Shown here: piece after piece, positions 1-64,000 of the stretch
Numbering within the stretch: the stretch's first letter is position 1
Layout: each line of letters starts with the position of its first letter
IMG/VR virus record: IMGVR_UViG_3300031521_000042
Coordinates: 11,883 to 75,882 of that record
Reading direction: 5' to 3' (one strand)
From: a virus
DNA length: 64,000 nt
Program-made: the position numbers and the translations under genes
Notes under the pieces: generated by a model
Database searches by the model: none
What the model saw: the letters and a program-made list of their open reading frames with translations, nothing else
Told to the model about the DNA's origin: nothing

Positions 1-601
1 TTGTAGGAGATTTGAGTTAGAAGATTTAAGATATAAGTTAGGAATATATGATGACAATAAATATAAACAATTCAGTGATTTTAAAAAATATGTATTGACT
101 CCATCTATTGAATCTATAAATGAGTCAACTAATCTTGAAATAACATTTAATGAATTGAGATATGGTAGAAAAGTAGGAGTTATTGATTTTAATATCTCCC
201 AAAAAACTCTGACTTCTCAAAAAGTAGACGATATAGACATAATAGATAAATCACAAGTTGAAGAGATGGAAAAAAGAGTAGGATGTAAGCTAACATCAGG
301 AATAGTAGCGTCATTAACTAATATAGCAATAGAAGCAATCAAAGAGTATCAAATAGATATGAGTTTTTATCAATATATAGAATATGAAATGGATAGAGTT
401 AGAGAATATGCGAAACTTACTACTATTAAGGACGTTGTAAGTTGTCTTAAATCAGCATTAAGAGAAAATTGGGGAGAACAAATTTCTATCCCAAAAAACT
501 CTGAGTTTAATAATTTTGAAGGAAGACAATATGACTATGATAAGCTCGAAGCTGGATTATTAGGATTAGAAGAAGTAGCCATAGAAGATGTAACTAAATA
601 A
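1..601 (+). CDS. Plasmid-type replication initiator (Rep_3/RepB family), 5'-truncated by the window edge
   Basis: The frame of ORF 95..601 is open back to base 2 (CRRFELEDLRYKLGIYDDNKYKQFSDFKKYVLTPSIESINESTNLEITFNELRYGRKVGVIDFNI), the typical second winged helix of Rep_3 initiators. The C-terminal FNNFEGRQYDYDKLE tail is typical of clostridial Rep/DnaD-like proteins. Confidence 0.8.
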   Translation, partial: CRRFELEDLRYKLGIYDDNKYKQFSDFKKYVLTPSIESINESTNLEITFNELRYGRKVGVIDFNISQKTLTSQKVDDIDIIDKSQVEEMEKRVGCKLTSGIVASLTNIAIEAIKEYQIDMSFYQYIEYEMDRVREYAKLTTIKDVVSCLKSALRENWGEQISIPKNSEFNNFEGRQYDYDKLEAGLLGLEEVAIEDVTK

Positions 602-635
602 TTATAGGGCTAGAAATAGTCCTATAATTATTTTT
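601..635 (+). terminator. Intrinsic terminator after rep
   Basis: Hairpin attatagggcta-gaaa-tagtcctataat followed by a T-run. Confidence 0.65.
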
Positions 636-657
636 AAACAAATTAATAAAATAATAT

Positions 658-686
658 TTGACATGTGTGATCAAAAGGAGTATATT
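658..686 (+). promoter_or_regulatory. SigA-type promoter
   Basis: TTGACA(658)-17 bp-TATATT(681). Confidence 0.6.
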
Positions 687-807
687 ATAGTTAGGGGGAT
701 AGTTTAAGGTCGCTCCTTAGATGATAAGAGAAACATCAATCGCTCTTCCCTACTAAATTTAGGATTGATAAACAAATTAAAATACATATTGAAAGGATTG
801 ATTATTA

Positions 808-1860
808 ATGGAGAAAAAAATTTACGAAGAAGAGTTGCCACATAGAGGAAAACATATTGATTGGAGGAAAATTAAAAATGATAATATTAAAATAAATTTT
901 ATTTATAATGAAATAGAAGGGCATATAAATATATTGGAAATAGAAACAATAGGTAAAAAGAATTATGCTACAATCCAATATAAAGAAATAGTTTATACCT
1001 TAGATATAGAAAATTTAAAGAAATGTAAATTAGGTAAATTATTAAAAGTTAATAATTCTGAATTTAAAATTAAAAATGAATATAATATAAAATTATCAAA
1101 AGAAAAAGTAGGTGAAATAAATTATAACAATAATGGAGAGAAAATGACAATAATTAAATATAATACATATAAAGATATTGTAATTGAATTTGATAATGGT
1201 AATATAGTAAATACAAGATATGATAATTTTAAAAATGGTGAAGTAAAAAATACTTCTATACCAATAATATTTAATATAGGATATATGGGTAATGGTAATT
1301 ATAGTAGTAAAGATGAAAATCATAGAGAAACACAAGAATATATAAAATGGAGGTCTATGATAAGAAGATGTTATGATGAGAAATATCAAGAAAAACATAC
1401 CACCTATCAAGGATGTACAGTAGCAGAAGAGTGGCATAACTTTCAGAATTTTGCACAATGGTATAATGATAATTGTTATAAAGTTGGAAATGAAAAAATG
1501 GAACTAGATAAAGATATCCTTATAAAAAATAATAAAATATATTCTCCAAATACATGTATACTTGTTCCTCATGATATTAATATATTGTTCTTAAAGAGAA
1601 ACGCAAGTAGAGGACAATATCCAATAGGTGTAAGTGAATATAAAAATAATACTTCAATAGTTTATAAAGCTACTTGCAAAAACACATTATCCAATAAAAG
1701 TGTTCATTTAGGATATTATCCAACTCCAGAGAAAGCTTTTGAAATATATAAAAAATTTAAAGAAAAATATATAAAAGAAGTGGCTGACAAGTATAAAGAC
1801 AGAATACCATACAATCTTTATAGTGCGATGTATAATTGGAAGGTTGAAATTACAGATTAA
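808..1860 (+). CDS. HNH-like homing endonuclease with C-terminal AP2-like DNA-binding domain
   Basis: Phage HNH-like motifs YIKWRSMIRRCY..YQGCTVAEEWHNFQNFAQWY..LDKDILIKNNKIYSPNTCILVPHDIN; AP2-like tail HLGYYPTPEKAFEIYKKFKE. Confidence 0.7.
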   Translation: MEKKIYEEELPHRGKHIDWRKIKNDNIKINFIYNEIEGHINILEIETIGKKNYATIQYKEIVYTLDIENLKKCKLGKLLKVNNSEFKIKNEYNIKLSKEKVGEINYNNNGEKMTIIKYNTYKDIVIEFDNGNIVNTRYDNFKNGEVKNTSIPIIFNIGYMGNGNYSSKDENHRETQEYIKWRSMIRRCYDEKYQEKHTTYQGCTVAEEWHNFQNFAQWYNDNCYKVGNEKMELDKDILIKNNKIYSPNTCILVPHDINILFLKRNASRGQYPIGVSEYKNNTSIVYKATCKNTLSNKSVHLGYYPTPEKAFEIYKKFKEKYIKEVADKYKDRIPYNLYSAMYNWKVEITD

Positions 1861-1980
1861 TTTAGCAAAATAAGTCCATATTTACCCTTGTATGAGATTA
1901 AAGGTATTAGTTGTTGTCTAAAATTAGAACGTCTTAGAGAGTCGAATGAAGGCATTTAAACCCTATATATAAATATATGA

Positions 1981-2011
1981 TAAGAGTAGTAGAAATATTA
2001 CTCTTATTTTT
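1981..2011 (+). terminator. Intrinsic terminator
   Basis: taagagtagta-gaaa-tattactctta followed by a T-run. Confidence 0.65.
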
Positions 2012-2180
2012 ATGTTTTGAATTATATTATTAAGTATAGTATTAATATAAGAATTATATTAGAAATGTTTTTAGCAAAAGTGGTAATTGTACTGTAAATA
2101 ATAAATTAATGTATAAGTAATTGACAAATATTAAGTATTGGATTAATATGGTATTAGGAAGAAAAGAAAGGAGGAAGAGT

Positions 2181-3038
2181 ATGAAGGACACTTTTACATC
2201 AATATCAAATGATTATATCAAAGGAGATTTAAAATTAGATTCTAAAAAGTTATTCTTATTTTTAATTCTAATGCAGAATAGAACCACAAAAGATACTTGT
2301 ATGTTTAATATAAGATATCTATGTGACAGGTTAGATGCAACTACTAGAAATACAAATAGGACAAAATACATAATAGATACATTGAAATATTTTCAAGATC
2401 AACAGATATTATTCTTTAGTAATAAATATAATTGTATTGATGAATTAAATATAGAAGAATTTGTTACTACAAATAAAATGGACATGGTATTTGCTGAATT
2501 ATATGAAGGTTTCAAAGATAACTTTACTATGATATATGATAATGAGATAGATTTTATATTAGAATACTGTAAGAAGAATAAAATAAACAAATATCTAATA
2601 ATACATATGTATTTATATATTCTTAGTTGCATTGACAATAATAAACAAGACGAAGATTATAAATTAGCTTATCCTAGTGTAGAAAAAATAGCAAATGAAT
2701 TAGAAATAAGTGAAAATACAGTATTGAAATACATAGATGTTCTACGAGAAAACAAATTATTATACTATAATAACGTAGGATATAAGATTGTAAATGGCGA
2801 GTATAGAATGACAAATACATACTATTGCAGATATGAAGATAAAGAATTACTTGAAAATAGGCTAAATACAATAAAGCAAACTAAAAATATAATTACAATG
2901 AATAAAAGCGATAAAATAAAAACCAATAACAAAAGAAGTTTAAAGCAAAGGATAAATAAACTAAACAATAAATTGAATAAAACTGATGAAGAAATAGAAA
3001 CACTAAAACTATTACAAGAAGAATATGAACAACTGTAA
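2181..3038 (+). CDS. Winged-HTH DNA-binding / replication-organiser-like protein
   Basis: HTH_36-like motif AYPSVEKIANELEISENTVLKYIDVLRENKLL. Start moved from TTG 2121 (which coincides with a TTGACA -35 box) to ATG 2181, after SD aaggagg. Confidence 0.65.
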   Translation: MKDTFTSISNDYIKGDLKLDSKKLFLFLILMQNRTTKDTCMFNIRYLCDRLDATTRNTNRTKYIIDTLKYFQDQQILFFSNKYNCIDELNIEEFVTTNKMDMVFAELYEGFKDNFTMIYDNEIDFILEYCKKNKINKYLIIHMYLYILSCIDNNKQDEDYKLAYPSVEKIANELEISENTVLKYIDVLRENKLLYYNNVGYKIVNGEYRMTNTYYCRYEDKELLENRLNTIKQTKNIITMNKSDKIKTNNKRSLKQRINKLNNKLNKTDEEIETLKLLQEEYEQL

Positions 3039-3282
3039 AAAGAAAAATCACTTTTGCGTAAGCTAAGATTATTCTTGATAGATTTAGTAATATAGTTATT
3101 TAGTATTATTGTTTAACTTCAATCTAGACTGTCCCGAGCATACATAGAAAATACCTAAGTATGCGTCCAGCACCGTTTTTATTGTTGAGAGATAACCTAG
3201 ATATGCGTTCAGGCTAAAATGAACTTTTTGACTTGGTAGTTGTAGTTAAAATTATACAAATAATAAATTAATGTATAAAGTG

Positions 3283-3311
3283 TTGACAATGTTAAATAAT
3301 AGGAGTAGAAT
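3283..3311 (+). promoter_or_regulatory. SigA-type promoter
   Basis: TTGACA(3283)-17 bp-TAGAAT(3306). Confidence 0.65.
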
Positions 3312-3386
3312 AAGATTATGGACAAGATAGTAAGTAATTACTTAGTTCATAATGATAAAATAAATTAATAAAGGAGAGAAAGAAAA

Positions 3387-4180
3387 ATGAGTGAAAATTT
3401 AATACTTTTTGAAGGGCAAGAAGTAAAAGTAAAAACTGATAAAGGAGAAACACTAATTAATTTAGTACATACTGCAACATGTTGTGGATTAACTCAATTA
3501 GGAAATTCAGGGAAACCAAAAGTAAGATGGAGTAATTTAAAAACAAAGTTAAACACAATATCTAGTGGGGACACAAATTTGACCCCACAATATACAGAAG
3601 AAATTCAATATATATATTAGACGAAATAGAAAATACAGATGATAGAAACGCAATTTATATGAGTAGTTGGCTTTCAAAAAGACTTGCAATGGAGTGTAAT
3701 TCGGATAAAGCTAAACAATATAAAAACTTTTTAGCTACATTGGATGAAAAAAGAGAAAATGGACAACTTCAAACATCTAATCAACAATTAGTAAGCATAG
3801 TAAGTGATACTATAAATGCAATAATGCCAACATTAATTACTGAAATGACACAAAAGTTAATTCCTACAGTATTAGAAGCTAAACAATCAGTACAAAATAT
3901 GCAATCATTAATGCACGACCAAGCTACAATTTATGATGATGAAAGAAATGAATTGAAATCTATGATTGGAATGCAAGGTAGAAATACTAAGGATTTAACA
4001 GATAAACTTAAATATGAATTAGAAAGAAAATATGATGAGAAAATTACTGCAAAAGATACATTCTACATAAATTATAAGAATAAATTATTCAGTAAATTTA
4101 GAGTACAACGTTGGGAACAAATTCCAGTGAATAAATACAATGAGGTATTTGCTTGTATTGAAGAGATGTTTTATGAGTAA
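3387..4180 (+). pseudogene. Antirepressor-like gene (Bro-N/AntA-like N-terminus, ORF6C-like C-terminus) frameshifted at an (AT)5 tract
   Basis: ORFs 3387..3620 and 3659..4180 join into one frame (..QYILDEIENTDDRNAIYMSSWLSKRLAMEC..) if one AT unit of atatatatat (3608-3617) is removed. The C-terminus FRVQRWEQIPVNKYNEV resembles ORF6C. Confidence 0.75.
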
Positions 4181-4255
4181 ACACTTGATAAAATAGTGAT
4201 TTTAGACGGAAAATAATAAATTAATGTATAAAAATAAAAGGGAGATGTATTAAAA

Positions 4256-4462
4256 ATGAACAATGTAATAGAATTTAAATCAAGGAAGGTTGATTTATTT
4301 GAAAGGAATTGTAAAAATAATTTAGCTAGGTTTAAAGAATTAAATATAAAATATTTTCAAGATTCTTTGACTACTGATGAAGAAATTGAATTAGAAAAGT
4401 TAGATAAATGGAATAAAATACATAAAGAACAAATAAATAATAAAAGCAGAATGGTTAATTAA
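4256..4462 (+). CDS. Hypothetical protein
   Basis: 68-aa ORF with SD gggag. Confidence 0.6.
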   Translation: MNNVIEFKSRKVDLFERNCKNNLARFKELNIKYFQDSLTTDEEIELEKLDKWNKIHKEQINNKSRMVN

Positions 4463-4498
4463 TAATAATAAATCAATGTATATAAAGGAGATGATTAA

Positions 4499-5071
4499 AT
4501 GATTAGTATTGCTTTTGATCTTGACAATACAATTCTTAATACACCAGCTAGTATAATAAACTTACATAATAAATTGAATAAAGATAATAGAATAGACTAC
4601 GATGAGAATACAGTAATTGATTGGAAGTTTAGACCTGTTGTTAAAACCGATGATGAGTTAGCAGAATTATTTAAATTATTTGACCATAAATATTTTTATA
4701 GACATGCTATAGTTTATAAATGTGCTAAAGATATTATAAATGGTTTATCTAAAAAGAATAGAATCTGCATCATTAGTAAACATATGGATAGTAGGAAGCC
4801 CTTAACTAAAGAATGGATTAATAAGACTTTTCCAAGAGTTGAATTGATTTTTGTAGACAATTTTGAGGATAAAGGTAAGGTGTTAGAAGGTTATGATTTA
4901 ATAGTGGATGATAGAATAGATGCTTTAGAGAGTTGTTTCAACATACCTTATAGAATATGCTACGGTGATAATGAATGGAGTCAAGATTGGTATGGATTAA
5001 GAGCAACCAATTGGAATGAATTATATAAAATGATTAAAAATATTAAAGACACAATAGAAAAGATAAAATAA
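4499..5071 (+). CDS. HAD-family 5'(3')-deoxyribonucleotidase (NT5C-like)
   Basis: N-terminal IAFDLDNTI (DxD motif I) and IVDDR (motif IV); SD aaggag. Confidence 0.8.
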   Translation: MISIAFDLDNTILNTPASIINLHNKLNKDNRIDYDENTVIDWKFRPVVKTDDELAELFKLFDHKYFYRHAIVYKCAKDIINGLSKKNRICIISKHMDSRKPLTKEWINKTFPRVELIFVDNFEDKGKVLEGYDLIVDDRIDALESCFNIPYRICYGDNEWSQDWYGLRATNWNELYKMIKNIKDTIEKIK

Positions 5072-5119
5072 TGTATAAATAAAAACAAAAATAATAATGA
5101 AGAAGGATGGTAAAAGAAA

Positions 5120-5341
5120 ATGACTGAAAATGGACAACCAAGCAAAAGAGAACAACATATGGATTTCGGAGGGAATATTGTTTATCGAAAATATAGAATA
5201 TGGGAGGAAAATACAGAGAGAAAAGATACATCATACATATATGAGGACGATTTTGACATGAAAGAAAGGATGGAGGCTATTGAATGGGAAGAACAGTATA
5301 AGAAGAAGTGTCAAAAGATGCTTGATGAAAAGAATAAGTAA
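5120..5341 (+). CDS. Hypothetical protein
   Basis: 73-aa ORF co-oriented within the gene run. Confidence 0.5.
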   Translation: MTENGQPSKREQHMDFGGNIVYRKYRIWEENTERKDTSYIYEDDFDMKERMEAIEWEEQYKKKCQKMLDEKNK

Positions 5342-5496
5342 TACATATTATATAAACATATAGTACATAAGTTATTTATAAAATTAGATATAAAATGTTA
5401 GTAATAAAAATACTTGCTTAAATAAGTGTAAGTATAAATACTATGATAACTATCGAGAGAATAAGGATTAAAATTAGATATGGAGGAGTGAAGTAA

Positions 5497-5949
5497 ATGA
5501 ATAAATATATTGGACGATTTCGGGTAGTTTGTGAATTTGATCAAGTAAATCTAAAACCCAATAAGGAAAGCACATATATTTACTGTAATGGTGAAGGTAT
5601 AATTTGGAGAAGAAGTGATGACATATTAGTTTATACTAGAGAAAAGAAAGGCATATCAAGCATATTAATAGAAAATTTAAATAAATTGGGAATAGAAATA
5701 ATATCTGATGAAAGTACAAGAGAAGATATTCAGTTAGTTTTTAATGAAAAAGATATAGATATAGTTGCTGAATATTTTAAAGCTAGAGAAGGAGGATCTA
5801 ATATTAATCCTTGGTCTAGAAGGAATTTAAACTTATTTAAATGGTTCAAGAAAAATAAAAATTGGTATATAGACAATGGACATTATAAAGTTAGCGAGGA
5901 ATTAACAGATGAAGAAAAAGATATATTTAGACAAAGGTTTAATAAGTAG
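5497..5949 (+). CDS. Hypothetical phage protein
   Basis: 150-aa ORF with strong SD ggagg. Confidence 0.7.
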   Translation: MNKYIGRFRVVCEFDQVNLKPNKESTYIYCNGEGIIWRRSDDILVYTREKKGISSILIENLNKLGIEIISDESTREDIQLVFNEKDIDIVAEYFKAREGGSNINPWSRRNLNLFKWFKKNKNWYIDNGHYKVSEELTDEEKDIFRQRFNK

Positions 5950-6313
5950 TCATGTATATAAATTTAAAGGACAAAATGAGATAGTTTTGACTCTAATTTA
6001 AGTTTTAGAGTGGACAAGGTAGAATAAGTCTAGTTGATAATTTAAACTCAAATAGAGCCTAAAGTATTGATTTAAGTAAATACTTTATAAAATGAATTAG
6101 TTTGAGTTATATTTCAGAATAAAAAGGAGAGTAATGCAATTTATCGTTAATCGAACTAGAATAGAAATTAGAGTTAAAAGTATGTCAAAAAGTCCTTTAA
6201 AATTATATAGGAAGTCAGTATGTAAAGATGGCTATAACAAATTAATGTATAAAACAAAGTTTAAAATGCGTGTTTTATTGGGAAATATAAATCAAAGGAG
6301 TCAAATAAAAATA

Positions 6314-7894
6314 ATGAAAATAGGTAACTTAGAAGTGTATGGTATTATATACAAAATAACAAATATAATTAATGATAAAGTCTACATTGGACAAACCACA
6401 AGAGAGAACGGGTTTGATGGCAGATATTATTGTAAAGGTAAAGGTATTGAAAGAGTTTATAAATATCACAAAAATAGTAAAGAACGTTTTGATGACTATA
6501 ATGAACATTTATTAAATTCTATAGAAAAATATGGTTTTAATTCTTTTGAGGTAAATGAAATATTTGATATAGCATTCAGTAAAGAAGAACTGAACATTAA
6601 AGAAAAATGTTGGATTGGGATATATGACAGCAATATTAGACAATATGGATATAATTTTACAAATGGCGGGGATAATGGGAAAAGAAGCAAAGATTCAAAA
6701 ACGTTACAAGGAACAAAAATAAAATGTATAGACAATAATATGGATTTTATTTCATATATCGAAGCAGTTAAATATTTTGAAAACATTGGAGTAGAAATAT
6801 CTGTAAAATGGATAAAAGATTCTCTAACATTAGATTATAAAAAGTATAAAGGGTATAAACCAATGTTTAGGATAGTAAAAGATTATATGGATAATAAATA
6901 TTGTTGTAATAATTGTGGTAAATTGATAAGCAATAAAAACAATACAGATGATGATTTTTTATGTACAAGTTGTAGGACTAGATGTTTTAATATACCAAAT
7001 TTTAAAATAGAAAATGATGTGAAAAAATTTATCTTAAATACATATAACAATAATAATTCTGAAACAAACATAAAAAACATAAAGAAAAATATAAAATCAA
7101 TATTTAACAGAGACGTACCTAATTGTATAATTAAAGATTTTATAAAATATAATAAATTTTTAATTACTTATAATACTAATAAAATTGAAAAGAAAAATAC
7201 TAAATTAAAAAAGACATATAATAAAGATTATAAAGTACATATAAATAATGTTAATTTGATAGATGAAGAATTAAAAGAAATAATATTTAAATTAAATGAA
7301 AGCATTCCATCATGTAGTAAAATATCAGATAAATTAAAAACAGAGTATTCTATAGTTATATCTTCAAAAATAATAACAACTTTTTTAAAAAATTGTTATC
7401 TAAATAATGAAATAAAATATAATGATACAATAACATCTAATAAAAAAGAAAGAAGTAATAATGTTTGTAATGATAACAAAGAAAAAATATTAGAATCATT
7501 AGAGGAACAAATTTGTTCTTTGTATTTACAAGGTAAAAACGTATCCAATATAATATCTAAAATAAACATAAAAGGAATACATCATCAAGATATAAATAAC
7601 ATATTAAATCAAAATAACATAGACATACGTAATCAAAAATATGATATTAAAAATATAAGCTATATTGGTGTATATAAAAATAATGATTTAGTAATATGCT
7701 TCAAGTTTAAATGGGAATGTAGGGATTGGTTAGTAAAATTAGAATTAGCTAAAACTGATTATATAGCTAAAAATATAATTAATTCTACGCTAGATAAAGA
7801 TAAGGAATATCAAGGATATAAATTTAAAACATCTGATAATTATCAATATAACTCTTATGTTGATAATTTAGAAAATATAGGAAGTGAGTGTTAA
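6314..7894 (+). CDS. GIY-YIG homing endonuclease with Zn-finger and HTH-like C-terminal modules
   Basis: VYGIIYKITNIINDKVYIGQT..ELNIKEKCWI..GYN. Start moved to ATG 6314, after SD aaaggag (6294-6300). The upstream in-frame extension from 6134 contains non-coding regulatory motifs. Confidence 0.8.
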   Translation: MKIGNLEVYGIIYKITNIINDKVYIGQTTRENGFDGRYYCKGKGIERVYKYHKNSKERFDDYNEHLLNSIEKYGFNSFEVNEIFDIAFSKEELNIKEKCWIGIYDSNIRQYGYNFTNGGDNGKRSKDSKTLQGTKIKCIDNNMDFISYIEAVKYFENIGVEISVKWIKDSLTLDYKKYKGYKPMFRIVKDYMDNKYCCNNCGKLISNKNNTDDDFLCTSCRTRCFNIPNFKIENDVKKFILNTYNNNNSETNIKNIKKNIKSIFNRDVPNCIIKDFIKYNKFLITYNTNKIEKKNTKLKKTYNKDYKVHINNVNLIDEELKEIIFKLNESIPSCSKISDKLKTEYSIVISSKIITTFLKNCYLNNEIKYNDTITSNKKERSNNVCNDNKEKILESLEEQICSLYLQGKNVSNIISKINIKGIHHQDINNILNQNNIDIRNQKYDIKNISYIGVYKNNDLVICFKFKWECRDWLVKLELAKTDYIAKNIINSTLDKDKEYQGYKFKTSDNYQYNSYVDNLENIGSEC

Positions 7895-7895
7895 T

Positions 7896-8054
7896 ATGAA
7901 AATATATAAAGTATTCAGTAGAAATAGAGCATTAAAATTAATATCTCTAGGAAATAGACTGATATATACTGAACCAAATAAAAAGAAGGCATGGTTATCA
8001 GTATTCTGTTTTGAAGATACAGATAAATTACATAAAGATTGGGACAACTTATAA
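7896..8054 (+). CDS. Small DUF5659-like protein (52 aa, not in the ORF track)
   Basis: Hand translation: MKIYKVFSRNRALKLISLGNRLIYTEPNKKKAWLSVFCFEDTDKLHKDWDNL. It follows the GIY-YIG stop directly and resembles three other small ORFs in the window. Confidence 0.7.
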   Translation: MKIYKVFSRNRALKLISLGNRLIYTEPNKKKAWLSVFCFEDTDKLHKDWDNL

Positions 8055-8089
8055 AATAAATAATCAAATAAAATCAAAGGAGAGCAAAT

Positions 8090-10861
8090 ATGGAAAATAA
8101 AAATGTTCAAATATTATCGATAGAAGGAAAAGATTTAATCACAAAAAAATATGAAGTTAACAAGAATTCTATATATAAAGCTAGTTTAGATGATGCTATG
8201 GAAGTTGATGAATTAAAAAGGTTAAATAAAAAAATAATCAGTTATAATAAAAATAAAAAAAGGTTTTACAGTGATGATATTATGACAGTCACATTTAAGT
8301 ATGCTTGTAAGCAAGAAAGAGATTTGACAGATGAAGAATATGAAAGAGTTCAAAGTTTAGAATTAACCTTACGACTATTAAATGATAAAGTAATAATAAA
8401 AGAAACAAAAGAGTTATTACAAATTGCAAAAAGAAATATAAATAAAAAATCTATTAGAGAACAGATATATAGATATGGATTCAACATATATATAAATGGA
8501 AAACTAAAGCATTTTGTAAGGTATAAAAGATCTAGTGGAAGTGCAAGAGCAGGTAAATGTTTATTTATAAATGAAAAGTATTATAAACATATGATAGATT
8601 GGTCTTTTGCAGGAATACCACATGAAGAAGATATTGAAATGGATTGTGCATCAACGGAATCTTACATTGCACTTCCAACATCATCATGTGTTGACAGATT
8701 TAGATTAAGACCAGAAAATATATTGTTAATAGAAGATGGAAAGTCAACTTTTAATAATAAAGTAATGGCTACTAGATTTATTAATGAAGAAAAAGACGAA
8801 GATGGTAATGTAATAAATGGAGACTTAGATACTAATGTAGAAGAAGCAGAAATAACTAATAAAATATGGGATGGAGAGAATTTATTAGATAGGAGTATAT
8901 TTGAAACTAAAGGATATATGCAAGGAATGATTATAAGAAATCCTTTATTTAAGAATGTATTTAAAAGATATAAAGATAAGGCTATTTTACAAGTTAGAAA
9001 TAGAATGTTTAAAGGTATAGGTGTTAATACAGATATACAACAGTTTTTCAAAGATAATGGAATAACAGATATATCACAATTAAATGGACAAACTATTGCA
9101 ACAGACATAAAACAAATCAAACTAATAACTACTCCATCAAGCGTCAAATATTTAAAATATGGTACATTTGATAATTGGTTAAAGCAAATTATATTAGAGT
9201 GGGGTATTTGTAAATATGAAAAACCTCAACATCATTTCAATGGTATGGTACAGACTCATTATCAGTTAATAAATTCACTAGGAATGAATAAAGAAACTAC
9301 ATATGACTTTCTAAAAGATACGATTAACTACATAAACTTATTAAAAACAGATACGGCAGTATTTAAATATCATTTAGGATTAACTGGAGAAAATAACAAA
9401 GAAGAATTATCTAACAATATTCAAACCAATTCAGATTTTATATTAAACATGCTAGAAATAAATGATGACTTTATAAATACAAAGATTTGTAAAAACTTTA
9501 GAAATGAAGTTGTTAAAAGTTACACAAATAATGCTCGTCATGGTCACATACTTGTAGAAGGGAATTATTCAATAGTAGTATCTTCACCCTTAGAGTTTTT
9601 AAAAGCTAGTATAGGTCAATGGAAGGGAGAAACTTTAATTCAGCCTAATGAATGTGTTAGTAGTAAGTTTGAAGTAGGGGAGGATGTTTTAGGAGTAAGA
9701 TCTCCACAACCAACTATGTGCAATATGAATGTATTTAAAAATACTAAATATAAAGAATTAGATAAGTATTTCAATACAAAAAGTCAAGAAGTTATATATA
9801 TAAGTGCTATTGGGTGGAACATATTTGAATTAGAGAGTTCTATGGATGTAGATGGGGACTCCATGATGCTAACAAATAATAAATATATAACAGAATCAGG
9901 TAAAAACTTATTAGAGAAAATAGTAATAAATAAAAAAGAAATAGATAGATTCTTAGTATCTACTGACTTTACTCCTAAGTTGAGTATAAACAGAAAATAT
10001 AATTGGAAAGACTTAGCTGATACAGATATTAAATGTAGTAGTAATAAAATAGGTGAAATAATAAATCTTGCACAAATGCTTAATAGTGTATATTGGGATA
10101 AGAAATTTAAAGGTGCTAGTGAAGAATATTTATTTTCATTATATAAGGATATTTGTCAATTAAATATTTTATCTTGTATTGAAATAGACCGTTGTAAAAA
10201 ATTGAGTCCAGTAGATGCAAAAAAAGAATTGGATAAAATAAGGAGAAAGGGATATCTAAGTCGTGGGAATATAACTAGAGAAAAAGAAAAGAAAGAAGTT
10301 GGGATTAGACCTTATTTCTTTAAGTTTTTAGATGGGGGAAAGGATTATAAATTTAAAAAGTTTCATACAGGCATGGATTATTTAGAAGAAGTTTTAGATG
10401 ATTATGTTAAAAGAAAAGATGAAAATAGTTATGACGTACCTTTAGTAGACGTATTGGAAAAACAAAAAATAAATAAACAAGATAATAAAATAATAGATAA
10501 AATAAAAAAGAAAAGTAAAGAATTAAAATATCACCAAGCTAAAATATGGAATAGCGAATGTGAAAACAAATGGGAACTAAATAAAGACTTACACGATTCA
10601 ATATTAAATGATATAAAAAAAATACAAATATACCCATCTACCATATACACTATCTTATTGAGAATACATAAATCATTTACTAGCAATAAATATGACGAAT
10701 ATAAACAAATAGGAAAAAGGATAATGACCTTATTATATGAGTCTAATAAATTTGAATTTATAAAATGTATAAAAATAAATACTAAAAATAAGTCATTTAT
10801 AATTGAAACAGATGATGGAAATATAAATTTATATGGGATAAATTTTGAAAAAATAGGCTAA
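8090..10861 (+). CDS. yonO: YonO-like single-subunit DNA-dependent RNA polymerase (cellular RdRP-related fold)
   Basis: 923 aa; RSSGSARAGKCLFI, IWDGE, QVRNRMFKG, THYQLINSL, VRSP, catalytic SMDVDGD (about 9842-9859), IGEIINLAQ, IEIDRCKK. It lies upstream of HU and the late genes, as in SPbeta. Confidence 0.88.
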   Translation: MENKNVQILSIEGKDLITKKYEVNKNSIYKASLDDAMEVDELKRLNKKIISYNKNKKRFYSDDIMTVTFKYACKQERDLTDEEYERVQSLELTLRLLNDKVIIKETKELLQIAKRNINKKSIREQIYRYGFNIYINGKLKHFVRYKRSSGSARAGKCLFINEKYYKHMIDWSFAGIPHEEDIEMDCASTESYIALPTSSCVDRFRLRPENILLIEDGKSTFNNKVMATRFINEEKDEDGNVINGDLDTNVEEAEITNKIWDGENLLDRSIFETKGYMQGMIIRNPLFKNVFKRYKDKAILQVRNRMFKGIGVNTDIQQFFKDNGITDISQLNGQTIATDIKQIKLITTPSSVKYLKYGTFDNWLKQIILEWGICKYEKPQHHFNGMVQTHYQLINSLGMNKETTYDFLKDTINYINLLKTDTAVFKYHLGLTGENNKEELSNNIQTNSDFILNMLEINDDFINTKICKNFRNEVVKSYTNNARHGHILVEGNYSIVVSSPLEFLKASIGQWKGETLIQPNECVSSKFEVGEDVLGVRSPQPTMCNMNVFKNTKYKELDKYFNTKSQEVIYISAIGWNIFELESSMDVDGDSMMLTNNKYITESGKNLLEKIVINKKEIDRFLVSTDFTPKLSINRKYNWKDLADTDIKCSSNKIGEIINLAQMLNSVYWDKKFKGASEEYLFSLYKDICQLNILSCIEIDRCKKLSPVDAKKELDKIRRKGYLSRGNITREKEKKEVGIRPYFFKFLDGGKDYKFKKFHTGMDYLEEVLDDYVKRKDENSYDVPLVDVLEKQKINKQDNKIIDKIKKKSKELKYHQAKIWNSECENKWELNKDLHDSILNDIKKIQIYPSTIYTILLRIHKSFTSNKYDEYKQIGKRIMTLLYESNKFEFIKCIKINTKNKSFIIETDDGNINLYGINFEKIG

Positions 10862-11388
10862 ATTTAAGGAAAAAATATTTTGCCATATGGTCTAAGATAA
10901 GTAGTAGAGCCACTTACATAAGATTAAACTTTGAGGGATTATGGTAGAAGAGTATTTCTATCGAAAATAATTAGATGTTGCAACAATATCAAAGTCTAAT
11001 TCAATTTGTTAAGGAGGATTTATGATAATACCAACTTAATAAGTGGGTGATTGAATTATTTAATTACCCACAACAAAACAAATTAATATAACAATATAAG
11101 ATATCATCGCTTTAATTAGCGTTATATACCAACGCCCTTAAGTGGGCGAAACACCCAATACTTTTAATTTTTTCCCACATCTACCTTTATAATTATTTTA
11201 ATCTCTCTCCTGACATTGGCAAGATACAAACAGGTATTCTTGCCTTGTTGGAGAAAGAAAATATAAGTGATATGAATTGAATGGTAAATTTCAAAATAAA
11301 TTAATGTATAAAACAATGCTTAATTCAACTGAAAAAGTTGTTTTAAAATAAGCGTGACTGCTGAAAACGTCAATAGGAGGAATAAACA

Positions 11389-11955
11389 ATGTATTGCAAA
11401 ATATGTAAGAAAGAAAAATTAGAACAAACATTTTACAAAGGATTTAAAGAATGTAAAGATTGTTTAAAAGAGCATCTAAATAAATTACCTAATACCGTAA
11501 CTTATGAAAAAGTAAAAGAGTTATTACAAAATAATAACTATGTTGTTAATGAAGAATTGTTACATAGTATTTTCTTTAGTGATGAAGATAATGTAAGAGA
11601 AAAAAATAATATTGGTAGATTAGGTCATTATTTAAAGGATATAAATACTCTTCCACAATATAATAAATATAGAATTAAAGTTGTTGAAAAATCAGATATA
11701 GAATTTATAAATGATGATATTAAACAATTAAAAAAGAATATAGAAAAAGCAATTCAAAAAGAAGATTTTAATGCTCATAATAAATGGATGAATTGTTTAA
11801 GAGATGCTATTGAATTAAGAGAAACATTACTAGGAGGTAGTAAATATACTATTAATCTAGGTACTGTTAATGTAAATAGTAATAATGGTATAGAGTTTTT
11901 AAATGAGGTACTTGAATTAGCCAATCAGAAAGCAAGTTTAAAAAGTTATAAATAA
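11389..11955 (+). CDS. Zn-finger protein paralogous to the N-terminal domain of the putative small terminase
   Basis: CKIC..FY..CKDCL and YLKDINTLPQY match CTKC..FY..CKDCL and YIKTINSLKNY of ORF 22624. Confidence 0.6.
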   Translation: MYCKICKKEKLEQTFYKGFKECKDCLKEHLNKLPNTVTYEKVKELLQNNNYVVNEELLHSIFFSDEDNVREKNNIGRLGHYLKDINTLPQYNKYRIKVVEKSDIEFINDDIKQLKKNIEKAIQKEDFNAHNKWMNCLRDAIELRETLLGGSKYTINLGTVNVNSNNGIEFLNEVLELANQKASLKSYK

Positions 11956-12179
11956 ATTAACTTAAAATATAACTTTTATAAGCTATATAATAAATTAATG
12001 TATAAAGAAATAGTGAATAATCAAAGAGTGTTCTTGAGTGAATGAGATTTAAGTCCACACAAAAAGAATCACCTTTGTAATTATAAGTAGAAGTTCTAAG
12101 TGGTTTATCTTAAAGCCACTTTCCATAATCCCTAAATAGGGAAATAAATTAAAAACAAAGAGAGAAAGAGGAGATTATT

Positions 12180-12491
12180 ATGAAGAAAGAACAAGTAATT
12201 GAAGTAATTAAGGAAACATTAGGACTAGAAAGTAAAAAGGAAATAGAAGGTAAGTTTGCTGAATTTGATAAAGTTATTAAAGCAGTAGTAGAAAAACTAG
12301 AAGTAGGAGATAAAGCTAAAATTGGAAGTTTTGTTGAAGTGGAAAAGAAGCATGTTGAAGCTAAACATACAGATGCTAGAGTAGGACGAAATCCAAAAAC
12401 TGGAGCAGAAGTTCAAATAGAAGCTAAGGACTATCTAGCATATGATAAAGTAACAATTAAAGCAACTAAAGCTTTAAGTAAAGCAGAATAA
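12180..12491 (+). CDS. hup: HU/IHF-family DNA-binding protein (YonN-like)
   Basis: Arm motif RVGRNPKTGAEVQI; 103 aa. Confidence 0.9.
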   Translation: MKKEQVIEVIKETLGLESKKEIEGKFAEFDKVIKAVVEKLEVGDKAKIGSFVEVEKKHVEAKHTDARVGRNPKTGAEVQIEAKDYLAYDKVTIKATKALSKAE

Positions 12492-12503
12492 TAAAGATAT
12501 TTA

Positions 12504-12545
12504 AGAAGGACTAGATTAGAAATAATTAGTCCTTCTATTTTATTA
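12504..12545 (+). terminator. Intrinsic terminator after HU
   Basis: agaaggactag..tagtccttct followed by a T-run. Confidence 0.65.
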
Positions 12546-12623
12546 ACAACAAATTAATATAAAAATAAAAGGTTAAAATAATAATATGGTAGTTAGACTA
12601 CTGGGTGGAAGTGGGTAAAAATT

Positions 12624-13865
12624 ATGGAAAAGATAAAATTTTATGATACAAATATATTGCTACATAGTTTAGATATAATAGAAGGAAAAATTTATATTTC
12701 AAGTGTAACCCTTAGTGAATTAGAGAATATAAAAATTTCTGGAAATAAAGATGAACAAGTTAAATTTGAAGCTAGAAAAGTAACTAGATTTTTAAGAGAA
12801 AATGAAGACAGTTATGAATGTATAGTAGTAGAAAAGAAACATTATAAATTATTAGAAAAAATGAATTTACCAATTGACAACGACAACCTAATAATAGCTT
12901 GTGCTAAATTATTAGAAAAGAATTATGAAGTTGAATTTGTAACAGATGATATTTGTTGTTATAACATAGCTAGATTGATGGCAAACTTAAAATGTAGTGG
13001 AATTAAGTCAGATAATAAATTTCAAGAATACAAAGGCTATAAGTCTATTATAATGTCAGATGAAGATATGGCTAAATTTTATGAACAAGAAAATAAAGAA
13101 AACATTTATGGATTATTAATAAATGAATATTTAATTATAAAAAACACATTAAACGAACCAGTTGATGCATGGAAATATATCGGTGATAGATTTGGATTTG
13201 TACAATTAGATGTAAAAAATATACAAAGTAATATGTTAGGTAAATTAAAAGCTAAAGATTTTTATCAACAATGTGCATTAGACAGTTTTTACAATAATAC
13301 AATTACTGTAGTTAAAGGAAGAGCTGGAAGTGGTAAATCACATTTAGCAATGAATTTCTTATTTAGTCAAATGGAAAAAGGTAAAATTGATAAAATAATT
13401 ATGTTTATCAATGATGTACCTGTAAGGGGTGCAAATTTACATGGTTTTCTTCCGGGAGATTTAAAAGACAAACTTTTAGAGTCTCAAATAGGTAATTTTT
13501 TAACAGGTAAACTAGGAGATAAAATGCAAATAATCAATCTAATGTCTATGGGAAAACTTATGCTTTTACCAGTTTCAGACTTGCGTGGATTTGATAGTTC
13601 GGGAATGAATTGTGCAGTGTACATTACTGAAAGTCAAAACATGAGTATAGATATGTTAAAACTTTGTATGCAAAGAATTGGTGAGGATGGAATTTGCATC
13701 ATAGACGGTGATTCTGAAACCCAAGTAGATAACAGACTTTATGAAGGCTCGAATAATGGTATGAGAAGACTTTCAGAAGTGTTTAGAGGACAAGATTTAT
13801 ATGGTGAAGTTGAATTAAATGAATGTTATAGAAGTAGAATTGCAAAAATTGCAGAAGAAATGTAA
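12624..13865 (+). CDS. phoH: PIN-PhoH (PhoH2-like) RNase/ATPase
   Basis: PIN motifs FYDTNILL and DNDNLII..FVTDD; Walker A GRAGSGKS; HGFLPGDLKDKL, LRGFD, TESQN, DGDSETQVD, YRSRIA. Confidence 0.88.
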   Translation: MEKIKFYDTNILLHSLDIIEGKIYISSVTLSELENIKISGNKDEQVKFEARKVTRFLRENEDSYECIVVEKKHYKLLEKMNLPIDNDNLIIACAKLLEKNYEVEFVTDDICCYNIARLMANLKCSGIKSDNKFQEYKGYKSIIMSDEDMAKFYEQENKENIYGLLINEYLIIKNTLNEPVDAWKYIGDRFGFVQLDVKNIQSNMLGKLKAKDFYQQCALDSFYNNTITVVKGRAGSGKSHLAMNFLFSQMEKGKIDKIIMFINDVPVRGANLHGFLPGDLKDKLLESQIGNFLTGKLGDKMQIINLMSMGKLMLLPVSDLRGFDSSGMNCAVYITESQNMSIDMLKLCMQRIGEDGICIIDGDSETQVDNRLYEGSNNGMRRLSEVFRGQDLYGEVELNECYRSRIAKIAEEM

Positions 13866-13905
13866 CAAATAATAAATTAAAACAAATATAAAGGAGATAA
13901 ATAAT

Positions 13906-14241
13906 ATGGCTAAAGCATTAAAAGTAGCTTATAAAGGAATTAAAGCAGAATATAAAAATGATAAATTGGTTGGAGTATTAGAAGTTCTAAATGAAGAAAC
14001 GGGAGAATTAGTAGCAAGTGAGGTAAATATAACCGATGAAGTTCAGGCGTTATTATCAACACTTGAAGAAGATGGAAAAATTGAAGTTACCGTAAAAGAG
14101 TTTAAAGAAAAAGCACCAAAGGAAAGAAAACCTACGTATAAATATCATTGTGGATGTGAAGGTAACGAAATTAAATCTAGTTGTGAAGAATTACATATTC
14201 ACTGTACTGATTGCGATGAAGATTTTGTAAGAGCCGAGTAA
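13906..14241 (+). CDS. Possible YonK-like protein with C-terminal Zn ribbon
   Basis: Size and position between HU and the phosphoesterase match SPbeta; GKIEVTVKE motif; CGC..CTDC at the C-terminus. Confidence 0.5.
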   Translation: MAKALKVAYKGIKAEYKNDKLVGVLEVLNEETGELVASEVNITDEVQALLSTLEEDGKIEVTVKEFKEKAPKERKPTYKYHCGCEGNEIKSSCEELHIHCTDCDEDFVRAE

Positions 14242-14242
14242 T

Positions 14243-14368
14243 ATGAAATGCGATTTATGTGAACATCAACGTGTTTGTATTTACTATGTCAACCACATTT
14301 CTAAACTAGAACAAGAAGAAATTCAAATAACTATAGATGATTGTAGAGAATTTGATGAAGTTAAATAA
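14243..14368 (+). CDS. Small Cys-rich hypothetical protein (41 aa, not in the ORF track)
   Basis: MKCDLCEHQRVCIYYVNHISKLEQEEIQITIDDCREFDEVK, starting right after the previous stop. Confidence 0.6.
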   Translation: MKCDLCEHQRVCIYYVNHISKLEQEEIQITIDDCREFDEVK

Positions 14369-14456
14369 ATTATAGCAGATATCTGAAAAGAATTTGACTA
14401 TAAAAATGGGTGGACAGGGTAGTTATTATTAACATAAATCCAGCCACAAAATAAGT

Positions 14457-14615
14457 GAATTAAATAGAAGTAGAACAGGTAGCTATGCTACATATTGCAT
14501 GGATTGTGAGACGGATTGTACTTAATCGTACTAAGAATAGAAAAATTCTTATAGTTGTAGTCAAACCTAGCGATATGGTGAGAGATGTGGGATTACCAAC
14601 CCACCTATTTAATTC
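14457..14615 (+). ncRNA. Candidate structured ncRNA (element A)
   Basis: 11-bp closing helix gaattaaatag/ctatttaattc with several internal hairpins; shares a core with element B. Confidence 0.55.
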
Positions 14616-14687
14616 CAATAAAATATATAGTCCGATTGAGAAAACATATCTTGGCTGTGAGTGGTGGTCAAATTCATAGGTCACTTT

Positions 14688-14893
14688 TATAAGTGGGACT
14701 TAAAAGAAATAGCATTGGATGGTTTTATATACCATGAAAATATCAGTAGAATATTATATATTCGGTTTGAGATGCGTTTAAATACCTATGTAGACTATGA
14801 TGAGAAACACAAATACTCCTACTTTCGTACAAGGCTGAATTACATCCGTCTGTAAAGGGACATAGGGTGAGGTTGAAAGTGGAATCACTTATA
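14688..14893 (+). ncRNA. Candidate structured ncRNA (element C)
   Basis: Closing helix tataagtg/cacttata and internal helix cctatgt/acatagg; GC-richer than its surroundings; no credible ORF. Confidence 0.4.
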
Positions 14894-14946
14894 TATAAAA
14901 ATTTAACGATTATTAATTTAATAACGAATATTAAACGTGTAACGAG

Positions 14947-15029
14947 AAACTGCATGAAGTAGAAAATGGTTCTCTACACACTCGAAAGAGTATCTGAGAT
15001 GATGGATACACCGACCATCCATGCAGTTT
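14947..15029 (+). ncRNA. Candidate cloverleaf-like ncRNA (element B)
   Basis: 10-bp closing helix aaactgcatg/catgcagttt with three hairpin arms, including actc-GAAA-gagt. Confidence 0.6.
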
Positions 15030-15492
15030 TAATAAAACAACTATTTTATTTACTCATTTACCATGTGTAAAAGGAGTGCGTTGGATTTCGTATTCGATAA
15101 CCAAATATTTAAGAACGGGTATAGATTCCCATAATTAAGTGGAAGTTTAGACTAAGTTGAAATATGCTTGGTTTATCTTCAGACCTCATTAATTGCAAAC
15201 TGAGGGATTTTGTTATTATAGAATTATATTCTTCGGAGATGATTCTATAATATATTGGCTGATGATACTTATGAGAGTGATGGAATTGTAAGTGGAAGTC
15301 TTCTACCTGATTGTATGTGATTCAGTGACATCTAACTCAGGATATGAGGAAAATAAAAAACATATTAAACTAATCACTTGTTAATTATATGAAAGGTATT
15401 TATACCATTTATATTGTAGTGATTCCTAACTAATAGGGATGTTATTAGTCGTAATATAATCATCGCAGATACGTGAAGTCTGCTTTTAATAT

Positions 15493-15580
15493 GTAGGATT
15501 GGGTGAGTGGCTTAAACCGTTTGTTTGCTAAACAAACGTACAAATATGTACCACAGGTTCAAATCCTGTATCCTACGCCA
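15493..15580 (+). tRNA. tRNA-Ser (GCT)
   Basis: Acceptor stem GTAGGAT/ATCCTAC + G + CCA; D-arm GGTGAGTGGCTTAAACC; anticodon arm TTTGT-TTGCTAA-ACAAA; long variable arm; T-arm ACAGG-TTCAAAT-CCTGT. Confidence 0.95.
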
Positions 15581-15841
15581 ACAGAGACATTCACAAGCCT
15601 ATGACTTTTTACTTAGTTCTGCTGGGCTAAAGTTATGCTCAAATAGTGCCGTTTATATAATAGTTGAAGTACAAAACTATTACCTCATAATGCTAGTGGG
15701 TTTCCATACGGGTGAGGATTATTTAATATTATTCCAAATAAGTTTATAGTATAATATATCAATTTATATTATAAACTCAAAAGTACAATATGTAAATAGT
15801 ACAATTAAATATAAAATTAAAAAGTAAAGGGAAGATATGAG

Positions 15842-16066
15842 ATGGTTATGAAAAATGACGGGCGTGAGTCTGCTAAAATGAAAAAGAATAAACAACACAA
15901 GAAATATAAAGATGTTAAATGTGATGATAAACTTTGTGAAGGAGTAATTAATGTAGATTTAGCTATTGAGGTTGGAGATATGGAATATTGCGATACTTTT
16001 AAATCAAGTATATATGTATATTGTCCAATTTGTGGATTGAATCATAAGGTTGAATTAAAGAAATAA
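15842..16066 (+). CDS. Small Zn-ribbon protein
   Basis: CDDKLC..CPICG motif; SD present. Confidence 0.6.
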   Translation: MVMKNDGRESAKMKKNKQHKKYKDVKCDDKLCEGVINVDLAIEVGDMEYCDTFKSSIYVYCPICGLNHKVELKK

Positions 16067-16112
16067 AATAATGTAATAATAAAGGGAGAAATTATTATGA
16101 GGGAGAATTATT

Positions 16113-17330
16113 ATGGGAGATGAAAATTTAAAAAGGAAAGAGAATGAAAGTAAATTATCTTATTTCAAAAGGATTACAGATAATAAAAACGAATATGATT
16201 TAGATTACTCTGAATGGGGAGAATTAATTGTAGGTGAAAAGAAATATAGTTCAGAAAACTGTAGAAAAGCCTATTACATGATAAAACCATTATTAGCACA
16301 ATTAGATTTAGAAGAAATAAATAAATTACCTAAGAATAAAATAGAAGAAGTTACAGAACTAATTGGTGAATTAGATGTTAAAAAACTTGAGGTTAGAAAT
16401 AAAACCAATCAATTAAATAAGATAAAAAGAAATTTTGTGAAAACAATTGAGATTTCAAATGATTTAAAACAATGTATGTTAGATAATTATAAAGATTTTC
16501 CTAAATTTGAATATGAGTCTATAACAGATTTATCAAACAATAAATTAATAGTTCAGGTCAGCGATTGGCATGTTGGTTATGTTATTAACGGATACAAGGG
16601 TAATTATTATAATTATGAAATTGCCAAGAAAAGACTTAATAAATTACTAATGGAAATAGATAAAACTTGTAATACATATGATATTAATTCAGTAGTTGTT
16701 GTTAATTGTGGTGACGCAATAGAGAATTTATACATGCGTCAAAACCAAAGTTATGAATGTGAATTTGATTTATCACATCAGATAGCAAATGCTTCAAAGT
16801 TACTATATAGTTTTATTACTGCAATATCATCAAAGGAAAAAAATGTTGAAGTATATTCAGTAGGTGGAAACCACAGCAGATTGAGTTCAAAGGACGCTAA
16901 TATTGAGGGTGATAATGCAAATGTAATTATCAATGAGAATTTAAAGACGTTTGTTGAAATATCTGAGAATAAAAGAATACATATAAATGACATTGATTAT
17001 ATAGATGATAGTGCTTATTTTGAAATTAATGGAATGAACGTGAAGGTTATTCATGGAGATAATAGAGTTTCAGATAAAAAGAAATTATTTGATTCGGAAT
17101 CTTCAATGGACAATACAGAATATAAGTTGATTTTACGTGGACATGACCATAACTTCAATATTACTTCTCAAAATAATGGAGGATATGTGGTGACTTCAGG
17201 TTCATTGTTTGGATACAATCCTTATTCAGTTAAGAAGATGAGTTGTACTACAAACGCAAGTCAAACATTAATAGTTGTTAATGAAAATGATATAGAATGT
17301 ATTAAGGATATTAACTTACAAATAAATTAA
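16113..17330 (+). CDS. Calcineurin-like metallophosphoesterase (YonJ-like)
   Basis: Motifs SDWHVG, CGDAIE, GGNH, IHGD and GHDH. Confidence 0.85.
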   Translation: MGDENLKRKENESKLSYFKRITDNKNEYDLDYSEWGELIVGEKKYSSENCRKAYYMIKPLLAQLDLEEINKLPKNKIEEVTELIGELDVKKLEVRNKTNQLNKIKRNFVKTIEISNDLKQCMLDNYKDFPKFEYESITDLSNNKLIVQVSDWHVGYVINGYKGNYYNYEIAKKRLNKLLMEIDKTCNTYDINSVVVVNCGDAIENLYMRQNQSYECEFDLSHQIANASKLLYSFITAISSKEKNVEVYSVGGNHSRLSSKDANIEGDNANVIINENLKTFVEISENKRIHINDIDYIDDSAYFEINGMNVKVIHGDNRVSDKKKLFDSESSMDNTEYKLILRGHDHNFNITSQNNGGYVVTSGSLFGYNPYSVKKMSCTTNASQTLIVVNENDIECIKDINLQIN

Positions 17331-17336
17331 AAATAT

Positions 17337-17987
17337 ATGAAAGATTATGAGGTGAAAATTATGAAAAAAGGACTAGACATATTTTTAGATGAAGATATAA
17401 AGGAATTATCAAAATATAATCTACCAAATCCCGAGCTTTTAGATTATTATGTGAGAGTAAAAAATAGAGAAATATATTGGAATGCTGATGTTGATGAAGG
17501 AATGATAGATTACTCATTGCAAATTATAGCATGGAATAAAGAAGATAAAGATATTTCTATTGATTTAAGAACTCCTATAAAAATATACATAAATACTGAT
17601 GGTGGAGATGTTGTAAGTGTTCTTAATTTTATTGATGTAATATTATTAAGTAAGACTCCAGTTGTTACAATTGCTATGGGGAAAGTATATTCAGCAGGTA
17701 GTTTATTAGTTATGGCAGGACATAAGAGATATGCTTTTAACAATACTAGTTGCCTTATTCATAGTGGAAGCTTTGGAACAATGGGAACAACTGATAAGGT
17801 ATTAGACTATACTGAATTTACTAAGAAACAAGAAAAGAGAGTTAAAGAATATATATTAAGCAAAACTACCATGTCTAGTAAAATATATGATAAAAAATAT
17901 AGAGAAGATTGGTTTATGTTTAGTGATGAAATGTTAAGTCTTAATATAGTAGATAAAATTGTAACTGACTTAGATGAAATATTATAA
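17337..17987 (+). CDS. clpP: ClpP-family protease
   Basis: PIKIYINTDGGDV, catalytic Ser in YSAGS, His in LIHSG. The start may be ATG 17361. Confidence 0.85.
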   Translation: MKDYEVKIMKKGLDIFLDEDIKELSKYNLPNPELLDYYVRVKNREIYWNADVDEGMIDYSLQIIAWNKEDKDISIDLRTPIKIYINTDGGDVVSVLNFIDVILLSKTPVVTIAMGKVYSAGSLLVMAGHKRYAFNNTSCLIHSGSFGTMGTTDKVLDYTEFTKKQEKRVKEYILSKTTMSSKIYDKKYREDWFMFSDEMLSLNIVDKIVTDLDEIL

Positions 17988-18004
17988 AGTGAGGTAAATA
18001 ATAA

Positions 18005-18688
18005 ATGAATTATAAAGAAAAAATAGATAAAATAATTGGGATTATCTTAAATTCCGTAGAAAATGAACTATCATCGAATCTAATTCTAGATAGCGAAATT
18101 GCATATGATATTGCCAAAGAATTATTATATAAGTTTGATGCCAACTTTGAATATCAGGATAGCAATATTTTTGATGAATTATTAGAAGAAAATGACATAT
18201 TATCACTGTTTACTACATGTAGTGAAGATGGGAAGGTTAGACATTTCTTAGGAACAATTTTTGATAATGATGGAATGACTTATCCAGACGAAGATTCTGA
18301 TATTATTTATATTCAAGATAGTTTATATGACTGTATTGATACAGATGTTTTTGAAGGGCAAGTTTCTATATTAGTTGATGATGTAGAAGAATTTAAAAAC
18401 ATTGTTAAAGCGTTGAAAGAAGACGAAAATGAAGAATGTGATAGTGACTGTTCTAATTGTCCTTATAATGATGATGAAGATTACGAAAAAGAAATTGAGG
18501 AAGATCCAATAGAAGTCTTACTTGGAGAACTATTAGATACTTTATCAGAAATAAAGCCAAGTGATATTAAAGGATTTAATATTGCACTTAGAGATAAATT
18601 AATTGAGTCTTTTGAGATGGGCTTAGATGAAGGTTATGAAAATGCAGTTGAAGAAATTAAAGAAACTTTAGATGGTATGAGATATTAA
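18005..18688 (+). CDS. Acidic hypothetical protein (YonH-like position)
   Basis: 227 aa, very Asp/Glu-rich, CDSDCSNCP motif. Confidence 0.65.
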   Translation: MNYKEKIDKIIGIILNSVENELSSNLILDSEIAYDIAKELLYKFDANFEYQDSNIFDELLEENDILSLFTTCSEDGKVRHFLGTIFDNDGMTYPDEDSDIIYIQDSLYDCIDTDVFEGQVSILVDDVEEFKNIVKALKEDENEECDSDCSNCPYNDDEDYEKEIEEDPIEVLLGELLDTLSEIKPSDIKGFNIALRDKLIESFEMGLDEGYENAVEEIKETLDGMRY

Positions 18689-18749
18689 CAAATTAATGTA
18701 AAAGATATGTTTTATAAGGTTTTTAATTAAAAAATGAGGAGATAAGATT

Positions 18750-19106
18750 ATGAATGAAATTGAAAGTGGATTAAAATTTATAAAAGTATGTGGTTATGCG
18801 TCAGACTTAATTCCTAAAAGTATTGAGTTAAAAGATAGAAAAGATATTGCAATATGCGATATAGAAATTACTGAGGGAAAACATTATGGATGTATTAAGG
18901 GATTAGATAAGGAAATTACAATTACCGTAACAACATCAACTGATAATATTATAAAAGGTGGAAATTGGAATCCGAATAGTGGTGTTGATAAGATTTATAA
19001 AGATATTTATGTTATTGATATATCTTGGTCGGATGATGAAATTATAAAACATTTATTATTAGCAAGAGAAAAGGGTTGCGAAATAGTTATACAAGGTGAT
19101 AGATAA
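18750..19106 (+). CDS. Hypothetical protein
   Basis: ORF with SD gagga. Confidence 0.6.
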   Translation: MNEIESGLKFIKVCGYASDLIPKSIELKDRKDIAICDIEITEGKHYGCIKGLDKEITITVTTSTDNIIKGGNWNPNSGVDKIYKDIYVIDISWSDDEIIKHLLLAREKGCEIVIQGDR

Positions 19107-19144
19107 TAAATAAATTAAATAAAATACAAGGAGGAAATTATAAA

Positions 19145-19525
19145 ATGAAATTAGCAAATGGAATACAATTTAATGATGGTACAAATTTAGAAGATTTTAA
19201 AGCACAAGTAGACTCACTTTCGGGTGTACCAATTGAAGGTTCAAGTAATACAGATACATCTTATGTAGATAATAAAATATGTGAGGTTAAGTCTGAAATT
19301 GAAACTGAAGTAAAATCAGTAGATGCTAAAATAGAAGAACTTAAAACTACTATAGCTGGAATATCTATACCTGATATTAGTGGACTTGTGAAGGAAGAAG
19401 ATGTAGATAGTAAAATTGCTACAGTTGTTGCTAGTTTGAATCAATTGATTGCTGATTTACAAAGTGGTAAATACAATGTTGGAGTTGCTAGTACAGTTAC
19501 AGATGTGAGTGCTACACCACAATAA
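19145..19525 (+). CDS. Hypothetical coiled-coil protein
   Basis: ORF with strong SD aggagg. Confidence 0.65.
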   Translation: MKLANGIQFNDGTNLEDFKAQVDSLSGVPIEGSSNTDTSYVDNKICEVKSEIETEVKSVDAKIEELKTTIAGISIPDISGLVKEEDVDSKIATVVASLNQLIADLQSGKYNVGVASTVTDVSATPQ

Positions 19526-19812
19526 TTGAACAATTGGATTATACTCTACGAGGTTGTCATGCTAAAGCATGATTTGTTGTGTCGTAATCATAGATTACTT
19601 ACAACATAAAATTAATTTAATATGGTTTTTAAGGTGGCTAGATGATTAATTGTCTAGTCTCTTTTTATTATTTTGATTTAATGGAATTTATCTATATGGT
19701 AGGTTGCTAAAACAAAATAAAATAATAAAGTATTGTAAAAGATTAATTTGTATGGTAATATTTATGTATAACCATACTTTAATAAAATAATATAGAATAT
19801 AGTAAGGAGTAG

Positions 19813-20016
19813 ATGATAATGGAAACAAAAAGAAAAAGTAAAATTTACAGGTGTAAATCACCAAATCAGAAGGCATATATAATGTCACAAGGAATAGAAT
19901 ATCTAGATGTAATTGAGGATAAAAACAATATTACAATATGGTTATTCTTAAAGTGTGATGAATTAGACAAGGTATTAACACAATGGTCTAATAATAATCC
20001 TAACAAACGTAATTAG
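19813..20016 (+). CDS. Small DUF5659-like protein
   Basis: Pattern IYRCKSPNQKAYIMSQGIEY..WLFLKCDELDKVLTQW. Confidence 0.65.
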   Translation: MIMETKRKSKIYRCKSPNQKAYIMSQGIEYLDVIEDKNNITIWLFLKCDELDKVLTQWSNNNPNKRN

Positions 20017-20040
20017 TTGAGTTAGGAGGTAGAATATAGT

Positions 20041-20643
20041 ATGGTTAAAAAGTTAGATCAAGCGAATATATTAAAACAGAAAGAAATTTTAAGTAAATTA
20101 ATAGATATAAATACAGAAGTGCTTTCTGAATATGAAGCACAAAACATATTAATGGAGGCTATGAGAAAAGTAAAAGAAGAAAATAACTTTGAAAACTTCG
20201 CAATGGTTTCATTTGTTAAAGATGATACTCTAGTAAAATGGAAAAGTAATGCTAAAAGTGAAAGTGATTATTTTGTAAAGATATTCTTCAATGAAATAAA
20301 GTATGCTAAAGACACTTATGGATTAACAAATCTTGAGGTGTTTTTTTTATATGAAATTTCAGAATATCTATCATGGGAAGAAAATTTATTAATTGATAAT
20401 GAAGGATTACCACTTAATCAGAAAAGACTATGTGACATTACTGGAATGGATAGAAAGAAAGCTTATAAATGTACTAAATCATTAGAAGAAAAGAAATGCT
20501 TATTGAGAATTTTTGACGGAAAAGATGTTTATTATTTAATCAATCCAAACTTAGTATTTAAAGGTCAAAAGATTAATAAAGGAATACCTAAAATATTTGA
20601 AATGATAGGATACGTAGATAGTAAGAAAGCAAAGAAACAATAA
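20041..20643 (+). CDS. RepL-like winged-HTH protein
   Basis: LNQKRLCDITGMDRKKAYKCTKSLEEKKCL..YYLINPNLVFKG resembles Firmicute plasmid RepL/HTH proteins. Confidence 0.6.
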   Translation: MVKKLDQANILKQKEILSKLIDINTEVLSEYEAQNILMEAMRKVKEENNFENFAMVSFVKDDTLVKWKSNAKSESDYFVKIFFNEIKYAKDTYGLTNLEVFFLYEISEYLSWEENLLIDNEGLPLNQKRLCDITGMDRKKAYKCTKSLEEKKCLLRIFDGKDVYYLINPNLVFKGQKINKGIPKIFEMIGYVDSKKAKKQ

Positions 20644-20688
20644 GAAGTAAAATAAAATATGTGAGTTATATAGCTATATTAGATGACT

Positions 20689-20780
20689 TTACGTGGGGTA
20701 ATATTCCTACATGTAAGGTTTAAAAAGTATAGTGTTTTTGTCGTGTATTTTTATGCGTAGGGTAATTTTACCACACGTAA
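20689..20780. repeat. Pair of related imperfect palindromes
   Basis: ttacgtggggtaatattcctacatgtaa (20689-20716) and ttatgcgtagggtaattttaccacacgtaa (20751-20780). Confidence 0.6.
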
Positions 20781-20822
20781 ATAAAAGTTGAAAATAGTAT
20801 TTGTAGAAAGAAGGAATTAATA

Positions 20823-22577
20823 ATGGGTAAAAAATTAACAATAAAAGAAATAAAATATTATATAGAAATTGAAAGTAATAGTGGATGTAAATTACTATCT
20901 ACAGAATATAAAGGGAGTAAAGAAAAACTAGATATTCAATGTAAATGTGGGGAGATATTCCAAATATCATTAGAAAAATTTAAATATCAAAACAAAAGAC
21001 AATGTAATAAATGCTCGGGTATAATTAAATGGAATATTAATTCAGTAAGAGAATACATAGAAGGTAATTCTGATTGCAAATTGTTATCTAATGAATATAT
21101 AAATTATGATACTAAATTAAAGCTATTATGTTCATGTGGTGAAGAATTTTACATATCTTTTGATAAATTTAAACAAGGAAAACACGCATGTAATAATTGT
21201 TCTAATAAATTATCACATGATAAACAAAGATTTACATATAAAGAGATTAAAGAATATATAGAGAATAATTCAGAATGTAAGGTATTGTCAAAAGAATATA
21301 AAGGTGCACATGATGACTTAAAATTACAATGCAATTGTGGAGATACATTTTATAGAAGTCTTAACAATTTTAAAAGTTCTAAACATAATTTATGTCCAAA
21401 ATGTACACAAGAAATAATAACAAATTATCATAGATTAGATTATAAAGAAGTTAAAAATTACATAGAAAGTTTTGGTTGTAAATTAATATCAGAAACATAT
21501 GTAAATAATCAAATGCCATTAGAAATACAATGTGAATGTGGAGAGTTGTTCAAAAGAAGTTTAGACGTATTTAAACGAAATGATTCTTGTCATTGTGAAA
21601 AGTGTTCTAATATTATTTCTTCAAATAAAAGAAGATATGGTTATGAATATATCTATAATTTCATAAAAGAAACAGGATGTGAATTATTAACAGAATATAA
21701 AGAAAACATTACATTAGACGAAAAATTAAAAATAAAATGTCATTGTGGAAATATATTTTATACAAGATTTGCAGATTTTAAAAGAAAGAAAATTAAACAA
21801 TGCAATGTCTGTTCAGGAATACTTGAAATAGATATAAATTATGTAAAAAATTTTGTTGAAAATAATTCAAATTGTGAACTATTAAGTGATATTTATAATA
21901 ATATGAATGACAAACTAGATTTCAAATGTGAATGTGGTGAAATATTTGCTACTACATTTTCAGCTTTTAAACTTGCAAATCAGCGACAATGTAAAAAATG
22001 TGGATATTTAATTACTGCAAGTAAAATGAAATTAAGTTATGAAGAAGTAAAAAGAAGAATAGAAATTAAAGGCAATGAATTATTAAGTACGGAATATAAA
22101 AACAACAATACAAAATTAAAGCTAAAATGTAAGTGTGGTGAAATATTTTATAGAAAATTAGATAATTATATGAATGGTTCAGACTGTTGTGATTATTGTA
22201 ATAAAAGTAAAGGAGAAAAAGAATGCTATAAGGTATTAGAAAAATATAATATAACATTTAAACAACAAGAAACGTTTGAAGGATGTAAAGGAAATAGAAA
22301 ATTATTACCTTTTGATTTTTCTGTATATATTAATAATAAATTAAAATTTTTAATAGAATATCAAGGTGAACAACACTATAGATATGTTCCTCAATTTCAT
22401 AGAAATGAAAAAGGTTTTGAAAAACAATTAGATTATGATAATAGAAAAAGAATATATTGTAAAAACAATAATATTGAATTATTAGAAATTCCTTATTGGG
22501 ATTTTAATAATATTGAAGATATATTGTTAGAAAAATTAAATATTATAGAAGAGTTAAAAGAAGTTATTAGTATTTAG
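20823..22577 (+). CDS. Free-standing endonuclease: seven tandem Zn-binding repeats plus a Vsr/DUF559-like PD-(D/E)XK domain
   Basis: Seven copies of about LLS.EY...KL...CxCG..F...F.....CxxC; C-terminal SKGE..LPFDF..IEYQGEQH..D..K..YC..LLEIPYW. Confidence 0.75.
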   Translation: MGKKLTIKEIKYYIEIESNSGCKLLSTEYKGSKEKLDIQCKCGEIFQISLEKFKYQNKRQCNKCSGIIKWNINSVREYIEGNSDCKLLSNEYINYDTKLKLLCSCGEEFYISFDKFKQGKHACNNCSNKLSHDKQRFTYKEIKEYIENNSECKVLSKEYKGAHDDLKLQCNCGDTFYRSLNNFKSSKHNLCPKCTQEIITNYHRLDYKEVKNYIESFGCKLISETYVNNQMPLEIQCECGELFKRSLDVFKRNDSCHCEKCSNIISSNKRRYGYEYIYNFIKETGCELLTEYKENITLDEKLKIKCHCGNIFYTRFADFKRKKIKQCNVCSGILEIDINYVKNFVENNSNCELLSDIYNNMNDKLDFKCECGEIFATTFSAFKLANQRQCKKCGYLITASKMKLSYEEVKRRIEIKGNELLSTEYKNNNTKLKLKCKCGEIFYRKLDNYMNGSDCCDYCNKSKGEKECYKVLEKYNITFKQQETFEGCKGNRKLLPFDFSVYINNKLKFLIEYQGEQHYRYVPQFHRNEKGFEKQLDYDNRKRIYCKNNNIELLEIPYWDFNNIEDILLEKLNIIEELKEVISI

Positions 22578-22623
22578 TGACTTTTATTATTGTGTAAAAA
22601 AATTAGGTAGGTGAGAAAATATA

Positions 22624-24000
22624 ATGGCGGATTTTAAGACAAAAGACTTGGATGAACAGATGAAAGGAAAAACAAGATGTACTAAATGTGGAACAATACT
22701 TAGTAATACAAATAATTTCTATACGTCCAGTTCAAAATTACATACTCATACTGGAAGAGTATCCTTATGCAAAGATTGCTTGACTAATCTTTATGTATCA
22801 CTTTTAGAAGAGACTAATGATATAAAAACATCAATATATAAAATATGTGAGTTAATGGATTTTGTATACCTTGAGGGAATATATAATAGCTCATTAACTG
22901 AAGCAGGATGGAATAAAGATTTTACTATAGTTCAAAATGGATTAGAAGTATGGAAGAAGTATATAAAGACTATAAACTCACTTAAAAATTATAAAGGATA
23001 CGCATTTGAACATGGAGATAAAATTGATTTAGGGACAAGTATTATTGAGAATAATATTGCTGAAGAAAAAGAAAAAAGTTTAACTATTTCTCGACCTAAA
23101 GAATTATCAGATGAAGATTTAGAACAAAAAGTTAGAGATAAACAAAATAAAGAAGATATAATCAGAATAATTGGATATGACCCTTTTCAACATGAAACAG
23201 AAGAAGATAAATCAAAAATGTATGCTAAGTTAATCAACATGTTAGATGAAGACAGTCAAAATGACGAGCTTAAAAATAGTGCCATAATAAGTATTATAAA
23301 AGGTCAAAACCAAGAAAATAAAATAAATGATGTTATAACAAGTTTAAGTTCTGATATAAAAAGTATAAAAGATAATATTGGAACTATTAAAAGTTTGACA
23401 GATACTAAGGAAAAGTTAAATAAGAGTTTATTAGCTTTGGCAAAAGATAATAAGATTAGTGATTTATATAGTGGTCATAAAACGGTAGGAGCAAATACTT
23501 TAACAGGTATGGTTAAAAAGTTAAAAGAAATAGACTTAAAAGAAGCACAGGTTAATTTATTTGATATTCAAACTTCTAATGGTATGTTACAAACTGCAAG
23601 ACTATCTGCAAAAGCGATTGTAGAAAATCTTAATTTTGGTGATGATGATTTAATAGATATGGTAAAATTTCAAAACGAAAAGATAGGTTTTTATGAACAG
23701 GAATATAGTAAATTAAGAGAAGAAAATAGAAAATTAAAAGCAATTTGTTCTTTCAATGATGTAGATTACAAACAAGATATATTAGTAGAAACAGAATATT
23801 ACGATGCTTTAGACTATGGAGACATAAAAGATAAACAGGAGTCTATTCAAAAACAAAACTATAAAGACGATTTAGAAAGTTTTAATAATATGGTTGAGAA
23901 AATAATACCTGTCGACACTATAGAATATATTGATAATGTCATTGAAAACAAAAAAGAAATTGAAAAACAAAAAATACTAGATAGTGTTATAAGTGAATAA
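22624..24000 (+). CDS. Putative terminase small subunit (YonG-like)
   Basis: N-terminal CxxC..CKDC zinc finger, helical body, position upstream of the large terminase as in SPbeta-like phages. Confidence 0.55.
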   Translation: MADFKTKDLDEQMKGKTRCTKCGTILSNTNNFYTSSSKLHTHTGRVSLCKDCLTNLYVSLLEETNDIKTSIYKICELMDFVYLEGIYNSSLTEAGWNKDFTIVQNGLEVWKKYIKTINSLKNYKGYAFEHGDKIDLGTSIIENNIAEEKEKSLTISRPKELSDEDLEQKVRDKQNKEDIIRIIGYDPFQHETEEDKSKMYAKLINMLDEDSQNDELKNSAIISIIKGQNQENKINDVITSLSSDIKSIKDNIGTIKSLTDTKEKLNKSLLALAKDNKISDLYSGHKTVGANTLTGMVKKLKEIDLKEAQVNLFDIQTSNGMLQTARLSAKAIVENLNFGDDDLIDMVKFQNEKIGFYEQEYSKLREENRKLKAICSFNDVDYKQDILVETEYYDALDYGDIKDKQESIQKQNYKDDLESFNNMVEKIIPVDTIEYIDNVIENKKEIEKQKILDSVISE

Positions 24001-24481
24001 AGGAGAATATGTGATGGAAGATGATAGATATATTATATTTGAAGTATTAATTGAATATGAAATTGATGGAATAAAGAAATATAATGCTACAAGTTTAAGT
24101 GATTGTATGAATGGGAAATCAGTTGAAGAATGTACTGAAATTGCAGAAAAATTTTGCAGAGATATGGAAACTAAATATAATAATAAAAAATGGATTTTGT
24201 GTGGTCATAATATGATTGATATGTCTAAAAAATTAAGACATGAAAGTTTTAAATTGAAACAAGAAAAATGTTTAGTAGTGTATCAAAATACAGAAAGTTT
24301 GAATAATGATATTATAAAATCTTTGTATGACAAATATGAAGTGAGTGTGATTCATAAAGATAAATTTAAATTAATAACTCATTGTTGTTATGTAAGAGAA
24401 TTATATATAGAAAATGGGATTGACATTGATAAAAATTATCTATTATCATTTTTATCAAATAATAAAATAAAATACTTTTAA
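23993..24481 (+). CDS. Hypothetical protein
   Basis: ORF; the start is probably ATG 24014, after SD aaggag. Confidence 0.55.
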   Translation: MNKGEYVMEDDRYIIFEVLIEYEIDGIKKYNATSLSDCMNGKSVEECTEIAEKFCRDMETKYNNKKWILCGHNMIDMSKKLRHESFKLKQEKCLVVYQNTESLNNDIIKSLYDKYEVSVIHKDKFKLITHCCYVRELYIENGIDIDKNYLLSFLSNNKIKYF

Positions 24482-24513
24482 AATAAAATATATTATGTTA
24501 TTATTATATTGAG

Positions 24514-24696
24514 GTGAAAATTATGAAGCAATATACAATTATTAGAAATAAATACTTAGCTGAAGGATTGGCATTTTGTAATTTTAAATATCAAAAATAT
24601 CAGGATGATGGAGTTACAGTTTATAGTTTTGAGGAAACAGACAAATTAAAAGAAGCAATTAGTGTAATTACAAATATAAAAAAGAATAACCAATAA
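24514..24696 (+). CDS. Small DUF5659-like protein
   Basis: Pattern IIRNKYLAEGLAFCNFKY..VYSFEETDKLKEAI. Confidence 0.65.
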   Translation: MKIMKQYTIIRNKYLAEGLAFCNFKYQKYQDDGVTVYSFEETDKLKEAISVITNIKKNNQ

Positions 24697-24725
24697 AAAG
24701 GTTGCAATTATGAGGAGGAACAATT

Positions 24726-25931
24726 ATGAGTAAAAAATGGACTAGCGAGGAAATTAATATTGTAAAAGAAAATTATGAGATAATGTCTAATGAAGACATT
24801 ATAAATAAGTTTAATATCCAAAGAACAAGTAATCAGATAATGGATTATGCAAGTACAAAATTAGGTTTACACAAACCAAAAGGATTAAAAACAAAGAATA
24901 GAGGATGGTCAAAAGAAGATGATTTATATTTAACAAAAGTATATGCGTATGAAAATAAATATATCATTATGAGTAAGTTAAATAAAGAGTGGGCAACTGT
25001 AAGGGCTAGAGCTATAAAATTAAAACTATCAAGAAGTAATGAATGGAAAGATGAAGAAATTTATTTATTGCATAAGTTTTATCCATATATGAAAACAGAA
25101 GATTTTAAAGAAAAGTACTCCATAAATAGAGAAGTAGCTAGCATAAATATGAAAGCCAATAGTTTGAATATTTATAAAGATGAAGTATATTTAGAAAAAA
25201 TGAGAAAATTGGTAGGTATAAACAACCTATCTTGTATAGGAGATACTTCTGGAGAAAATAATGCTAGATGGAAAGATAGAATGATAGTCAAATGTGATAC
25301 CTGTGGTAAAGATATTGAAAAGCAACAACACTTATTAACAAAATATAAAAGATTCTTTTGTTGTCAAGAATGTTTGTCAATAGGCAGAAAGAAATTTAAT
25401 AAAGGAGAAAATAACCCTAATTTTGCTAATGGAAAAGCTTGGAGTAAAGAAATGAGATTAAAAATGGCTAAAATATCTACAAGAAGAATAGTCAACAAGG
25501 AGTATAGTTTTACCGAAACAAAACCACAATTGATTATAAATAATATTTTAAATGAAATGAGTATAAAATACACCAATGAATATGACTGCAAATATTATGC
25601 TATGGATAATTATTTAACAGAATCTAATTTAATGATAGAAGTTCAAGGTAATTTCTTTCATTGTAATCCAACGATGAATTATAAAAATAGTAGAGAAGTT
25701 AAAATAAAGGCAAAAGATAAAAGTAAGCATACCTATGTCAAAAAGTATTATGAAGTAGAAATATTATATTTGTGGGAATACGATATAATAAACAATATTG
25801 ATTTATGTAAAATGTTAATACAAGAATATATAAACAATAAAGGAAAATTAAATAATTATCATAGTTTTAATTATTGTTTTGAAAATAATAAATTAATAGA
25901 GTTAGAAAATAAATATGTAATAGGATATTAA
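24726..25931 (+). CDS. Endonuclease with Myb/SANT-like repeats, Zn finger and Vsr-like domain
   Basis: Repeats WTSEE/WSKED/WKDEE; CDTCG..CCQEC; ETKPQ..MDNY..IEVQGNFFH..DKSK..LYLWEYDI. Confidence 0.7.
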   Translation: MSKKWTSEEINIVKENYEIMSNEDIINKFNIQRTSNQIMDYASTKLGLHKPKGLKTKNRGWSKEDDLYLTKVYAYENKYIIMSKLNKEWATVRARAIKLKLSRSNEWKDEEIYLLHKFYPYMKTEDFKEKYSINREVASINMKANSLNIYKDEVYLEKMRKLVGINNLSCIGDTSGENNARWKDRMIVKCDTCGKDIEKQQHLLTKYKRFFCCQECLSIGRKKFNKGENNPNFANGKAWSKEMRLKMAKISTRRIVNKEYSFTETKPQLIINNILNEMSIKYTNEYDCKYYAMDNYLTESNLMIEVQGNFFHCNPTMNYKNSREVKIKAKDKSKHTYVKKYYEVEILYLWEYDIINNIDLCKMLIQEYINNKGKLNNYHSFNYCFENNKLIELENKYVIGY

Positions 25932-26021
25932 ATAAGCTTTAATGATTGTGAGTATGGTAACATACTCTTTTTTGTTGTGTAAAAACAAACTTCATTGATA
26001 TAAAAAGGGAGGTGGTCTTTT

Positions 26022-27897
26022 ATGTCCATCACAGTGATAAACAAAGGTAATTTAACTCAAAAAAAGTTAGAAGGGTATTTAAAATATAATGAAATACTAA
26101 ACTGGGGAAGAAGAAATCCAGTAAAATTTGCAGAACTGATTCTTGGACTTGAATGAGTTAATGGATTATCAAAAATATACATTTCAAGAATCATGGAGTA
26201 AACAATTTGCATTATGGTTGATGTCCCGTAATGGTGGAAAAAGTACGCTCAGTTCTCCATTTATAATGACAAAAATGATGTTATTTCCTAATTTTCAAAG
26301 TTTTATATTATCATTAACTGCGAGTCAAAGCCAAGATACGTTTTTGAAAATGGAGTCTATAGCTAAAAAGCAAATAGAATCTTTTTGTGGGTTAACCGAT
26401 ATATTCTTAGGAGAAGTATCATCTAGTGCAAACCATGACGGATTCGTACACTCGCCCCAAGGATTTCGTTGTAAACTATTTAACAATAGTCAAGTCACTA
26501 CTGTTTCTGGAGAAGAAGATAATATTAGGGGGAAAAGATCGAATTTAAATTTATATGATGAGAGTGGATTTATTAGTGAAAATTATATTTCTGTAACTAA
26601 ATCGTTTTGCACACAGGATTCGTCATTTAAGTTGGGTGGAGGTGTAAATACTGAAACTATTCCAATGAATATTCCTAATCAATTGTTATTTTGTTCATCT
26701 GCTAGTAGTACCGATTCAGCTTTTTATACATTATATAAAGAATGGGCAAAGCTAATGTTTGCAGGAAGTAAAGACCATTTCGTAGCTGATTTAAATTGTG
26801 AAGTTATAATAGGAGCTACATTAAAAGGTAAAAAACTAAATATACCATTATTATCACAATCTAAAGTAGATGATGAAATAAGGTCAAACTCTGAGAAAGC
26901 AAATCGAGAATATTTTAATAAATTCGATGCCGATGGAGGAAATCAACAAAAGATAAAACGAGCAGTAATCATAAAAAATTCAAAAATAAGAAGACCTTTA
27001 TTACTTAATGAAGGAGATATAAATAGACACATTATTTTGGCTTATGATCCTGCACACGATTATGACAATGCAGTTGTATCAGTAGGAGAATATATTTATG
27101 ACGAACAAGTAGGGTGGAAGTTAATAATTCAAAACTGTGTAACTCTTGTAGATATAGGTAAAAAGAAAAAAACTCCAATGAGAACACCAGAACAAATAGA
27201 AGAAATAAAGCAAATGTTAATAAATTATAATGGCAAAGGTTTTGCAGATTACGAAAATATAGATGCGTTATTAGTTGATGCAGGAGCAGGTGGCGGTGGT
27301 GCTTTAATTGCAGATTATTTTATGGAAGATTGGAAAGATAAACAAGGACGTCAACATAGAGGATTAATTGATAACGAAGCTTGTGCTGAACATGTAGACA
27401 AATATCCAAATGCTGTAGATAAGTTAAAATTAATATCTCCTAAAAAATATAGAACTGAAATGTATGATGATTTTATAGAATTATTAAATTTAGGATTAAT
27501 TGAATTTACAGATACATATGATATGAAAGGCTATTTAAATTTATCACAAGAAGGAAAAGAAATAGAAGAAATTGATGAGGAGACAAATGAAAAGAAAAAA
27601 GTTAAATCAATAGATTATAAGAAATACAATCTTTCGTGGGATGAAGAATTAGCTTTAAAACAAATAGACATAGCAAAAGAAGAATTAATTGCAACTAGAA
27701 GATTAGGTGATAACACAAATTACAAATATGATTTATCTCCTGATAAAAAAAATAAGATGCATGATGACAGAGCTTACACCATGGTAATGCTTGCTTGGCA
27801 CTTGAAAAAACTAAGAAGAGAAAATATTACAAATAAACAAGTAGAAGATGGTGATTGGAATGATGCACCGTCATTCGTAACATCATATACTGTCTAA
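26022..27897 (+). CDS. terL: Terminase large subunit (YonF-like), frameshifted near its 5' end
   Basis: SD gggagg with ATG 26022 gives MSITVINKGNLTQKKLEGYLKYNEILNWGRRNPVKFAELILGLE, ending at TGA 26154-26156. The +1 frame continues LMDYQKY with Walker A SRNGGKS, Walker B NLYDESG and nuclease motifs AYDPA and HDDRAY. Confidence 0.85.
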
Positions 27898-27945
27898 TAA
27901 ATTAACCAAACCCAAAACTAACAAACAAAATAAAAACTAAAGGAG

Positions 27946-29649
27946 GTGAAAACCCTATTGCCTACAAAAAAAGAAAAAACAACAATATCAGTAGAGTTAT
28001 CAAATGAACAAATAGAATCGTCCCAACCAATAACATTAATTCCTACTGAAAATAAAGAATATATAGTATCAACATCAACTTATAAAAAAACACCAGATGA
28101 ATTAGATTTTGAACAAGCATCTTATAATTTTGGAACTAATCAACATTTAATAAACAAAATAGTTAGATATGAAAATCACTCATATAATACTACTCCAGAA
28201 AAATTAAATATGTTAGCACAAGGAACACAAAATCATATTCATAAGGTTTTAGAAGTTAATAGTTTAATTAAATATTATGCTAATAAAAATGATTTAGTTG
28301 GTATTGTTATAGGTACTATAGAAAATAATGTTAATACAAATTATAAAATATCATTTCCCAAATTACCTGATAATATAAAAAAGAAAAATAAATTAAAAGA
28401 TAAAGTTGATACAATTTTAAGTAATTTTATTGATAATGTTGATTTAAAACTTCAAATACGAAAAGAAGGAATGCTAACATTTACTGAAGGAACATACTTT
28501 ACATATTTAAGAAGTAATAATGATGGCACATATGGAATATCTACATATCCATTAGGATTAGTTCATTTTACTGATTATATTATTGATGGTGAACCATTGT
28601 TATATATGGATATGCTAGAGTTAAAAAGTAGATTAGCAATGACTCAAGCTAAGTATAAAACAATTAAATCTAGTTTTATTAATTTTTCAGATAATATAGA
28701 AGATGAAATACAAAAGAATTATCCACCAGAAATATATGAAGCATATAAAAATAATTATAAATGGGCAATATTAGATCCTAAAAGAACTGGTGTACATAGA
28801 ATCAATGAATTAGATGGTGTATATGGAGTATCACCTATATTTAAAGCCTTAAATGCATTACTTATGCTTGAGACAATAGATAATATAGATAGAGAAAATA
28901 TACTTGTAAGTTCAAAGAAAATATTCTATCAAAAGACTAGAAAAGAATTAATGGGAAGTGATGGACAAAAAACTAAAAACTTTGCTGAATTAAAGTTTGC
29001 ACAAGATGAATTAGTTAAAGCAATGGGACAAAAGGTTGTTATATATACTTCTCCTGCTTATGTAGAAGACTTAGAAATAAAAGAACCAAAAGCTGAATTA
29101 ACTGACCAGTCTGTAATTTTAAGATATAAAAATCAAGTATTAAATAGTTTAGGTATCTCGTTTTTAAGTAATGAATCTAAATCATCTTTTAATAGTGTAC
29201 AAGTTTCAGTTGATGAGTTATTAAAGACAGTTAATAAGATAGTTTATCAATTTGAAAATACCCTAAATAAGTATCTAAAAGTAATATGTCAAGAAAATGG
29301 TATTGATTCGGCATATATTCCAGTAATTAGTATAGAAAAATCTGAACTTATGAGTCAAGAAGCTAAATTAAAATTAGTAGAAACTTTATTTTCAAAAATG
29401 GGAGTGTCATACTCTACAATTTTTGAGATGTTAGGTATGGATTATAATACTGAGGTTGAAAGAAGAAAAGTTGAAAATGAAGACGGAATGGAAGTTATAT
29501 TTGCTCCACATGCAAATTCATTTACCTCAAATTCAAACGATTTATTGAATACTACTACCGATTCAACTACTAATTCAAATGGTTCTGAAAAGAATCAAAA
29601 CTTAGACCAAAATACAGAAAATAAAGCAAGAAAAGATGGTCAATTATAA
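27946..29649 (+). CDS. Portal protein (YonE-like)
   Basis: 567 aa directly after terL; YGVSPIFKAL motif; probable start TTG 27958. Confidence 0.75.
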   Translation: MKTLLPTKKEKTTISVELSNEQIESSQPITLIPTENKEYIVSTSTYKKTPDELDFEQASYNFGTNQHLINKIVRYENHSYNTTPEKLNMLAQGTQNHIHKVLEVNSLIKYYANKNDLVGIVIGTIENNVNTNYKISFPKLPDNIKKKNKLKDKVDTILSNFIDNVDLKLQIRKEGMLTFTEGTYFTYLRSNNDGTYGISTYPLGLVHFTDYIIDGEPLLYMDMLELKSRLAMTQAKYKTIKSSFINFSDNIEDEIQKNYPPEIYEAYKNNYKWAILDPKRTGVHRINELDGVYGVSPIFKALNALLMLETIDNIDRENILVSSKKIFYQKTRKELMGSDGQKTKNFAELKFAQDELVKAMGQKVVIYTSPAYVEDLEIKEPKAELTDQSVILRYKNQVLNSLGISFLSNESKSSFNSVQVSVDELLKTVNKIVYQFENTLNKYLKVICQENGIDSAYIPVISIEKSELMSQEAKLKLVETLFSKMGVSYSTIFEMLGMDYNTEVERRKVENEDGMEVIFAPHANSFTSNSNDLLNTTTDSTTNSNGSEKNQNLDQNTENKARKDGQL

Positions 29650-29669
29650 TAAATTACATTTGAAGGGAG

Positions 29670-31226
29670 GTGAGGAAGAAAATGGACAATAATAATTTAA
29701 TATTAAATGGTGAATTATTAGCACTTTCCTCAAATGATAATGGGGATTTAATAGCAAAATTCTTAATATGTCCTTTAGATGAATTAAATCTAAATGGAGT
29801 AGGACTAAGAGAAGATGATTTAACAGAAGATGAATTATTAGGATTAGCTACAAGACCAGTTCAATGTAAAGTGATTGATAGAAATGGAATATTAGATTTC
29901 GGTGGTCATGAAGCTAAAGTTACCTACGTTAAAGATGAAACTGGTAAATTAGTTAAGAAATATATATTTGATACTCAATCTGTTGGATATCATACAGAAG
30001 TATCCGTTGAAGATATTGAAATCAGTGGGATAACTAAAAGATGCATTGTAGCAGTAGCTTTAATTTGGGCTAGATATGAGAATGTAATTTCTGTAATTAA
30101 TAGACTAGAGACATCTTTACATACAAGTTGGGAGATAGCTTATAAAGAATATTATATGGACAATGGTGGTAAGTGGATTAAGGGATTAAATTGGTTAGGA
30201 AATGCGTTACTTGGAACTTTAATTAGTCCTGCATATGGTGACGCTGGATTGCTAGAAGTAGCAGAAGAAGATCAAGAATCCCAATTATCTAATGCAATTA
30301 TTGAAGATAATAATAAATTAAATAATAAAAATTTACAAGAAAATGAAGGAGGATTACAAATGTCAGAAAAAATTAAAGAAAATAAAAAAATAGATATAGC
30401 ATCTTTGACTAATAGAGATATATCTATAGCTGTCAGAAATGCTATATGGGAATCAGATTGCTATGGATGGTGCTATGATATAGTATTTATCTACCCATTA
30501 GAAAATAGGGTAATAATTAATTCATATGACTCTTTAGATGAGGATTTCGTAGAAATTACATATTCTATTGATGAAAATGGTGAAGTAACTTTAGGCGATG
30601 GAACATGCGTTAAAATGTTATTTATGCCACAAGCAACATATAATATGCAATGTTGTGAATTAACAGTGGCTAAAGAAAATGCAACTAAAGAATTAGATGA
30701 AGCTAATGCTACATGTAAGAAAAAAGATGAGGAAATGTCAGAATTAAAGAAAACAATAGAAACACAAAAAACTGAACTTTCTGCAAAAATCAATTCTATT
30801 GTTGATTTAGGTAAAAACATTTCCGAAAAGGAAACCGTAATTGCTGAAAAAGATGAATTACTTCAAGCTAAAGAATTAGAACTTTCTGAATTAAAACCAT
30901 TTAAAGAAGAATTAGATAAAATAAATGCAGAAAAAGAAGCAATAGAAATAGCCGAAAAGAAAGAAGCATTTAAAAATGAATACTTAGGAACTAAATTAAT
31001 TTCAGAAAAAGATTTAGAAATCGCTGAAGTTAAAGAGGCTATTGAAACTATGGACGAATCTGCAATGAAAGTATTTATAGCAGAAAAAGTTATATCAAAA
31101 GCTAAAGCTGGTAAATCTCAAATTGAGGTTTCAGAATTAAGCAAAGAACCAATAGTAGAAGTAAATTTAAGTTCAACAAATAACAATGACAAAGAATTTA
31201 GTTTTGCGGATATTAACTGGAAATAA
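29670..31226 (+). CDS. Prohead protease/scaffold fusion (YonD-like)
   Basis: N-terminal NLNGV..GGHE..LIWARY..TSWEI..PAYG protease-like domain; C-terminal Glu/Lys coiled coil. Confidence 0.7.
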   Translation: MRKKMDNNNLILNGELLALSSNDNGDLIAKFLICPLDELNLNGVGLREDDLTEDELLGLATRPVQCKVIDRNGILDFGGHEAKVTYVKDETGKLVKKYIFDTQSVGYHTEVSVEDIEISGITKRCIVAVALIWARYENVISVINRLETSLHTSWEIAYKEYYMDNGGKWIKGLNWLGNALLGTLISPAYGDAGLLEVAEEDQESQLSNAIIEDNNKLNNKNLQENEGGLQMSEKIKENKKIDIASLTNRDISIAVRNAIWESDCYGWCYDIVFIYPLENRVIINSYDSLDEDFVEITYSIDENGEVTLGDGTCVKMLFMPQATYNMQCCELTVAKENATKELDEANATCKKKDEEMSELKKTIETQKTELSAKINSIVDLGKNISEKETVIAEKDELLQAKELELSELKPFKEELDKINAEKEAIEIAEKKEAFKNEYLGTKLISEKDLEIAEVKEAIETMDESAMKVFIAEKVISKAKAGKSQIEVSELSKEPIVEVNLSSTNNNDKEFSFADINWK

Positions 31227-31323
31227 ATTAAATCAAAAAACTAAGAAGTTTGAAATATAGCTTCTTTTTTATTATAAAAAAACAAATTAAAAAATTAAAA
31301 TTATGAAAGTGAGGAAATAAATT

Positions 31324-31785
31324 ATGTTAAGAAATTTACAAACAAACGAAAATAGTGCAAGCAATGGTCAAAATACATCTACAGTAGATATGGTAAGGGG
31401 TACTTTTGTAACACTAGACGAAGCTACAAAAACTTTTAGTCCAGCTACTGGTATCGCAGGAGTAAAAATGATAGATAGAGGAACTAAGAATACTATTTCA
31501 GTATCTCAAGGTTTTGCAATATCTCCATACGATACAGACCAAGATACAATTTTAGCTGGTGAAAGAGGGTACGCTGTAGATTTAGAAGGTAGATGGGCTA
31601 CAACTCAATACGATTCAACAGTTAACGCATCCCTTGCAGTAGGTAGTTATTTAACTATTTCTGCTGGTAAATTAATTGCTTCACCATCAAACGCAGTTAC
31701 AATAATTAAGTTTATTGGATTAGTTCCTGATTGTGGACACACATTAGCTGGATTTGAAATAAATTTAACATCTAAATTAGTTTAA
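31324..31785 (+). CDS. Capsid decoration/auxiliary protein (YonC-like)
   Basis: 153-aa beta-rich protein between the scaffold and major capsid genes. Confidence 0.6.
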   Translation: MLRNLQTNENSASNGQNTSTVDMVRGTFVTLDEATKTFSPATGIAGVKMIDRGTKNTISVSQGFAISPYDTDQDTILAGERGYAVDLEGRWATTQYDSTVNASLAVGSYLTISAGKLIASPSNAVTIIKFIGLVPDCGHTLAGFEINLTSKLV

Positions 31786-31809
31786 TAGAGAAAGAGGAGG
31801 AAATATAAT

Positions 31810-32802
31810 ATGAATATAGAAATTTCACAATACATGACAAACCGAGGAACTATGTACGAATGGGCAACTAAAGTAGTAGGTAAAAAGGAATTATCACCAG
31901 AACAAATAGCAATTTCAGAATCAGTAAATAAATTTGCATTAGAAATTGCAAATAGTGGATTAGGTAATATGGCTTTATCTGAATATTTACAAAGAGTCGT
32001 ACAAGAACAAATATACGATGAACCATCTGAATTATTAGATATAATGTTTAATCAAGGTTCAATCGGTGAATTTGACAATTATGATTCAATTGGTACATAT
32101 AAAAATTACCTATTAGCACACGAAGTTTCTGAAAGAGGCGGAAGTGTTGATAAATCTTATGTAGATTTTAGTAGATACACAATGAAACATACAAATTTAC
32201 AAGTTGAGACACAATTAAGATATGATGACTTAAGAAGAGACGGAGCAATGACTATTGCACAATTAACAATTTATGCAATCGAATCATTACAAAATAAAAA
32301 GTTCCAATCAATATTCTCTACTATTAATTCATTATTAGTATCAGGTGCAAATGTATTTGATGCAACAGGTGGATTAACTGTTCAATTAATGGATGACTTT
32401 GCTGGATATGTAACAGACCATTCATTTACAGGACAACAATTAATTACTGGATTGACTACAGATTTAAGAGACATTAAGAATATGCCAGGATATTCAGATT
32501 TCTTATCTAATAACATGAAGGACGCTTTAAATATGGGTACTGGTATACTTAATGTTTATAATGGTGTTCCATTAGCTCAAATTTCTGCTGGTAAATTATT
32601 AGCAGACGGAAGCACTTTAGTTCCAGCAAAGACAGTTTATGGATTCTCAGATAAGATTGGACAATGTGATATGAGAGGACAATTAAGAGTATTACAAACT
32701 CCAAACAATCCAAAAGAATTAATAGACTTGAAATTCACTGGATATGAGTTTATTTATGCAATAGATAAACTAGAAAAAGTTGCAAAAATTAAAGTAAAAT
32801 AA
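31810..32802 (+). CDS. Major capsid protein (YonB-like)
   Basis: 330 aa, position in the head module, apparent high-expression codon usage. Confidence 0.75.
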   Translation: MNIEISQYMTNRGTMYEWATKVVGKKELSPEQIAISESVNKFALEIANSGLGNMALSEYLQRVVQEQIYDEPSELLDIMFNQGSIGEFDNYDSIGTYKNYLLAHEVSERGGSVDKSYVDFSRYTMKHTNLQVETQLRYDDLRRDGAMTIAQLTIYAIESLQNKKFQSIFSTINSLLVSGANVFDATGGLTVQLMDDFAGYVTDHSFTGQQLITGLTTDLRDIKNMPGYSDFLSNNMKDALNMGTGILNVYNGVPLAQISAGKLLADGSTLVPAKTVYGFSDKIGQCDMRGQLRVLQTPNNPKELIDLKFTGYEFIYAIDKLEKVAKIKVK

Positions 32803-32864
32803 TAAATTAAAAATAAATGGGAAGATTAATTTCTTCCCTAAATTATGAAATGGAGAGAATAACA

Positions 32865-33452
32865 ATGATAAATAAAAAAGAAGAATTTGAAGTATTAAAT
32901 TATTATGATTACCCTAGATATCTTCCTAGCATTGAAGGTTTAGGATATAAAATTAATGGTCAAGTAGAAGGAGATGCTGGTTTTGAATTTGTAACATTTA
33001 ATGATTTAAGAACAATAAATCAAAAATCAGAAGCATTTAGAAATGGTACTTTGGAATTTACAGAAGATTATAAAGATGAACTGTATAAGGAACTAAGAAT
33101 AGATATAAATAATAACAATTATTTTACTAGAAGAATGATTGAAGACGTTATATTAGATCCAAATGATGAAAAAATTACAAAAATAGTAAATATAACAAGT
33201 AAAGATACAATGGACAATTTTAGAAGAATATTAGTTAAGCTTACTAATGATAATGAATATGACATTAGTAATAGAGTTAGAGAATATATAGATGCTAGAG
33301 AGCATGAACTACATAATAAAATTACAAAAAGTATGTTACCAATTCCAAAGAGTAAAGTTTATGTGCCAGTAAAAGAAGAAAATATTGAAATAGCAGTAGT
33401 TCCAGAAGGAAAAGAAAATAAAGTGAAAGCTAAAAAGACTGTAACTGAGTAA
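32865..33452 (+). CDS. Head-associated protein (YonA-like)
   Basis: Follows the major capsid gene; start moved to ATG 32865, after SD ggag. Confidence 0.55.
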   Translation: MINKKEEFEVLNYYDYPRYLPSIEGLGYKINGQVEGDAGFEFVTFNDLRTINQKSEAFRNGTLEFTEDYKDELYKELRIDINNNNYFTRRMIEDVILDPNDEKITKIVNITSKDTMDNFRRILVKLTNDNEYDISNRVREYIDAREHELHNKITKSMLPIPKSKVYVPVKEENIEIAVVPEGKENKVKAKKTVTE

Positions 33453-33486
33453 AGATAGAGTTAATAATCTCTATCTTTTTATTTTT
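33452..33486 (+). terminator. Intrinsic terminator
   Basis: aagatagag-ttaataat-ctctatctt followed by a T-run. Confidence 0.65.
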
Positions 33487-33504
33487 GAAAGGAGAGACGA
33501 GATT

Positions 33505-33975
33505 ATGGTAAATACACCTTATCAAGATGTAGTAATTAAATTCATAAAAAAGATAAAGCAAGATGTAAAATTCTTCATGTATAATGGATTATCAGCAGAT
33601 GAAATAGAAGCTATCGTTAATCAACGGTCATTGGAATTATTAGATTCTGCTTGTGATGAGATAGAGTCACAATTAGACCAATTAACATTATCAAATAGAG
33701 ATGATGTATTAGAATGTTTTGATGATGAATTAACAAGAATGGAAATAGATACAATTTCAGATATGATGAAAATTATTTATATGAGAGAGCCTATATTAAA
33801 ATTAAATAAATTACAAACTTATATAGGAACAGATATTAAGACATGGAGTCCTCCAGATGAAAGAAGAACTTATTTAGGACTATTAAATGACATAGAAAAT
33901 AAAATGCAAATAAAAATAGATAGATGTAATTCTATAGATAGAACTACAGGAAAGCAAAGGTCTTTATATGACTAG
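33505..33975 (+). CDS. Putative head-tail connector/adaptor
   Basis: Helical 156-aa protein in the neck position (TPYQDV..F..KIK start). Confidence 0.55.
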   Translation: MVNTPYQDVVIKFIKKIKQDVKFFMYNGLSADEIEAIVNQRSLELLDSACDEIESQLDQLTLSNRDDVLECFDDELTRMEIDTISDMMKIIYMREPILKLNKLQTYIGTDIKTWSPPDERRTYLGLLNDIENKMQIKIDRCNSIDRTTGKQRSLYD

Positions 33976-35299
33976 TAGTTTAAGTGATGTAATTAATTAC
34001 TGTGGAATAATTAATGGCTCTAAAGGTTTTAATGATACAAAAACACAACTAATAAGTGAAATTACACAAGATTATAATACTGCAAGACAAGATACAATAT
34101 ATAGGTTTGATGTAGTAGTAAATTCTATAGATGGAAAAGATATTTATATTAATGAAGCTACAACTCCAATTAAAGGAGTAATTGATATATCAAGAAAACA
34201 AACTGCTGATACTGAAATGGAAGAAAGACTACAAGTATATCCTAATTTAATTAAACGTGGAGATTATATTAAGTTTAAAGTTAATGATACTGATACACTT
34301 AGAACATATCTTATTAAATCTAAAATAGATAAAAAGCATGGATATGATGAAGGTATATTTGAAGAATGTAATTATGATGTAAAATTCATAGTTGATAATA
34401 CTTTATATACTATTCCAGCAATTGTGACGAATAATACGAAATATACATTAGGAATAAAAAGCATTGGTGGAAGTTCTATAATTGAGGGAGATGGAATGTT
34501 TGGATTAGTACTCTCAAATAATGATACATCAAGACTGATAAAAATAGATCAAAGATTTATAGTAAATGGTCAGGCTTGGAAAGCAACACAAACAGATAGA
34601 GTTACTACCAAAGGTGTATTAGCCGTATTACTTGGAGAAACAGCCATAAATTATGAAACAGATGATATGGTTTTAGGTATTGCTGATTATAAAACTGTAA
34701 TACCACACACATATACTTATAACATTCCGACTACATTTGAATTAACTAATGGTACATCAGCTAATTTAGTATATTCTATCAAAGATGAGACAGGTCAAGA
34801 TATTGATTATAGTGGAGTTGCTGTAACAAGTAGTAGTGCTTTAATTAATATTACTAATACTAATGGAGTTATATCAATTTCAGGAGTAGATATTGGTACA
34901 AATAGTATGAAATTATCTGTTACATTAGGTGGAGTATTGAAAGAATTTGATATTGCATTTGAAGTTAAAACAGATGTTATTGCCCCTATTATAAGTTATT
35001 CAACTAACTTTAGTCAAAGTATTACTGCTTTAAAAACTTATATGACAAATGTATTATCCGTTTCAAAATTATCAAATGGAGTTATAGATAATTCATTACA
35101 AATAAATTATAGTTTTGATGCTAATACACAAACTTTAATTTTACAAAATAAGATAATAGTAACTGCTAAGAGTCCTTCGAGTATTTCAATTAAAAATACG
35201 TCAATTACAAGTCCAACAGATATTTATTTAACTGTAAGTGACAGTTCTAATGGTATTAAAATATTAGATACTCAAAAAATTACACTTGTGGGAATGTAA
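33968..35299 (+). CDS. Putative head-closure/neck protein with C-terminal Ig-like extension
   Basis: Neck-type domains IKRGDYI..EECN..IDQRFIVNGQAWKAT; beta-rich C-terminus. Confidence 0.55.
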   Translation: MTSSLSDVINYCGIINGSKGFNDTKTQLISEITQDYNTARQDTIYRFDVVVNSIDGKDIYINEATTPIKGVIDISRKQTADTEMEERLQVYPNLIKRGDYIKFKVNDTDTLRTYLIKSKIDKKHGYDEGIFEECNYDVKFIVDNTLYTIPAIVTNNTKYTLGIKSIGGSSIIEGDGMFGLVLSNNDTSRLIKIDQRFIVNGQAWKATQTDRVTTKGVLAVLLGETAINYETDDMVLGIADYKTVIPHTYTYNIPTTFELTNGTSANLVYSIKDETGQDIDYSGVAVTSSSALINITNTNGVISISGVDIGTNSMKLSVTLGGVLKEFDIAFEVKTDVIAPIISYSTNFSQSITALKTYMTNVLSVSKLSNGVIDNSLQINYSFDANTQTLILQNKIIVTAKSPSSISIKNTSITSPTDIYLTVSDSSNGIKILDTQKITLVGM

Positions 35300-35436
35300 T
35301 GTAAAAACAAATTAATGTATAAATAAGAGTTGATAAATCAGTTCTTTTATTGGGTTTTTAGGTTTTAAGAATGGGGCTATAACTGGGTTTGTAAAATATA
35401 AAATATAAAATTAATATATGGAGGTGGTAGTAAATT

Positions 35437-36288
35437 ATGAGTACATTGGATGAATTGCAATCAATACAAGAATTAGATAAATTCAATATATATAAAGATT
35501 ATATTAAAAATTTTATACTTACATCAGAAAATTTATGGAAAATTATTTACCATTCAACTTCAAATCCTTTAGATAAAGAGTATGGTGAAAATCCATATAG
35601 TATTTTTAAAAACGAGAAGGACTCAAAACATGGAGTAGTCTTATTTAAAGATAAAAATGATGTTATATTAAACTCAGAAACAGTAAATATATTAATAAAT
35701 TTTTCTTCAGAAACGTCAGAAGATAGTGATTGTATAAATACAATTTTTATTAAGTATAGTGTAATTCTAAAAGGAGTTAATATACAAACGCTTGCTGATA
35801 ATTCATCAAGAGCATATAAAATTTGTGAATTAATTGATGAACAGTTTAATCATGTAAATGTTACTACTGCTGGAAAAATAAAAAAGGTGTCATTCAATAA
35901 TGAATCTATAAATGAGGAAAATAGTAGTTTTAAATTAATATATAAGAGTATAGTTTCAAATTACGCTGATACAATTCAAATATATTCACACCAACAATTA
36001 GATGATGAATGGGGAATAGCTAGAGAAAGTTATAATTTAGTATCAACAACTGTTCCTATTTTAGTTGATATTCATAGACCAAATGATGAAGATAAGAAAA
36101 CTCAGCAATATCATGGTTATGATTTAGAAGTTTCAAGAATAATGATTTGTGACACTAACCTTGGAATTACTGAAAGTACAATAATTAAATATAATGATGA
36201 ATATTATAGAATTCAAAAGATTATTAAATATGAAGATTATTGGAATTGCTCATTAATAATTACTCATAATGCAATTATTAATACATAG
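35437..36288 (+). CDS. Two-domain neck protein (SPbeta-like tail-completion domain plus head-closure-like domain)
   Basis: N-half contains RAYKICELIDEQFN; C-half TIQIY..DDEWG..IKYNDEYYRIQKI resembles SPP1 gp16-type stoppers. Confidence 0.5.
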   Translation: MSTLDELQSIQELDKFNIYKDYIKNFILTSENLWKIIYHSTSNPLDKEYGENPYSIFKNEKDSKHGVVLFKDKNDVILNSETVNILINFSSETSEDSDCINTIFIKYSVILKGVNIQTLADNSSRAYKICELIDEQFNHVNVTTAGKIKKVSFNNESINEENSSFKLIYKSIVSNYADTIQIYSHQQLDDEWGIARESYNLVSTTVPILVDIHRPNDEDKKTQQYHGYDLEVSRIMICDTNLGITESTIIKYNDEYYRIQKIIKYEDYWNCSLIITHNAIINT

Positions 36289-36328
36289 TTAAAATATAAA
36301 ATAAATTAATATAAAGAGGTGATTATTA

Positions 36329-36754
36329 ATGAGTAATTCAATTGATGGATTAAAAGAATTTAAACAATTTCTTGATAGAGTAGATAAAAAAGTAGATGAT
36401 GCTATAGAAAATGCACTCGAAGAAACAGGAAAACAATGTGCAGAAGATGCTTCTAATAATTCACCCATAGATACAGGGACATTGCGAGACTCTTGGGAAG
36501 TAGTAAAGAATGAGGACAAAAGAGGTACGCACGCCATGACGGTCTGGAGTGATATTGGTATTGTTTATACGAATCCCAAACATACAAACAATCCTAGATA
36601 TTATAGCCATTTAATAGAAAATGGATTTATTATGAGAAATGGTAAATATTATAGGGGAAAACATATGCTTAAAAAAGCTTTTTCTAATTGTAAAAGAAAT
36701 TTAAAAGCAAATCTACGTAAAGAGTTAGGAAGTGCATTCACTAATGAAGGTTAA
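36329..36754 (+). CDS. HK97 gp10-family neck protein
   Basis: SPIDTGTLRDSW and YYSHLIENG..G.HML.KA motifs. Confidence 0.85.
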   Translation: MSNSIDGLKEFKQFLDRVDKKVDDAIENALEETGKQCAEDASNNSPIDTGTLRDSWEVVKNEDKRGTHAMTVWSDIGIVYTNPKHTNNPRYYSHLIENGFIMRNGKYYRGKHMLKKAFSNCKRNLKANLRKELGSAFTNEG

Positions 36755-37205
36755 TTATGTAGATATATTATTATGTACTGCTAAAATGTTAAAAACAAAA
36801 TATCCAACCTATAATATTTACGTTGATGAAAATGAACAATATATTACAATACCTAGTTTTTTTATAGAAGTTGTTCCTATGAAGATAGAAGAAAAATTAG
36901 ATACCACAAAATATAAAGCAGTTAATATAATAATTGAATATATAGATATAAAAGCAAAAAAACAAGATAAATTACAAATGATAGATGATTTAAATGACTT
37001 AATTGGCAAAGGAATTTCCGTAGTTCGTTCTGATGGAAAAAGTAGAACATTACCAGTTTTTGATAAAAAACCAACACTTGCTGACGCAACTATAATGCTT
37101 GTTACACTAGAATATTTTGATGGACAAGCAGAACCACAAACTAAAGAAGCTGATAGAACCTATGATGAACTCATGGGCATATTATCTTTAAATATAAAAG
37201 AGTAA
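36744..37205 (+). CDS. Tail terminator/completion protein
   Basis: KYPTYNIY.DE..Q....PSFFI motif of clostridial myovirus tail terminators; start probably ATG 36744. Confidence 0.65.
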   Translation: MKVNYVDILLCTAKMLKTKYPTYNIYVDENEQYITIPSFFIEVVPMKIEEKLDTTKYKAVNIIIEYIDIKAKKQDKLQMIDDLNDLIGKGISVVRSDGKSRTLPVFDKKPTLADATIMLVTLEYFDGQAEPQTKEADRTYDELMGILSLNIKE

Positions 37206-37241
37206 TAATTTAAATTACAAAATAGAAAGGAATGATGAATA

Positions 37242-38417
37242 TTGAGTACTTCAAATACTATGAGTAAATTAACCTTTTCTCTAGAAGCATTAGTTAATTC
37301 AGTTTCAACTAGAGCTGAAAGAGGAACGCTTCTAATTGTTATTGATGATAAAAACGTACAAGGTTTATATACTTATAAAAAATTAAAAAAAGTAACGGAT
37401 AATTGGGAATCAGTAAATAAAGCTTATATTTCTACTGCATTTTCTACATATGGAGTAAAAACTGTAATAGTCGCTTCAGCACACGTAGATGCAGATTCAA
37501 CTGTTAATGGTGCTGATAACATAACAAAATCTTTACCAACTGCATTAGCTTTGCTTAATAAAGTATATGAAAATGGTTGGTTAGTTACACCACAAGTAAC
37601 ATCTGATAGTGATAAAATTATAGTAACAAATTTCATAAAAACACAAAGAAGTGATGAAGATTATCCATTGAAAGGAGTTGTTTTCAATCATGCTTCAGAT
37701 AGTGAAGGTATTGTAAATTTCACAGCTTCTAATTTAGAAAATACAATAACAACAAATACAACTGTGAATACTGCAACTGTAGATGGTTCTAACGTAAGTG
37801 GTACAACCGTAGAAAGCGTATCTTCGAATAGTTACATAGTAGATGTAGCAAGTTATCTTTGTACATTAGGGGGGAATGAATCTATTACTAATCATACTGC
37901 TAAAAATGTTACTTCATGTGATATTAAAACTGACGAAGACACTTGTGTATCAAATGGACAATTGTTTCTTTATAATAATGGTTCTAATATTGTATTCTCA
38001 AGGGGTGTAAACTCAAAACAAACTATTGGTACAAACGAATCAGAAGCACTTACTAAAATAAGAGTTGTCGAAGTCATTGATATGGTTAAAAGTGATCTTA
38101 GAGAAATGTTTTATAATAATTACATAGGTAAAATAGGAAATAGTTATGCTAATCGAAAAACGCTTGTAGCAGTATTAAATACTTATTTAAAAGGATTAAG
38201 TACACAAGGGTATTTAAGTAATGACAGTACTTCATATTGTGAATTAGATATTGATTCAACAAAAACATATTTGGAAGCACAAGGAACAGATACAGATGAT
38301 ATGGCAGATAGTGATGTATTAAAAGCAAAAATAGATACACATGTCTTTATTAAAGTAAAACTTTACATAATGGATGTAGTGGAAGATATTTCCATTGTAC
38401 TTCAATATGAGACTTAA
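37242..38417 (+). CDS. Contractile tail sheath protein (XkdK-like)
   Basis: ERG, DSEGIVNF, ESIT, RGVNS, KIRVVEVIDMV..D, YIGK..N.Y motifs. Confidence 0.9.
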   Translation: MSTSNTMSKLTFSLEALVNSVSTRAERGTLLIVIDDKNVQGLYTYKKLKKVTDNWESVNKAYISTAFSTYGVKTVIVASAHVDADSTVNGADNITKSLPTALALLNKVYENGWLVTPQVTSDSDKIIVTNFIKTQRSDEDYPLKGVVFNHASDSEGIVNFTASNLENTITTNTTVNTATVDGSNVSGTTVESVSSNSYIVDVASYLCTLGGNESITNHTAKNVTSCDIKTDEDTCVSNGQLFLYNNGSNIVFSRGVNSKQTIGTNESEALTKIRVVEVIDMVKSDLREMFYNNYIGKIGNSYANRKTLVAVLNTYLKGLSTQGYLSNDSTSYCELDIDSTKTYLEAQGTDTDDMADSDVLKAKIDTHVFIKVKLYIMDVVEDISIVLQYET

Positions 38418-38456
38418 AAAACAAATTAAATTATAAAAAGAAAGGATGATGAATAT

Positions 38457-38939
38457 ATGTCCACTGTTGGAACTACAATTAATCCTAATGATGTAATTCT
38501 AAGTAATCATGGTTATATGAAAATAGATGATATAGAGATAGCTGAATTAAAAGACTTAGAAATAAAATTAACTCCTGATACAAAGGAAATTGCCCTAATG
38601 AATTCTGCAACCAAGGGAGAAGTTAATGTAAGTTATAAAGGATCAATTACTTTTGAAATTAATAAAGTATATTCAAGATTTAAACCAGCAATACTTGAGT
38701 GTGCTAAATCATTACAACCATTTACATTTTCGCTTGAATCTACTGTTTATAAATCAGATGAATCGGGAGAAGAAACCATTTACATTGAAAAAGCATGGAT
38801 TAAAGGCGATATAAATTTATTTTCTTTAAAATCAGATAATGATTTTCTAACTGAAAAATATGAAGCTGGATTTAAAATAGAATCAGCTGATTTTATTGAC
38901 ACAATTGATGATGGAGAAGATGATTGGGCGTCTTTATAA
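38457..38939 (+). CDS. Tail tube protein (XkdM-like)
   Basis: VI...HG....D...IAE..KGSITF...KVYSRF; follows the sheath gene. Confidence 0.85.
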   Translation: MSTVGTTINPNDVILSNHGYMKIDDIEIAELKDLEIKLTPDTKEIALMNSATKGEVNVSYKGSITFEINKVYSRFKPAILECAKSLQPFTFSLESTVYKSDESGEETIYIEKAWIKGDINLFSLKSDNDFLTEKYEAGFKIESADFIDTIDDGEDDWASL

Positions 38940-38979
38940 TAAAATAAAAATAATAAAAGAGAGAAAAGGAGATTAAATT

Positions 38980-39378
38980 ATGGCTAAACTATCAATAGAA
39001 GAAATAATAGCTAAAAAGGAAGAATGTATAGAAAGAGTACAAATTAAAACTTGTTTAATCCATAGTAAATTTTTAGGTGGGGATTTAGAATTCCATTCTC
39101 TTTCCAGTGGAGATTTATCTGATATGAGAGATAGATTAAAGAAAGATACAAAAAAGGGAATGTTATATTTTATATTTATGTCTGCTGACGATTTAAGAAA
39201 TGAAAAACTTTTAAAAGCATATAATTGTGATAAGAAAGAAAATTTCAGAATTATTGAAAGAATATTTACTGAAGCAGAAAGATCAAAAATAATAGAAATT
39301 CTTCAAGAATTAAATGGATTAAATGACGTAAATCCAGATGAAATATATAGAGTGCAATTAGAAGAAATAAAAAACTAA
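38980..39378 (+). CDS. Tail assembly chaperone (XkdN-like, gpG analogue)
   Basis: Follows the tube gene; ends EEIKN at a slippery site. Confidence 0.8.
   Translation: MAKLSIEEIIAKKEECIERVQIKTCLIHSKFLGGDLEFHSLSSGDLSDMRDRLKKDTKKGMLYFIFMSADDLRNEKLLKAYNCDKKENFRIIERIFTEAERSKIIEILQELNGLNDVNPDEIYRVQLEEIKN
39369..39375 (+). promoter_or_regulatory. -1 programmed frameshift slippery heptamer A AAA AAC
   Basis: The -1 frame (AAA AAA CTA ATA AAG GGT GAT ATG) runs without a stop into ORF 39390..39578. Confidence 0.75.
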
Positions 39379-39389
39379 TAAAGGGTGAT

Positions 39390-39578
39390 ATGGATTTATA
39401 TACATATGCCCATTATATTGAGAAACACGGATTATCGTTAGATGAATTACAAAATGCAACATCGATGGAAAGGTTATTTTATACTGCAAGTATGATTATA
39501 ATGAAAACAGAAGAAACAGATAATCAAATTGCACTCGCTAAATTAACTGGTAAATTATCTAATCCATTTTTAAAATAA
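39390..39578 (+). CDS. Tail chaperone frameshift extension (gpT analogue)
   Basis: In the -1 frame of the chaperone; ERLFYTASM motif. Confidence 0.75.
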   Translation: MDLYTYAHYIEKHGLSLDELQNATSMERLFYTASMIIMKTEETDNQIALAKLTGKLSNPFLK

Positions 39579-39721
39579 TTAAATTAAAAAATATTGCAAA
39601 TAGAGATTTAATGTTTTCTATTTGCAATTAATATAATTTCTTTTCATTATTATCTTTAATGCATTTAACAATAGTATGAAATGTTGTATAATTATGTTAT
39701 AAATATTTCGGAGGGATAATA

Positions 39722-40063
39722 ATGAAAAGAAATTTAATATCTAAAGGTGTATCAAGTATACTAATAATAATTTCGATAATAGCATTAAAACCAATTGGAG
39801 TAAGTGCCTTCGATGGGCAAGGGTCAACTAATAAAATGACTATAGCTAATGAAAGTACAATATATGCAGACAGTTATCAATGGGATTATAGAAAAGGTGG
39901 TTGGATTTGCGGAACACCAGACCTAAACCAAGGTTATGCTAATGCGTGGATTTGTACAAATGGAAAATGGTATTATGTGAATAAATACGGGTGGATGGTT
40001 TCTAATACTTGGGTAAATAATTATTATGTAGACAATACAGGAGCTTGGACAAAAACAAGATGA
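39722..40063 (+). CDS. Secreted cell-wall/choline-binding-repeat protein (moron)
   Basis: Signal peptide ending GVSA; repeats WICTNGKWYYVNKYGWM, WVNNYYVDNTGAW; own -10 box TATAAT and terminator (about 40107-40144). Confidence 0.75.
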   Translation: MKRNLISKGVSSILIIISIIALKPIGVSAFDGQGSTNKMTIANESTIYADSYQWDYRKGGWICGTPDLNQGYANAWICTNGKWYYVNKYGWMVSNTWVNNYYVDNTGAWTKTR

Positions 40064-40471
40064 TTGTATGTATGAAAATAATGAATAAATTGAAAATATA
40101 CATGAAAAGAACTTAGTACAAAATGTGTGTTAGGTTCTTTTTTTGCGTGGATTTATAAGGTTGGAATATAAATAACAAATTAATATATAAAGTATTGACT
40201 TTGTTTTTAATTGGTAGTAATATGTAATTAAGTTATTAACAAATTAATATACAAAGTCAATACATAAATTTAAATTATATACTGCAATGATACTATTCCT
40301 TTGGTATCAAATTTATTAGTGAATACATAAGGAGTAATTTATGACTAAGGGTAGCTCCCTTAGTCAGATTATTCTAACTAGTAAAGGTAAAAAAAGGAAA
40401 GTAGTATGATTGGAATATATATGGAAACATATGTATTCACTAATAAATAAATTATAAGGAGATGTTTCAAT

Positions 40472-41434
40472 ATGGAACAAAATAAAACAAAGTTCATTGA
40501 CGAACTACAATTAAAGGAAATGGTTACTACACAATTATTAAGTTGGGAACTAACATTAAAGCAAAAAGGATTATCTCAGGCTACTATTGATAGAAAAATT
40601 CGTAACATTGGATTATTTTATCACTATATGACAGTTGAAAGACTCAATAGTAAAAATAATAAATTAAAAGTAGATAGAATGAATAGTTTAGCTTTTGAGT
40701 TAGTGAGAGATGGATTTTTCAGCGAAGATAATATTGAAAATGAAGGTACATACGGATATAGACAAAATATCTACTCAAATATAAGAAGTGGAATTAATTA
40801 TGTATATGAAGATTATTTTCAAGACAGAACAGAAATAATTAAAGAATTAACATTAGAACAAAAAGAAATTCTGAATGATGTTTCTAAAAATAAGTGGTAC
40901 AAAGTAAACGGGATACATAAAACGGAAGAAAGTGTAAATGAGAATATACAAGTAAGATTAATTGAACAATTAGGTATTAAAGTATATTTTGATGAAAGTA
41001 ATAAGCCTTATGTTCTAAGTAATGAATTAGCAGATATAATTGGAAAAGAGCCTAAGATAGTCATGAGAGATATTAGAAAAATAGTCGAAGAAATAGGAGA
41101 GTACAAATTTGTACCGTCCTCTATAAGTACCAATTTTGCTATGGTTGACGATAGTTACATAAATTCTCAGAACAAAGAACAACCAACTTACAGATTATAT
41201 AAAGATTTAATGTTGAAATATATTTTAGGAATGAATGGTAAAAAATTTGGAGAATTTCAATTAAAATACATAGACGCATTTAATTACATAGAAGAAGAAT
41301 ATAAGAAAATGTTAGTTGAAAACGCACAATTGAAAGAATCATTTTTAAATATGTATAATGAAGTTAGGAAAAGAAATCGTGACCTTCTAGTTATTGAACA
41401 CAATAAGAAGTGTATTAGTAAAAAAGTTAGTTGA
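40472..41434 (+). CDS. Rha-family regulatory protein with N-terminal integrase SAM-like domain
   Basis: Rha motifs SNELADIIGKEPKIVMRDIRK, YINSQNKEQPTY, LKYIDAFN; N-terminal GLSQATIDRKIRNIGLF. Confidence 0.7.
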   Translation: MEQNKTKFIDELQLKEMVTTQLLSWELTLKQKGLSQATIDRKIRNIGLFYHYMTVERLNSKNNKLKVDRMNSLAFELVRDGFFSEDNIENEGTYGYRQNIYSNIRSGINYVYEDYFQDRTEIIKELTLEQKEILNDVSKNKWYKVNGIHKTEESVNENIQVRLIEQLGIKVYFDESNKPYVLSNELADIIGKEPKIVMRDIRKIVEEIGEYKFVPSSISTNFAMVDDSYINSQNKEQPTYRLYKDLMLKYILGMNGKKFGEFQLKYIDAFNYIEEEYKKMLVENAQLKESFLNMYNEVRKRNRDLLVIEHNKKCISKKVS

Positions 41435-41471
41435 AACTTCTTAATAATAAATTAAGAAAGGAAATATAATC

Positions 41472-42971
41472 ATGAAAAAAGAGCTAGAAGAAATACAAAA
41501 AATAGAATTAGACAATTGTGTAGTGGAAATAAATAAAGCAAAAGATAATATTGAACAAAGTATTATAAAAATTGGTCAATGGCTAACTACTGCAAAAAAC
41601 CTAATGAAACATGGAAAATGGGAAGACTGGTTAGAATTAAATGTTGGTTATACTAAAATGACTGCAAGTAGATATATGAAGGCATATAACTTGATTAATA
41701 CAGTTCCTAAAGAAATTGAAGATAAAGTTGAAAAATTAGGTGGTACTAAAATAATAGAATTATCTACACTTAAAACAGAACAAGTAAAAGATATTGTAGT
41801 TAATAATGATGTTGAAAATATGAGTGTGAGAGAATTAAAAGAAATTGTAAAGGGGTTTAAAAAGTCAAATAAAGAATCTAAAAGTAACATCGATGTTACT
41901 TTTGAAAATGATACTAAAGAAATAATTGGAACGCCAAAAGAATTAATGCAACTAGAAGAAAGCGTTGATACTGAAAAGGTATTGTTAGATACAATTGTAT
42001 TAAATACTGAATTAAGAAATAGAACAGATTCAGATGAAACAATTACTATAACTTTGGTTGCAAGATTTGAAGCCAAAGAAATAACTTTTAAAGAGATAAA
42101 TGCGGTAATAATTAAAGAAAAATATGATTTACCAATATTTTTTAATCAGAAGTTATTTGAAGAATATATAGGAGATAAATGTAATCATGATTTATATTCA
42201 GACTATCAAAAATATGATTGTAATATGGATAAAAAAGAAGACAGGACATATTACAGTATATTTGATAGAGATTTAGAGTGGCAAGAAGCTATCAAATGTT
42301 GGGACGAAGAAGACGAAGGTGCAATTGATTGGAACAAAAATAATAATGTAGATAATAATACATATCAATTAATAAAAACTTATTTAGATACAACAAAATA
42401 TTTATGTGTGTACAAAGATTATAAACTTAAGGGAACATTTATAGATGGTAAATTAGATGATGTACAACAATTATGTAAATATGATAGCAATTTAAATTAT
42501 GATATTTTAGAAGCATTATACAATAAACTAGAACTTCAAATGACTTCATACGAAAAGAGACAAGAAAAAAGAGATGAAACTGATAGAATAGCTAGAGAAC
42601 TTAGACAACAGAAGCAAAAGAGATACGAAGAAGCATATAATCTTTGGAAAACTTCATATCAACCATACTCTATGGGTAAATATAAATTTGAAGATATTTG
42701 GGATGAATATGGAGAAATTAATAATTATAAGTTATGGAGAGAGTTATGTGACTTTGTAGATTCCCAAAGAAAAACACAACAGGACAGATGGAAAGATTAT
42801 GATTTTGGAGGGATGTTTGGAAGTGGTTCTATAACTGTTAAAGAAGAAGATAAGTCAACATATAAACAGTTTTATAGAAAATTAGCGATGGAGTTTCATC
42901 CTGATAAACTTGGTGGTGATACTAAGGCAATGCAATTAGTAAATGAGCTAAAGAAAAACTGGGGAATATAA
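41472..42971 (+). CDS. DUF3102-domain protein with C-terminal J-domain
   Basis: IGQWLTTAKNLMKHGKWEDWLELNVGYTKMTASRYM (DUF3102-like); YRKLAMEFHPDKLGGDTKAMQLVN (J-domain HPD). Confidence 0.75.
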   Translation: MKKELEEIQKIELDNCVVEINKAKDNIEQSIIKIGQWLTTAKNLMKHGKWEDWLELNVGYTKMTASRYMKAYNLINTVPKEIEDKVEKLGGTKIIELSTLKTEQVKDIVVNNDVENMSVRELKEIVKGFKKSNKESKSNIDVTFENDTKEIIGTPKELMQLEESVDTEKVLLDTIVLNTELRNRTDSDETITITLVARFEAKEITFKEINAVIIKEKYDLPIFFNQKLFEEYIGDKCNHDLYSDYQKYDCNMDKKEDRTYYSIFDRDLEWQEAIKCWDEEDEGAIDWNKNNNVDNNTYQLIKTYLDTTKYLCVYKDYKLKGTFIDGKLDDVQQLCKYDSNLNYDILEALYNKLELQMTSYEKRQEKRDETDRIARELRQQKQKRYEEAYNLWKTSYQPYSMGKYKFEDIWDEYGEINNYKLWRELCDFVDSQRKTQQDRWKDYDFGGMFGSGSITVKEEDKSTYKQFYRKLAMEFHPDKLGGDTKAMQLVNELKKNWGI

Positions 42972-43075
42972 TAGAAATGGACTGAATAAATGTGGATAAA
43001 TTTATAAGACTTTAGATATTATTAAATTAATTCTAAAGTCTTTTATTTTTATGCAATTAAAGGATATAAAAACTA

Positions 43076-43103
43076 TTGACATATAATAGTAAAAGAGTAT
43101 AAT
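43076..43103 (+). promoter_or_regulatory. Consensus SigA promoter for an sRNA
   Basis: TTGACA(43076)-16 bp-TATAAT(43098), with no credible ORF downstream. Confidence 0.7.
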
Positions 43104-43109
43104 AGAAAT

Positions 43110-43188
43110 TGTAAAGAAGTTAAAAACAAAATTTAGATAAAGAATTTCATGCGAATAAGATACTGAGTGCTACGGTGTCTTATTTTTT
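43110..43188 (+). ncRNA. Candidate antitoxin sRNA (about 80 nt)
   Basis: Lies between the promoter and the terminator aataagatact-gagtgctac-ggtgtcttatt-tttt; contains AAGAATTTCATGC, complementary to the start region of the convergent peptide mRNA. Confidence 0.6.
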
Positions 43189-43333
43189 ATATCTAAAAAT
43201 AGTAAAAGACAAGTAATATATAAATAGTCTACCATCTCACGTTAGTGCTAGTAACGTATATACAAGACCTTATAAAATTACTTATCTTTATATTAAACTA
43301 TCTTATCATTTGTAATTTTAGTTAAATGGAAGC

Positions 43334-43447
43334 TTAACTAAATATGTACTTAATAATCGGCTCTACACAGTTAAGTAGTGCAGTATAATATATTAATTTA
43401 ACTGTAACTAATTCTTTATCATTAGAAATTGAGTTTAAGAATTTCAT
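43334..43447 (-). CDS. Small peptide, candidate type I toxin (37 aa, not in the ORF track)
   Basis: SD GGAGG-8 nt-ATG; MKFLNSISNDKELVTVKLIYYTALLNCVEPIIKYIFS; promoter TTGTAA-17 bp-TATAAT on the minus strand (about 43520-43492). Confidence 0.6.
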   Translation of the reverse strand: MKFLNSISNDKELVTVKLIYYTALLNCVEPIIKYIFS

Positions 43448-43618
43448 GCTTATCGCCTCCCTTGTCCATTGTTATTCGAGATGGCAATATAATTATAACA
43501 ATGTATGTAAGCAATTACAATTTAATGGAAAATAAATTTGGAAAATATGTAAATATTGTAACATTCCCTTACAAATGGTATAATTAGAAAAATACTATTT
43601 AATAGGGGTTGGATAATA

Positions 43619-44542
43619 ATGAATAAAATATTTAAAAAGTTTATATCAATAGGAATAATAGCAAGTTCAATAAGTATATTACCTTTAACTGGGGCAAGTG
43701 CAGAATGGAAACAAGACACTAAAGGTTGGTGGAATGCTGAGGATAGTTCGTGGTCTAAAGGTTGGAAACAAATAGATGGCAAATGGTATTATTTTGGACA
43801 AGACGGGTATATGGCTCATGATACAAATATAGGTGGATATCAAATTGATAATAATGGCGTTTGGGTTCAGAACACTTCAAATACTGCAAATTCCAATAAT
43901 ACTAGTACAAATGTAAATAACATTAATTCAAATAACACTACTAATGTGACTAATAATATTAATAATGGCATTATAATTAATGAAGATATAAAAAACACAG
44001 CTTCTATAAATCAAAATAATAATATAGATGCAACAAATACTACGGGTAATAAAACATTTGACGGAACTAATGGGTTTAAAGATTTAGGCAACAATCAATA
44101 TGTATATTATGAAAATGGACAAATGTTAAAAAACACTTGGAAAAAATTTGATGAAGGTTATAGACATTTTAACAAAGATGGTTATATGGATTTCAATAAA
44201 ATTATAGACGGGTTAAGATTGGATGTAAAAGGATTATACCCTTTAAATAACAAAACTAATGATTTGATAAAAGACATTTTTATGACATTGAATCCTTATG
44301 TAACATATTTAGATAAATTTGGAGCTGGTGATTTAAGTTATATCATTGGCACGTATGATGTATTTGGAATAAGGTATGAAGTTCAATATACAGATGTTTA
44401 TGATTCTGCTAAAGATGGAATTATAATATCTATAGATAATTCATATGGCAGTAAGAATAGTCATTGGAGTGATATGAATAATAGTAATTTTAGTGGTGAG
44501 AAAATAATAAAAATTGGAAAATATATATCAAGAATCAATTAA
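43619..44542 (+). CDS. Secreted cell-wall/choline-binding-repeat protein (moron)
   Basis: Signal peptide ending GASA; EWKQDTKGWW..GWKQIDGKWYYFGQDGYM; Asn/Thr-rich linker. Confidence 0.8.
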   Translation: MNKIFKKFISIGIIASSISILPLTGASAEWKQDTKGWWNAEDSSWSKGWKQIDGKWYYFGQDGYMAHDTNIGGYQIDNNGVWVQNTSNTANSNNTSTNVNNINSNNTTNVTNNINNGIIINEDIKNTASINQNNNIDATNTTGNKTFDGTNGFKDLGNNQYVYYENGQMLKNTWKKFDEGYRHFNKDGYMDFNKIIDGLRLDVKGLYPLNNKTNDLIKDIFMTLNPYVTYLDKFGAGDLSYIIGTYDVFGIRYEVQYTDVYDSAKDGIIISIDNSYGSKNSHWSDMNNSNFSGEKIIKIGKYISRIN

Positions 44543-44576
44543 GGTTAATGAGTATAAAATATGTAAGACTAGCGAG

Positions 44577-45248
44577 TTATTTGCTAGTCTTTTTGTTATT
44601 ATTGCTAAAATATTTATCATAAAAGTATTCAAATGAATTAATAAGATTTTGTTTATCATATTCTTGTAGAATAGCTATACCTCCTTGATAATATATATTA
44701 CTCAAATATGTTATCATTGGTATAAATTCATTTCCCAATGTAGTATGAGATAAAGCTTCATTTAAGAAATTAGAATGTTCAAATATAAATGAATATAAAG
44801 GTATTGAATTTAGATTAATAGATGCTTTCCCTAAAAATCTAGTTAAATATTCTTGTAAATTATCAGGGAAAGTATAATTAGTTAGTAAAATTAATAAATT
44901 AGAATAAAATTTTTGTACTTCTTGTTCAATTAATATGTTTCTTTCTACGCCTTTTAATCTAGATGCCATATTATTTTGATTACTATTGTTTATTATATCT
45001 TCAAATTTAAAAGCACTTAGATTAATTTCACTAGATGCTTGTTTTTTCCAAACAATATTATAGCCTAATATTTGAGCAATTTCTAAGACTTCATTATATT
45101 TAATAGTGCCTCTTGTTAGTTTATTACTAATATTTTGTACAGTTGTTTGTTCATTTGGTGTTTTAAAGGCATTTAGCATATTTACTACACCTGTTAGTGT
45201 TTTTCCTTCTATTAATAAATGTTCTTTTATTTGTTGTTTTGCGTCCAT
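44577..45248 (-). CDS. HTH transcriptional regulator with C-terminal domain
   Basis: XRE-like TVQNISNKLTRGTIKYNEVLEIAQILGYNIVW; SD gaggtg; divergent from the gene at 45488. Confidence 0.7.
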   Translation of the reverse strand: MDAKQQIKEHLLIEGKTLTGVVNMLNAFKTPNEQTTVQNISNKLTRGTIKYNEVLEIAQILGYNIVWKKQASSEINLSAFKFEDIINNSNQNNMASRLKGVERNILIEQEVQKFYSNLLILLTNYTFPDNLQEYLTRFLGKASINLNSIPLYSFIFEHSNFLNEALSHTTLGNEFIPMITYLSNIYYQGGIAILQEYDKQNLINSFEYFYDKYFSNNNKKTSK

Positions 45249-45487
45249 AATATTTCACCTCTTTATATGTATACTATACCATAGTGAATACAAAAATTCA
45301 ACTTTAAATATAAAATATTCAATATAGTGTTGACTTTATAAACTAGAGAGTGTATAGTGTAATTATGGTAAACAAATCCAAGCTTACCAAATAAAAATAA
45401 GGCAATAACAAAACTGTTATCACCAAATCCCTCAACAAGATTAATGATAACACATGTTTGAGCCTAATTCAAGGGAGAGATGTTATT

Positions 45488-46012
45488 ATGGGACAAGTAT
45501 TAACAACAGAAAATGAAATAGGAATAAACAAGCCAATAGAAGAATTCTTTAATAGACTAGAAAATGGAGATTATAAAGTAATATTATATAATGGTCAAAT
45601 GCCATTAATGAAAGATAATTTAGCTGAATCTATGATAGAATTAATTACTAATGATTTAGATAGATACAGTAAGATAGAATTAATAAGTAATGACGCAATG
45701 GTCATACATACAGGTTCGGAAACAATTGAATTAAAGGGTTATAAGGATATGAGTGATGGAGAAATATTTGCTAGACAATATTTAGATACTTGTGAATATG
45801 AAGATTTAATCGTAAAAGATTCTTTGGAACAAGATGAGTTCAGAGATGATAATTTTAAGGATACTAAAGATTACTATAATAGATGCAAATATATAACTAC
45901 TATAAGAACAGTTCCAGAAGATAGTGAACATTATAATATGAATTGGGATTGCATTATAGTAGGGTTTGAAGACGATGATAATTTTTTTGAACAAATTTGG
46001 CAAAGAGCGTAA
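45488..46012 (+). CDS. Hypothetical acidic protein
   Basis: ORF after SD gggag; TTGACT-17 bp-TATAGT promoter at about 45330; terminator at 46045-46072. Confidence 0.6.
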   Translation: MGQVLTTENEIGINKPIEEFFNRLENGDYKVILYNGQMPLMKDNLAESMIELITNDLDRYSKIELISNDAMVIHTGSETIELKGYKDMSDGEIFARQYLDTCEYEDLIVKDSLEQDEFRDDNFKDTKDYYNRCKYITTIRTVPEDSEHYNMNWDCIIVGFEDDDNFFEQIWQRA

Positions 46013-46209
46013 TTTACTAGTATATAATTAATATAAAAGTATTTAGAACCTAGATATTCTAGGTTCTTTTTTATCCAACATTAAAAATATAACTTCATAT
46101 AAAACATAGATTTTAAGTAATAATTTATTTCATTTATACTCATTGACTTTTATACCATAATATGAAATAATTAACATATAATTTAAACTTTTATAAGGAG
46201 ACAAATTAT

Positions 46210-46968
46210 ATGTATTGTAAAAATTGTGGTATAAAAGTCAATGAAGAACAAGAAAATTGTTCAAATTGTGGAAATAAAAATACTGACATTAAAGTGATTC
46301 GTGAAATAAAAGAAATAAATAAAACCATTTTAATAGTAATATCTTTATTAATATTAGGATTATTAATTCTCGCTATATCTATAAATAGTATTAATTGTTT
46401 AATGATAGTAGTTTTATTTTTCTTTATGTGTTTAATTGCTTTAATTTTGGGAATGGTAAATCCCAAAATTGTTATAAAGTGGGGAGATTTAGAAAAAATA
46501 AATAGAAAAAATGTAATTAAATATTATGGAATAGGAGCAATAGTTCTTTATGTTCTTACAAGAGGTTGTGCAATTATTATGGTTAATAATTCTATGACTT
46601 CTTTACAATCATCATCTGCTATTTATTCTCAGCAAGGCACGACTCAAATAATAAAAGTTACTCCCAAAGAATTAAGTGATGATTATAAAGCAAATGAAGT
46701 AAATGCAGATAATAAATATAAAGGTAAGATTGGAGTTCTTGCTGGAAAAATATATAGCATTAGTGTAAGTGGTGGAAATCCAGTAATTAGCTTGGTTAAC
46801 ACTAATGATAAATATGAATATACAATAGCAGACGTACAGTGTCATTTTGATGATAATAGTCAATCTACTAAAATAGCGAATTTGTCAAAGGGGCAAATTA
46901 TTACTATAAAAGGTATTGTTGATGGATATTTTGTAAGTGTATCAATGGATCATTGCACAATACAATAA
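46210..46968 (+). CDS. Membrane protein: Zn ribbon, transmembrane helices and OB-fold (tRNA_anti-like) domain
   Basis: MYCKNCG..CSNCG; three hydrophobic segments; ELSDDYKANEVNADNKYKGK..LSKGQIITIKG. Confidence 0.75.
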   Translation: MYCKNCGIKVNEEQENCSNCGNKNTDIKVIREIKEINKTILIVISLLILGLLILAISINSINCLMIVVLFFFMCLIALILGMVNPKIVIKWGDLEKINRKNVIKYYGIGAIVLYVLTRGCAIIMVNNSMTSLQSSSAIYSQQGTTQIIKVTPKELSDDYKANEVNADNKYKGKIGVLAGKIYSISVSGGNPVISLVNTNDKYEYTIADVQCHFDDNSQSTKIANLSKGQIITIKGIVDGYFVSVSMDHCTIQ

Positions 46969-46984
46969 TTTTAAAATAATTAAT

Positions 46985-47022
46985 AAAAAAGATTATCTAA
47001 ATAATTTAGATAATCTTTTTTA
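46985..47022. terminator. Bidirectional intrinsic terminator
   Basis: aaaaaagattatctaaa-taa-tttagataatctttttt. Confidence 0.7.
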
Positions 47023-47047
47023 TTATGTCTAAAAAGGAGGTTATACA

Positions 47048-49042
47048 ATGGCAAATGGTAGTGATATGACTTTATCGGCTAAACTAGAAGTCAAAGACTC
47101 TTTTACCAGTCAGTTGAACAAATTTAAGAATGCATTAAATAATACCGAGAATGCATTTACAAAATTTGTTAATAAAATAGATCAATCAAGCCAAAAAATG
47201 GAGAAAACTCTTGATAATATTAACAAAAAGATGGAACAAACATCTAATAAGATAATATCTCAAGGTGACAAAGTTGCTAATTCTATAATTAAATCATCTG
47301 ATAAAGTAGAACAAAGACAAAATAAAGTAACAGAAGATTTATTAAAAAAATATACAAAAATGGGTGGAGATATTCAAACTATTTTTAAAAATGTTCAAAA
47401 GGAAGCTGACCAATTAAATAAAACAGGAGTAAAAGTAAATTTTAATGGTGGTTCTAATAAATTAAATAATGGTAGTGGTAGTAATGGAATTTTAGGTGAT
47501 TCTAAATCTGAAAGTTTTTTAACTGCATTAATAGGTGGAAACTTTACAAGAATGTTAGGTACTCTAGGAATAATAGGTGGTGCTATTACAGGTGCTACTA
47601 AAATTTTAACAACTTTAGATGGATGGGCACAACAAGGATTTAATGCTATTAATACTTTATCAACTGGATTATTAAGTGTTAATGGTTTAAAGGATGCTGT
47701 AAATACTTCTAGTGAATTTGAAACAAATAGAGTTGCTTTAGATACACTTTATGGTAATAATAAACAAAAAGGTCAAGAATATTATCAAATAGGAACAAAA
47801 TTAGCGAAAGAAACACCATATTCAGAGTCGGATGTTGGAGCTTTGCAAAAGAAATTAGCAGGTTCAGGCGTCGAATACAAGTCTCAAGATTTAATGACAA
47901 TCCTCGATATGGCATCTGTAAAACCTGAACTTGGTGCAGAACATGCTGGATTTAGTATAATTGATGCAATGTTCGGACGTACAACTTCATTAAAAACAAA
48001 TTATATGATTGATAGTAAAGAAATGCAAAAGTATTTAAAAAAATTAAGTAAGGGTAATTCTAATGATAAAGCTAATGCTAAAAGTTGGAAGGATGCTTTT
48101 AATGCTAAAGGAAGTGTTAATAATAAACAAGAATATTTTGATTTATTGATTGACTATGTGCAAAAAGAAACATCATTTAATGGATTAACAGAAAAATATT
48201 CTCGTACTATGTCAGGTATGATGGACAGGCTATCAGGTAACTGGGAAACTTTAAGAGCTGATTTATTAGGTATAGATGCTAATAACACAGGTATGGTTAA
48301 ACCAGGAAAAATAACTGTATTTAGTGCCTTAGAAGATGGAATGAAAAATATAGAAAAATGGCTTAGTGATGATAGTACAAAAGTTCTATTAGATGATGTA
48401 GGAGAAGGTTTAGGAAAGGCAATAAATGCAATATCAAACTCATTGAGTAATTTTTTGAAAAAGGTTGATTGGGACAAAGTTGGAAAAGTATTTGAAAAAA
48501 TTGGAGACTCTATTGCGAAACTTATAGATAAAATAACCTCAAGTCCTGAATTTATGAAACTTATAGATGATTTACCTACTCTTATTGATAAAACACTTAA
48601 TAATAAAGTTGTAGATACAACTACTGATATCAAAACGGGAACTGATTTAGCAAATGGTGATGTTGTTGGAGCAGGAATAGATTTAGTAAAAGGTAAAACA
48701 GATAAATGGTATAACCTTATTGGAAGTAATTCGGGAGAAGAAGGGGCTGATACAGAATCTTGGAGTAATAAATTAGTATATACCCTTCAAGGAGTCGCTG
48801 GAACACAAAGTTATAACAAAGCGGCACATTCAGCAGATGATTATTTCTTTTTAACAGATGCAAACGCAAGTACAGTTTTATCAAATAATCCTACTTTAAA
48901 TGATAATCAAAGAGAACAAATTCAAGATATGATGAAAAAAGATAATACACCAACATATAACGTAACGATAGGTACAATACAAGCGAATAGCTTTGATGAA
49001 ATAGTATCTTCTTTGCAAAAATATCAAACTAATAAAAAATAA
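47048..49042 (+). CDS. Tape measure protein
   Basis: LSAKLEVKDSFT start, helical Ala/Gly-rich body, tape-measure motif FET....L..L......AKETPY; upstream of the LysM baseplate gene. Confidence 0.8.
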   Translation: MANGSDMTLSAKLEVKDSFTSQLNKFKNALNNTENAFTKFVNKIDQSSQKMEKTLDNINKKMEQTSNKIISQGDKVANSIIKSSDKVEQRQNKVTEDLLKKYTKMGGDIQTIFKNVQKEADQLNKTGVKVNFNGGSNKLNNGSGSNGILGDSKSESFLTALIGGNFTRMLGTLGIIGGAITGATKILTTLDGWAQQGFNAINTLSTGLLSVNGLKDAVNTSSEFETNRVALDTLYGNNKQKGQEYYQIGTKLAKETPYSESDVGALQKKLAGSGVEYKSQDLMTILDMASVKPELGAEHAGFSIIDAMFGRTTSLKTNYMIDSKEMQKYLKKLSKGNSNDKANAKSWKDAFNAKGSVNNKQEYFDLLIDYVQKETSFNGLTEKYSRTMSGMMDRLSGNWETLRADLLGIDANNTGMVKPGKITVFSALEDGMKNIEKWLSDDSTKVLLDDVGEGLGKAINAISNSLSNFLKKVDWDKVGKVFEKIGDSIAKLIDKITSSPEFMKLIDDLPTLIDKTLNNKVVDTTTDIKTGTDLANGDVVGAGIDLVKGKTDKWYNLIGSNSGEEGADTESWSNKLVYTLQGVAGTQSYNKAAHSADDYFFLTDANASTVLSNNPTLNDNQREQIQDMMKKDNTPTYNVTIGTIQANSFDEIVSSLQKYQTNKK

Positions 49043-49060
49043 TGGAGGGGGGTATTCTAT

Positions 49061-49783
49061 GTGGCAGATATAAAAGAAAGTATAAGTAATTCAGCCAAAG
49101 GCAGTATAAATAATTCTAAAGCACAAACACCTATAGAATCTAGTTCTCAAATTGCATTATATCCACTTAATGGTGGTTCTTATGGTGGCAGTGATACAAT
49201 AGTGTTACCTGTAACTCCTTCAGATTTAATGTTTACTGAGGATAGTTCTAGTGAGACAATAAAACTCATAAATTATGGTGAACTACCCGTTGGAATGAAC
49301 CGTAAGTTAGCAACATGGAGTGTTGATAGTTTTTTTCCACATAGATCTACATCAGCAAATAATTTAAATAATAATTTTAAATATTGGTTTGATATAAGCA
49401 ATGGAACAGAAGACCCATATTCATATTACTGTAATACATTGTTGAGCTGGAAGAATAATAAGACTCCATTAGTATTTATGTTTGAAACATGGAATGGTTA
49501 TTATAATTGTCAAATAAAAAAATTCACATATGGAAGAAAAGATGCTATAGGTAATGTTTATTATCAATTAGAATTTCAAGAGTATAAAAAATATACTTTA
49601 TCAACCGATACAATTGTTACAACGGATTACAGTTCAGATACATACTATCCATCAGAAGGAGAAAACATTCTTCAAATATGTAAAAAGTTATATGGTTCAA
49701 GTGACTACTATGTATATTTTATGAATTTAAATAATATGACAACAACAGAAATAACGGCAGGAAAATCTTACAAAGTTAGATAA
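49061..49783 (+). CDS. XkdP-like tail tube initiator with LysM
   Basis: LPVTPS, SFFP, YYQLEFQEY; C-terminal LysM-like GENILQICKKLYG. Confidence 0.8.
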   Translation: MADIKESISNSAKGSINNSKAQTPIESSSQIALYPLNGGSYGGSDTIVLPVTPSDLMFTEDSSSETIKLINYGELPVGMNRKLATWSVDSFFPHRSTSANNLNNNFKYWFDISNGTEDPYSYYCNTLLSWKNNKTPLVFMFETWNGYYNCQIKKFTYGRKDAIGNVYYQLEFQEYKKYTLSTDTIVTTDYSSDTYYPSEGENILQICKKLYGSSDYYVYFMNLNNMTTTEITAGKSYKVR

Positions 49784-49809
49784 ATTAAAAATAATGGAGG
49801 TGATAAGTT

Positions 49810-50601
49810 TTGGCGTTAGGAACAAATAATGTTATAGTATATGTTTATAATTTAGATGGAACATATAAAGATGTTACTGATTTAATTAGTAGTATGAAAG
49901 AAAGTTGTAGTTTAGATAAAATAAGTAAGCAACTAGATGTTACAATGGCATATGGAGTTTATAGTGAAGCTTTACCAAGTCTTTTTTTTCAAACGGGACA
50001 AAAGATAGAAGTTTACATCAATAATTCATGTTATTATAGGGGAAAAATTGAAACAGTTACATTATCTGTTGATAAAGAGACGATATCAATAACGTGCTAC
50101 GATTATATTAGAAATTTAACAAAATCTAAAGTAGTATATAATTTTTCTGAAATTAGTGCTTTTGATGCAATAAAAAAGATTTTTACAGATTTAGAAATTC
50201 CTTATTCAGAAGATGGAATATTAGGTGGGAGTTCAGGTGAGGGTTCAAAAATTACTATAAATCATTTAATACGAAATAAGTCAGGGTATGATGCTTGTGA
50301 AATGATTGCTACTGAAGTTCATAGAAATTATGGAACATTTTATTATATGTATATGGATGTAGGAGGAAATGTAAACTTAATGGAATGTGATAGGTATTGG
50401 TCTAAACAGACTATACAACCAGTTACTAACCCAAGTTTATCTAATCCTGACGGAAATATAATATCTTTTACATATAAACAAGATGCATCAGACTTAGTAA
50501 CTAAAGTTGCAGTTTTTGATAGTAAAGGAAATGCTGTAGATATTGCTACTGGGATAGCTACAAATTCAAGCGATGATAGTGCTGATGATGGGGGTGAATG
50601 A
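49810..50601 (+). CDS. Baseplate hub, N-terminal part (XkdQ-like)
   Basis: XkdQ motifs YRGKI, CYDYIRNL.KS and LVTKV. Confidence 0.75.
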   Translation: MALGTNNVIVYVYNLDGTYKDVTDLISSMKESCSLDKISKQLDVTMAYGVYSEALPSLFFQTGQKIEVYINNSCYYRGKIETVTLSVDKETISITCYDYIRNLTKSKVVYNFSEISAFDAIKKIFTDLEIPYSEDGILGGSSGEGSKITINHLIRNKSGYDACEMIATEVHRNYGTFYYMYMDVGGNVNLMECDRYWSKQTIQPVTNPSLSNPDGNIISFTYKQDASDLVTKVAVFDSKGNAVDIATGIATNSSDDSADDGGE

Positions 50602-52058
50602 TAATGGCATTTACTATAGGAACTAATGTATCCGATGGAATAGATATTACCTCAGCAAAAAAAGCAGTTGAAGATTATTTAAAAATGGACAACTTAACAA
50701 GTAAAGATTCAAGTGGAAATGTTACTGAAGAAGCTGAAACTGTTAATAATTATGTTACCGCTAAAAAATCAACATTAGATACATATGGAATAAGACAAGA
50801 AATAATAACTCAAAATACCCATGAGGATGCTAAAGTTACTGCTTTAAGAAAATTAAATGACAATTGTATTGCAAAAGAAGAAATTGAAGTTGAATGTATT
50901 GGTGATACAATGTATAAAGTTGGGCATGGAGTTCATGTAATACTACCATTTTTACCTAAGTATTCAAATTGCAATATGTATATAAAAGAAGTTTCAAATG
51001 AATGGAAAGATAATGGCATTTTTATATCTACTTTAACATTAACACCATCGAGAGTTATGGATGAACAAGAATGGGAAGATTTAGACCAAGATAGTAATAA
51101 TAGTACATCTAGTAGCAATACTGCTAAAAAGATTATAGCATTATTAACTCAACAAATAGGGAAACCTTATGTTTATGGAGCTACTGGAACAGATTCATTT
51201 GATTGTTCTGGATTAACATATTATTGTTATAATCAATTTAGTGATGAATTAATTGATGGTAAACCATTAGGACGTACTACATATGAACAAGTTAAACAAG
51301 GAACGAAAGTTGATGCAAATGATACTAAATCATGGAATGCAGGAGATTTAGTATTTCCAAATGATGGTCATGTTGTTGTTTATTTGGGAGATAATAAAGT
51401 TATTCATGCACCACAAACTGGCGATGTTATAAAGATATCAGACTTATATTGGTTAAATTATTCTAGTACATATGCAGTTAGAAGAGTTATTCCAGAAGAT
51501 ACAGCTAGTGAATCTTCATCAAGTGGGTATGGTGGAATACCAGATGATTATGCTAGTCATTTAACATATGTAGAAAGCAATTGTAGTACATTTATATCTA
51601 ATATGAAGAAATATGGATTTAAAGATTCTATAGTGAGTATATCAAAAAGTAAAAATGTTGATCCTTATATCACTGCGTCTATTATTGCTATAGAATCAGA
51701 AGGAAATCCTGCTTGTGGTAGTACGTATTATGGATTAATGCAAGTTGCAGGTGGTTCATCAGATGCAAAAACTAATATTGGACAAGGCTTAGATGTATAT
51801 AATAATAAAAAGATGGTAGTTGGGCAACAAATACATGTTTTATTAAGTGCATATAATTCTGGTGAAGGAACTGTAAAAAGTGCTTCTGCATCATCAAGTA
51901 TAAACTTATCTAACTGTAGTGTTAAACAATTAGGTGATGCATTATATGATTATGTTAAGAGTCATTATTCAAACTGGGATGCAGACGAAAAGAAATATTA
52001 TTCTTCAAAAGTATTAAAAGCTTATAGTATATTAAAAGGTAAAAATGCATTGAATTAA
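50598..52058 (+). CDS. Baseplate hub C-terminal part fused to NlpC/P60 peptidase and SLT-like lysozyme domains
   Basis: YGIRQ..ECIGD (XkdQ C-terminus); IGKPYVYGATGTDSFDCSGL..HV...IHAP (NlpC/P60); IIAIESEG..GLMQV..AYNSG (SLT). Confidence 0.85.
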   Translation: MIMAFTIGTNVSDGIDITSAKKAVEDYLKMDNLTSKDSSGNVTEEAETVNNYVTAKKSTLDTYGIRQEIITQNTHEDAKVTALRKLNDNCIAKEEIEVECIGDTMYKVGHGVHVILPFLPKYSNCNMYIKEVSNEWKDNGIFISTLTLTPSRVMDEQEWEDLDQDSNNSTSSSNTAKKIIALLTQQIGKPYVYGATGTDSFDCSGLTYYCYNQFSDELIDGKPLGRTTYEQVKQGTKVDANDTKSWNAGDLVFPNDGHVVVYLGDNKVIHAPQTGDVIKISDLYWLNYSSTYAVRRVIPEDTASESSSSGYGGIPDDYASHLTYVESNCSTFISNMKKYGFKDSIVSISKSKNVDPYITASIIAIESEGNPACGSTYYGLMQVAGGSSDAKTNIGQGLDVYNNKKMVVGQQIHVLLSAYNSGEGTVKSASASSSINLSNCSVKQLGDALYDYVKSHYSNWDADEKKYYSSKVLKAYSILKGKNALN

Positions 52059-52068
52059 ATAAAATAAA

Positions 52069-52440
52069 ATGTATCAAACGAGGTGTACACAAATGGATAT
52101 AAATAATAGATCTTTGAAAAGATTTTTTGATGTTATAAATTCTGAACAAAAGGATAATACAATAGATGAACCTATGGAGATAGGTATTGTTACAAATTTA
52201 AGTCCTTTAACTATTGAAGTTGGAGGACTTCCTTTATATGAAAGCAACCTATATATAAACAAATATCTATTAGCTTGGGATGAAAATGTAACAATCATTT
52301 ATGGTGATAATACTAGTCAATCTATCATTCATCATCCAAGTAAATTTGAAGTTGGTTATTATGTTGGATTATATGGACTAGAATGGAATGAAGCAGGGAA
52401 AACATATCAGAAATATCATGTAATTGATATAATAAATTAA
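52069..52440 (+). CDS. XkdR/DUF2577-like baseplate spike-associated protein
   Basis: EIGIVTNLSPLTIEV motif; position in the baseplate cluster. Confidence 0.7.
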   Translation: MYQTRCTQMDINNRSLKRFFDVINSEQKDNTIDEPMEIGIVTNLSPLTIEVGGLPLYESNLYINKYLLAWDENVTIIYGDNTSQSIIHHPSKFEVGYYVGLYGLEWNEAGKTYQKYHVIDIIN

Positions 52441-52456
52441 AAAGGAGAGTGAAAAA

Positions 52457-52903
52457 ATGAGTTTACTTCCTTCAGATTTTTATAATGGAACAGTAGCAAT
52501 TACATCATCTAGCAATTCAAGTACAATTGCTGAATTAGTAGATTATGTAATTGATTTAAATACTGGATATTTAGTAGTAAGCGACTCTGGTCAATTTATA
52601 TTATGTACGGGATTAAGAGCGGTAATAATGCAAATGTGGAGAAAGCTACATATTATGAAAGGTGAGTTTTTAATATATAGTTCAAGTTATGGGAATACTT
52701 TTTCAGAATTAATCGGAAAAGGAAAGTCTTATGCAGATAGTTACATTTATAATAAATTAACTGATGTAATTGTAGATAAAATATATGTTAAATCAATAAG
52801 TAATCTTACCACATCACTAACAAATGATAAGTATATTGTCTCCTTTACTGCCAACACAATATATGGAGATACATCTGAAGTATTAGATATTGACTTAGAA
52901 TAG
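52457..52903 (+). CDS. XkdS/DUF2634-like baseplate protein
   Basis: IYSSSYG...ELIGK, FTANTIYG. Confidence 0.8.
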   Translation: MSLLPSDFYNGTVAITSSSNSSTIAELVDYVIDLNTGYLVVSDSGQFILCTGLRAVIMQMWRKLHIMKGEFLIYSSSYGNTFSELIGKGKSYADSYIYNKLTDVIVDKIYVKSISNLTTSLTNDKYIVSFTANTIYGDTSEVLDIDLE

Positions 52904-52931
52904 TAAATAAATTATAAAAGAAAAGAGGTGA

Positions 52932-53999
52932 TTGATAGTGAGTTATTATCAAAGTGCAGAAGACATATATAATCAAATGAAAGTTAATGTTACAAATGTA
53001 GATACTAGTGAGAATTCATATATATATAATTCTCTAATGCCGTCAGCGATGGAAAATGCATATTGTTTATTAAGTTTAGATGATATGGAAAATAAGGTAT
53101 TTGCTAGTAAGTCTGTAACTTCTGGTTATTCTGAATATTTAGATTTAAGAGTTAGTGAAGTTGGTATAACTAGAAAAACTGCAACTTATGCTATTGTACC
53201 TGTGATTTTTACAGGGAAAGTTGGAACTGTTATTAGTAAAGGTTCTATTGTTTCTACAAATGACAATAGATTATATACAACTACGACTGATGTTATAATT
53301 GGAACTAATGGAACTATAGAATGTAATGTTATAGCAAATGCAAGTGGTAGTAATTATAACGCAAATGCAAATGATATATCTTATTTACCAGTTAAGTATA
53401 CAGGTATTACTAGTGTTACTAATGTAAATTCTTATACAAGTGCTTATGATAAAGAATCTGACGCAACATTATATGCAAGATATCTTGTACAAGTTCAAAA
53501 TGGTGGTGTGCGAGGCAATAAAACAGATTACGAAACCCTAGCTTTGTCGGTAACGGGAGTTGGTACTGCTAGTTGTATTCCTACATGGAATGGTGGTGGA
53601 ACTGTAAAAGTTGTTATATCTAATAGTAATAAAAGAGCATGTGACCAAACATTAATTGATAGTGTTTATACTTATATAACAAATAATGTAAATATGGGAT
53701 TGACGTTAACGGTAGCTTCTATAGAAGAAGTTGCTTTAAATATAAGTTTTACATTAATATATAATTCAACAAACTATACACTAGCAACGGTAGAAGCATC
53801 TATAAAAACTGCTATAACAGATTATTTATCTAGTTTAGATTTAAGTGTTACATCTATTAAATATAATAAAATATTATCTACAATAATGGACGTAAAAACG
53901 GTAATAGATATAAATAATTTGGCTATAAATGGAAATACATCAAATATTCCGTTAACTAATACTCAAATTGCAATACTTGGAAATATGACGATAAGTTAA
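52932..53999 (+). CDS. Baseplate J-like protein (XkdT)
   Basis: YLDLR..E.GITRK.AT, ESDATL..R, GNKTDY..A..V.GV, PTWNGGGTVKV. Confidence 0.9.
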   Translation: MIVSYYQSAEDIYNQMKVNVTNVDTSENSYIYNSLMPSAMENAYCLLSLDDMENKVFASKSVTSGYSEYLDLRVSEVGITRKTATYAIVPVIFTGKVGTVISKGSIVSTNDNRLYTTTTDVIIGTNGTIECNVIANASGSNYNANANDISYLPVKYTGITSVTNVNSYTSAYDKESDATLYARYLVQVQNGGVRGNKTDYETLALSVTGVGTASCIPTWNGGGTVKVVISNSNKRACDQTLIDSVYTYITNNVNMGLTLTVASIEEVALNISFTLIYNSTNYTLATVEASIKTAITDYLSSLDLSVTSIKYNKILSTIMDVKTVIDINNLAINGNTSNIPLTNTQIAILGNMTIS

Positions 54000-54028
54000 A
54001 AATTAAAGAAGGAGGGTAATTATGAAAT

Positions 54029-54688
54029 ATGAGTAATAATACAATAACAGAAAGTCAAATAAATGAGTATTCTATAGATTTAACAAAATATGTTCCTAAA
54101 ATTATTTCTAAAGATCCTATTACTTCAAAAGTTTTTTATGCTCAAGGTCGTCAGATAAGTACAATTAATTATTACATACAGGATTTGATTAATCAGTGTT
54201 TTATTTCAACAGCCACATGGTCGTTAGATATTTGGGAATCTGAATATGGAATCCAAACAGACTCTACTTTATCTTATGAAAATAGGAGACAAACAATATT
54301 AGCAAAAAAACGTGGATTTGGTACAGTTAATGAGGCTAAAATCAAAAGTATTGCCGAGGCATATAATTGTGACTGTGAAGTAATTCCACATTGGGATGAA
54401 TATTATTTCATTATAAAATTTATAGGTTTAGGAGTTCCTTCAAATTTGGATATTTTTAAACAAATTATAGAACAAATTAAACCAGCACATTTAAATGTTG
54501 AATATCAATTTACTTATGAACAATGGAATGAAGTTTTGGATGGATATACTTGGCAAAATATTTTAGATAGTGGGTACACATGGGATGACGTATTGAATAA
54601 ACCACTTAGAACTAGCAACCAAATAATGTATTCTTTAAATTCAGATGGAAATACATATAGTGAAATAAAATATGAAATAGTAGAATAA
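54029..54688 (+). CDS. XkdU/YmfQ (DUF2313)-like baseplate protein
   Basis: FISTATWSLDIWE..YG, RRQTILAK.RG.GT, IKPAHL. Confidence 0.85.
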   Translation: MSNNTITESQINEYSIDLTKYVPKIISKDPITSKVFYAQGRQISTINYYIQDLINQCFISTATWSLDIWESEYGIQTDSTLSYENRRQTILAKKRGFGTVNEAKIKSIAEAYNCDCEVIPHWDEYYFIIKFIGLGVPSNLDIFKQIIEQIKPAHLNVEYQFTYEQWNEVLDGYTWQNILDSGYTWDDVLNKPLRTSNQIMYSLNSDGNTYSEIKYEIVE

Positions 54689-54704
54689 ATCAAAATAGGA
54701 GTGA

Positions 54705-54905
54705 TTGAAAATGAACGACCATAGAAAAACTAAATTTGACAAAGAATATTCTACTCAATGGAATGCAGAAAGAGATTATCTTGAAAAACAAGGTATCAAT
54801 TATAAATTTGTTAAAGAAATAAATGGAATATCAACATATAAGTATGTTAAGAACTCAGAGTTATTTAAGGCTTTGAGTTCTTTTTATATGGAATTAAATA
54901 TGTAA
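54705..54905 (+). CDS. Small DUF5659-like protein
   Basis: EYSTQWNAERDYLEKQGINYKFVK..TYKYVKNSELFKALSSFY. Confidence 0.65.
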   Translation: MKMNDHRKTKFDKEYSTQWNAERDYLEKQGINYKFVKEINGISTYKYVKNSELFKALSSFYMELNM

Positions 54906-54945
54906 TTAAAACAAATTGAATGATTGAAAGGAAAGTGATTATATA

Positions 54946-56217
54946 ATGAAACAAAAAGAAATTAAATTGAAATACGAAATCGGACAAAGGATTCAAGGTA
55001 ATAAGCGAAACATTACAATTACTAATATAAAAGTAATACAAGAAGAAAGAATAGATAAAAAAGGAAGAAAAAGTATAGCTAATTTAAAATATTATAAATA
55101 TACTTGTAATTTATGTAGTTTTGAATGTGGTAAGCATTGGAGTATTAAAAATAGAGAGTATAAGGATGAATATTGGATTAGAGAAGACCATTTAATTGGT
55201 GGTACATATTGTTCATGCTGTTCGCCTAATCCAAATATAGTAGTTCAAGGAATAAATGATATATTAATTACACATCCATATTTGGTTAAGTATTTTAAAA
55301 ATATTGAAGATGTGTATACTCATTCATATGCGAGTAATAAAGAGGTTTGGATGAAATGTCCTGATTGTGGCAATGAGAAAAAATCGAATATAGTGAATTT
55401 ATATAAACAGGGTTTTAATTGCAAAAAATGTTCTGATGAAATAAAATATCCGAATAAATTCGCTTTTAAGATGTTTGAAGAATTACGAATAGACTTTATA
55501 CCTGAATACTCACCTGATTGGATAGGACGAAAAAGATATGATTTTTATTTTGAACTAAATGATAAGCAATACATACTAGAAATGGATGGTGGATTTCATA
55601 ATAATGACAACAAAATGAGTGGACAAACTAAGGAAGAATCACAAGTTATAGATGATTATAAAGATGAAATGGCTAATAAACAGAATATTGAGGTTATTAG
55701 GATCGATTGTGATTATCCCAATATTGAAACTAGATTTAAATTTATTAAGAATAATATATTACAGAACGATAAATTAAATGAATTATTTGATTTAAGTCTA
55801 GTAGATTTTAATAAATGTAATGAATATTCATTATCTAATCTAATTAAAATTGCCTGTGAGTACAAAATGAATAATCCTAATATAACCACTACTGAAGTTG
55901 GTAAAATAATGGGATATCATCGTGATTCAATTAGAAATTGGTTAAAAATAGGAATGAAATTCGGATGGTGTTCTTACAATGCTGATGATGAAGCATTAAA
56001 AAATAGAAATATCAATCATTCAAAAAATAAAGAAAGATATTCTAAACCTATAGAAATATTTAAAAATGGAATATCTAAAGGAATATTTGAATCATCTAGT
56101 GAATTAGATAGAAAATCCGAAGAATTATTTGAAACTAAATTAGATTTTAGAAATATATCTGCCGTTTGTTTAGGCAAGTTAAAAATGTATAAAGGATATA
56201 CGTTTAAATTTGTATAA
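54946..56217 (+). CDS. Endonuclease with Zn ribbons, Vsr-like domain and NUMOD1-like tail
   Basis: CNLC..CSCC, CPDCG..CKKC; RYDFYF..ILEMDGGFH..VIRIDC; ISAVCLGK...YKGYTFKF. Confidence 0.7.
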   Translation: MKQKEIKLKYEIGQRIQGNKRNITITNIKVIQEERIDKKGRKSIANLKYYKYTCNLCSFECGKHWSIKNREYKDEYWIREDHLIGGTYCSCCSPNPNIVVQGINDILITHPYLVKYFKNIEDVYTHSYASNKEVWMKCPDCGNEKKSNIVNLYKQGFNCKKCSDEIKYPNKFAFKMFEELRIDFIPEYSPDWIGRKRYDFYFELNDKQYILEMDGGFHNNDNKMSGQTKEESQVIDDYKDEMANKQNIEVIRIDCDYPNIETRFKFIKNNILQNDKLNELFDLSLVDFNKCNEYSLSNLIKIACEYKMNNPNITTTEVGKIMGYHRDSIRNWLKIGMKFGWCSYNADDEALKNRNINHSKNKERYSKPIEIFKNGISKGIFESSSELDRKSEELFETKLDFRNISAVCLGKLKMYKGYTFKFV

Positions 56218-56258
56218 AATAGAATTTAAAGAAGAATAAATTATACAAAAGAAAGAAG

Positions 56259-57731
56259 ATGATAAATAATATGAAATATGAAACGTCAAGAGCGTATACA
56301 TTAAATAACAATGAGTATGAAAAAACTTATCCTATTACAAATATAGGTGCGATTTATATTGATGAAAATGAAACAACTTTATTATCTGATAAAATATCAA
56401 CCATTTTATTAAATTCAGAAATACTATGGAAAAATCAAAGTGTAGGTAAAGAGAGTATATACAGTTCACCTATTCTAGCCACATTATCTAATGGTACTAG
56501 AGCATTAATCTACACTAGTTGGGATTGGTATATCTATTGTAAAAATGCACTAACTGGAGAACTTATTTGGCGTTATGCTACAGGTGATGTCTGTTATGGA
56601 CGTTGCCAAGCACAGGACATTAACAACGATGGAAAGATTGAGATATTCGGAGCTTCACACGATGGAAATGTATATTGTTTAGATGAAAGTGGAAATAAAT
56701 TATGGAGTTTTAAAAATTTATATGCAAGAGAAGGTAATGGAACTGTTTCAAGTGCAGGAAATTATTATTTAACTGACACTACAAAGAATTGGTGTACTAA
56801 CTCATTTCAAAGAGGAACTCAAGGATTAAATGCAAGTGTACAAATAGTTTCAGGAACTGGAAATGGGCAGACTTTAGAAATTTCAAGCGTTGAAAGTAAT
56901 AAATTATGGTTCTATGACAATTGGACAACTATTCCCGATTCTACAAGTACATACAAGATAATTCCCAAATATACATCAGATATAAACTATCAACATGCAG
57001 GGACTTTAATTGAAGAAGATACAGTTTACTATTTATATGTCACAGGATTCGATGGTCAAATTGTAAAATTAAAAGCAAGCGATGGACGTTTAATATGGAA
57101 AAAGTCAACATTAGAATCAATCGAACCTTACCCTACAATATTGGATATAAACAATGATGGAGAATATGAAGTTATTATATCTTGTTTAGATAAACATGTA
57201 TATTGTTTAAAAGCTGATGATGGTAGTGTTGTTTGGAGTCAGACCTTTCTAGAACCATTAGATGCCTTTATTTCAGTAAATAGTAATTTAGAAGTATTAG
57301 CTTCATGTAGAGATAACAGAGTTTATGTATTAAATGGTTCTACAGGAGCAATTAAATCATGCACTCGTGATAGTTCAGGGGACATAGATTGTAAGCCATT
57401 TACTTATCCGTCATTAAGTGGATTTATATGTGGTACTGACGCAGGTTACATCTATGGTTATGATTCAGATTGTGAATGTCTTTGGGGATATAAGACACTT
57501 GATTCTACTAATACCTCGATGGTTGGAACTATGTTAAATAGTGAGTTAATTTTAATACAAGGCGATCAAGCTGGTGGATTACATTTTCTTGACAAGAATG
57601 GCAAACTTATAAAAGTTTTATATTTGCGTGGAGGTATCGAAGGTACACCGATTATTGAAAGTGGAACTAATTATTTTATATTGTATGTAACAACTATAGA
57701 AGGTTGGGTATATGCAATTAAAATTTCATAA
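56259..57731 (+). CDS. PQQ/FG-GAP-like beta-propeller protein (possible virion adhesin)
   Basis: Repeated ..G.LIW blades; DINNDGKIEI and DINNDGEYEV Ca-binding-like loops. Confidence 0.7.
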   Translation: MINNMKYETSRAYTLNNNEYEKTYPITNIGAIYIDENETTLLSDKISTILLNSEILWKNQSVGKESIYSSPILATLSNGTRALIYTSWDWYIYCKNALTGELIWRYATGDVCYGRCQAQDINNDGKIEIFGASHDGNVYCLDESGNKLWSFKNLYAREGNGTVSSAGNYYLTDTTKNWCTNSFQRGTQGLNASVQIVSGTGNGQTLEISSVESNKLWFYDNWTTIPDSTSTYKIIPKYTSDINYQHAGTLIEEDTVYYLYVTGFDGQIVKLKASDGRLIWKKSTLESIEPYPTILDINNDGEYEVIISCLDKHVYCLKADDGSVVWSQTFLEPLDAFISVNSNLEVLASCRDNRVYVLNGSTGAIKSCTRDSSGDIDCKPFTYPSLSGFICGTDAGYIYGYDSDCECLWGYKTLDSTNTSMVGTMLNSELILIQGDQAGGLHFLDKNGKLIKVLYLRGGIEGTPIIESGTNYFILYVTTIEGWVYAIKIS

Positions 57732-57794
57732 GGCTTTTATTAATTTAAAAGTCTATTTTTTATGCTCAAATTAAAAATAGAAAGGAATGATTAA

Positions 57795-59093
57795 ATGAGT
57801 GCAAATTCAACAAATTATAGTTTTCCAAAGCCTTTACTTACAGAAAGTGCAAATATTCAAGTCGTAAGTGATGCTATAGAAGCAATAGATAACACAATAA
57901 AAAGCGTTGAAAATAAGAACCTTGTACAAATCGCAAGTGGAACTTCTAACGCTATAACTTTAAATTTAGGAACATTGGTTAACGGCTATCAAGTAACATT
58001 TATAGCATTAGCAAATAATAGTTCAAGTGCAACTACAATCAATGGGAAAAGTGTTTTTAAGCCAAGTACAACCAGTTCGCCTACTTTTATAAAAGATAAA
58101 GGTTATAAGGTTTATTATAATTCAAATAATGATTGTTTTTTTTGCTTAGCTAGTGCAGAAGGAACTGTACTAGCTAGTCAAGTATTAAAAGATTGTACAT
58201 ATTCAACTGAAATTGATACAGGGTTAAAAGGAAATATGACTAATAGAGCAAATACTAAATTTCAAATATGTGGCTATGAAGGAATCACTGAATGTATACC
58301 ACATCCTACAGACCCAAATGGACAAGGTTTAATAACTGGTAAAAATCTTTATGGAAATACAGGATATATTGATGGAAATTCTCAAATTCAAATGTCAGTA
58401 TCAGGATTAGTTCCAGCTAATATTAGGTCTGGAGTAAAGATTGGCAAAACAAATGGCACTGGAAGTGAAGTTATAACTGGTACGTTTACAAATGATGCAG
58501 TATTATATCCAGAACATTTATTGGTGGGAGATAGTGGCTATGATGATGGAATATTAAAACAAGGTACTATGCCTAATTATAACGGTACAAATCAGCCAGC
58601 ATCTAATTATTGGCAAAATGGAGCAGGAACATTATATTTCAATCCTTCTAATACGGGATATTATACTGGTGGAGGAGGTTCTGGTATATATGCAAGTTGT
58701 GGAGATTTTTCACCTCAAAATATCGTAAATGGTAAAAATATATTTGGAATATTAGGAAATGCAACAATACAAAGTTTAGGTGGGGCAAAATATTCAGTAA
58801 TAACAGTTGCACCTCCATATGGACAATCTGTGGCAGTTAATCTAGGATGGAGACCAGATATTTTAATATGTAAATATGAGAGTAAGGGTAGTGGCACAAC
58901 TAGTCATCTGAGTGAGACTATTGATATAATAGCAGATAATGGAATGTCATTCTCCATAGGGGCAAGGACTACTGGTGATGGTGGTTTTTCTAGCACTCCA
59001 AATGATATAAGAACTAGTACAGGATATACAGTATCGGGAATGTATTATAACTCACCTACTGCTTGGAACTGCATAGCAATTAAATATAGTTAA
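57795..59093 (+). CDS. Tail fibre protein
   Basis: N-terminal baseplate anchor (STNY.F.KP...D.I..ID..IK); repeats PANIRSGV.I..GTFT.DA and PQNIVNGKNIFGILG typical of clostridial fibres. Confidence 0.75.
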   Translation: MSANSTNYSFPKPLLTESANIQVVSDAIEAIDNTIKSVENKNLVQIASGTSNAITLNLGTLVNGYQVTFIALANNSSSATTINGKSVFKPSTTSSPTFIKDKGYKVYYNSNNDCFFCLASAEGTVLASQVLKDCTYSTEIDTGLKGNMTNRANTKFQICGYEGITECIPHPTDPNGQGLITGKNLYGNTGYIDGNSQIQMSVSGLVPANIRSGVKIGKTNGTGSEVITGTFTNDAVLYPEHLLVGDSGYDDGILKQGTMPNYNGTNQPASNYWQNGAGTLYFNPSNTGYYTGGGGSGIYASCGDFSPQNIVNGKNIFGILGNATIQSLGGAKYSVITVAPPYGQSVAVNLGWRPDILICKYESKGSGTTSHLSETIDIIADNGMSFSIGARTTGDGGFSSTPNDIRTSTGYTVSGMYYNSPTAWNCIAIKYS

Positions 59094-59098
59094 TAGGG

Positions 59099-59530
59099 AT
59101 GGTGATGAGAATGAATCAAATTAAAACAAAAATATATTATTTTATATCTACTGGAGAAGTTTTACTTCACGTGATAAATATAGCATCTACGTCAAAAAAA
59201 GAAGATTATAACAATAATGTTCAATTACAAGAAAAAGATATTTCAGATATAGATTATATTGAGGTAGAAAATGATACACTAAATAATACTTTCAATAATG
59301 TAAAATCATATAAAGTCAATCCGAAAACTAAAAAATTAGAGACAATTTATTTTACCCAAGAAGAATTAGGTAATATACAAAAAGAACAAGAAAAAGAACG
59401 ATCTATTTTAGACAGAATAAATTATATTTCAGAATATGCTAATTTAGATAATAACTCTATAGATATATTAGAAGATGCAATTATTGAATATGAAACAAGT
59501 TTGATAACAAGTAGGGTGAAGGAAAGATGA
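59099..59530 (+). CDS. Tail fibre assembly/chaperone-like protein
   Basis: KIYY..STGEVL motif; follows the fibre gene. Confidence 0.6.
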   Translation: MVMRMNQIKTKIYYFISTGEVLLHVINIASTSKKEDYNNNVQLQEKDISDIDYIEVENDTLNNTFNNVKSYKVNPKTKKLETIYFTQEELGNIQKEQEKERSILDRINYISEYANLDNNSIDILEDAIIEYETSLITSRVKER

Positions 59531-59694
59531 CTAAACAAGAGGTATTAACAAAAATATTAACTAATAGGATTAATACTATGAAAGTAAATAAAGAATTAGA
59601 TTTTTCAGAAATAGAAACTACCATGAATACATTTTCAGCAGGTGGTAGTATCACATCTGAACAATATAATGCATTAAAAACTTTGATATTATAG
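59527..59694 (+). CDS. XkdX-like small protein (55 aa, not in the ORF track)
   Basis: MTKQEVL..GSITSEQYNAL; overlaps the previous stop (ATGA). Confidence 0.55.
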   Translation: MTKQEVLTKILTNRINTMKVNKELDFSEIETTMNTFSAGGSITSEQYNALKTLIL

Positions 59695-59731
59695 TTATTT
59701 TTATAAAATATAAGGAAAGGTGGTAATGTAA

Positions 59732-60439
59732 TTGAGTATAAACAAACTAAATCTTAGTTCTGGAAGTAAACTTTCAGAAAGTGTTTTCGATACAATAGAT
59801 GTCAACGATACTAGTCTTCAAGAGCAAATTGACACTAATACAACTAATATATCAGCTTTACAAAATAAAATAGATGATGTATCTAATCCATTAACAATAG
59901 TACTAACGTTAGATAAATCTAATATAGAAATAGGAAGTACAATAAATTCAGTTACTTTGAATTGGACATGTAGCAAAAGCGTAAATTCGCAAACATTTGA
60001 AGGAAGTGCGATAGATTCAACTCTAAGAACAAAAACATATAATGGCATAATAACTAGTAATAAAACCTTTACTCTCACGGCAACTACAAATGGTGGAACA
60101 ACAGTTACAAAGACCAATGTTATATCATTTGTAAATGGAATATATGTCGGAAAATCTACTTTGAATACATATGATAGTACATTAGTGAATTCATTAACTA
60201 AAACTTTATCTGAAAATAAAAATAAAAACTATACTGTTACAGCTAATTCAAATGAATATATATATTTATGTTATCCTAAAAGACTTGGAGTTTCAAATTT
60301 CGTGTGTAATGGATTTGCTGGTGGTTTTAATCTTGTTGAGACAATAAGTTATACAAATAGTTCAAACTTTACAGAAGATTACTATATTTATAAAAGCACT
60401 AATATAAATTTAGGATTGACAACATTTACAGTATCTTAA
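59732..60439 (+). CDS. Virion fibre/Ig-like protein, paralog 1
   Basis: Coiled-coil N-terminus plus beta domains; paralog of the gene at 60475. Confidence 0.6.
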   Translation: MSINKLNLSSGSKLSESVFDTIDVNDTSLQEQIDTNTTNISALQNKIDDVSNPLTIVLTLDKSNIEIGSTINSVTLNWTCSKSVNSQTFEGSAIDSTLRTKTYNGIITSNKTFTLTATTNGGTTVTKTNVISFVNGIYVGKSTLNTYDSTLVNSLTKTLSENKNKNYTVTANSNEYIYLCYPKRLGVSNFVCNGFAGGFNLVETISYTNSSNFTEDYYIYKSTNINLGLTTFTVS

Positions 60440-60474
60440 TAAAAATAAATTAGGAAAAGAAGTGAAATAAATTA

Positions 60475-61161
60475 ATGAATATAACAATGACAACAATAAA
60501 TATAAATGACAGTAATAATATAGATTCTACTACAGTTACTAATTTTAGTTCATTTATAGATGGTATTACTATTTTACAAAACAAAATGGATAATATTACA
60601 AATCCATTAGCAGTTGATTTATCAATAGAAACATCTGTAGCTGAATTAGGAAGTAATATAAATTCCCAAACTTTAACATGGACAACATCAAAGGATATTA
60701 CTTCTCAGGAGATAAATGGAGAATCTATAGACAAAAATCTAAGAACATTTGTATTAACTGATAGTATAACACATGATATTACATATACATTAAATTGCTT
60801 TGCTGATGGTTCAAATATAAGCGTTAGTAAAACGTTAAATTTTTATAGTGGGATATATTGGGGTGTATCATCCGATGATGATAGCTATGATAGTTCATTT
60901 ATAAATTCGTTACAAAATAAAGTATTATCTAATGATAAGAATAGAATTATAACTGTTAATGCTAGAGAAAGTGAGTATATTTATTTTTGTATGCCTAGTT
61001 CTCTAGAAAATCCAATATTCTCAGTAAATGGTTTTATTGGAGGGTTTACAAAAGTAGCAAATTCAATGTCATTCACAAATACAAATGGATATGTAGCTAT
61101 ATATGATATATGGAAATCAGAACAATCATCTTTAGGTTCTACAACAATAACTATAAAATAG
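60475..61161 (+). CDS. Virion fibre/Ig-like protein, paralog 2
   Basis: Shares LQNK.D...NPL, E.GS.INS.TL.WT, EYIY, F..NGF.GGF and LG.TT with the gene at 59732. Confidence 0.6.
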   Translation: MNITMTTININDSNNIDSTTVTNFSSFIDGITILQNKMDNITNPLAVDLSIETSVAELGSNINSQTLTWTTSKDITSQEINGESIDKNLRTFVLTDSITHDITYTLNCFADGSNISVSKTLNFYSGIYWGVSSDDDSYDSSFINSLQNKVLSNDKNRIITVNARESEYIYFCMPSSLENPIFSVNGFIGGFTKVANSMSFTNTNGYVAIYDIWKSEQSSLGSTTITIK

Positions 61162-61248
61162 TAAGTAAATTATAAAGTAAATATATAGATATGATATTTA
61201 ACACCTATATAGGTGTTTTTATTGTCTAAAATTAAAGGAGGAATAATA

Positions 61249-63435
61249 ATGGCTATAGAAATTATAGACGAATTAACTCAAAAAAATGGTGGCAATTTCC
61301 CCATTACGAGAGCTAGTAAAATTGCGTATAGCAATACTGATTCAACAGTAAGTATTAAAGATAAAATAGATACAATAAATTCAAACATATCTACACATAT
61401 AGACGATACAATTTCTCACGTAAATTCATCTGATAAAATAAATTGGAGTGATAAATATACTAAATCAGAAATAGAAAATAAGATAAGTGCTGTTGTGACT
61501 AGTTTAGATTATAAAGAACATGTAGCTACATTTGCAGATTTATCTACAACTTATCCTAGTCCTCAAGATGGATGGACAGTTAGTGTGGATGCTGATAATA
61601 TTACATATAAATACAATGGCACTATATGGTTTCCAGTATCAGCAAATTCTATACCAATGGCAACAGAGAGTCTTGATGGTAAAATGTCTAGTGTTGATAA
61701 AACTAAAGTAAATGGAATTAGTACAAATGCTAAAAAAGTTGAGTCAAGTTCAATAAATGGAAATATAAAAATAGATGGTACTGAAACAAATGTTTATACA
61801 CATCCATCTACACATTTGCCTAGTATTATATCTCAAGATGCAAATAACAGATTTGTAACCGATGCAGAAATAACAACATGGAATGCAAAAGCTAATCAAA
61901 GTGATTTAAATACAACTCTTGATAAAATTGGAGTTTTAAGTGATTTACCTACTACAGATAAGACAAGTTTAGTAAATTCTATAATAGAAACTAACGAACA
62001 ATTGTCCCATATTGTACAGGTATTTGCATCAAGTTTTGGTGCTATTGGAGATAATAACACAGACAATGCTACAGCTTTTCAAAATCTATCTTCTTATGTA
62101 AATACACTTACAGGGAAATCAAAAGTAGAAGTTATATTTCCCAATGGAACATTAAAATATAGTAATGGGTTAAATTTCACAAAAGAAGTTAAATTAAAAG
62201 GAACATTAGGGAGTATTTTAAACTATGTTGGTACTGGAAAAGCAATTTCATTAGGTAGGGATAATGTAACAAATACTGATTATTTTGATAACCAAAATTA
62301 TGAAGTTGATGGAATTACTTTTACTGGTGGAAATACAATGACATATGGAATATATTTCAATAAACACGTTACTATGCCAAGAGTATTAAATTGTAAATTT
62401 TTTAATTTTGGTAATAGTTCTGCTTGGGGTATATATTTTGACGACAATAATTGGGACGCATTTGTTCATAATTGTAGTTGGTTTAATCCCCCAACAGGAT
62501 TAACAGGTTTAAAATGGATTGGAATGTCACCTTTTGCAAATACAAGAGTTAGGATTTCAGATTGTTTAGCAAGCAATCTAAGTGGATGGGGAACAGCTAT
62601 CTATTTAAATGGATATAACTGTATTGTTCATAATTGTAAAATTGAAGGTTTTCAAACTTGTATTAGACTTGGTGGATATTCTAATTACTCAAAAATAACA
62701 AATTGTTATTTTGAAAGTGCAAATAATGATGTTGATGGTGTACACCATGGTTGTATTGAAATAGGAAGTATAACTGGTGAAGTTGGTGAAAATCTATGGG
62801 CTGATAATTTTGCAATTGAAAACTGTTATGCTAATCTTCATAATGATGGAACAAAAAATGAACATTTCTTAGCAACTACAAAGATAACACAAGGTTTAAA
62901 ATATGTTTCGTTAAAAAACATTGGTGTATCAAGTTGTGGTCAAGAATTTATATATCAAAATGATATAGGGTCACAAATTGGCAATAGAGCAAGTGGATGT
63001 TATGGTTATACTTTATTCCATACTCAAAACACAAGTGAAGAATGGGGCGATGTAAATGGTGGAAATGAAACATATAAAAATAATGCTGATAAATCGGCAT
63101 ACTTTGCAATTCAAAGTGGTAAAACAGCTACCCAATATGCAGGATTTAAAATAAATGATTATGATGGCTCACAACTTTATTCGGTAAGAAGTAATTCTAT
63201 TAAAAATATAGAATTTTTAGCGGGATTAGTAAATTATTTTACAGTTACTACAAATGGAGTGGGTTATTTTCACAAGACATTGTATGGTGATGGGGCAATC
63301 GGTGCTAATATTTTACAACTAACTGCAAGACATGCTCAAGATAGTGCTATAACAGTTGGAACACTATTTGAAGATAGTGCTGATAATAAACTAAAATATA
63401 AAAAATTTGATGGTACTGTAATTACAATAGGCTAA
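61249..63435 (+). CDS. Tail spike / receptor-binding protein with pectin-lyase-like beta-helix (possible depolymerase)
   Basis: FGAIGDNNTDNATAFQ..FPNG start of a right-handed beta-helix; start moved to ATG 61249, after SD aggagg. Confidence 0.75.
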   Translation: MAIEIIDELTQKNGGNFPITRASKIAYSNTDSTVSIKDKIDTINSNISTHIDDTISHVNSSDKINWSDKYTKSEIENKISAVVTSLDYKEHVATFADLSTTYPSPQDGWTVSVDADNITYKYNGTIWFPVSANSIPMATESLDGKMSSVDKTKVNGISTNAKKVESSSINGNIKIDGTETNVYTHPSTHLPSIISQDANNRFVTDAEITTWNAKANQSDLNTTLDKIGVLSDLPTTDKTSLVNSIIETNEQLSHIVQVFASSFGAIGDNNTDNATAFQNLSSYVNTLTGKSKVEVIFPNGTLKYSNGLNFTKEVKLKGTLGSILNYVGTGKAISLGRDNVTNTDYFDNQNYEVDGITFTGGNTMTYGIYFNKHVTMPRVLNCKFFNFGNSSAWGIYFDDNNWDAFVHNCSWFNPPTGLTGLKWIGMSPFANTRVRISDCLASNLSGWGTAIYLNGYNCIVHNCKIEGFQTCIRLGGYSNYSKITNCYFESANNDVDGVHHGCIEIGSITGEVGENLWADNFAIENCYANLHNDGTKNEHFLATTKITQGLKYVSLKNIGVSSCGQEFIYQNDIGSQIGNRASGCYGYTLFHTQNTSEEWGDVNGGNETYKNNADKSAYFAIQSGKTATQYAGFKINDYDGSQLYSVRSNSIKNIEFLAGLVNYFTVTTNGVGYFHKTLYGDGAIGANILQLTARHAQDSAITVGTLFEDSADNKLKYKKFDGTVITIG

Positions 63436-63461
63436 TAATTAAAGTATAGGAGGAATATATA

Positions 63462-63734
63462 ATGGCAATTAGCAAAAATATAAATCTTAATAATGGTTTA
63501 GAAATAAATGATGCATATTTAAGAATATGTTTATTGAGTGGAAATAAGGATAATATAAATATTAATTTATGTAGTTATCTTTCACAAGAAGCATTTCAAC
63601 AAGGTAAAGAATGGTTAGAAATTAAAGAATATAATTTCGTACCAATTACAACCGACACATCTTCAAACTTTATAAAACAAGGATATGATTATTTAAAAAC
63701 ACTTGATGAATATAAAGATTCAGTAGATTGTTAG
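63462..63734 (+). CDS. Small spike-associated protein
   Basis: NFIKQGYDYLKTL.EY motif, commonly found downstream of spike genes. Confidence 0.6.
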   Translation: MAISKNINLNNGLEINDAYLRICLLSGNKDNININLCSYLSQEAFQQGKEWLEIKEYNFVPITTDTSSNFIKQGYDYLKTLDEYKDSVDC

Positions 63735-63929
63735 TTTATACGCAATAGGAATAATAAGTTCGTAAGATTTCTAAAAGAAGATATTTAATTTATTTTAATT
63801 TATCTTCTTTTTTCTCTGTAAATATAAACAATAAAATAAATTAATAAACAATTGACTTCTTTTACTAAAAAATGTTATATTATATATAGAATAACAAATT
63901 AATATAATAAGTAAAGGAGTTAAGTAATT

Positions 63930-64000
63930 ATGGAAGAAGAAAGATATAACGAAATTAGCAACGATGAAGCAGTAATAAAATTAGTGGGTAAAATTTCAAT
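63930..64000 (+). CDS. 5' end of a gene, possibly a tyrosine recombinase (partial)
   Basis: SD aaaggag, then MEEERYNEISNDEAVIKLVGKIS. VIKLVGK recalls the N-termini of some clostridial phage integrases, but only 23 codons are visible. Confidence 0.3.
   Translation, partial: MEEERYNEISNDEAVIKLVGKIS

Follow-up and report, generated by a model that had tools for sequence, protein, structure and literature searches.

An oriented intergenic box in a peat phage-plasmid resembles the SPBRE operator and is probably the site of an MrpR-type repressor rather than a promoter of the phage's YonO-like RNA polymerase

What reads the short AT-rich sequence that recurs between the genes of this phage? A sequence-only reading had offered two answers, the operator of a phage-wide master regulator or a promoter element of a YonO-type RNA polymerase. 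The window, by which we mean the whole stretch of 64,000 nt that was analysed, belongs to a 75.9-kb contig (rated 31% complete by CheckV) of a large low-GC TubZ/Rep3 phage-plasmid with contractile-tail genes. The 24 runs in which the stretch occurs, as contigs, are all of peat metagenome DNA, and no near-identical DNA was found in the phage collection. A scan of cellular genomes with the 19-mer gave single scattered matches among those listed and pointed to no host or prophage copy. The earlier statement that such a regulon is undescribed for clostridial phages, in which a clostridial host is presumed, fits the literature searched.

Seven exact copies of the 14-mer AAATTAATGTATAA are present where they had been reported (2103, 3265, 4218, 6239, 11298, 11992 and 35309, each on the + strand), and every near copy that had been listed is found as described. 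Dinucleotide shuffles contain a mean of 0.04 exact copies, with none of 100 shuffles reaching seven, which bears out the rough estimate of less than one exact chance copy per window. The repeat is real, but the conserved unit is longer than the 14 bp first given, about 20 bp: T-AAYAAATTAATRTA-t-AAA-g. With a weight matrix over positions -5 to +14, a threshold of 14 bits and a second-order Markov model as background, 17 sites are returned on the + strand of the window against 0.27 expected, and none on the - strand. The box is asymmetric, AT-rich and A-tract-bearing, and position 9 of the 14-mer is a purine in every copy.

All 17 strong sites are intergenic and point in the direction of transcription. 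That at 6239 is intergenic with the GIY-YIG start moved to ATG 6314, as had been argued: an AAAGGAG ribosome-binding site precedes this start, the reading frame opens from it straight into the GIY...YIG motif, and the PHROG homology of the longer ORF begins at residue 69. Only one good copy in the contig is on the minus strand: it scores 13.8 bits, stands outside the window at genome position 1305 and precedes a minus-strand gene by 15 nt, so that the orientation of the box tracks the gene, not the replicon strand. Weaker candidates of 11-13 bits occur at 774, 5065, 31284, 38423 and 60469, and an exact AAATTAATATATAA at 35932 lies inside a gene, without the AAY prefix. Within the window, two long blocks of structural genes (20.8-35.3 kb and 44-63 kb) are box-free. 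The features, in window coordinates, are as follows.

637..657, +, box, near copy AAATTAATAAAATA, 4 bp 5′ of a -35 hexamer (14.8 bits)
658..686, +, sigmaA-type promoter TTGACA-17-TATATT, 5′ of the HNH endonuclease gene 808-1860 (11 of 12)
2100..2120, +, box, exact, 4 bp 5′ of a -35 hexamer (22.2 bits)
2121..2149, +, sigmaA-type promoter TTGACA-17-TAATAT, 5′ of an HTH_36/DnaD-like gene (promoter match)
3262..3282, +, box, exact, 4 bp 5′ of a -35 hexamer (23.6 bits)
3283..3311, +, sigmaA-type promoter TTGACA-17-TAGAAT (promoter match)
4215..4235, +, box, exact, adjoining a ribosome-binding site, 24 nt 5′ of ATG 4256 (exact match and matrix)
4467..4487, +, box AAATCAATGTATAT, adjoining the ribosome-binding site of the NT5C nucleotidase gene 4499-5071 (18.1 bits)
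6236..6256, +, box, exact, at the head of an operon with the genes for the GIY-YIG endonuclease (6314-7894) and YonO-like polymerase (8090-10861) (25.3 bits)
6266..6285, +, second conserved element, ATGCGTG-TTTTATTGGG, about 14 nt 3′ of the box (sequence conservation)
8090..10861, +, YonO-family single-chain RNA polymerase, type A, 923 aa, DVDGD motif (phrog_8308, E 2e-85)
11077..11097, +, box, near copy (20.1 bits)
11295..11315, +, box, exact, 77 nt 5′ of gene 11389-11955 (22.5 bits)
11989..12009, +, box, exact, directly 3′ of a TTAAAA-18-TATAAT match and therefore covering the predicted start site; 5′ of the HU-like gene 12180-12491 (exact match, matrix and promoter match)
12548..12568, +, box, near copy, 5′ of the PIN-PhoH gene 12624-13865 (21.2 bits)
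18687..18707, +, box AAATTAATGTAAAA, 5′ of gene 18750-19106 (21.3 bits)
35306..35326, +, box, exact, 5′ of the virion-protein-like gene 35437-36288, with the TTTTATTGGG element at 35345 (24.2 bits)
36300..36320, +, box, near copy, running into the ribosome-binding site of the neck/tail-completion gene 36329-36754 (17.8 bits)
40174..40258, +, box-promoter-box cassette, 5′ of the Rha-domain gene 40472-41434; in order, box 40177, 4 bp, TTGACT-17-TAATAT, box 40241, the boxes 64 bp apart (box scan and pairing)
63835..63913, +, box-promoter-box cassette at the last gene; box 63838 adjoins TTGACT-17-TTATAT and box 63896 the last gene's ribosome-binding site, 58 bp apart (box scan and pairing)

The second element, ATGCGTG-TTTTATTGGG, also precedes the YonO operons of the related contigs G007/G014 and G011.

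A fixed spacing to -35 boxes had been claimed for the element. It holds at 640, 2103, 3265 and 40177, where exactly 4 bp separate the 14-mer from a downstream TTGACA or TTGACT, but not at 63838, which adjoins its TTGACT with a gap of 0 bp, nor at 35309, with TTGATA 7 bp downstream. Three of the four promoters at 4 bp are among the top + strand sigma-70-type matches (10-11 of 12) of the first 20 kb, and are the only intergenic ones among these. At least 10 other peat virus contigs are likewise enriched in this box. Over the same-box contigs there are 109 matches, 87 when shared contexts are counted once; 101 of the 109 are intergenic, in DNA with a coding share of 81-87%, and where the flanking genes run one way, 82 of 89 sites share the direction of transcription (p = 2e-17). 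Two layouts recur. About one-third of the boxes stand 5′ of sigmaA -35 hexamers, the preferred distance from 14-mer to TTGAC[AT] being 4 bp (13 of 21 cases, range 3-7). Others adjoin a ribosome-binding site, many ending 5-12 nt 5′ of it and several having no recognisable promoter upstream, which counts against a repressor. The layouts are often paired in box-promoter-box cassettes, with boxes 58-69 bp apart, and a TTGNNN-16/18-TANNNT promoter lies between the boxes in 15 of 16 pairs spaced at 50-75 bp.

These layouts are those of a known operator. SPBRE of phage SPbeta, derived here from the regions upstream of yonP, yonX, aimR, yonT, yopV and yopM as ACAAATACAAAWAATATGTATAWAA, shares the core ATGTATAWAA with the peat box. 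At aimR and the first yonX site it lies against a -35 hexamer; at yopM, yopV and the second yonX site it lies against a ribosome-binding site. At yonX it is paired 64 bp apart, and it also heads yonP-yonO. The peat boxes likewise stand at early promoters, including that of the operon holding the polymerase gene, in the same two arrangements. SPBRE has been established as the operator of MrpR by ChAP-seq, EMSA and reporter assays (PMC10516654).

Do phages with the peat box encode such a protein? A 385-aa protein of the MrpR family is found in G007, G012 and L171, with one 89% identical in L172, and all four carry the box. In G011 and L169 the proteins are 61-62% identical, and the box keeps AAYAAATTAAT while its 3′ half is changed to AGAA; in G003 and G004 the proteins are 28-32% identical and the boxes unrelated. 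The box variant tends to follow the divergence of the protein at identities of 100, 89, 61-62 and 28-32%, over few lineages and confounded by overall relatedness; contigs with MrpR-like proteins 76-89% identical entered the comparison only where a related-locus search found them. The relatives' proteins score 24-33 bits with the Pfam model MrpR_N_CB (cut-off 27), several homologues also carry MrpR_C_cat, and PF22822 and PF22823 are found on homologues. The predicted fold (pLDDT 82) has YopR, MrpR and SroF as its top six Foldseek matches, ahead of true recombinases, so that by its core-binding and catalytic-like domains and its closest fold the 385-aa protein belongs with MrpR and SroF. Against this, the likeness to YopR is weak at the level of sequence: hhalign with YopR gives probabilities of 28-64%, for the N-terminal domain only, tblastn with YopR a single marginal match, and a profile of the MrpR-like proteins no match among PDB sequences; MrpR_C_cat went undetected directly in the five genomes searched. 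Nor did the domain search reveal a large serine recombinase. G004 keeps a yopP-yopQ-yopR-like operon, headed by G004's own box. Also against a repressor, no gene of the MrpR or integrase family was found in the 75.9-kb contig itself, nor in the same-box G006 and G008, the latter rated 74% complete.

We therefore consider the box to be, probably, the recognition site of a lysogeny master repressor of the MrpR/YopR/SroF type that silences early promoters. The operator half of the sequence-only reading is well supported, by the common core, the layouts, the 64-bp pairing and the MrpR-family genes of same-box phages. The repressor would be a catalytically degenerate integrase-fold protein, wrapping the DNA as a monomer at the asymmetric, A-tract-rich box of about 20 bp. 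SroF is monomeric on its asymmetric 26-bp box (bioRxiv 10.1101/2025.11.27.690993), and a monomeric integrase-fold repressor of this kind would account for the long conserved stretch of the peat box and its lack of dyad symmetry. Where the 3′ end of a box meets a -35 hexamer, the protein would exclude host sigmaA RNA polymerase from an early promoter; just 3′ of a start site or directly 5′ of a ribosome-binding site, it would stop polymerase initiated upstream, in the manner of L5 stoperators; and the cassettes would combine both effects. With a box at the head of the YonO operon, shutting this operon down would leave the late genes silent too. We infer that this phage encodes such a repressor beyond the contig end, and that the protein binds the boxes and represses by binding.

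It is tempting, if rather speculative, to go further. In G011, the 11-mer of the box occurs 124 times in 196 kb, with a sharp peak 17-26 nt 5′ of start codons, a number and a peak that fit a promoter or 5′-leader signal as well as a repressor array. An integrase-fold repressor system may have grown from a regulon of ten sites into a dense array, polar and standing ahead of as many as half of the genes (as in G011), silencing gene by gene, or the box may be both a repressor site and the start signal of a phage-specific initiation system; we regard such an extension as possible but doubtful.

Could the box instead be a promoter or initiator outright, used independently of YonO specificity, for example by host polymerase under a redirecting phage factor? 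In that case its 3′ part would hold the transcription start, and the resulting short leaders would include the ribosome-binding site. The strict orientation, the invariant purine at position 9, the closeness of many box ends to ribosome-binding sites, the density and peak in G011 and the possession of its own variant by each lineage, as with T7-type promoters, would all suit this. However, box-promoter-box cassettes and a fixed -35 register make little sense for a self-sufficient promoter, the sequence and layout are those of SPBRE, an experimental repressor site (PMC10516654), and the structural-gene blocks are box-free. No sigma-70 region-2 domain was detected in any of four related phages, including one that is 98% complete. 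We hold this explanation to be unlikely.

The tight coupling to ribosome-binding sites, and the position of the second cassette box inside the predicted leader, might also point to a motif acting in RNA, as a 5′-leader element that is the target of a translational repressor (as for T4 RegA) or a polycistronic processing site. This is improbable, since an RNA role would be meaningless for the one-third of boxes lying 5′ of -35 hexamers at a preferred 4 bp, and since the SPBRE precedent is one of DNA binding. Slightly less credit still is due to a host-factor site or specialised UP element boosting early sigmaA promoters. Promoter-linked boxes do cover about -39 to -57, where an UP element would sit, and are AT-rich with A-tracts; but instead of a -35/-10 promoter placing every copy at -40 to -60, only about one-third of the copies precede a -35, most have no properly spaced downstream promoter and several run into ribosome-binding sites. 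Moreover, related phages from similar samples have different boxes, and the cellular genomes among the matches listed show only scattered single ones.

The other half of the sequence-only reading, a promoter read by the YonO-type polymerase, fares worst of these. It had in its favour that a YonO-family gene is present, aligning with SPbeta YonO with DVDGD opposite DNDGD, and that the motif, besides being directional, is phage-specific. Three highly divergent YonO-type polymerases, however, occupy the same syntenic place in phages that share the box: type A in the window, type B in G006/G013, where it is split into 548, 387 and 262 aa, and type C in G007. Type B is about 21-22% identical to type A of G001 and G003 and gives no tblastn match to the window's own type A; type C is undetected by tblastn with a type A query. 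Conversely, phages whose type A polymerases are 60-67% identical to that of the window have different boxes. The box neither covaries with the polymerase nor marks late operons, and it heads the YonO operon itself. SPbeta YonO uses a single start site (PMC5467207), and a scan with ATATGTAT found no SPBRE in the SPbeta stretch holding that site (168 coordinate 2225998), which was located on the phage record as a primer-bounded interval only. A YonO promoter appears very improbable, largely refuted by the missing covariation, and from these comparisons the phage's own RNA polymerase most likely does not use the box as its promoter. Reading the box as a -10 element, extended or of the T4-late type, was rejected too: transcription would have to begin 6-7 nt downstream, and several boxes run into a ribosome-binding site too soon for that.

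If the repressor interpretation is true, the integrase-fold switch of MrpR/SroF with SPBRE extends beyond the arbitrium phages of Bacillus to uncultured low-GC TubZ/Rep3 phage-plasmids of peat, which also have YonO-type polymerases. Natural box variants paired with diverged repressors would then lend themselves to studying the recognition of long asymmetric DNA by a monomeric recombinase fold. Two things that had been merged would also come apart, namely the box network, which would act on early promoters as well as on the polymerase operon, and whatever promoter the YonO-type polymerase itself uses.

How does this arrangement compare with known ones? Promoters of the T7/T3/SP6 type are likewise directional phage-specific words near gene starts that vary between related phages, but they covary with their polymerase and the peat box does not. 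Closer in organisation are the stoperators of Cluster A mycobacteriophages, reportedly described by Brown et al. in 1997 for L5 gp71: many asymmetric sites in one orientation, in short gaps of early and late operons, thought to halt elongating polymerase. The L5 repressor, unlike the one proposed here, belongs to the helix-turn-helix proteins and recognises sites of 13 bp. In phi3T, SroF is a monomeric integrase-fold repressor encircling the 26-bp asymmetric A-tract box Phi3TRE (structures 9rd5 and 9rgl); the peat system would be analogous, and the structure model of the relatives' protein matches the 9rd5 and 9rgl chains, although the sequence of Phi3TRE is unrelated to the peat box. The nearest likeness is to SPBRE and MrpR (YopR, SroF) of SPbeta, in the asymmetric AT-rich intergenic boxes oriented with transcription, their ATGTATAWAA core, both layouts, the 64-bp pairs around a promoter, a copy heading the operon of a YonO polymerase that is syntenic with an HU-like gene in both, and MrpR-family proteins in phages with the same box. 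On the other hand, the 5′ half of the peat box differs; copies are packed more closely, SPbeta having ten ChAP-seq peaks as against 17 copies in the 64 kb of the window and as many as 124 in 196 kb of a relative; YopR has 325 aa, about 60-70 fewer than the relatives' proteins, of which only the N-terminal domain matches the Pfam model; and SPbeta is an integrated Bacillus siphovirus, not a contractile-tailed phage-plasmid from peat. Most likely, then, this is a system of the MrpR/SPBRE type already known from SPbeta, to which the peat phage-plasmid lineage adds a member.

All seven exact copies of the directional 14-bp box (at 2103, 3265, 4218, 6239, 11298, 11992 and 35309 in the window), and every near copy put forward in the sequence-only reading, were found at their positions. 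Its estimate of well under one exact copy by chance was also borne out, the expectation being 0.04 against the seven present. With a weight matrix spanning positions -5 to +14 and a site threshold of 14 bits, the window holds 17 sites of at least 14 bits versus 0.27 by chance. Conservation goes beyond the 14-mer, to the three preceding bases (AAY) and about four of the following ones (t-AAA-g). The sole good copy on the opposite strand of the contig precedes a minus-strand gene. The 4-bp gap to a TTGAC(A/T) -35 hexamer, claimed for the boxes at 640, 2103, 3265 and 40177, is exact at all four, and the proposed GIY-YIG start at 6314 is confirmed. The boxes stand among the following features.

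Contig 8229-12483 (window -3653 to 601): TubZ-like, MerR-type HTH and Rep3-family initiator genes, around a divergent region
Window 6266-6285: ATGCGTG-TTTTATTGGG(A/T)TTT, about 14-20 nt after the box
Window 8090-10861: YonO-family polymerase P0001, type A, 923 aa
Window 14949-15027: skipping-rope RNA (Rfam RF02924, 70 bits)
Window 15493-15580: tRNA-Ser(GCT)
Window 35345-35354: the related TTTTATTGGGTTTTTA, preceding the 35437 structural gene and also that gene's homologues
Window 40174-40258 and 63835-63913: the two box-promoter-box cassettes
Window 40472-41434: 320-aa protein with a C-terminal Rha domain, behind a double-box cassette and amid structural genes

The source record is linear, 75.9 kb long and 26.7% G+C, with a completeness of 31%; the window is its bases 11883-75882, and the runs that contain this DNA are peat metagenomes, five of which (X1-X5) include 92-94% of its sampled words. 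With TubZ-like, MerR-type and Rep3 initiator genes and an FtsK/SpoIIIE-like gene at the left end of the contig, the element looks like a plasmid-prophage similar to Clostridium phage c-st. The window carries HU-like, PIN-PhoH and ClpP genes and the structural genes of a contractile-tailed virion, and the Rha-domain gene is a putative antirepressor-like gene or regulator under tight control. Several free-standing endonuclease genes of the homing type, HNH and GIY-YIG, occupy 808-1860, 6314-7894 and 20823-22577, the GIY-YIG gene being inserted between a box and the YonO gene. The skipping-rope RNA and the tRNA sit in a gene-poor non-coding stretch 3′ of the HU-like and PhoH genes, comparable to the extended non-coding region that separates yonN from yonK in SPbeta.

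A scan of IMG/VR with an 18-mer yielded contigs bearing several copies each. In five of these, each contig has 6-14 copies of AAATTAATRTATAA and 0-1 of the reversed control, and four further contigs show comparable enrichment. We counted 109 matches over seven contigs enriched for the window's box (same-box contigs); with each shared context entered a single time, the figure is 87 sites in eight contigs. Of the 109, 101 are intergenic, against a coding density of 73-87%, and among the 89 sites that lie in one-way gene gaps, 82 have the orientation of the genes (p = 2e-17). Two layouts recur in these contigs: a -35 hexamer follows the box at 22-30 sites, with a gap from the 14-mer of 4 bp in 13 of 21 cases (range 3-7), and at 26 sites the box runs into the ribosome-binding site. 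The spacings of neighbouring co-oriented boxes include a cluster at 58-69 bp, and a sigmaA-type promoter lies between the boxes in 15 of 16 pairs spaced 50-75 bp.

Which protein would read these boxes? Pfam has models for MrpR (MrpR_N_CB and MrpR_C_cat), and MrpR_N_CB matches a 397-aa protein of G003 and a 385-aa protein, P0002, of the same-box contig G007, with direct scans giving 24-33 bits versus a cut-off of 27. Downstream of an integrase-like and a yopQ-like gene, G004 encodes a 399-aa homologue, in a yopP-Q-R-like operon headed by that contig's own box. MrpR_C_cat is also present in database homologues of 31-61% identity; the sequence link of the MrpR-like proteins to YopR is through the N-terminal domain alone. 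An AlphaFold model of the 385-aa protein, built from 16 sequences (pLDDT 82), places YopR, MrpR and SroF chains as its best six Foldseek matches, with integron integrase, XerA, lambda Int and Cre ranking lower. Contigs whose homologues are 100% and 89% identical to the 385-aa protein (G007, G012, L171 and L172) have the window's box; at 61-62% identity (G011 and L169) AAYAAATTAAT is kept and the 3′ half becomes AGAA; at 28-32% (G003 and G004) the boxes are unrelated. The box variant tends to change along with the identity of the protein, in few lineages and with kinship as a confounder.

It is moderately probable, in our judgement, that the box is the site of an MrpR-type repressor. Of the two options originally offered, the SPBRE/MrpR-like operator is favoured, on its likeness to SPBRE and the MrpR-family genes of same-box relatives, and the YonO promoter is not. 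We go no higher because no MrpR-family gene was found in the window's contig, G006 or G008, all three partial, because the YopR link is N-terminal only, and because of the density of the array in G011. In that contig (IMGVR_UViG_3300042923_000619, 196 kb, with terminal repeats), the 11-mer AAYAAATTAAT has 124 copies, of which 71 fall in one-way gene gaps and follow the orientation of the genes; there is a sharp peak of copies 17-26 nt upstream of start codons. No array of the box family in the other contigs compared comes near this density, which would suit a promoter or leader signal too. We regard a promoter that does not depend on YonO as unlikely. A second conserved element, ATGCGTG-TTTTATTGGG(A/T)TTT, could be a leader or promoter feature; it is retained upstream of the YonO operons in the window's own phage (type A), in G007 and G014 (type C) and in G011 (type B), in most cases directly after TAAAAT or TATAAT.

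P0001 is assigned to the YonO family because it matches phrog_8308 (E 2e-85), aligns with SPbeta YonO over 394 columns, with DVDGD opposite DNDGD, and directly precedes an HU-like gene, just as yonO precedes yonN. Its type-A relatives in G001, G003 and G004 are 60-67% identical, and none is enriched for the window's box word; each has its own over-represented word (AACATAAATTAAATATAA, ATATAAAATAAATAG and AAACAATTAGTCAT, respectively) in the same two layouts. In the same-box contigs G006 and G013, YonO is split into 548, 387 and 262 aa (G006 19162-22740) in the syntenic place; the first part matches phrog_8308 (E 4e-73), shares about 21-22% identity with type-A YonO from G001 and G003, and tblastn gave no match between P0001 and the split form. 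Same-box G007 has a 942-aa form there (86699-89527; phrog_8308, E 2e-232), which tblastn with P0001 does not find. Three very divergent types thus fill one syntenic slot in box-sharing phages; the type-A gene of G004 (43442-47094) is interrupted by about 0.9 kb. The box stays constant while YonO diverges beyond recognition, and differs at 60-67% YonO identity. Because box and polymerase do not covary, box recognition is not set by the YonO-type polymerase, and a YonO promoter was rejected as very improbable. Sigma-70 region 2 was not found in the four related phages searched. An RNA-level role and a host-factor role are also very improbable.

For the proposed repressor site, the closest known counterpart is SPBRE of SPbeta, which we derived from the upstream regions of six genes with MrpR ChAP-seq peaks, as reported by Kohm et al. 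(PMC10516654). The word common to the six is ACAAATACAAAWAATATGTATAWAA, and ATGTATAWAA is shared with the window's box. SPBRE was not detected by a ATATGTAT scan in the gap between yonN and yonK, to which the one YonO start site of SPbeta has been mapped (PMC5467207). SroF, which is MrpR under another name, is a monomer that encircles its 26-bp box and reads A-tracts (bioRxiv 10.1101/2025.11.27.690993), and this would explain an asymmetric, polar box of about 20 bp. In SPbeta, 7 bp separate ATGTAT from TTGACT (aimR) or TTGATT (first yonX site), compared with 6 bp in the window's phage, and at yopM, at yopV and at the second yonX site SPBRE enters the ribosome-binding site. The yonX pair flanks a promoter at a spacing of 64 bp, equal to the 40177-40241 spacing in the window. 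SPBRE also heads yonP-yonO, as the box at 6239 heads the GIY-YIG and YonO operon. The box array is real and orderly, a known type of system in a new setting and not a new kind of signal.

What the first reader, a model, noticed from the sequence alone, without database searches (positions are those of the whole stretch)
7896..56217. Four diverged DUF5659-like mini-genes, each next to a different free-standing endonuclease gene
Seen: 52-67 aa ORFs sharing a loose pattern (short strand, helix with A/Y..L...G, then [VWY]x[FY]...[DE]L) at 7896 (right after the GIY-YIG gene, before yonO), 19813 (before RepL-like HTH and the 7-repeat Vsr-like nuclease), 24514 (directly before the Myb-repeat Vsr-like nuclease, in the terminase locus) and 54705 (directly before the Zn-ribbon Vsr-like nuclease, in the baseplate locus). 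Four of the five endonuclease loci carry one. Inference: a two-gene mobile unit in which the small protein is a regulator, inhibitor/immunity factor or targeting partner of the nuclease. I know of no described function for this pairing. The DUF5659 call is by eye.
Basis: partly seen in the sequence, partly recalled or inferred. Interest (0 to 1): 0.75.

Follow-up and report, generated by a model that had tools for sequence, protein, structure and literature searches.

The report
Small DUF5659 genes preceding phage homing endonucleases
In this AT-rich large phage and its relatives, a family of roughly 55-residue basic proteins of unknown function (DUF5659) lies directly in front of selfish DNA-cutting genes about seven times more often than chance, so many of these nucleases appear to exist as two-gene modules, although only two of the four pairs flagged here are clearly such modules.

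Summary
All four small ORFs exist at the stated coordinates. A (7896-8054), B (19813-20016) and C (24514-24696) belong to one family, DUF5659. D (54705-54905) is a separate conserved family whose kinship to DUF5659 is only hinted at.

The nuclease link is real but uneven.
- C lies inside a 1.9-kb insert (162-aa ORF + C + nuclease) that is missing from a close relative.
- D plus its nuclease recurs in at least three or four unrelated contexts, with homology starting at D's ribosome-binding site.
- A is the conserved leader of the yonO-like RNA polymerase gene. A GIY-YIG-like nuclease gene sits directly in front of it here and is absent in relatives.
- B directly precedes a RepL-like gene, not the nuclease.

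In 46 nuclease-ascertained virus records (3.3 Mb) I found 56 DUF5659-like matches.
- Coordinate test: 29 lie directly upstream of a Vsr-like, GIY-YIG or HNH gene and 2 downstream. Random placement gives 4.2 +/- 1.9 upstream.
- Three more upstream cases came from annotating neighbours.
- Only about 15% of the nuclease genes carry one. Other copies precede helicase, primase and replication-initiator genes.

The small gene is more conserved than its nuclease, and in one case the nuclease ORF alone was swapped. Function is unknown. No paper in the library mentions DUF5659. First readers of this scan noted the same pairing in two other genomes.

The parts
808..1860 (+). HNH endonuclease gene, the fifth nuclease locus, with no DUF5659-like neighbour
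   Evidence: phrog_953 'HNH endonuclease', E 2e-61. No DUF hit nearby. No small + strand ORF in 560-830.
6134..7894 (+). GIY-YIG-like free-standing endonuclease gene placed directly upstream of A
   Evidence: phrog_7168 'homing endonuclease', E 4.8e-7. I-TevI catalytic domain 1LN0, E 0.029 over about 100 residues. GIY...YIG motif visible in alignment A12. Pfam GIY-YIG gives no match. Absent upstream of the A homologues in L032 and L033; L031 keeps a short remnant.
7896..8054 (+). A: DUF5659 gene, conserved leader of the yonO-like gene
   Evidence: PF18903 23.6 bits. 31.9 bits with its own relatives left out. Directly upstream of the yonO-like gene in L031, L032, L033, L035 and L036. DNA homology to L031-L033 starts at 7894-7896.
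8090..10861 (+). yonO-like 923-aa gene, the conserved downstream partner of A
Evidence: phrog_8308, E 2e-85. Homologues at 31-67% identity follow the A homologues.
19813..20016 (+). B: DUF5659 gene, first gene of a variable three-gene block
   Evidence: PF18903 27.1 bits. phrog_21297, E 2.8e-10. AF2 model pLDDT 84 with strand-helix-strand-strand-helix order. Two terminator-like hairpins lie in the 287-nt spacer upstream.
20041..20643 (+). RepL-like winged-helix gene between B and the nuclease
   Evidence: Pfam RepL 22.1 bits, above its cut-off. DUF-like genes also directly precede replication-initiator-like genes in L034 and L149.
20823..22577 (+). Vsr-like endonuclease gene with zinc-ribbon repeats
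   Evidence: phrog_559, E 3e-104, and phrog_9084 'homing endonuclease'. Core aligned in A8. The block 19796-22533 is replaced by other gene sets in L039 and L049.
24001..25929 (.). 1.9-kb insert relative to the close relative L039: 162-aa ORF, C and nuclease
   Evidence: blastn: window 22534-24000 aligns to L039 5224-6680 (88%) and window 25930-27858 to L039 6778-8718 (84%). Only 97 bp lie between these blocks in L039.
23993..24481 (+). 162-aa ORF of unknown function, first gene of the insert
   Evidence: No Pfam or PHROG hit. Absent from L039.
24420..24449 (+). Promoter-like site 64 nt upstream of C
   Evidence: TTGACA-18-TATCAT, 11 of 12, the best match in 19400-26200. This is a consensus match only. 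Other DUF genes show no such excess.
24514..24696 (+). C: DUF5659-family gene directly upstream of a nuclease gene
   Evidence: PF18903 15.7 bits, below the cut-off. 29.6 bits (E 9e-9) against a profile of 104 representatives not similar to C. 29-nt spacer with a GGAGG ribosome-binding site. C-like genes precede Myb-repeat HNH nuclease genes in L049 and L156.
24726..25931 (+). Myb-repeat endonuclease gene with a Vsr-like C-terminal core
   Evidence: N-terminal phrog_323 match. C-terminal residues 267-360 fit the Vsr-like profile, but as one of its three seeds, and are aligned in A8. No Pfam or PDB sequence hit for the core.
54705..54905 (+). D: small gene of a separate conserved family (FDKEYSTQW motif), possibly a distant DUF5659 relative, directly upstream of a nuclease gene
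   Evidence: 28 related viral loci. No PF18903 hit. Weak links. Followed by Vsr-like nuclease genes in L003, L004, L005 and L146, and by an HNH-like gene in L018.
54849..54882 (+). 14-bp hairpin plus T-run inside the 3' end of D, about 60 nt before the nuclease start
   Evidence: Terminator-like site. Conserved in all five D-to-Vsr loci with 3 compensatory pairs. Absent from D-like genes of packaging modules.
54946..56217 (+). Zinc-ribbon endonuclease gene with a Vsr-like core
   Evidence: phrog_4538, E 3e-38, and phrog_9084 'homing endonuclease', E 4e-12. 38-42% identical to the nucleases that follow D homologues at 73-85% identity.

Best explanation
DUF5659-like genes encode basic proteins of about 55 residues with a strand-helix-strand-strand-helix fold. 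In AT-rich large phages they form the 5' gene of a recurrent two-gene module: small gene, a 17-51 nt spacer with a ribosome-binding site, then a free-standing homing endonuclease gene.

In this window:
- C + 24726-25931 and D + 54946-56217 are such modules.
- B heads a variable block (B, RepL-like gene, nuclease).
- A is not part of a nuclease module. It is the resident leader of the yonO-like gene, and a GIY-YIG-like nuclease gene lies directly in front of it.

Shown here: the family membership of A, B and C; the enrichment and its direction; the insert that contains C; the portability of D + nuclease; and the stronger conservation of the small gene than of the nuclease.

Inferred: the small protein binds nucleic acid, probably as a dimer, and restrains or tunes the product of the gene behind it, most often a nuclease. 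It would do this after transcription or at the protein level, working like an antitoxin or a controller. About half of the junctions also carry a terminator-like hairpin that would lower read-through into the nuclease gene. I put about 0.3 on this mechanistic step alone. The confidence given below is for the module reading.
For: Family:
- Pfam hits for A and B.
- Leave-own-relatives-out profiles score A 31.9, B 40.4 and C 29.6 bits.
- 173 representatives at E <= 1e-3, nearly all 50-90 aa.

Enrichment, from 46 records totalling 3.34 Mb with 56 DUF matches and 191 nuclease-domain matches:
- 29 DUF matches lie directly upstream and 2 downstream of a nuclease gene.
- Random placement with strand kept gives 4.24 +/- 1.94 upstream, with a maximum of 12 in 5000 trials.
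- An earlier tally of 24 upstream to 2 downstream gave binomial p = 1e-5.
- Three more upstream cases came from PHROG annotation.
- In 50 nuclease clusters ascertained without reference to DUF, 9 have a DUF directly upstream.

Module behaviour:
- C lies in a 1929-bp insert that is absent from L039.
- L056 has portal-[DUF-nuclease]-DUF70 where L060 has portal-DUF70.
- D + nuclease occurs in unrelated flanks, with homology limited to 54693-54944.
- L059 has two DUF-to-nuclease pairs.
- C-like genes precede Myb-repeat nucleases with three different catalytic domains.

Protein properties:
- Median pI 9.3, and 87% of representatives are above pI 8.
- Tandem two-domain forms exist.

Hairpin:
- Conserved in the D family with compensatory changes.
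- Present at 11 of 19 junctions against 26% of 146 control junctions.
Against: - Only about 15% of nuclease genes carry a DUF, so it is not needed for nuclease function in general.
- About 40% of DUF genes precede other genes: helicase x4, primase, replication initiators, yonO-like, a tyrosine recombinase in phage c-st, and packaging genes for the D-like forms.
- L124 and L133 share a 100% identical DUF and 94-97% identical flanks, but their nucleases are 36% identical. There the nuclease ORF alone is the exchanged unit.
- No DUF-nuclease fusion appears among the 150 listed of 173 profile hits.
- There is no general promoter of the module's own: the median spacer upstream of the DUF gene is about 23 nt, and promoter-like scores match controls.
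- The fold gives no functional clue. Best PDB match is Z 4.6 and Foldseek finds nothing at E <= 0.001.
- The records were chosen for carrying Vsr-like nucleases and are partly redundant.
- The DUF profile was seeded with this window's own families.
Confidence: 0.55

Rival explanations
1. Landing-pad reading. DUF5659 genes are resident accessory genes, and homing endonuclease genes of several families settle beside them. The nuclease might cut in or near the DUF gene, or the DUF borders might be recombination hot spots. The small protein would have nothing to do with the nuclease.
For: - The nuclease ORF alone is exchanged behind an identical DUF in L124 and L133.
- DUF genes are far more conserved than their nucleases: 75-100% against 35-41% identity.
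- A is resident with the yonO-like gene and has a nuclease gene directly in front. L056 and the L100 group also have a nuclease directly upstream of a resident DUF.
- Many DUF genes have no nuclease beside them.
- T4 free-standing endonucleases sit next to the conserved gene they cut, and different endonucleases can replace one another at one site (PMC2988022).
Against: - The nuclease-free allele at the TerS-like/TerL junction has no DUF at all.
- D + nuclease share homology from D's ribosome-binding site onward in unrelated flanks.
- The 29:2 upstream bias is not expected of a mere target.
- At least four unrelated nuclease families would need to converge on highly diverged DUF DNA, since A, B and C are only 14-24% identical in alignment A7.
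Confidence: 0.2
2. General leader-gene reading. DUF5659 proteins are small regulators or leader ORFs for many DNA-transaction genes. Homing endonucleases are simply the most numerous such genes in these nuclease-rich phages.
For: Downstream partners include helicase x4, primase, replication initiators x3, a methyltransferase-like gene, the yonO-like gene x6, a tyrosine recombinase, and the gene in front of TerL. These records hold one nuclease-domain match per about 17 kb.
Against: About 60% of DUF genes precede nuclease genes, which are only a few per cent of all genes. Nuclease modules with a DUF also lie in structural regions: the baseplate locus here, and after the portal gene in L056 and L059. 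The enrichment was not tested against a null restricted to DNA-metabolism genes.
Confidence: 0.15
3. Coincidence of hot spots. Small accessory ORFs and endonuclease genes both accumulate in the same plastic intergenic regions, so the adjacency has no functional or mechanistic meaning.
For: - Both lie at module boundaries and in variable slots, such as 19796-22533.
- PeSL-type cassettes shuffle small ORFs in T4-type phages (PMC2839356).
- My permutation null ignores gene structure.
Against: - One protein family supplies the upstream neighbour in 9 of 50 independent nuclease clusters.
- The direction is 29 upstream to 2 downstream.
- Spacers are a uniform 17-51 nt with a ribosome-binding site.
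- The D hairpin shows covariation.
Confidence: 0.07

Closest known systems
Free-standing homing endonuclease genes of T4-type phages (seg and mob genes; Edgell et al. 2010, PMC2988022)
   Same: - Nuclease genes of GIY-YIG and HNH type sit between conserved genes.
- They are variably present among close relatives.
- They can be replaced by other nucleases at the same site.
- They are embedded in host operons.
- Expression is limited by terminators, RNA hairpins near the ribosome-binding site, and translational coupling.
   Different: No conserved small protein-coding partner appears in the passages of that review that I read. Here one small-protein family precedes about 15% of the nuclease genes, across Vsr-like, GIY-YIG and two HNH groups. 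The phages are AT-rich (27% GC) and large, and the affinity to Clostridium phages is suggested only by a weak hit to phage c-st.
Controller (C) proteins of restriction-modification systems (from my own knowledge, not checked in papers here)
   Same: A small gene lies directly upstream of, and co-oriented with, an endonuclease gene. One small-protein family is combined with unrelated nucleases. The expected role is to delay or limit nuclease expression.
   Different: C proteins are helix-turn-helix repressor-activators acting on operators at their own promoter. DUF5659 has no helix-turn-helix in the model. Most DUF genes lie 8-25 nt behind the preceding gene and show no promoter excess.
Type II toxin-antitoxin operons (from my own knowledge)
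   Same: The gene order is small basic protein first and potentially toxic nuclease second, with a short spacer. Small-gene and nuclease families are mixed and matched. The small gene is the better conserved of the two.
   Different: There is no evidence of binding or neutralisation. At 55 residues there is little room for both a DNA-binding and a toxin-binding part. Most nuclease genes lack the small gene, and many DUF genes precede non-toxic genes.
PeSL mobile regulatory cassettes of T4-type phages (Arbiol et al. 2010, PMC2839356)
   Same: Short conserved units with a stem-loop terminator lie at the borders of shuffled accessory genes. The D module likewise carries a conserved hairpin plus T-run, and it is the only DNA shared between otherwise unrelated loci.
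   Different: PeSLs are non-coding promoter plus stem-loop units. The D module is a protein-coding gene. My rough estimate, not computed by any tool, is about 10 amino-acid changes among about 34 base changes against L003, which would indicate purifying selection. The module shows no promoter-like signal.

Membership tests
Pfam PF18903 (DUF5659) | Whole-protein score at or above the gathering score of 23.6 bits: ORFs A and B | tested here: met
   A scores 23.6 bits, exactly at the cut-off. B scores 27.1 bits. The six-frame search of the record gives B 25.8 and A 21.9 bits.
Pfam PF18903 (DUF5659) | Whole-protein score at or above the gathering score: ORF C | tested here: not met
   C scores 15.7 bits, E 0.013, and this is its only Pfam hit. 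I file C as a relative on the next row's evidence, not as passing Pfam's threshold.
Pfam PF18903 (DUF5659) | Significant match to a family profile built without the query's own relatives: ORFs A, B and C | tested here: met
   Profiles were built from 62-104 representatives with no BLAST similarity (E < 0.01) to the query. They score A 31.9 bits (E 2e-9), B 40.4 (E 3e-12) and C 29.6 (E 9e-9) among 397 ORFs. Caveat: the representatives were collected with a profile seeded by A, B and C.
Pfam PF18903 (DUF5659) | Sequence match of ORF D and its family to the family profile | tested here: not met
   D has no PF18903 hit. 1 of 22 family members hits it, at E 0.04. The local profile gives 6.5-12.1 bits. 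hhalign against the B family gives probability 24%, E 8e-4.
Pfam PF18903 (DUF5659) | Shared fold (strand-helix-strand-strand-helix): ORF D compared with B | tested here: inconclusive
   The B model has pLDDT 84 with elements E11-14, H17-25, E30-35, E41-46, H49-61. The D model has pLDDT 68 with H13-29, E33-39, E42-47, H51-65 and no first strand. BFVD neighbours include three DUF5659 proteins, at E 0.16-0.5.
Free-standing homing endonuclease cassette | Gene encodes a nuclease domain of a known homing-endonuclease family | tested here: met
   PHROG homing or HNH endonuclease families match 6134, 20823, 54946 and 808. For 24726 the core is supported only by alignment to the other two and by the shared D / E-x-D-G / K columns. 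Pfam DUF559 is near its cut-off in the L003 homologue, 19.1 against 20.6 bits.
Free-standing homing endonuclease cassette | Presence, absence or replacement among close relatives with conserved flanks | tested here: met
   Window against L039 at the TerS-like/TerL junction. L124 against L133. L056 against L060. A locus against L031-L033.
Free-standing homing endonuclease cassette | Site-specific cleavage of nuclease-free alleles, and homing | not testable with these tools
   This needs cleavage assays and phage crosses.
Controller (C) protein / type II antitoxin (a 'works like' comparison only) | Helix-turn-helix or ribbon-helix-helix DNA-binding fold | tested here: inconclusive
   The B model shows no helix-turn-helix. 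PDB searches list no such fold among weak matches, best Z 4.6. A missing match does not exclude it.
Controller (C) protein / type II antitoxin (a 'works like' comparison only) | Own promoter and operator directly upstream of the small gene | tested here: not met
   The median spacer to the preceding gene is about 23 nt in 21 cases. Best sigma-70-like matches follow the control distribution. Only C has an 11/12 site. Only sigma-70-type sites were scanned.
Controller (C) protein / type II antitoxin (a 'works like' comparison only) | Small protein lowers the expression or activity of the nuclease | not testable with these tools
   This needs co-expression and binding assays.

The most novel reading that the evidence does not exclude
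DUF5659 proteins are a dedicated accessory component of phage homing endonuclease genes. They would be a mix-and-match small partner that gates nuclease expression or activity, for example by binding the hairpin or ribosome-binding-site RNA, the nuclease's DNA-binding module, or its target. If so, many 'free-standing' endonucleases of Firmicute-type large phages would be two-component selfish elements, and the solitary DUF genes in front of helicase, polymerase and packaging genes would be retained or domesticated partners.
Probability: 0.3. Interest if true: 0.8.

Novelty: new variant of a known kind. Interest (0 to 1): 0.6.

Why it matters
Free-standing homing endonucleases are usually described as single-gene selfish elements whose expression is restrained by RNA structures and by the host operon. 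A conserved small protein encoded directly in front of about one in seven of them, across unrelated catalytic families, would add a component to that picture.

It would also give a first functional handle on DUF5659, a protein family that no paper in the searched library mentions. The idea is easy to test: express the nuclease with and without the small gene, and run binding assays.

It matters for phage genome annotation too. These 50-70-residue genes are often left uncalled; the copy in phage c-st is unannotated. They mark mobile nuclease modules and the variable slots around terminase, portal and polymerase genes.

Tried and rejected
Searches that gave nothing or could not run:
- The metagenome scan for the C family found nothing.
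- Viral scans for C alone and for the B family found nothing.
- tblastn of A and C against deposited phages found nothing.
No DUF-ascertained sample from bacterial genomes was therefore obtained.
- The search for nuclease-free relatives of the baseplate locus, meant as an empty-site test for D, found only 28-31% relatives. The TerL-related records lack the gp48-like gene.

Comparisons that were not decisive:
- Profile-profile comparisons of the four shallow family alignments.
- PDB fold searches with the B model, which gave only generic two-layer alpha/beta matches.
- The phmmer search of the 24726 nuclease core against PDB, which found nothing.

Ideas rejected or left open:
- 'Each module has its own promoter plus controller' is rejected as a general rule.
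- 'L039's 98-aa ORF is a DUF' is rejected by profile, E 0.15, despite a by-eye resemblance.
- 'DUF and nuclease co-diverge': the bit scores correlate only weakly (Spearman 0.30) and several pairs are discordant.
- The junction-hairpin excess is suggestive only, because five of the eleven positives are one family.

Full report
THE WINDOW
The window is bases 11883-75882 of a 75.9-kb IMG/VR virus record.
- CheckV estimates the record at 31% complete, so the phage is probably large.
- GC content is 26.7%.
- Nearly all genes lie on the + strand.

THE FOUR SMALL ORFS
- A: 7896-8054.
- B: 19813-20016.
- C: 24514-24696.
- D: 54705-54905.

HOMOLOGY
Pfam PF18903 (DUF5659) matches three of the four.
- A scores 23.6 bits, exactly the gathering score.
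- B scores 27.1 bits.
- C scores 15.7 bits (E 0.013), below the cut-off.
- D is not matched.

I searched 1.84 billion representative proteins with a profile of the A, B and C families.
- It found 173 proteins at E <= 1e-3.
- Nearly all are 50-90 residues long. A few are tandem two-domain forms.

From 129 single-domain hits I built a local profile. I then rebuilt it three times, each time removing every sequence with BLAST similarity to one query.
- A still scores 31.9 bits, B 40.4 and C 29.6 (E 9e-9).
- A, B and C are therefore one family.

D belongs to a different, well-conserved family.
- It has 28 related viral loci and an invariant FDKEYSTQW motif.
- Its links to DUF5659 are all weak:
  - 6.5-12 bits against the local profiles.
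  - hhalign E 8e-4 at 24% probability, though in register.
  - One of 22 family members touches PF18903, at E 0.04.
  - A language-model neighbour cluster in which 10% of members carry PF18903.
  - Three DUF5659 proteins among the top 11 BFVD neighbours of a pLDDT-68 model that lacks the first strand.
- I rate D's kinship at about even odds.

The B model has pLDDT 84 and the order strand-helix-strand-strand-helix. It has no significant match in the PDB. The family is basic, with median pI 9.3.

THE NUCLEASE GENES
- 20823-22577 and 54946-56217 hit PHROG homing-endonuclease families.
- Together with 24726-25931 they share a Vsr-like core with conserved D, E-x-D-G and K columns.
- 24726-25931 also has Myb-like N-terminal repeats.
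- 6134-7894 hits phrog_7168, weakly matches the I-TevI catalytic domain, and shows the GIY...YIG motif. Pfam GIY-YIG does not match it.
- The fifth nuclease gene is an HNH gene at 808-1860, with no DUF beside it.

WHAT EACH PAIR IS
A
- A's homologues lie directly in front of the yonO-like gene in five related loci. The yonO-like proteins there are 31-67% identical to the window's.
- None of those loci has the window's nuclease gene. L031 keeps a short remnant of it.
- DNA homology to L031-L033 begins exactly at A's start codon.
- A is therefore resident with the yonO-like gene, and the nuclease gene lies directly upstream of it.

B
- B directly precedes a RepL-like gene.
- The whole block 19796-22533 is a variable slot. 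Two groups of close relatives (TerL 87% identical) fill it with other gene sets:
  - L039 has a 98-aa ORF, a RepL-like gene and an HNH-like nuclease.
  - L049 has a winged-helix gene, a C-like DUF and an HNH-like nuclease.

- DUF genes also precede replication-initiator-like genes in L034 and L149.

C
- Window 24001-25929 holds a 162-aa ORF, C and the nuclease. In L039 it is replaced by 97 bp between the gene upstream of TerL (phrog_3314) and TerL itself, within flanks that are 84-88% identical.
- C is therefore absent from the nuclease-free allele.
- C-like genes directly precede Myb-repeat nucleases with other catalytic domains in L049 and L156.

D
- Homologues of D at 73-85% identity directly precede Vsr-like nucleases in L003, L004, L005 and in MT835469. 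The nucleases in L003-L005 are only 38-42% identical to the window's, and the MT835469 one resembles 20823-22577 more (30%).
- The flanking genes are unrelated, apart from L003 and L005, which are sister phages.
- DNA homology is confined to window 54693-54944, which covers D, its ribosome-binding site and the spacer.
- A D-like gene precedes an HNH-like nuclease in L018 and a DUF1064 protein in L008.
- About 17 further D-like domains form the N-terminus of 112-158-aa proteins at the head of packaging modules, with no nuclease.

STATISTICS
Nuclease-ascertained loci
- I collected 80 viral loci through the nuclease core alone.
- Among 50 nuclease clusters at 80% identity, 9 have a DUF directly upstream and 2 directly downstream.

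Whole-record test
- I searched the 46 whole records, 3.34 Mb in total:
  - DUF profile: 56 matches.
  - Vsr-like core: 110 matches.
  - Pfam GIY-YIG: 33 matches.
  - Pfam HNH_3: 19 matches.
  - An HNH-like domain found here: 26 matches.
  - The window's GIY-YIG type, which added 3 new matches.
- 31 DUF matches lie next to a nuclease gene on the same strand: 29 upstream and 2 downstream.
- By family, the upstream cases are 15 Vsr-like, 8 GIY-YIG, 3 HNH_3 and 3 HNH-like.
- Random placement with strand kept gives 4.24 +/- 1.94 upstream, with a maximum of 12 in 5000 trials.

The remaining DUF matches
- I fetched 20 of the remaining sites and annotated the genes downstream of them.
- Three more are HNH or homing endonucleases.
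- The others are four phrog_16 helicases, a primase, a replication initiator, a methyltransferase-like gene and several unknowns.
- In phage c-st an unannotated DUF-like ORF lies 72 bp before a tyrosine recombinase gene.

Overall
- About 60% of the DUF genes in these phages precede a nuclease gene.
- Only about 15% of the nuclease genes have one.

Limits of this analysis
- The records were chosen for carrying Vsr-like nucleases, and some are related to each other.
- Adjacency was judged from match coordinates and open-frame lengths.
- The null model ignores gene structure.

FEATURES THAT BEAR ON MECHANISM
- The spacer between the DUF stop and the nuclease start is 17-51 nt with a clear ribosome-binding site in most pairs.
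- The small gene is much better conserved than the nuclease.
- In L124 and L133 the DUF is 100% identical and the flanks 94-97%, but the nucleases are only 36% identical. Homology runs about 30 nt into the nuclease ORF and resumes at its stop. There the nuclease ORF alone was exchanged.
- The 3' end of D contains a 14-bp hairpin followed by a T-run (54849-54882).
  - It is conserved in all five D-to-Vsr loci, with three compensatory pairs.
  - It is absent from packaging-type D genes.
- Similar hairpins lie at 11 of 19 DUF-nuclease junctions, against 26% of 146 control junctions. Five of the eleven are one family.
- DUF genes usually follow the preceding gene by 8-25 nt and show no promoter excess. 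Only C has a strong promoter-like site, at 24420-24449.
- No DUF-nuclease fusion was listed among the profile hits.

READING
The association and its direction are solid. C and D are parts of nuclease modules, A is not, and B is uncertain.

The simplest functional reading is that the small protein is a basic, probably dimeric nucleic-acid binder. It would restrain or tune the gene product behind it, most often a nuclease, and would work like an antitoxin or a controller. This is inference.

Three rivals remain.
- Landing pad. This is supported by the nuclease swap and by the conservation asymmetry. The empty TerS-like/TerL junction and the 29:2 bias count against it.
- General leader gene for DNA-transaction genes.
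- Hot-spot coincidence.

COMPARISON WITH WHAT IS KNOWN
- T4 seg and mob genes show the same variable presence, replacement and multilayer expression control (PMC2988022). The passages I read describe no conserved small protein partner.
- PeSL cassettes are non-coding shuffling units (PMC2839356).
- No paper in the library contains 'DUF5659'.
- First readers of this scan noted the same pairing in two other genomes (e1-5951659, e1-5736437). A follow-up agent described a different small partner family elsewhere (e1-6013220). These are leads, not evidence.

Noticed in passing
window 26022-26156 and 26143-27897: The large terminase gene is read in two frames. Its N-terminus lies in a 44-aa ORF that overlaps the start of the 584-aa ORF, so a one-base shift is needed to join them. 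In L039-type relatives the break lies elsewhere (71-aa and 518-aa ORFs). An assembly error is at least as likely as programmed frameshifting.
   Followed up: partly
L049:7376-7616 and L049:8151-8454 (also L050-L055): Relatives with TerL 87% identical carry two ORF-less group I introns in the terminase gene. Rfam RF00028 scores 61.3 bits for the first (above its cut-off) and 38.4 bits for the second (below it). They sit at the sites corresponding to window 26540 and 27051. The window's TerL lacks both introns but has a free-standing nuclease gene directly upstream.
   Followed up: partly
window 19796-22533: This is a variable slot between a conserved terminator-bearing spacer (19538-19795) and the phrog_3314 gene. 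Three related phage groups fill it with three different gene sets. Each set contains a winged-helix RepL-like gene and a nuclease of a different catalytic type.
   Followed up: partly
window 14949-15027 and 15493-15577: A skipping-rope RNA (RF02924, 70.3 bits) and a tRNA gene lie in the region between 13906 and 16113.
   Followed up: no
L013-L030 (for example L013:4640-5062): The D-like domain occurs as the N-terminus of 112-158-aa proteins with an acidic tail. These lie directly in front of a phrog_3314 zinc-ribbon protein, TerL and the portal gene. This would fit a DNA-binding role in packaging, possibly as a small-terminase-like protein.
   Followed up: partly
L039:3898-5259, L049:4290-5369, L018:6146-7351: These genes share a C-terminal domain with C-x-x-C, IHH and H-x-x-F-H motifs that looks like an HNH nuclease. 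PF13392 did not match the two copies whose positions I could compare (G011, G045). The domain has 26 matches in the 46 records.
   Followed up: partly
NC_007581.1 93919-94080 (L145:3501-3662): Clostridium phage c-st has an unannotated DUF5659-like ORF 72 bp upstream of the tyrosine recombinase gene CST104.
   Followed up: no
window 11389-11955 and 22624-24000: Two genes in the window match phrog_3314. The 188-aa one matches weakly (E 7e-4). The 458-aa one lies in front of the terminase region.
   Followed up: no

What the first reader, a model, noticed from the sequence alone, without database searches (positions are those of the whole stretch)
43076..43520. Un-annotated type I toxin-antitoxin candidate with par/Fst-like architecture
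Seen in the sequence: a + strand consensus promoter (TTGACA-16-TATAAT) drives an approximately 80-nt RNA with no credible ORF, ending in a hairpin terminator (43154-43188). A convergent minus-strand promoter (TTGTAA-17-TATAAT) drives a 37-aa peptide with a GGAGG SD and a hydrophobic second half (MKFLNSISNDKELVTVKLIYYTALLNCVEPIIKYIFS). The 13-mer AAGAATTTCATGC is a direct repeat at 43140-43152 (in the sRNA) and 43437-43449 (over the peptide start codon), so the sRNA would pair with the translation start although the two genes do not overlap there. Established: convergent RNAs, a shared terminator and direct repeats read in opposite directions define the Enterococcus pAD1 par (RNA I/Fst, RNA II) locus. 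Inference: this is a phage-plasmid addiction module whose peptide I do not recognise as Fst, so it may be a new toxin family.
Basis: partly seen in the sequence, partly recalled or inferred. Interest (0 to 1): 0.85.

Follow-up and report, generated by a model that had tools for sequence, protein, structure and literature searches.

The report
Two-site antisense toxin-antitoxin-like phage cassette
A 450-base cassette in a large Clostridium phage encodes a tiny membrane peptide and a separate 80-base RNA that can bind the peptide's message at two places; the layout is that of RNA-controlled toxin-antitoxin pairs, but neither the peptide nor the RNA matches a described family.

Summary
The promoters, terminator, 37-aa ORF with GGAGG and the direct repeat are all at the stated coordinates, and the repeat is in fact 24 nt (21/24).

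I found ten variants of the cassette, in seven specificity types. They come from related large phages in peat metagenomes and from one isolate, Clostridium sp. M14. Across these types the sRNA and the mRNA change together at two separate sites:
- **Site 1:** 10-13 nt over the start codon.
- **Site 2:** the sRNA terminator loop against a hairpin loop in the mRNA 3' UTR. Earlier scan notes on other genomes gave this lead, and I tested it here.

The mRNA also keeps three structural features: a 5' end that pairs with either the Shine-Dalgarno sequence or a 3' element, a long covarying 3' hairpin, and an ORF under purifying selection (pN/pS about 0.25).

This is a real antisense-controlled small-peptide module with type I toxin-antitoxin logic close to pAD1 par. 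It is not a par/Fst member: the terminator is not shared, the peptide has no PXXXG motif, and there are no Pfam, NCBIfam, PHROG or Rfam hits. Toxicity, transcription and the phage-plasmid addiction role remain untested.

The same scan flagged the B-type cassette earlier on other DNA.

The parts
43076..43103 (+). sRNA promoter (-35 TTGACA 43076-43081, 16-nt spacer, -10 TATAAT 43098-43103)
   Evidence: 12/12 consensus match. Both hexamers are invariant in all ten variants while the spacer varies.
43110..43190 (+). Putative antitoxin sRNA, about 80 nt: an unstructured AU-rich 5' half followed by the terminator hairpin
   Evidence: Fold. Covariance model R1 scores it 84 bits, E about 1e-11, as the only strong hit in the window. 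Homologues were found in 8 other phage records. No Rfam match. The ends are inferred, not mapped.
43129..43152 (+). sRNA site 1: complement of the mRNA start region (exact 13-mer 43140-43152, extended 24 nt), directly 5' of the terminator stem
   Evidence: Duplex -19.1 kcal/mol against -7.9 +/- 2.3 for shuffled sRNA, 0/500.
43153..43185 (+). sRNA intrinsic terminator, 13-bp stem; the 7-nt loop AGUGCUA (43166-43172) is sRNA site 2. A T-run follows at 43186-43191.
   Evidence: (4 of 13 pairs compensatory).
43193..43485 (-). Putative toxin mRNA, about 290 nt (TSS near 43485, 3' end near 43193-43199)
   Evidence: Conserved promoter, 5' end and 3' hairpin. The ends are inferred, not mapped.
43492..43520 (-). 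mRNA promoter (-35 TTGTAA 43520-43515, 17-nt spacer, TG-extended -10 TATAAT 43497-43492)
   Evidence: TTGTA(A/T) and TGnTATAAT are kept in the other variants while the spacer varies; the two most divergent variants, L145 and L146, shift this element slightly.
43477..43485 (-). mRNA 5' end GCCAUCUCG. It pairs either with the SD region or with the 3' element; the two helices are mutually exclusive.
   Evidence: RNAalifold 5'-SD helix, 7 pairs, one compensatory. The 9-bp 5'-3' helix is 100% paired in 7 sequences and in all ten variants.
43456..43461 (-). Shine-Dalgarno sequence GGGAGG, 8 nt before the ATG
   Evidence: Conserved in all variants.
43426..43449 (-). mRNA site 1: start codon region (-2 to +22; exact complement -2 to +10) bound by the sRNA
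   Evidence: Pairing is 85% of cells in register against 30-47% when slid.
43334..43447 (-). 37-aa ORF (stop included): polar N-terminus with an S/N-D-K/N-E-L motif, hydrophobic C-terminal two thirds
   Evidence: An ORF is kept at the same place in every variant, 26-40 aa. pN/pS 0.27 and 0.25 in two close pairs. 78%-identical relative P0001.
43238..43258 (-). Inner hairpin of the mRNA 3' UTR. Its loop (complement at 43244-43250, UAGCACU) is mRNA site 2, complementary to the sRNA terminator loop.
   Evidence: extended: loop-loop complementarity of 7-9 nt in all seven types, with a different sequence in each.
43231..43239 (-). 3' element UGAGAUGGU, directly 3' of the kissing hairpin, complementary to the mRNA 5' end
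43200..43290 (-). Long 3' hairpin of the mRNA (outer stem 43205-43217 with 43277-43289), followed by a U-run (43195-43199). This is the mRNA's own putative terminator and 3' protection.
   Evidence: (I10, I15). 15 of 22 pairs carry compensatory changes.

Best explanation
This is a self-contained, mobile, two-gene module with type I toxin-antitoxin logic, carried in the accessory region of large Clostridium phages.

**Components.** A moderate promoter makes an mRNA of about 290 nt for a 26-40-aa peptide (37 aa here) that has one hydrophobic, probably membrane-spanning, segment. A consensus promoter on the other strand makes a convergent sRNA of about 80 nt that does not overlap the mRNA.

**Proposed mechanism (inferred).** The sRNA binds the mRNA in trans at two separate places.
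1. The loop of the sRNA's terminator hairpin kisses the loop of a hairpin in the mRNA 3' UTR.
2. The single-stranded stretch just 5' of that terminator then pairs with the start codon and the first codons, which blocks ribosome binding.
3. The mRNA's own 5' end pairs either with the Shine-Dalgarno sequence or with a 3' element right next to the kissing hairpin. The second option would place the two sRNA target sites side by side.

**Shown versus inferred.** Shown by comparison of sequences: both intermolecular pairings, the mRNA helices, both promoters, and selection on the reading frame. Inferred: the order of binding, that translation is blocked, that the freed peptide damages the membrane and is toxic, and that the module stabilises the phage or excludes rivals.
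For: **Homologues.** Ten variants in seven specificity types were recovered from IMG/VR and JGI contigs and from one isolate.

**Site 1 (start codon).**
- In nine of ten variants the longest sRNA/mRNA complement (10-13 nt) lies on the start codon. In the tenth (F) the same 13 nt pair with one G-U.
- Among the eight variants tabulated, all are paired at -2 to +5.
- Double-sided changes occur in the core at -2, -1, +2, +6, +7 and +8. One is a single clean double change between the close relatives C and C'.
- 85% of cells pair in register against 30-47% when slid.

**Site 2 (loops).** The sRNA terminator loop and the 3'-UTR hairpin loop are exactly complementary over 7-9 nt in all seven types, with seven different sequences. 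The cross-type matrix computed on five types (eight variants) gives 7-9 on the diagonal and mostly 3-6 off it.

**mRNA structure.** 90% of cells paired against 35-50% when slid; 16 of 31 pairs compensatory; 0/500 shuffles reach the observed value. The 5'-SD helix is.

**Coding.** The frame is open in every type, with a chance of 0.03-0.09 each. pN/pS is 0.27 and 0.25. A 95%-identical contig from an RNA library carries 3 synonymous and 3 conservative changes in the ORF (my codon reading).

**Peptides.** Types B, C and E have 18-24 uncharged residues and a Kyte-Doolittle mean of 2.1-2.7.

**Cassette behaviour.** Present, absent or duplicated at different intergenic sites. Two copies lie 2.3 kb apart in L094, and two orthogonal types lie in one record, G001.

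**Literature.** SD and 5'-end sequestration, and a kissing contact followed by start-site pairing, are the known par mechanism (PMC7472228).
Against: - No transcript ends, levels or strands are known. The only RNA-library evidence is one assembled contig over the ORF, and it could be DNA carry-over.
- Toxicity is untested.
- The window's own peptide is only weakly hydrophobic and has charged residues inside the segment.
- The D-type peptide has only about 13 hydrophobic residues.
- Polarity (polar N-terminus, hydrophobic C-half) is the reverse of Fst and of the C. difficile toxins.
- All occurrences come from one phage lineage, so the variants are related and the shuffle statistics overstate independence.
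- E-type cassettes have ATA in place of ATG, so their translation is uncertain.
Confidence: 0.66

Rival explanations
1. The RNA pair is real, but the peptide is not a toxin. It would be a small phage membrane protein with a regulated function (lysis timing, superinfection exclusion, interference with a host membrane complex), kept silent by the sRNA until a certain stage.
For: - Everything shown here concerns regulation, not toxicity.
- The cassette sits among moron-like genes: Rha, cell-wall-binding proteins and a Sie-like OB-fold protein.
- The window's peptide is only moderately hydrophobic.
Against: - The full set of features is the signature of type I toxin mRNAs (PMC7472228; T1TAdb preprint). 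These features are a consensus sRNA promoter against a weaker mRNA promoter, a sequestered SD, a protected 5' end, 5'-3' pairing and a dedicated trans-antisense RNA.
- The cassette moves and duplicates as a unit, and it diversifies in specificity. That pattern is expected for selfish or competing modules rather than for a stage-specific structural function.
Confidence: 0.22
2. It is a highly diverged true member of the par/Fst (Fst/RNAII) family, not a separate family.
For: The same overall logic is present: convergent promoters, a direct repeat over the translation start, a loop-loop contact, and intramolecular helices that hide the SD and the 5' end (PMC7472228). Fst/RNAII loci are structurally heterogeneous (T1TAdb preprint).
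Against: - No bidirectional terminator.
- The peptide lacks the N-terminal hydrophobic domain with PXXXG and the charged C-terminal tail, and gets no Pfam or NCBIfam hit even at E = 10.
- No Rfam antitoxin family matches at E up to 10.
Confidence: 0.08
3. The features are a chance combination of promoter-like and repeat-like sequences in AT-rich intergenic DNA.
For: Promoter-like hexamers are as common as in shuffled sequence in this 25% G+C region: 22 found against 21.9 expected.
Against: Seven sequence types keep both promoters, both pairings, the ORF and the mRNA helices, while the sequence between them diverges to about 69% identity.
Confidence: 0.02

Closest known systems
Enterococcus faecalis pAD1 par (RNA I/Fst with RNA II), the Fst/RNAII family
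   Same: Convergent promoters. The antitoxin pairs with the translation start through DNA direct repeats read in opposite directions. A first contact between hairpin loops at the 3' ends. Intramolecular helices in the toxin mRNA that hide the SD and the extreme 5' end (PMC7472228; here).
   Different: - The RNAs do not share a bidirectional terminator. The loop-loop site is a second duplicated sequence in a separate 3'-UTR hairpin.
- There is one long repeat instead of DRa and DRb.
- The peptide has the opposite polarity and no PXXXG motif.
- No Pfam or Rfam membership.
Staphylococcus aureus SprA1/SprA1AS and SprA2/SprA2AS
   Same: The antitoxin represses translation by pairing at the start region through a domain outside any overlap, so it acts in trans (PMC6393315 abstract; T1TAdb preprint).
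   Different: The Spr antitoxins are cis-encoded and overlap the mRNA 3' end, and PepA1 is Fst-like. Here no overlap is predicted and the peptide is unrelated.
Clostridioides difficile prophage type I TA (CD0977.1-RCd11 and relatives)
   Same: Small peptides with a strong RBS, paired with antisense RNAs, carried on clostridial phages and proposed to maintain them (PMC7699646).
   Different: Those toxins have a hydrophobic N-terminus and a lysine-rich tail, and their antitoxins overlap the toxin transcript. There is no sequence similarity here. The neighbouring 'module 2' seen in relatives (L003, L009) has that layout; the cassette in the window does not.
hok/sok and Helicobacter aapA/IsoA toxin mRNAs
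   Same: Long-distance 5'-3' pairing and SD sequestration keep the toxin mRNA inert. These features are used as family descriptors in T1TAdb.
   Different: Those are Gram-negative systems with fully overlapped antisense RNAs and unrelated peptides. I did not test for 3' processing here.

Membership tests
par / Fst-RNAII type I TA | Convergent promoters for toxin mRNA and antitoxin sRNA | tested here: met
   Both promoters are conserved while their spacers vary.
par / Fst-RNAII type I TA | Shared bidirectional intrinsic terminator that gives complementary 3' stem-loops | tested here: not met
   No U-run follows the hairpin on the mRNA strand in any of the 8 variants checked. The mRNA has its own 3' hairpin and U-run.
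par / Fst-RNAII type I TA | Direct repeats transcribed in opposite directions that let the sRNA cover the translation start | tested here: met
   One repeat of 12-24 nt rather than DRa and DRb; it covaries.
par / Fst-RNAII type I TA | Loop-loop (kissing) contact between the 3' hairpins of the two RNAs | tested here: inconclusive
   Loop complementarity of 7-9 nt covaries in seven types, but it lies between two different hairpins. Kissing itself is a biochemical property that I could not test. A YUNR motif appears in 4 of the first 5 mRNA loops by eye, which is not significant.
par / Fst-RNAII type I TA | Intramolecular helices in the toxin mRNA that sequester the SD and the extreme 5' end | tested here: met
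   Predicted and conserved with compensatory changes. Not probed experimentally.
par / Fst-RNAII type I TA | Fst-type toxin: N-terminal hydrophobic domain with PXXXG, charged C-terminal tail | tested here: not met
   The peptide sequences show a polar N-terminus, a hydrophobic C-half and no PXXXG. No Pfam or NCBIfam hit at E up to 10.
par / Fst-RNAII type I TA | Antitoxin RNA matches an Rfam antitoxin family | tested here: not met
   cmscan at E up to 10 on the window and on the B-type locus returned only chance hits.
Type I toxin-antitoxin systems (general) | Small (<60 aa) hydrophobic peptide encoded by a short structured mRNA | tested here: met
   26-40 aa with a clear transmembrane-length segment in types B, C and E; weaker in A, F and D.
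Type I toxin-antitoxin systems (general) | Dedicated antisense RNA that base-pairs with the toxin mRNA | tested here: met
   Two covarying intermolecular sites.
Type I toxin-antitoxin systems (general) | Peptide toxic on overexpression and neutralised by the RNA; labile antitoxin, stable toxin mRNA | not testable with these tools
   Needs expression and half-life experiments. The only support is inference from a protected mRNA 5' and 3' end against an unstructured sRNA 5' half.
C. difficile CD-RCd type I TA | Toxin with a hydrophobic N-terminus and a lysine-rich C-tail; antitoxin overlapping the toxin transcript | tested here: not met
   Opposite peptide polarity and no predicted overlap. The family's features are taken from PMC7699646.
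SPbeta bsrG/SR4-type toxins | Sequence similarity to toxins of deposited Bacillus or other phages | tested here: not met
   tblastn of the A, B and C peptides against 50,697 phage records gave only chance hits with E of 2 or more. A remembered resemblance of the B-type GG motif to BsrG was not confirmed.

The most novel reading that the evidence does not exclude
A new family of purely trans-acting type I toxin-antitoxin cassettes. Specificity would be set by two short sequences that are duplicated within each cassette: a kissing loop and a start-codon repeat. At least seven natural, mostly non-cross-reacting address pairs have evolved by coordinated change of both copies. This would let several cassettes coexist in one jumbo phage genome and could serve competition between related phages. 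The kissing loop changes faster than the start-site repeat: E and E2 share site 1 but have different loops, and so do A and F.
Probability: 0.35. Interest if true: 0.75.

Novelty: new variant of a known kind. Interest (0 to 1): 0.62.

Why it matters
[quoted passage not shown] Few families have comparative support for every RNA-RNA contact.

This locus has that support in natural variation: two intermolecular sites and three intramolecular helices all covary, so a complete mechanistic model can be tested directly by compensatory mutagenesis.

It also shows that the par strategy, a loop contact followed by start-site pairing, can exist without any transcript overlap. That matters for search tools that assume overlap in Gram-positive families (T1TAdb preprint).

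The set of seven address pairs could serve as orthogonal translational repressors. It may also show how phage-borne modules avoid cross-neutralisation.

The isolate Clostridium sp. M14 carries one variant, so experiments are possible.

Tried and rejected
- **B-type peptide (40 aa).** No word-sharing protein among 5.8 billion.
- **phmmer of the 37-aa peptide** against 1.84 billion representatives. It found only the A' variant.
- **ESM Atlas.** Best score 0.77, which is uninformative.
- **tblastn of the peptides against phages and plasmids, and blastn of the A and F cassettes.** Only chance hits. The short 86% match to two Streptococcus phages covers only the promoter.
- **Genome contigs.** The exact pattern found nothing and the portal protein has no relatives there, so the host came from cluster names instead.
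- **Metagenome pattern scan.** A BLAST filter rescued the true loci.
- **RNAduplex on full-length RNAs.** It gave long loopy duplexes everywhere in this AT-rich RNA and was dropped for exact-run, register and windowed analyses (then 46, 64, 76).
- **Read laying.** All runs are stored as contigs, so there are no starts, ends or strands. The RNA-library contig over 43277-43454 is only a weak hint of expression, and uncovered parts mean nothing.
- **Phage-plasmid reading.** Ten ORFs from the left part of the window gave PhoH, ClpP, a phosphoesterase, NT5C and HTH_36, with no partition or replication family. The question stays open.

Full report
**What is in the window.** The coordinates in the finding are accurate.
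- A 12/12 sigma-70-type promoter (43076-43103) faces the only terminator-like site in the 2.5 kb scanned. That site has its stem at 43153-43185, followed by a T-run. Together they define an RNA of about 80 nt with no ORF.
- On the other strand, TTGTAA-17-TATAAT with a TG extension (43520-43492) precedes GGGAGG, an ATG 8 nt later, and a 37-codon frame (43334-43447).
- The 13-mer AAGAATTTCATGC occurs twice in 64 kb, whereas no shuffle gave two copies. The repeat extends to 24 nt with 21 identities.
- Because the two genes are read in opposite directions, the sRNA copy is complementary to the mRNA from -2 to +10 around the start codon. This windowed duplex is -19.1 kcal/mol, against -7.9 +/- 2.3 for shuffled sRNA.
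- Rfam has no match. Pfam, PHROGs and NCBIfam have none for the peptide.
- The window is part of a 75.9-kb IMG/VR record, about 31% of a large phage; a related record is 218 kb at 88% completeness.
- The neighbours are a Rha-like regulator, a DUF3102/J-domain protein, a cell-wall-binding protein and a Sie-like OB-fold protein.

**Relatives.** A relative of the J-domain gene led to a first homologous cassette with a different sequence (L003). Pattern scans, a BLAST filter and a covariance model of the sRNA then gave ten variants in seven types:

| Type | Locus |
|---|---|
| A | window |
| A' | L094 |
| F | L146 |
| B, B' | L009, L007 and identical copies |
| C, C' | L059, L140 |
| D | L003 |
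| E, E2 | L131, L145 |

- Most come from peat metagenomes, as does the window.
- F lies in an isolate: its neighbouring proteins are WP_165416732.1 and WP_165416731.1 of Clostridium sp. M14. The host genus is therefore Clostridium.
- Cassettes are 69-85% identical to the window overall. All of them nonetheless keep the -35 and -10 hexamers of the sRNA promoter. Nearly all keep the mRNA promoter as well; it is slightly altered in the two most divergent variants, L145 and L146.

**Two intermolecular sites that covary.**

*Site 1.* In nine of ten variants the longest exact sRNA/mRNA complement (10-13 nt) lies on the start codon. In F the same 13 nt pair with one G-U.
- The paired sequence differs between types: A GCAUGAAAUUCUU, B GCAUGAAACAUU, C CAACAUGAAACA, D GUACAUAUGAAAC, E UAAAAUAAAA.
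- Aligned on the start codon, all eight variants tabulated are paired from -2 to +5.
- Both sides have changed in the core at -2, -1, +2, +6, +7 and +8. This includes a single clean double change between C and C' that also changes codon 3.
- Sliding the register drops pairing from 85% to 30-47%.

*Site 2.* This lead came from earlier notes of this scan on the B-type cassette in other genomes, and I tested it across all types. The loop of the sRNA terminator is exactly complementary to the loop of a small hairpin in the mRNA 3' UTR.
- The sRNA loop sequences are A AGUGCUA, B AGUUCCAGU, C GUGUCUAG, D AAUGUCGG, E GUGCAAA, E2 AUUGGUACU and F GAGUACCA.
- In the cross matrix over five types, cognate pairs give 7-9 nt and non-cognate pairs mostly 3-6.
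- E and E2 share site 1 but have different loops, as do A and F. The loop therefore diverges faster.

**The mRNA.** The RNAalifold consensus and a pair count on a structure I specified give four conserved helices.
- Overall, 90% of cells are paired against 35-50% when slid, 16 of 31 pairs carry compensatory changes, and no shuffle out of 500 reaches the observed values.
- A long 3' hairpin with a U-run is the mRNA's own terminator. It encloses the kissing hairpin.
- The first nine bases of the mRNA can pair with GGGAGGC, the Shine-Dalgarno sequence.
- Alternatively, they can pair with UGAGAUGGU, which follows the kissing hairpin directly. This 5'-3' helix is intact in all ten variants. D has CUUA/UAAG and C' has CCU/AGG in place of CUC/GAG.
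- The two helices exclude each other. I cannot say which one is the inert form.
- The sRNA terminator does not serve the mRNA: no U-run follows it on that strand in any variant. The two RNAs are therefore predicted to end back to back without overlap. This is the main departure from par.

**The peptide.**
- The frame stays open at the same place in every type, 26-40 codons long, with a chance probability of 0.03-0.09 each.
- pN/pS is 0.27 for A/A' and 0.25 for C/C'.
- A 95%-identical contig from a bioreactor RNA library differs in the ORF by three synonymous changes plus L24I, L25I and Y20F (my reading).
- All peptides have a short polar N-terminus, often with a D-K/N-E-L motif, followed by a hydrophobic stretch. 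That stretch has transmembrane length in B, C and E, is weaker in A and F, and is short in D.
- This polarity is the reverse of Fst and of the C. difficile toxins.
- No relatives exist in Pfam, NCBIfam, PHROGs, 1.84 billion representative proteins (apart from A'), deposited phages or plasmids.

**Interpretation.** The RNA-level evidence makes a functional antisense pair close to certain. The overall design is that of type I toxin-antitoxin systems and comes closest to pAD1 par as described in PMC7472228. The shared design features are:
- a strong sRNA promoter;
- a structured, end-protected mRNA with a hidden ribosome site;
- a dedicated RNA that covers the start codon;
- a small hydrophobic product;
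- behaviour as a mobile cassette, with copies at different intergenic sites, two copies 2.3 kb apart in L094, and two non-cross-reacting types in one record.

I propose that loop-loop contact comes first and start-site pairing second. The 5'-3' helix would bring the two target sites together. In the sRNA the two binding segments are adjacent, and in the folded mRNA the kissing hairpin abuts the helix formed by the 5' end. That order, the toxicity of the peptide, and the biological role (maintenance, exclusion or competition) are inferences.

The locus fails three defining tests of the Fst/RNAII family: the bidirectional terminator, the Fst-type peptide and the Rfam match. I therefore file it as a new variant of the type I kind and not as a par member.

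**Limits.** No transcript mapping was possible, because all runs are stored as contigs. The phage-plasmid idea was neither supported nor excluded.

Noticed in passing
L003:5640-5900 and L009:5130-5560 (also L006-L008); absent from the window: A second, unrelated TA-like module lies next to the cassette in relatives. It has a 47-aa peptide with an N-terminal hydrophobic segment and a charged tail behind GGAGGTG. A convergent RNA with a TG-extended -10 promoter ends in a GC-rich terminator that overlaps the 3' end of the ORF, which is the classical 3'-overlap layout. No Pfam, NCBIfam or Rfam hit.
   Followed up: partly
L131:1704-1805 (-) and L145:6959-7057 (-): E-type cassettes carry ATA where every other type has the ATG. 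The frame stays open and conserved from that codon, the next in-frame TTG is 29 nt from the SD, and the sRNA carries the matching change. This suggests either a weak non-canonical start or decay of the toxin gene.
   Followed up: partly
L094:440-940 and L094:3230-3426; G001 (L131 and L140): Some phage genomes hold two cassettes. In L094, A and A' have the same address sequences and lie 2.3 kb apart. In one 85-kb record, E and C' have different addresses.
   Followed up: partly
window 42993-43055: A 31-nt inverted repeat followed by a T-run lies just after the J-domain gene and just before the sRNA promoter. It is also seen upstream of the cassette in several relatives (L007, L009, L059 and L130). 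It may be the terminator that insulates the cassette from upstream transcription.
   Followed up: no
window 41472-42971: A 499-aa protein combines an N-terminal DUF3102 domain with a C-terminal J-domain-like HPD motif; the DnaJ match is below the Pfam cut-off. An 88% identical copy is in L003 and a 39% identical copy is in an unrelated viral contig, L004, which lacks the cassette.
   Followed up: no
window 43277-43454: A 182-nt contig from a 2025 bioreactor metatranscriptome library matches the ORF region at about 95% identity. A relative of the A-type cassette therefore exists outside peat and may be transcribed; DNA carry-over is not excluded.
   Followed up: partly
L146 (IMGVR_UViG_2872351278_000001): The genes beside the F-type cassette are proteins of Clostridium sp. 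M14. A 264-aa relative is annotated in Clostridium botulinum (NFT08175.1).
   Followed up: partly
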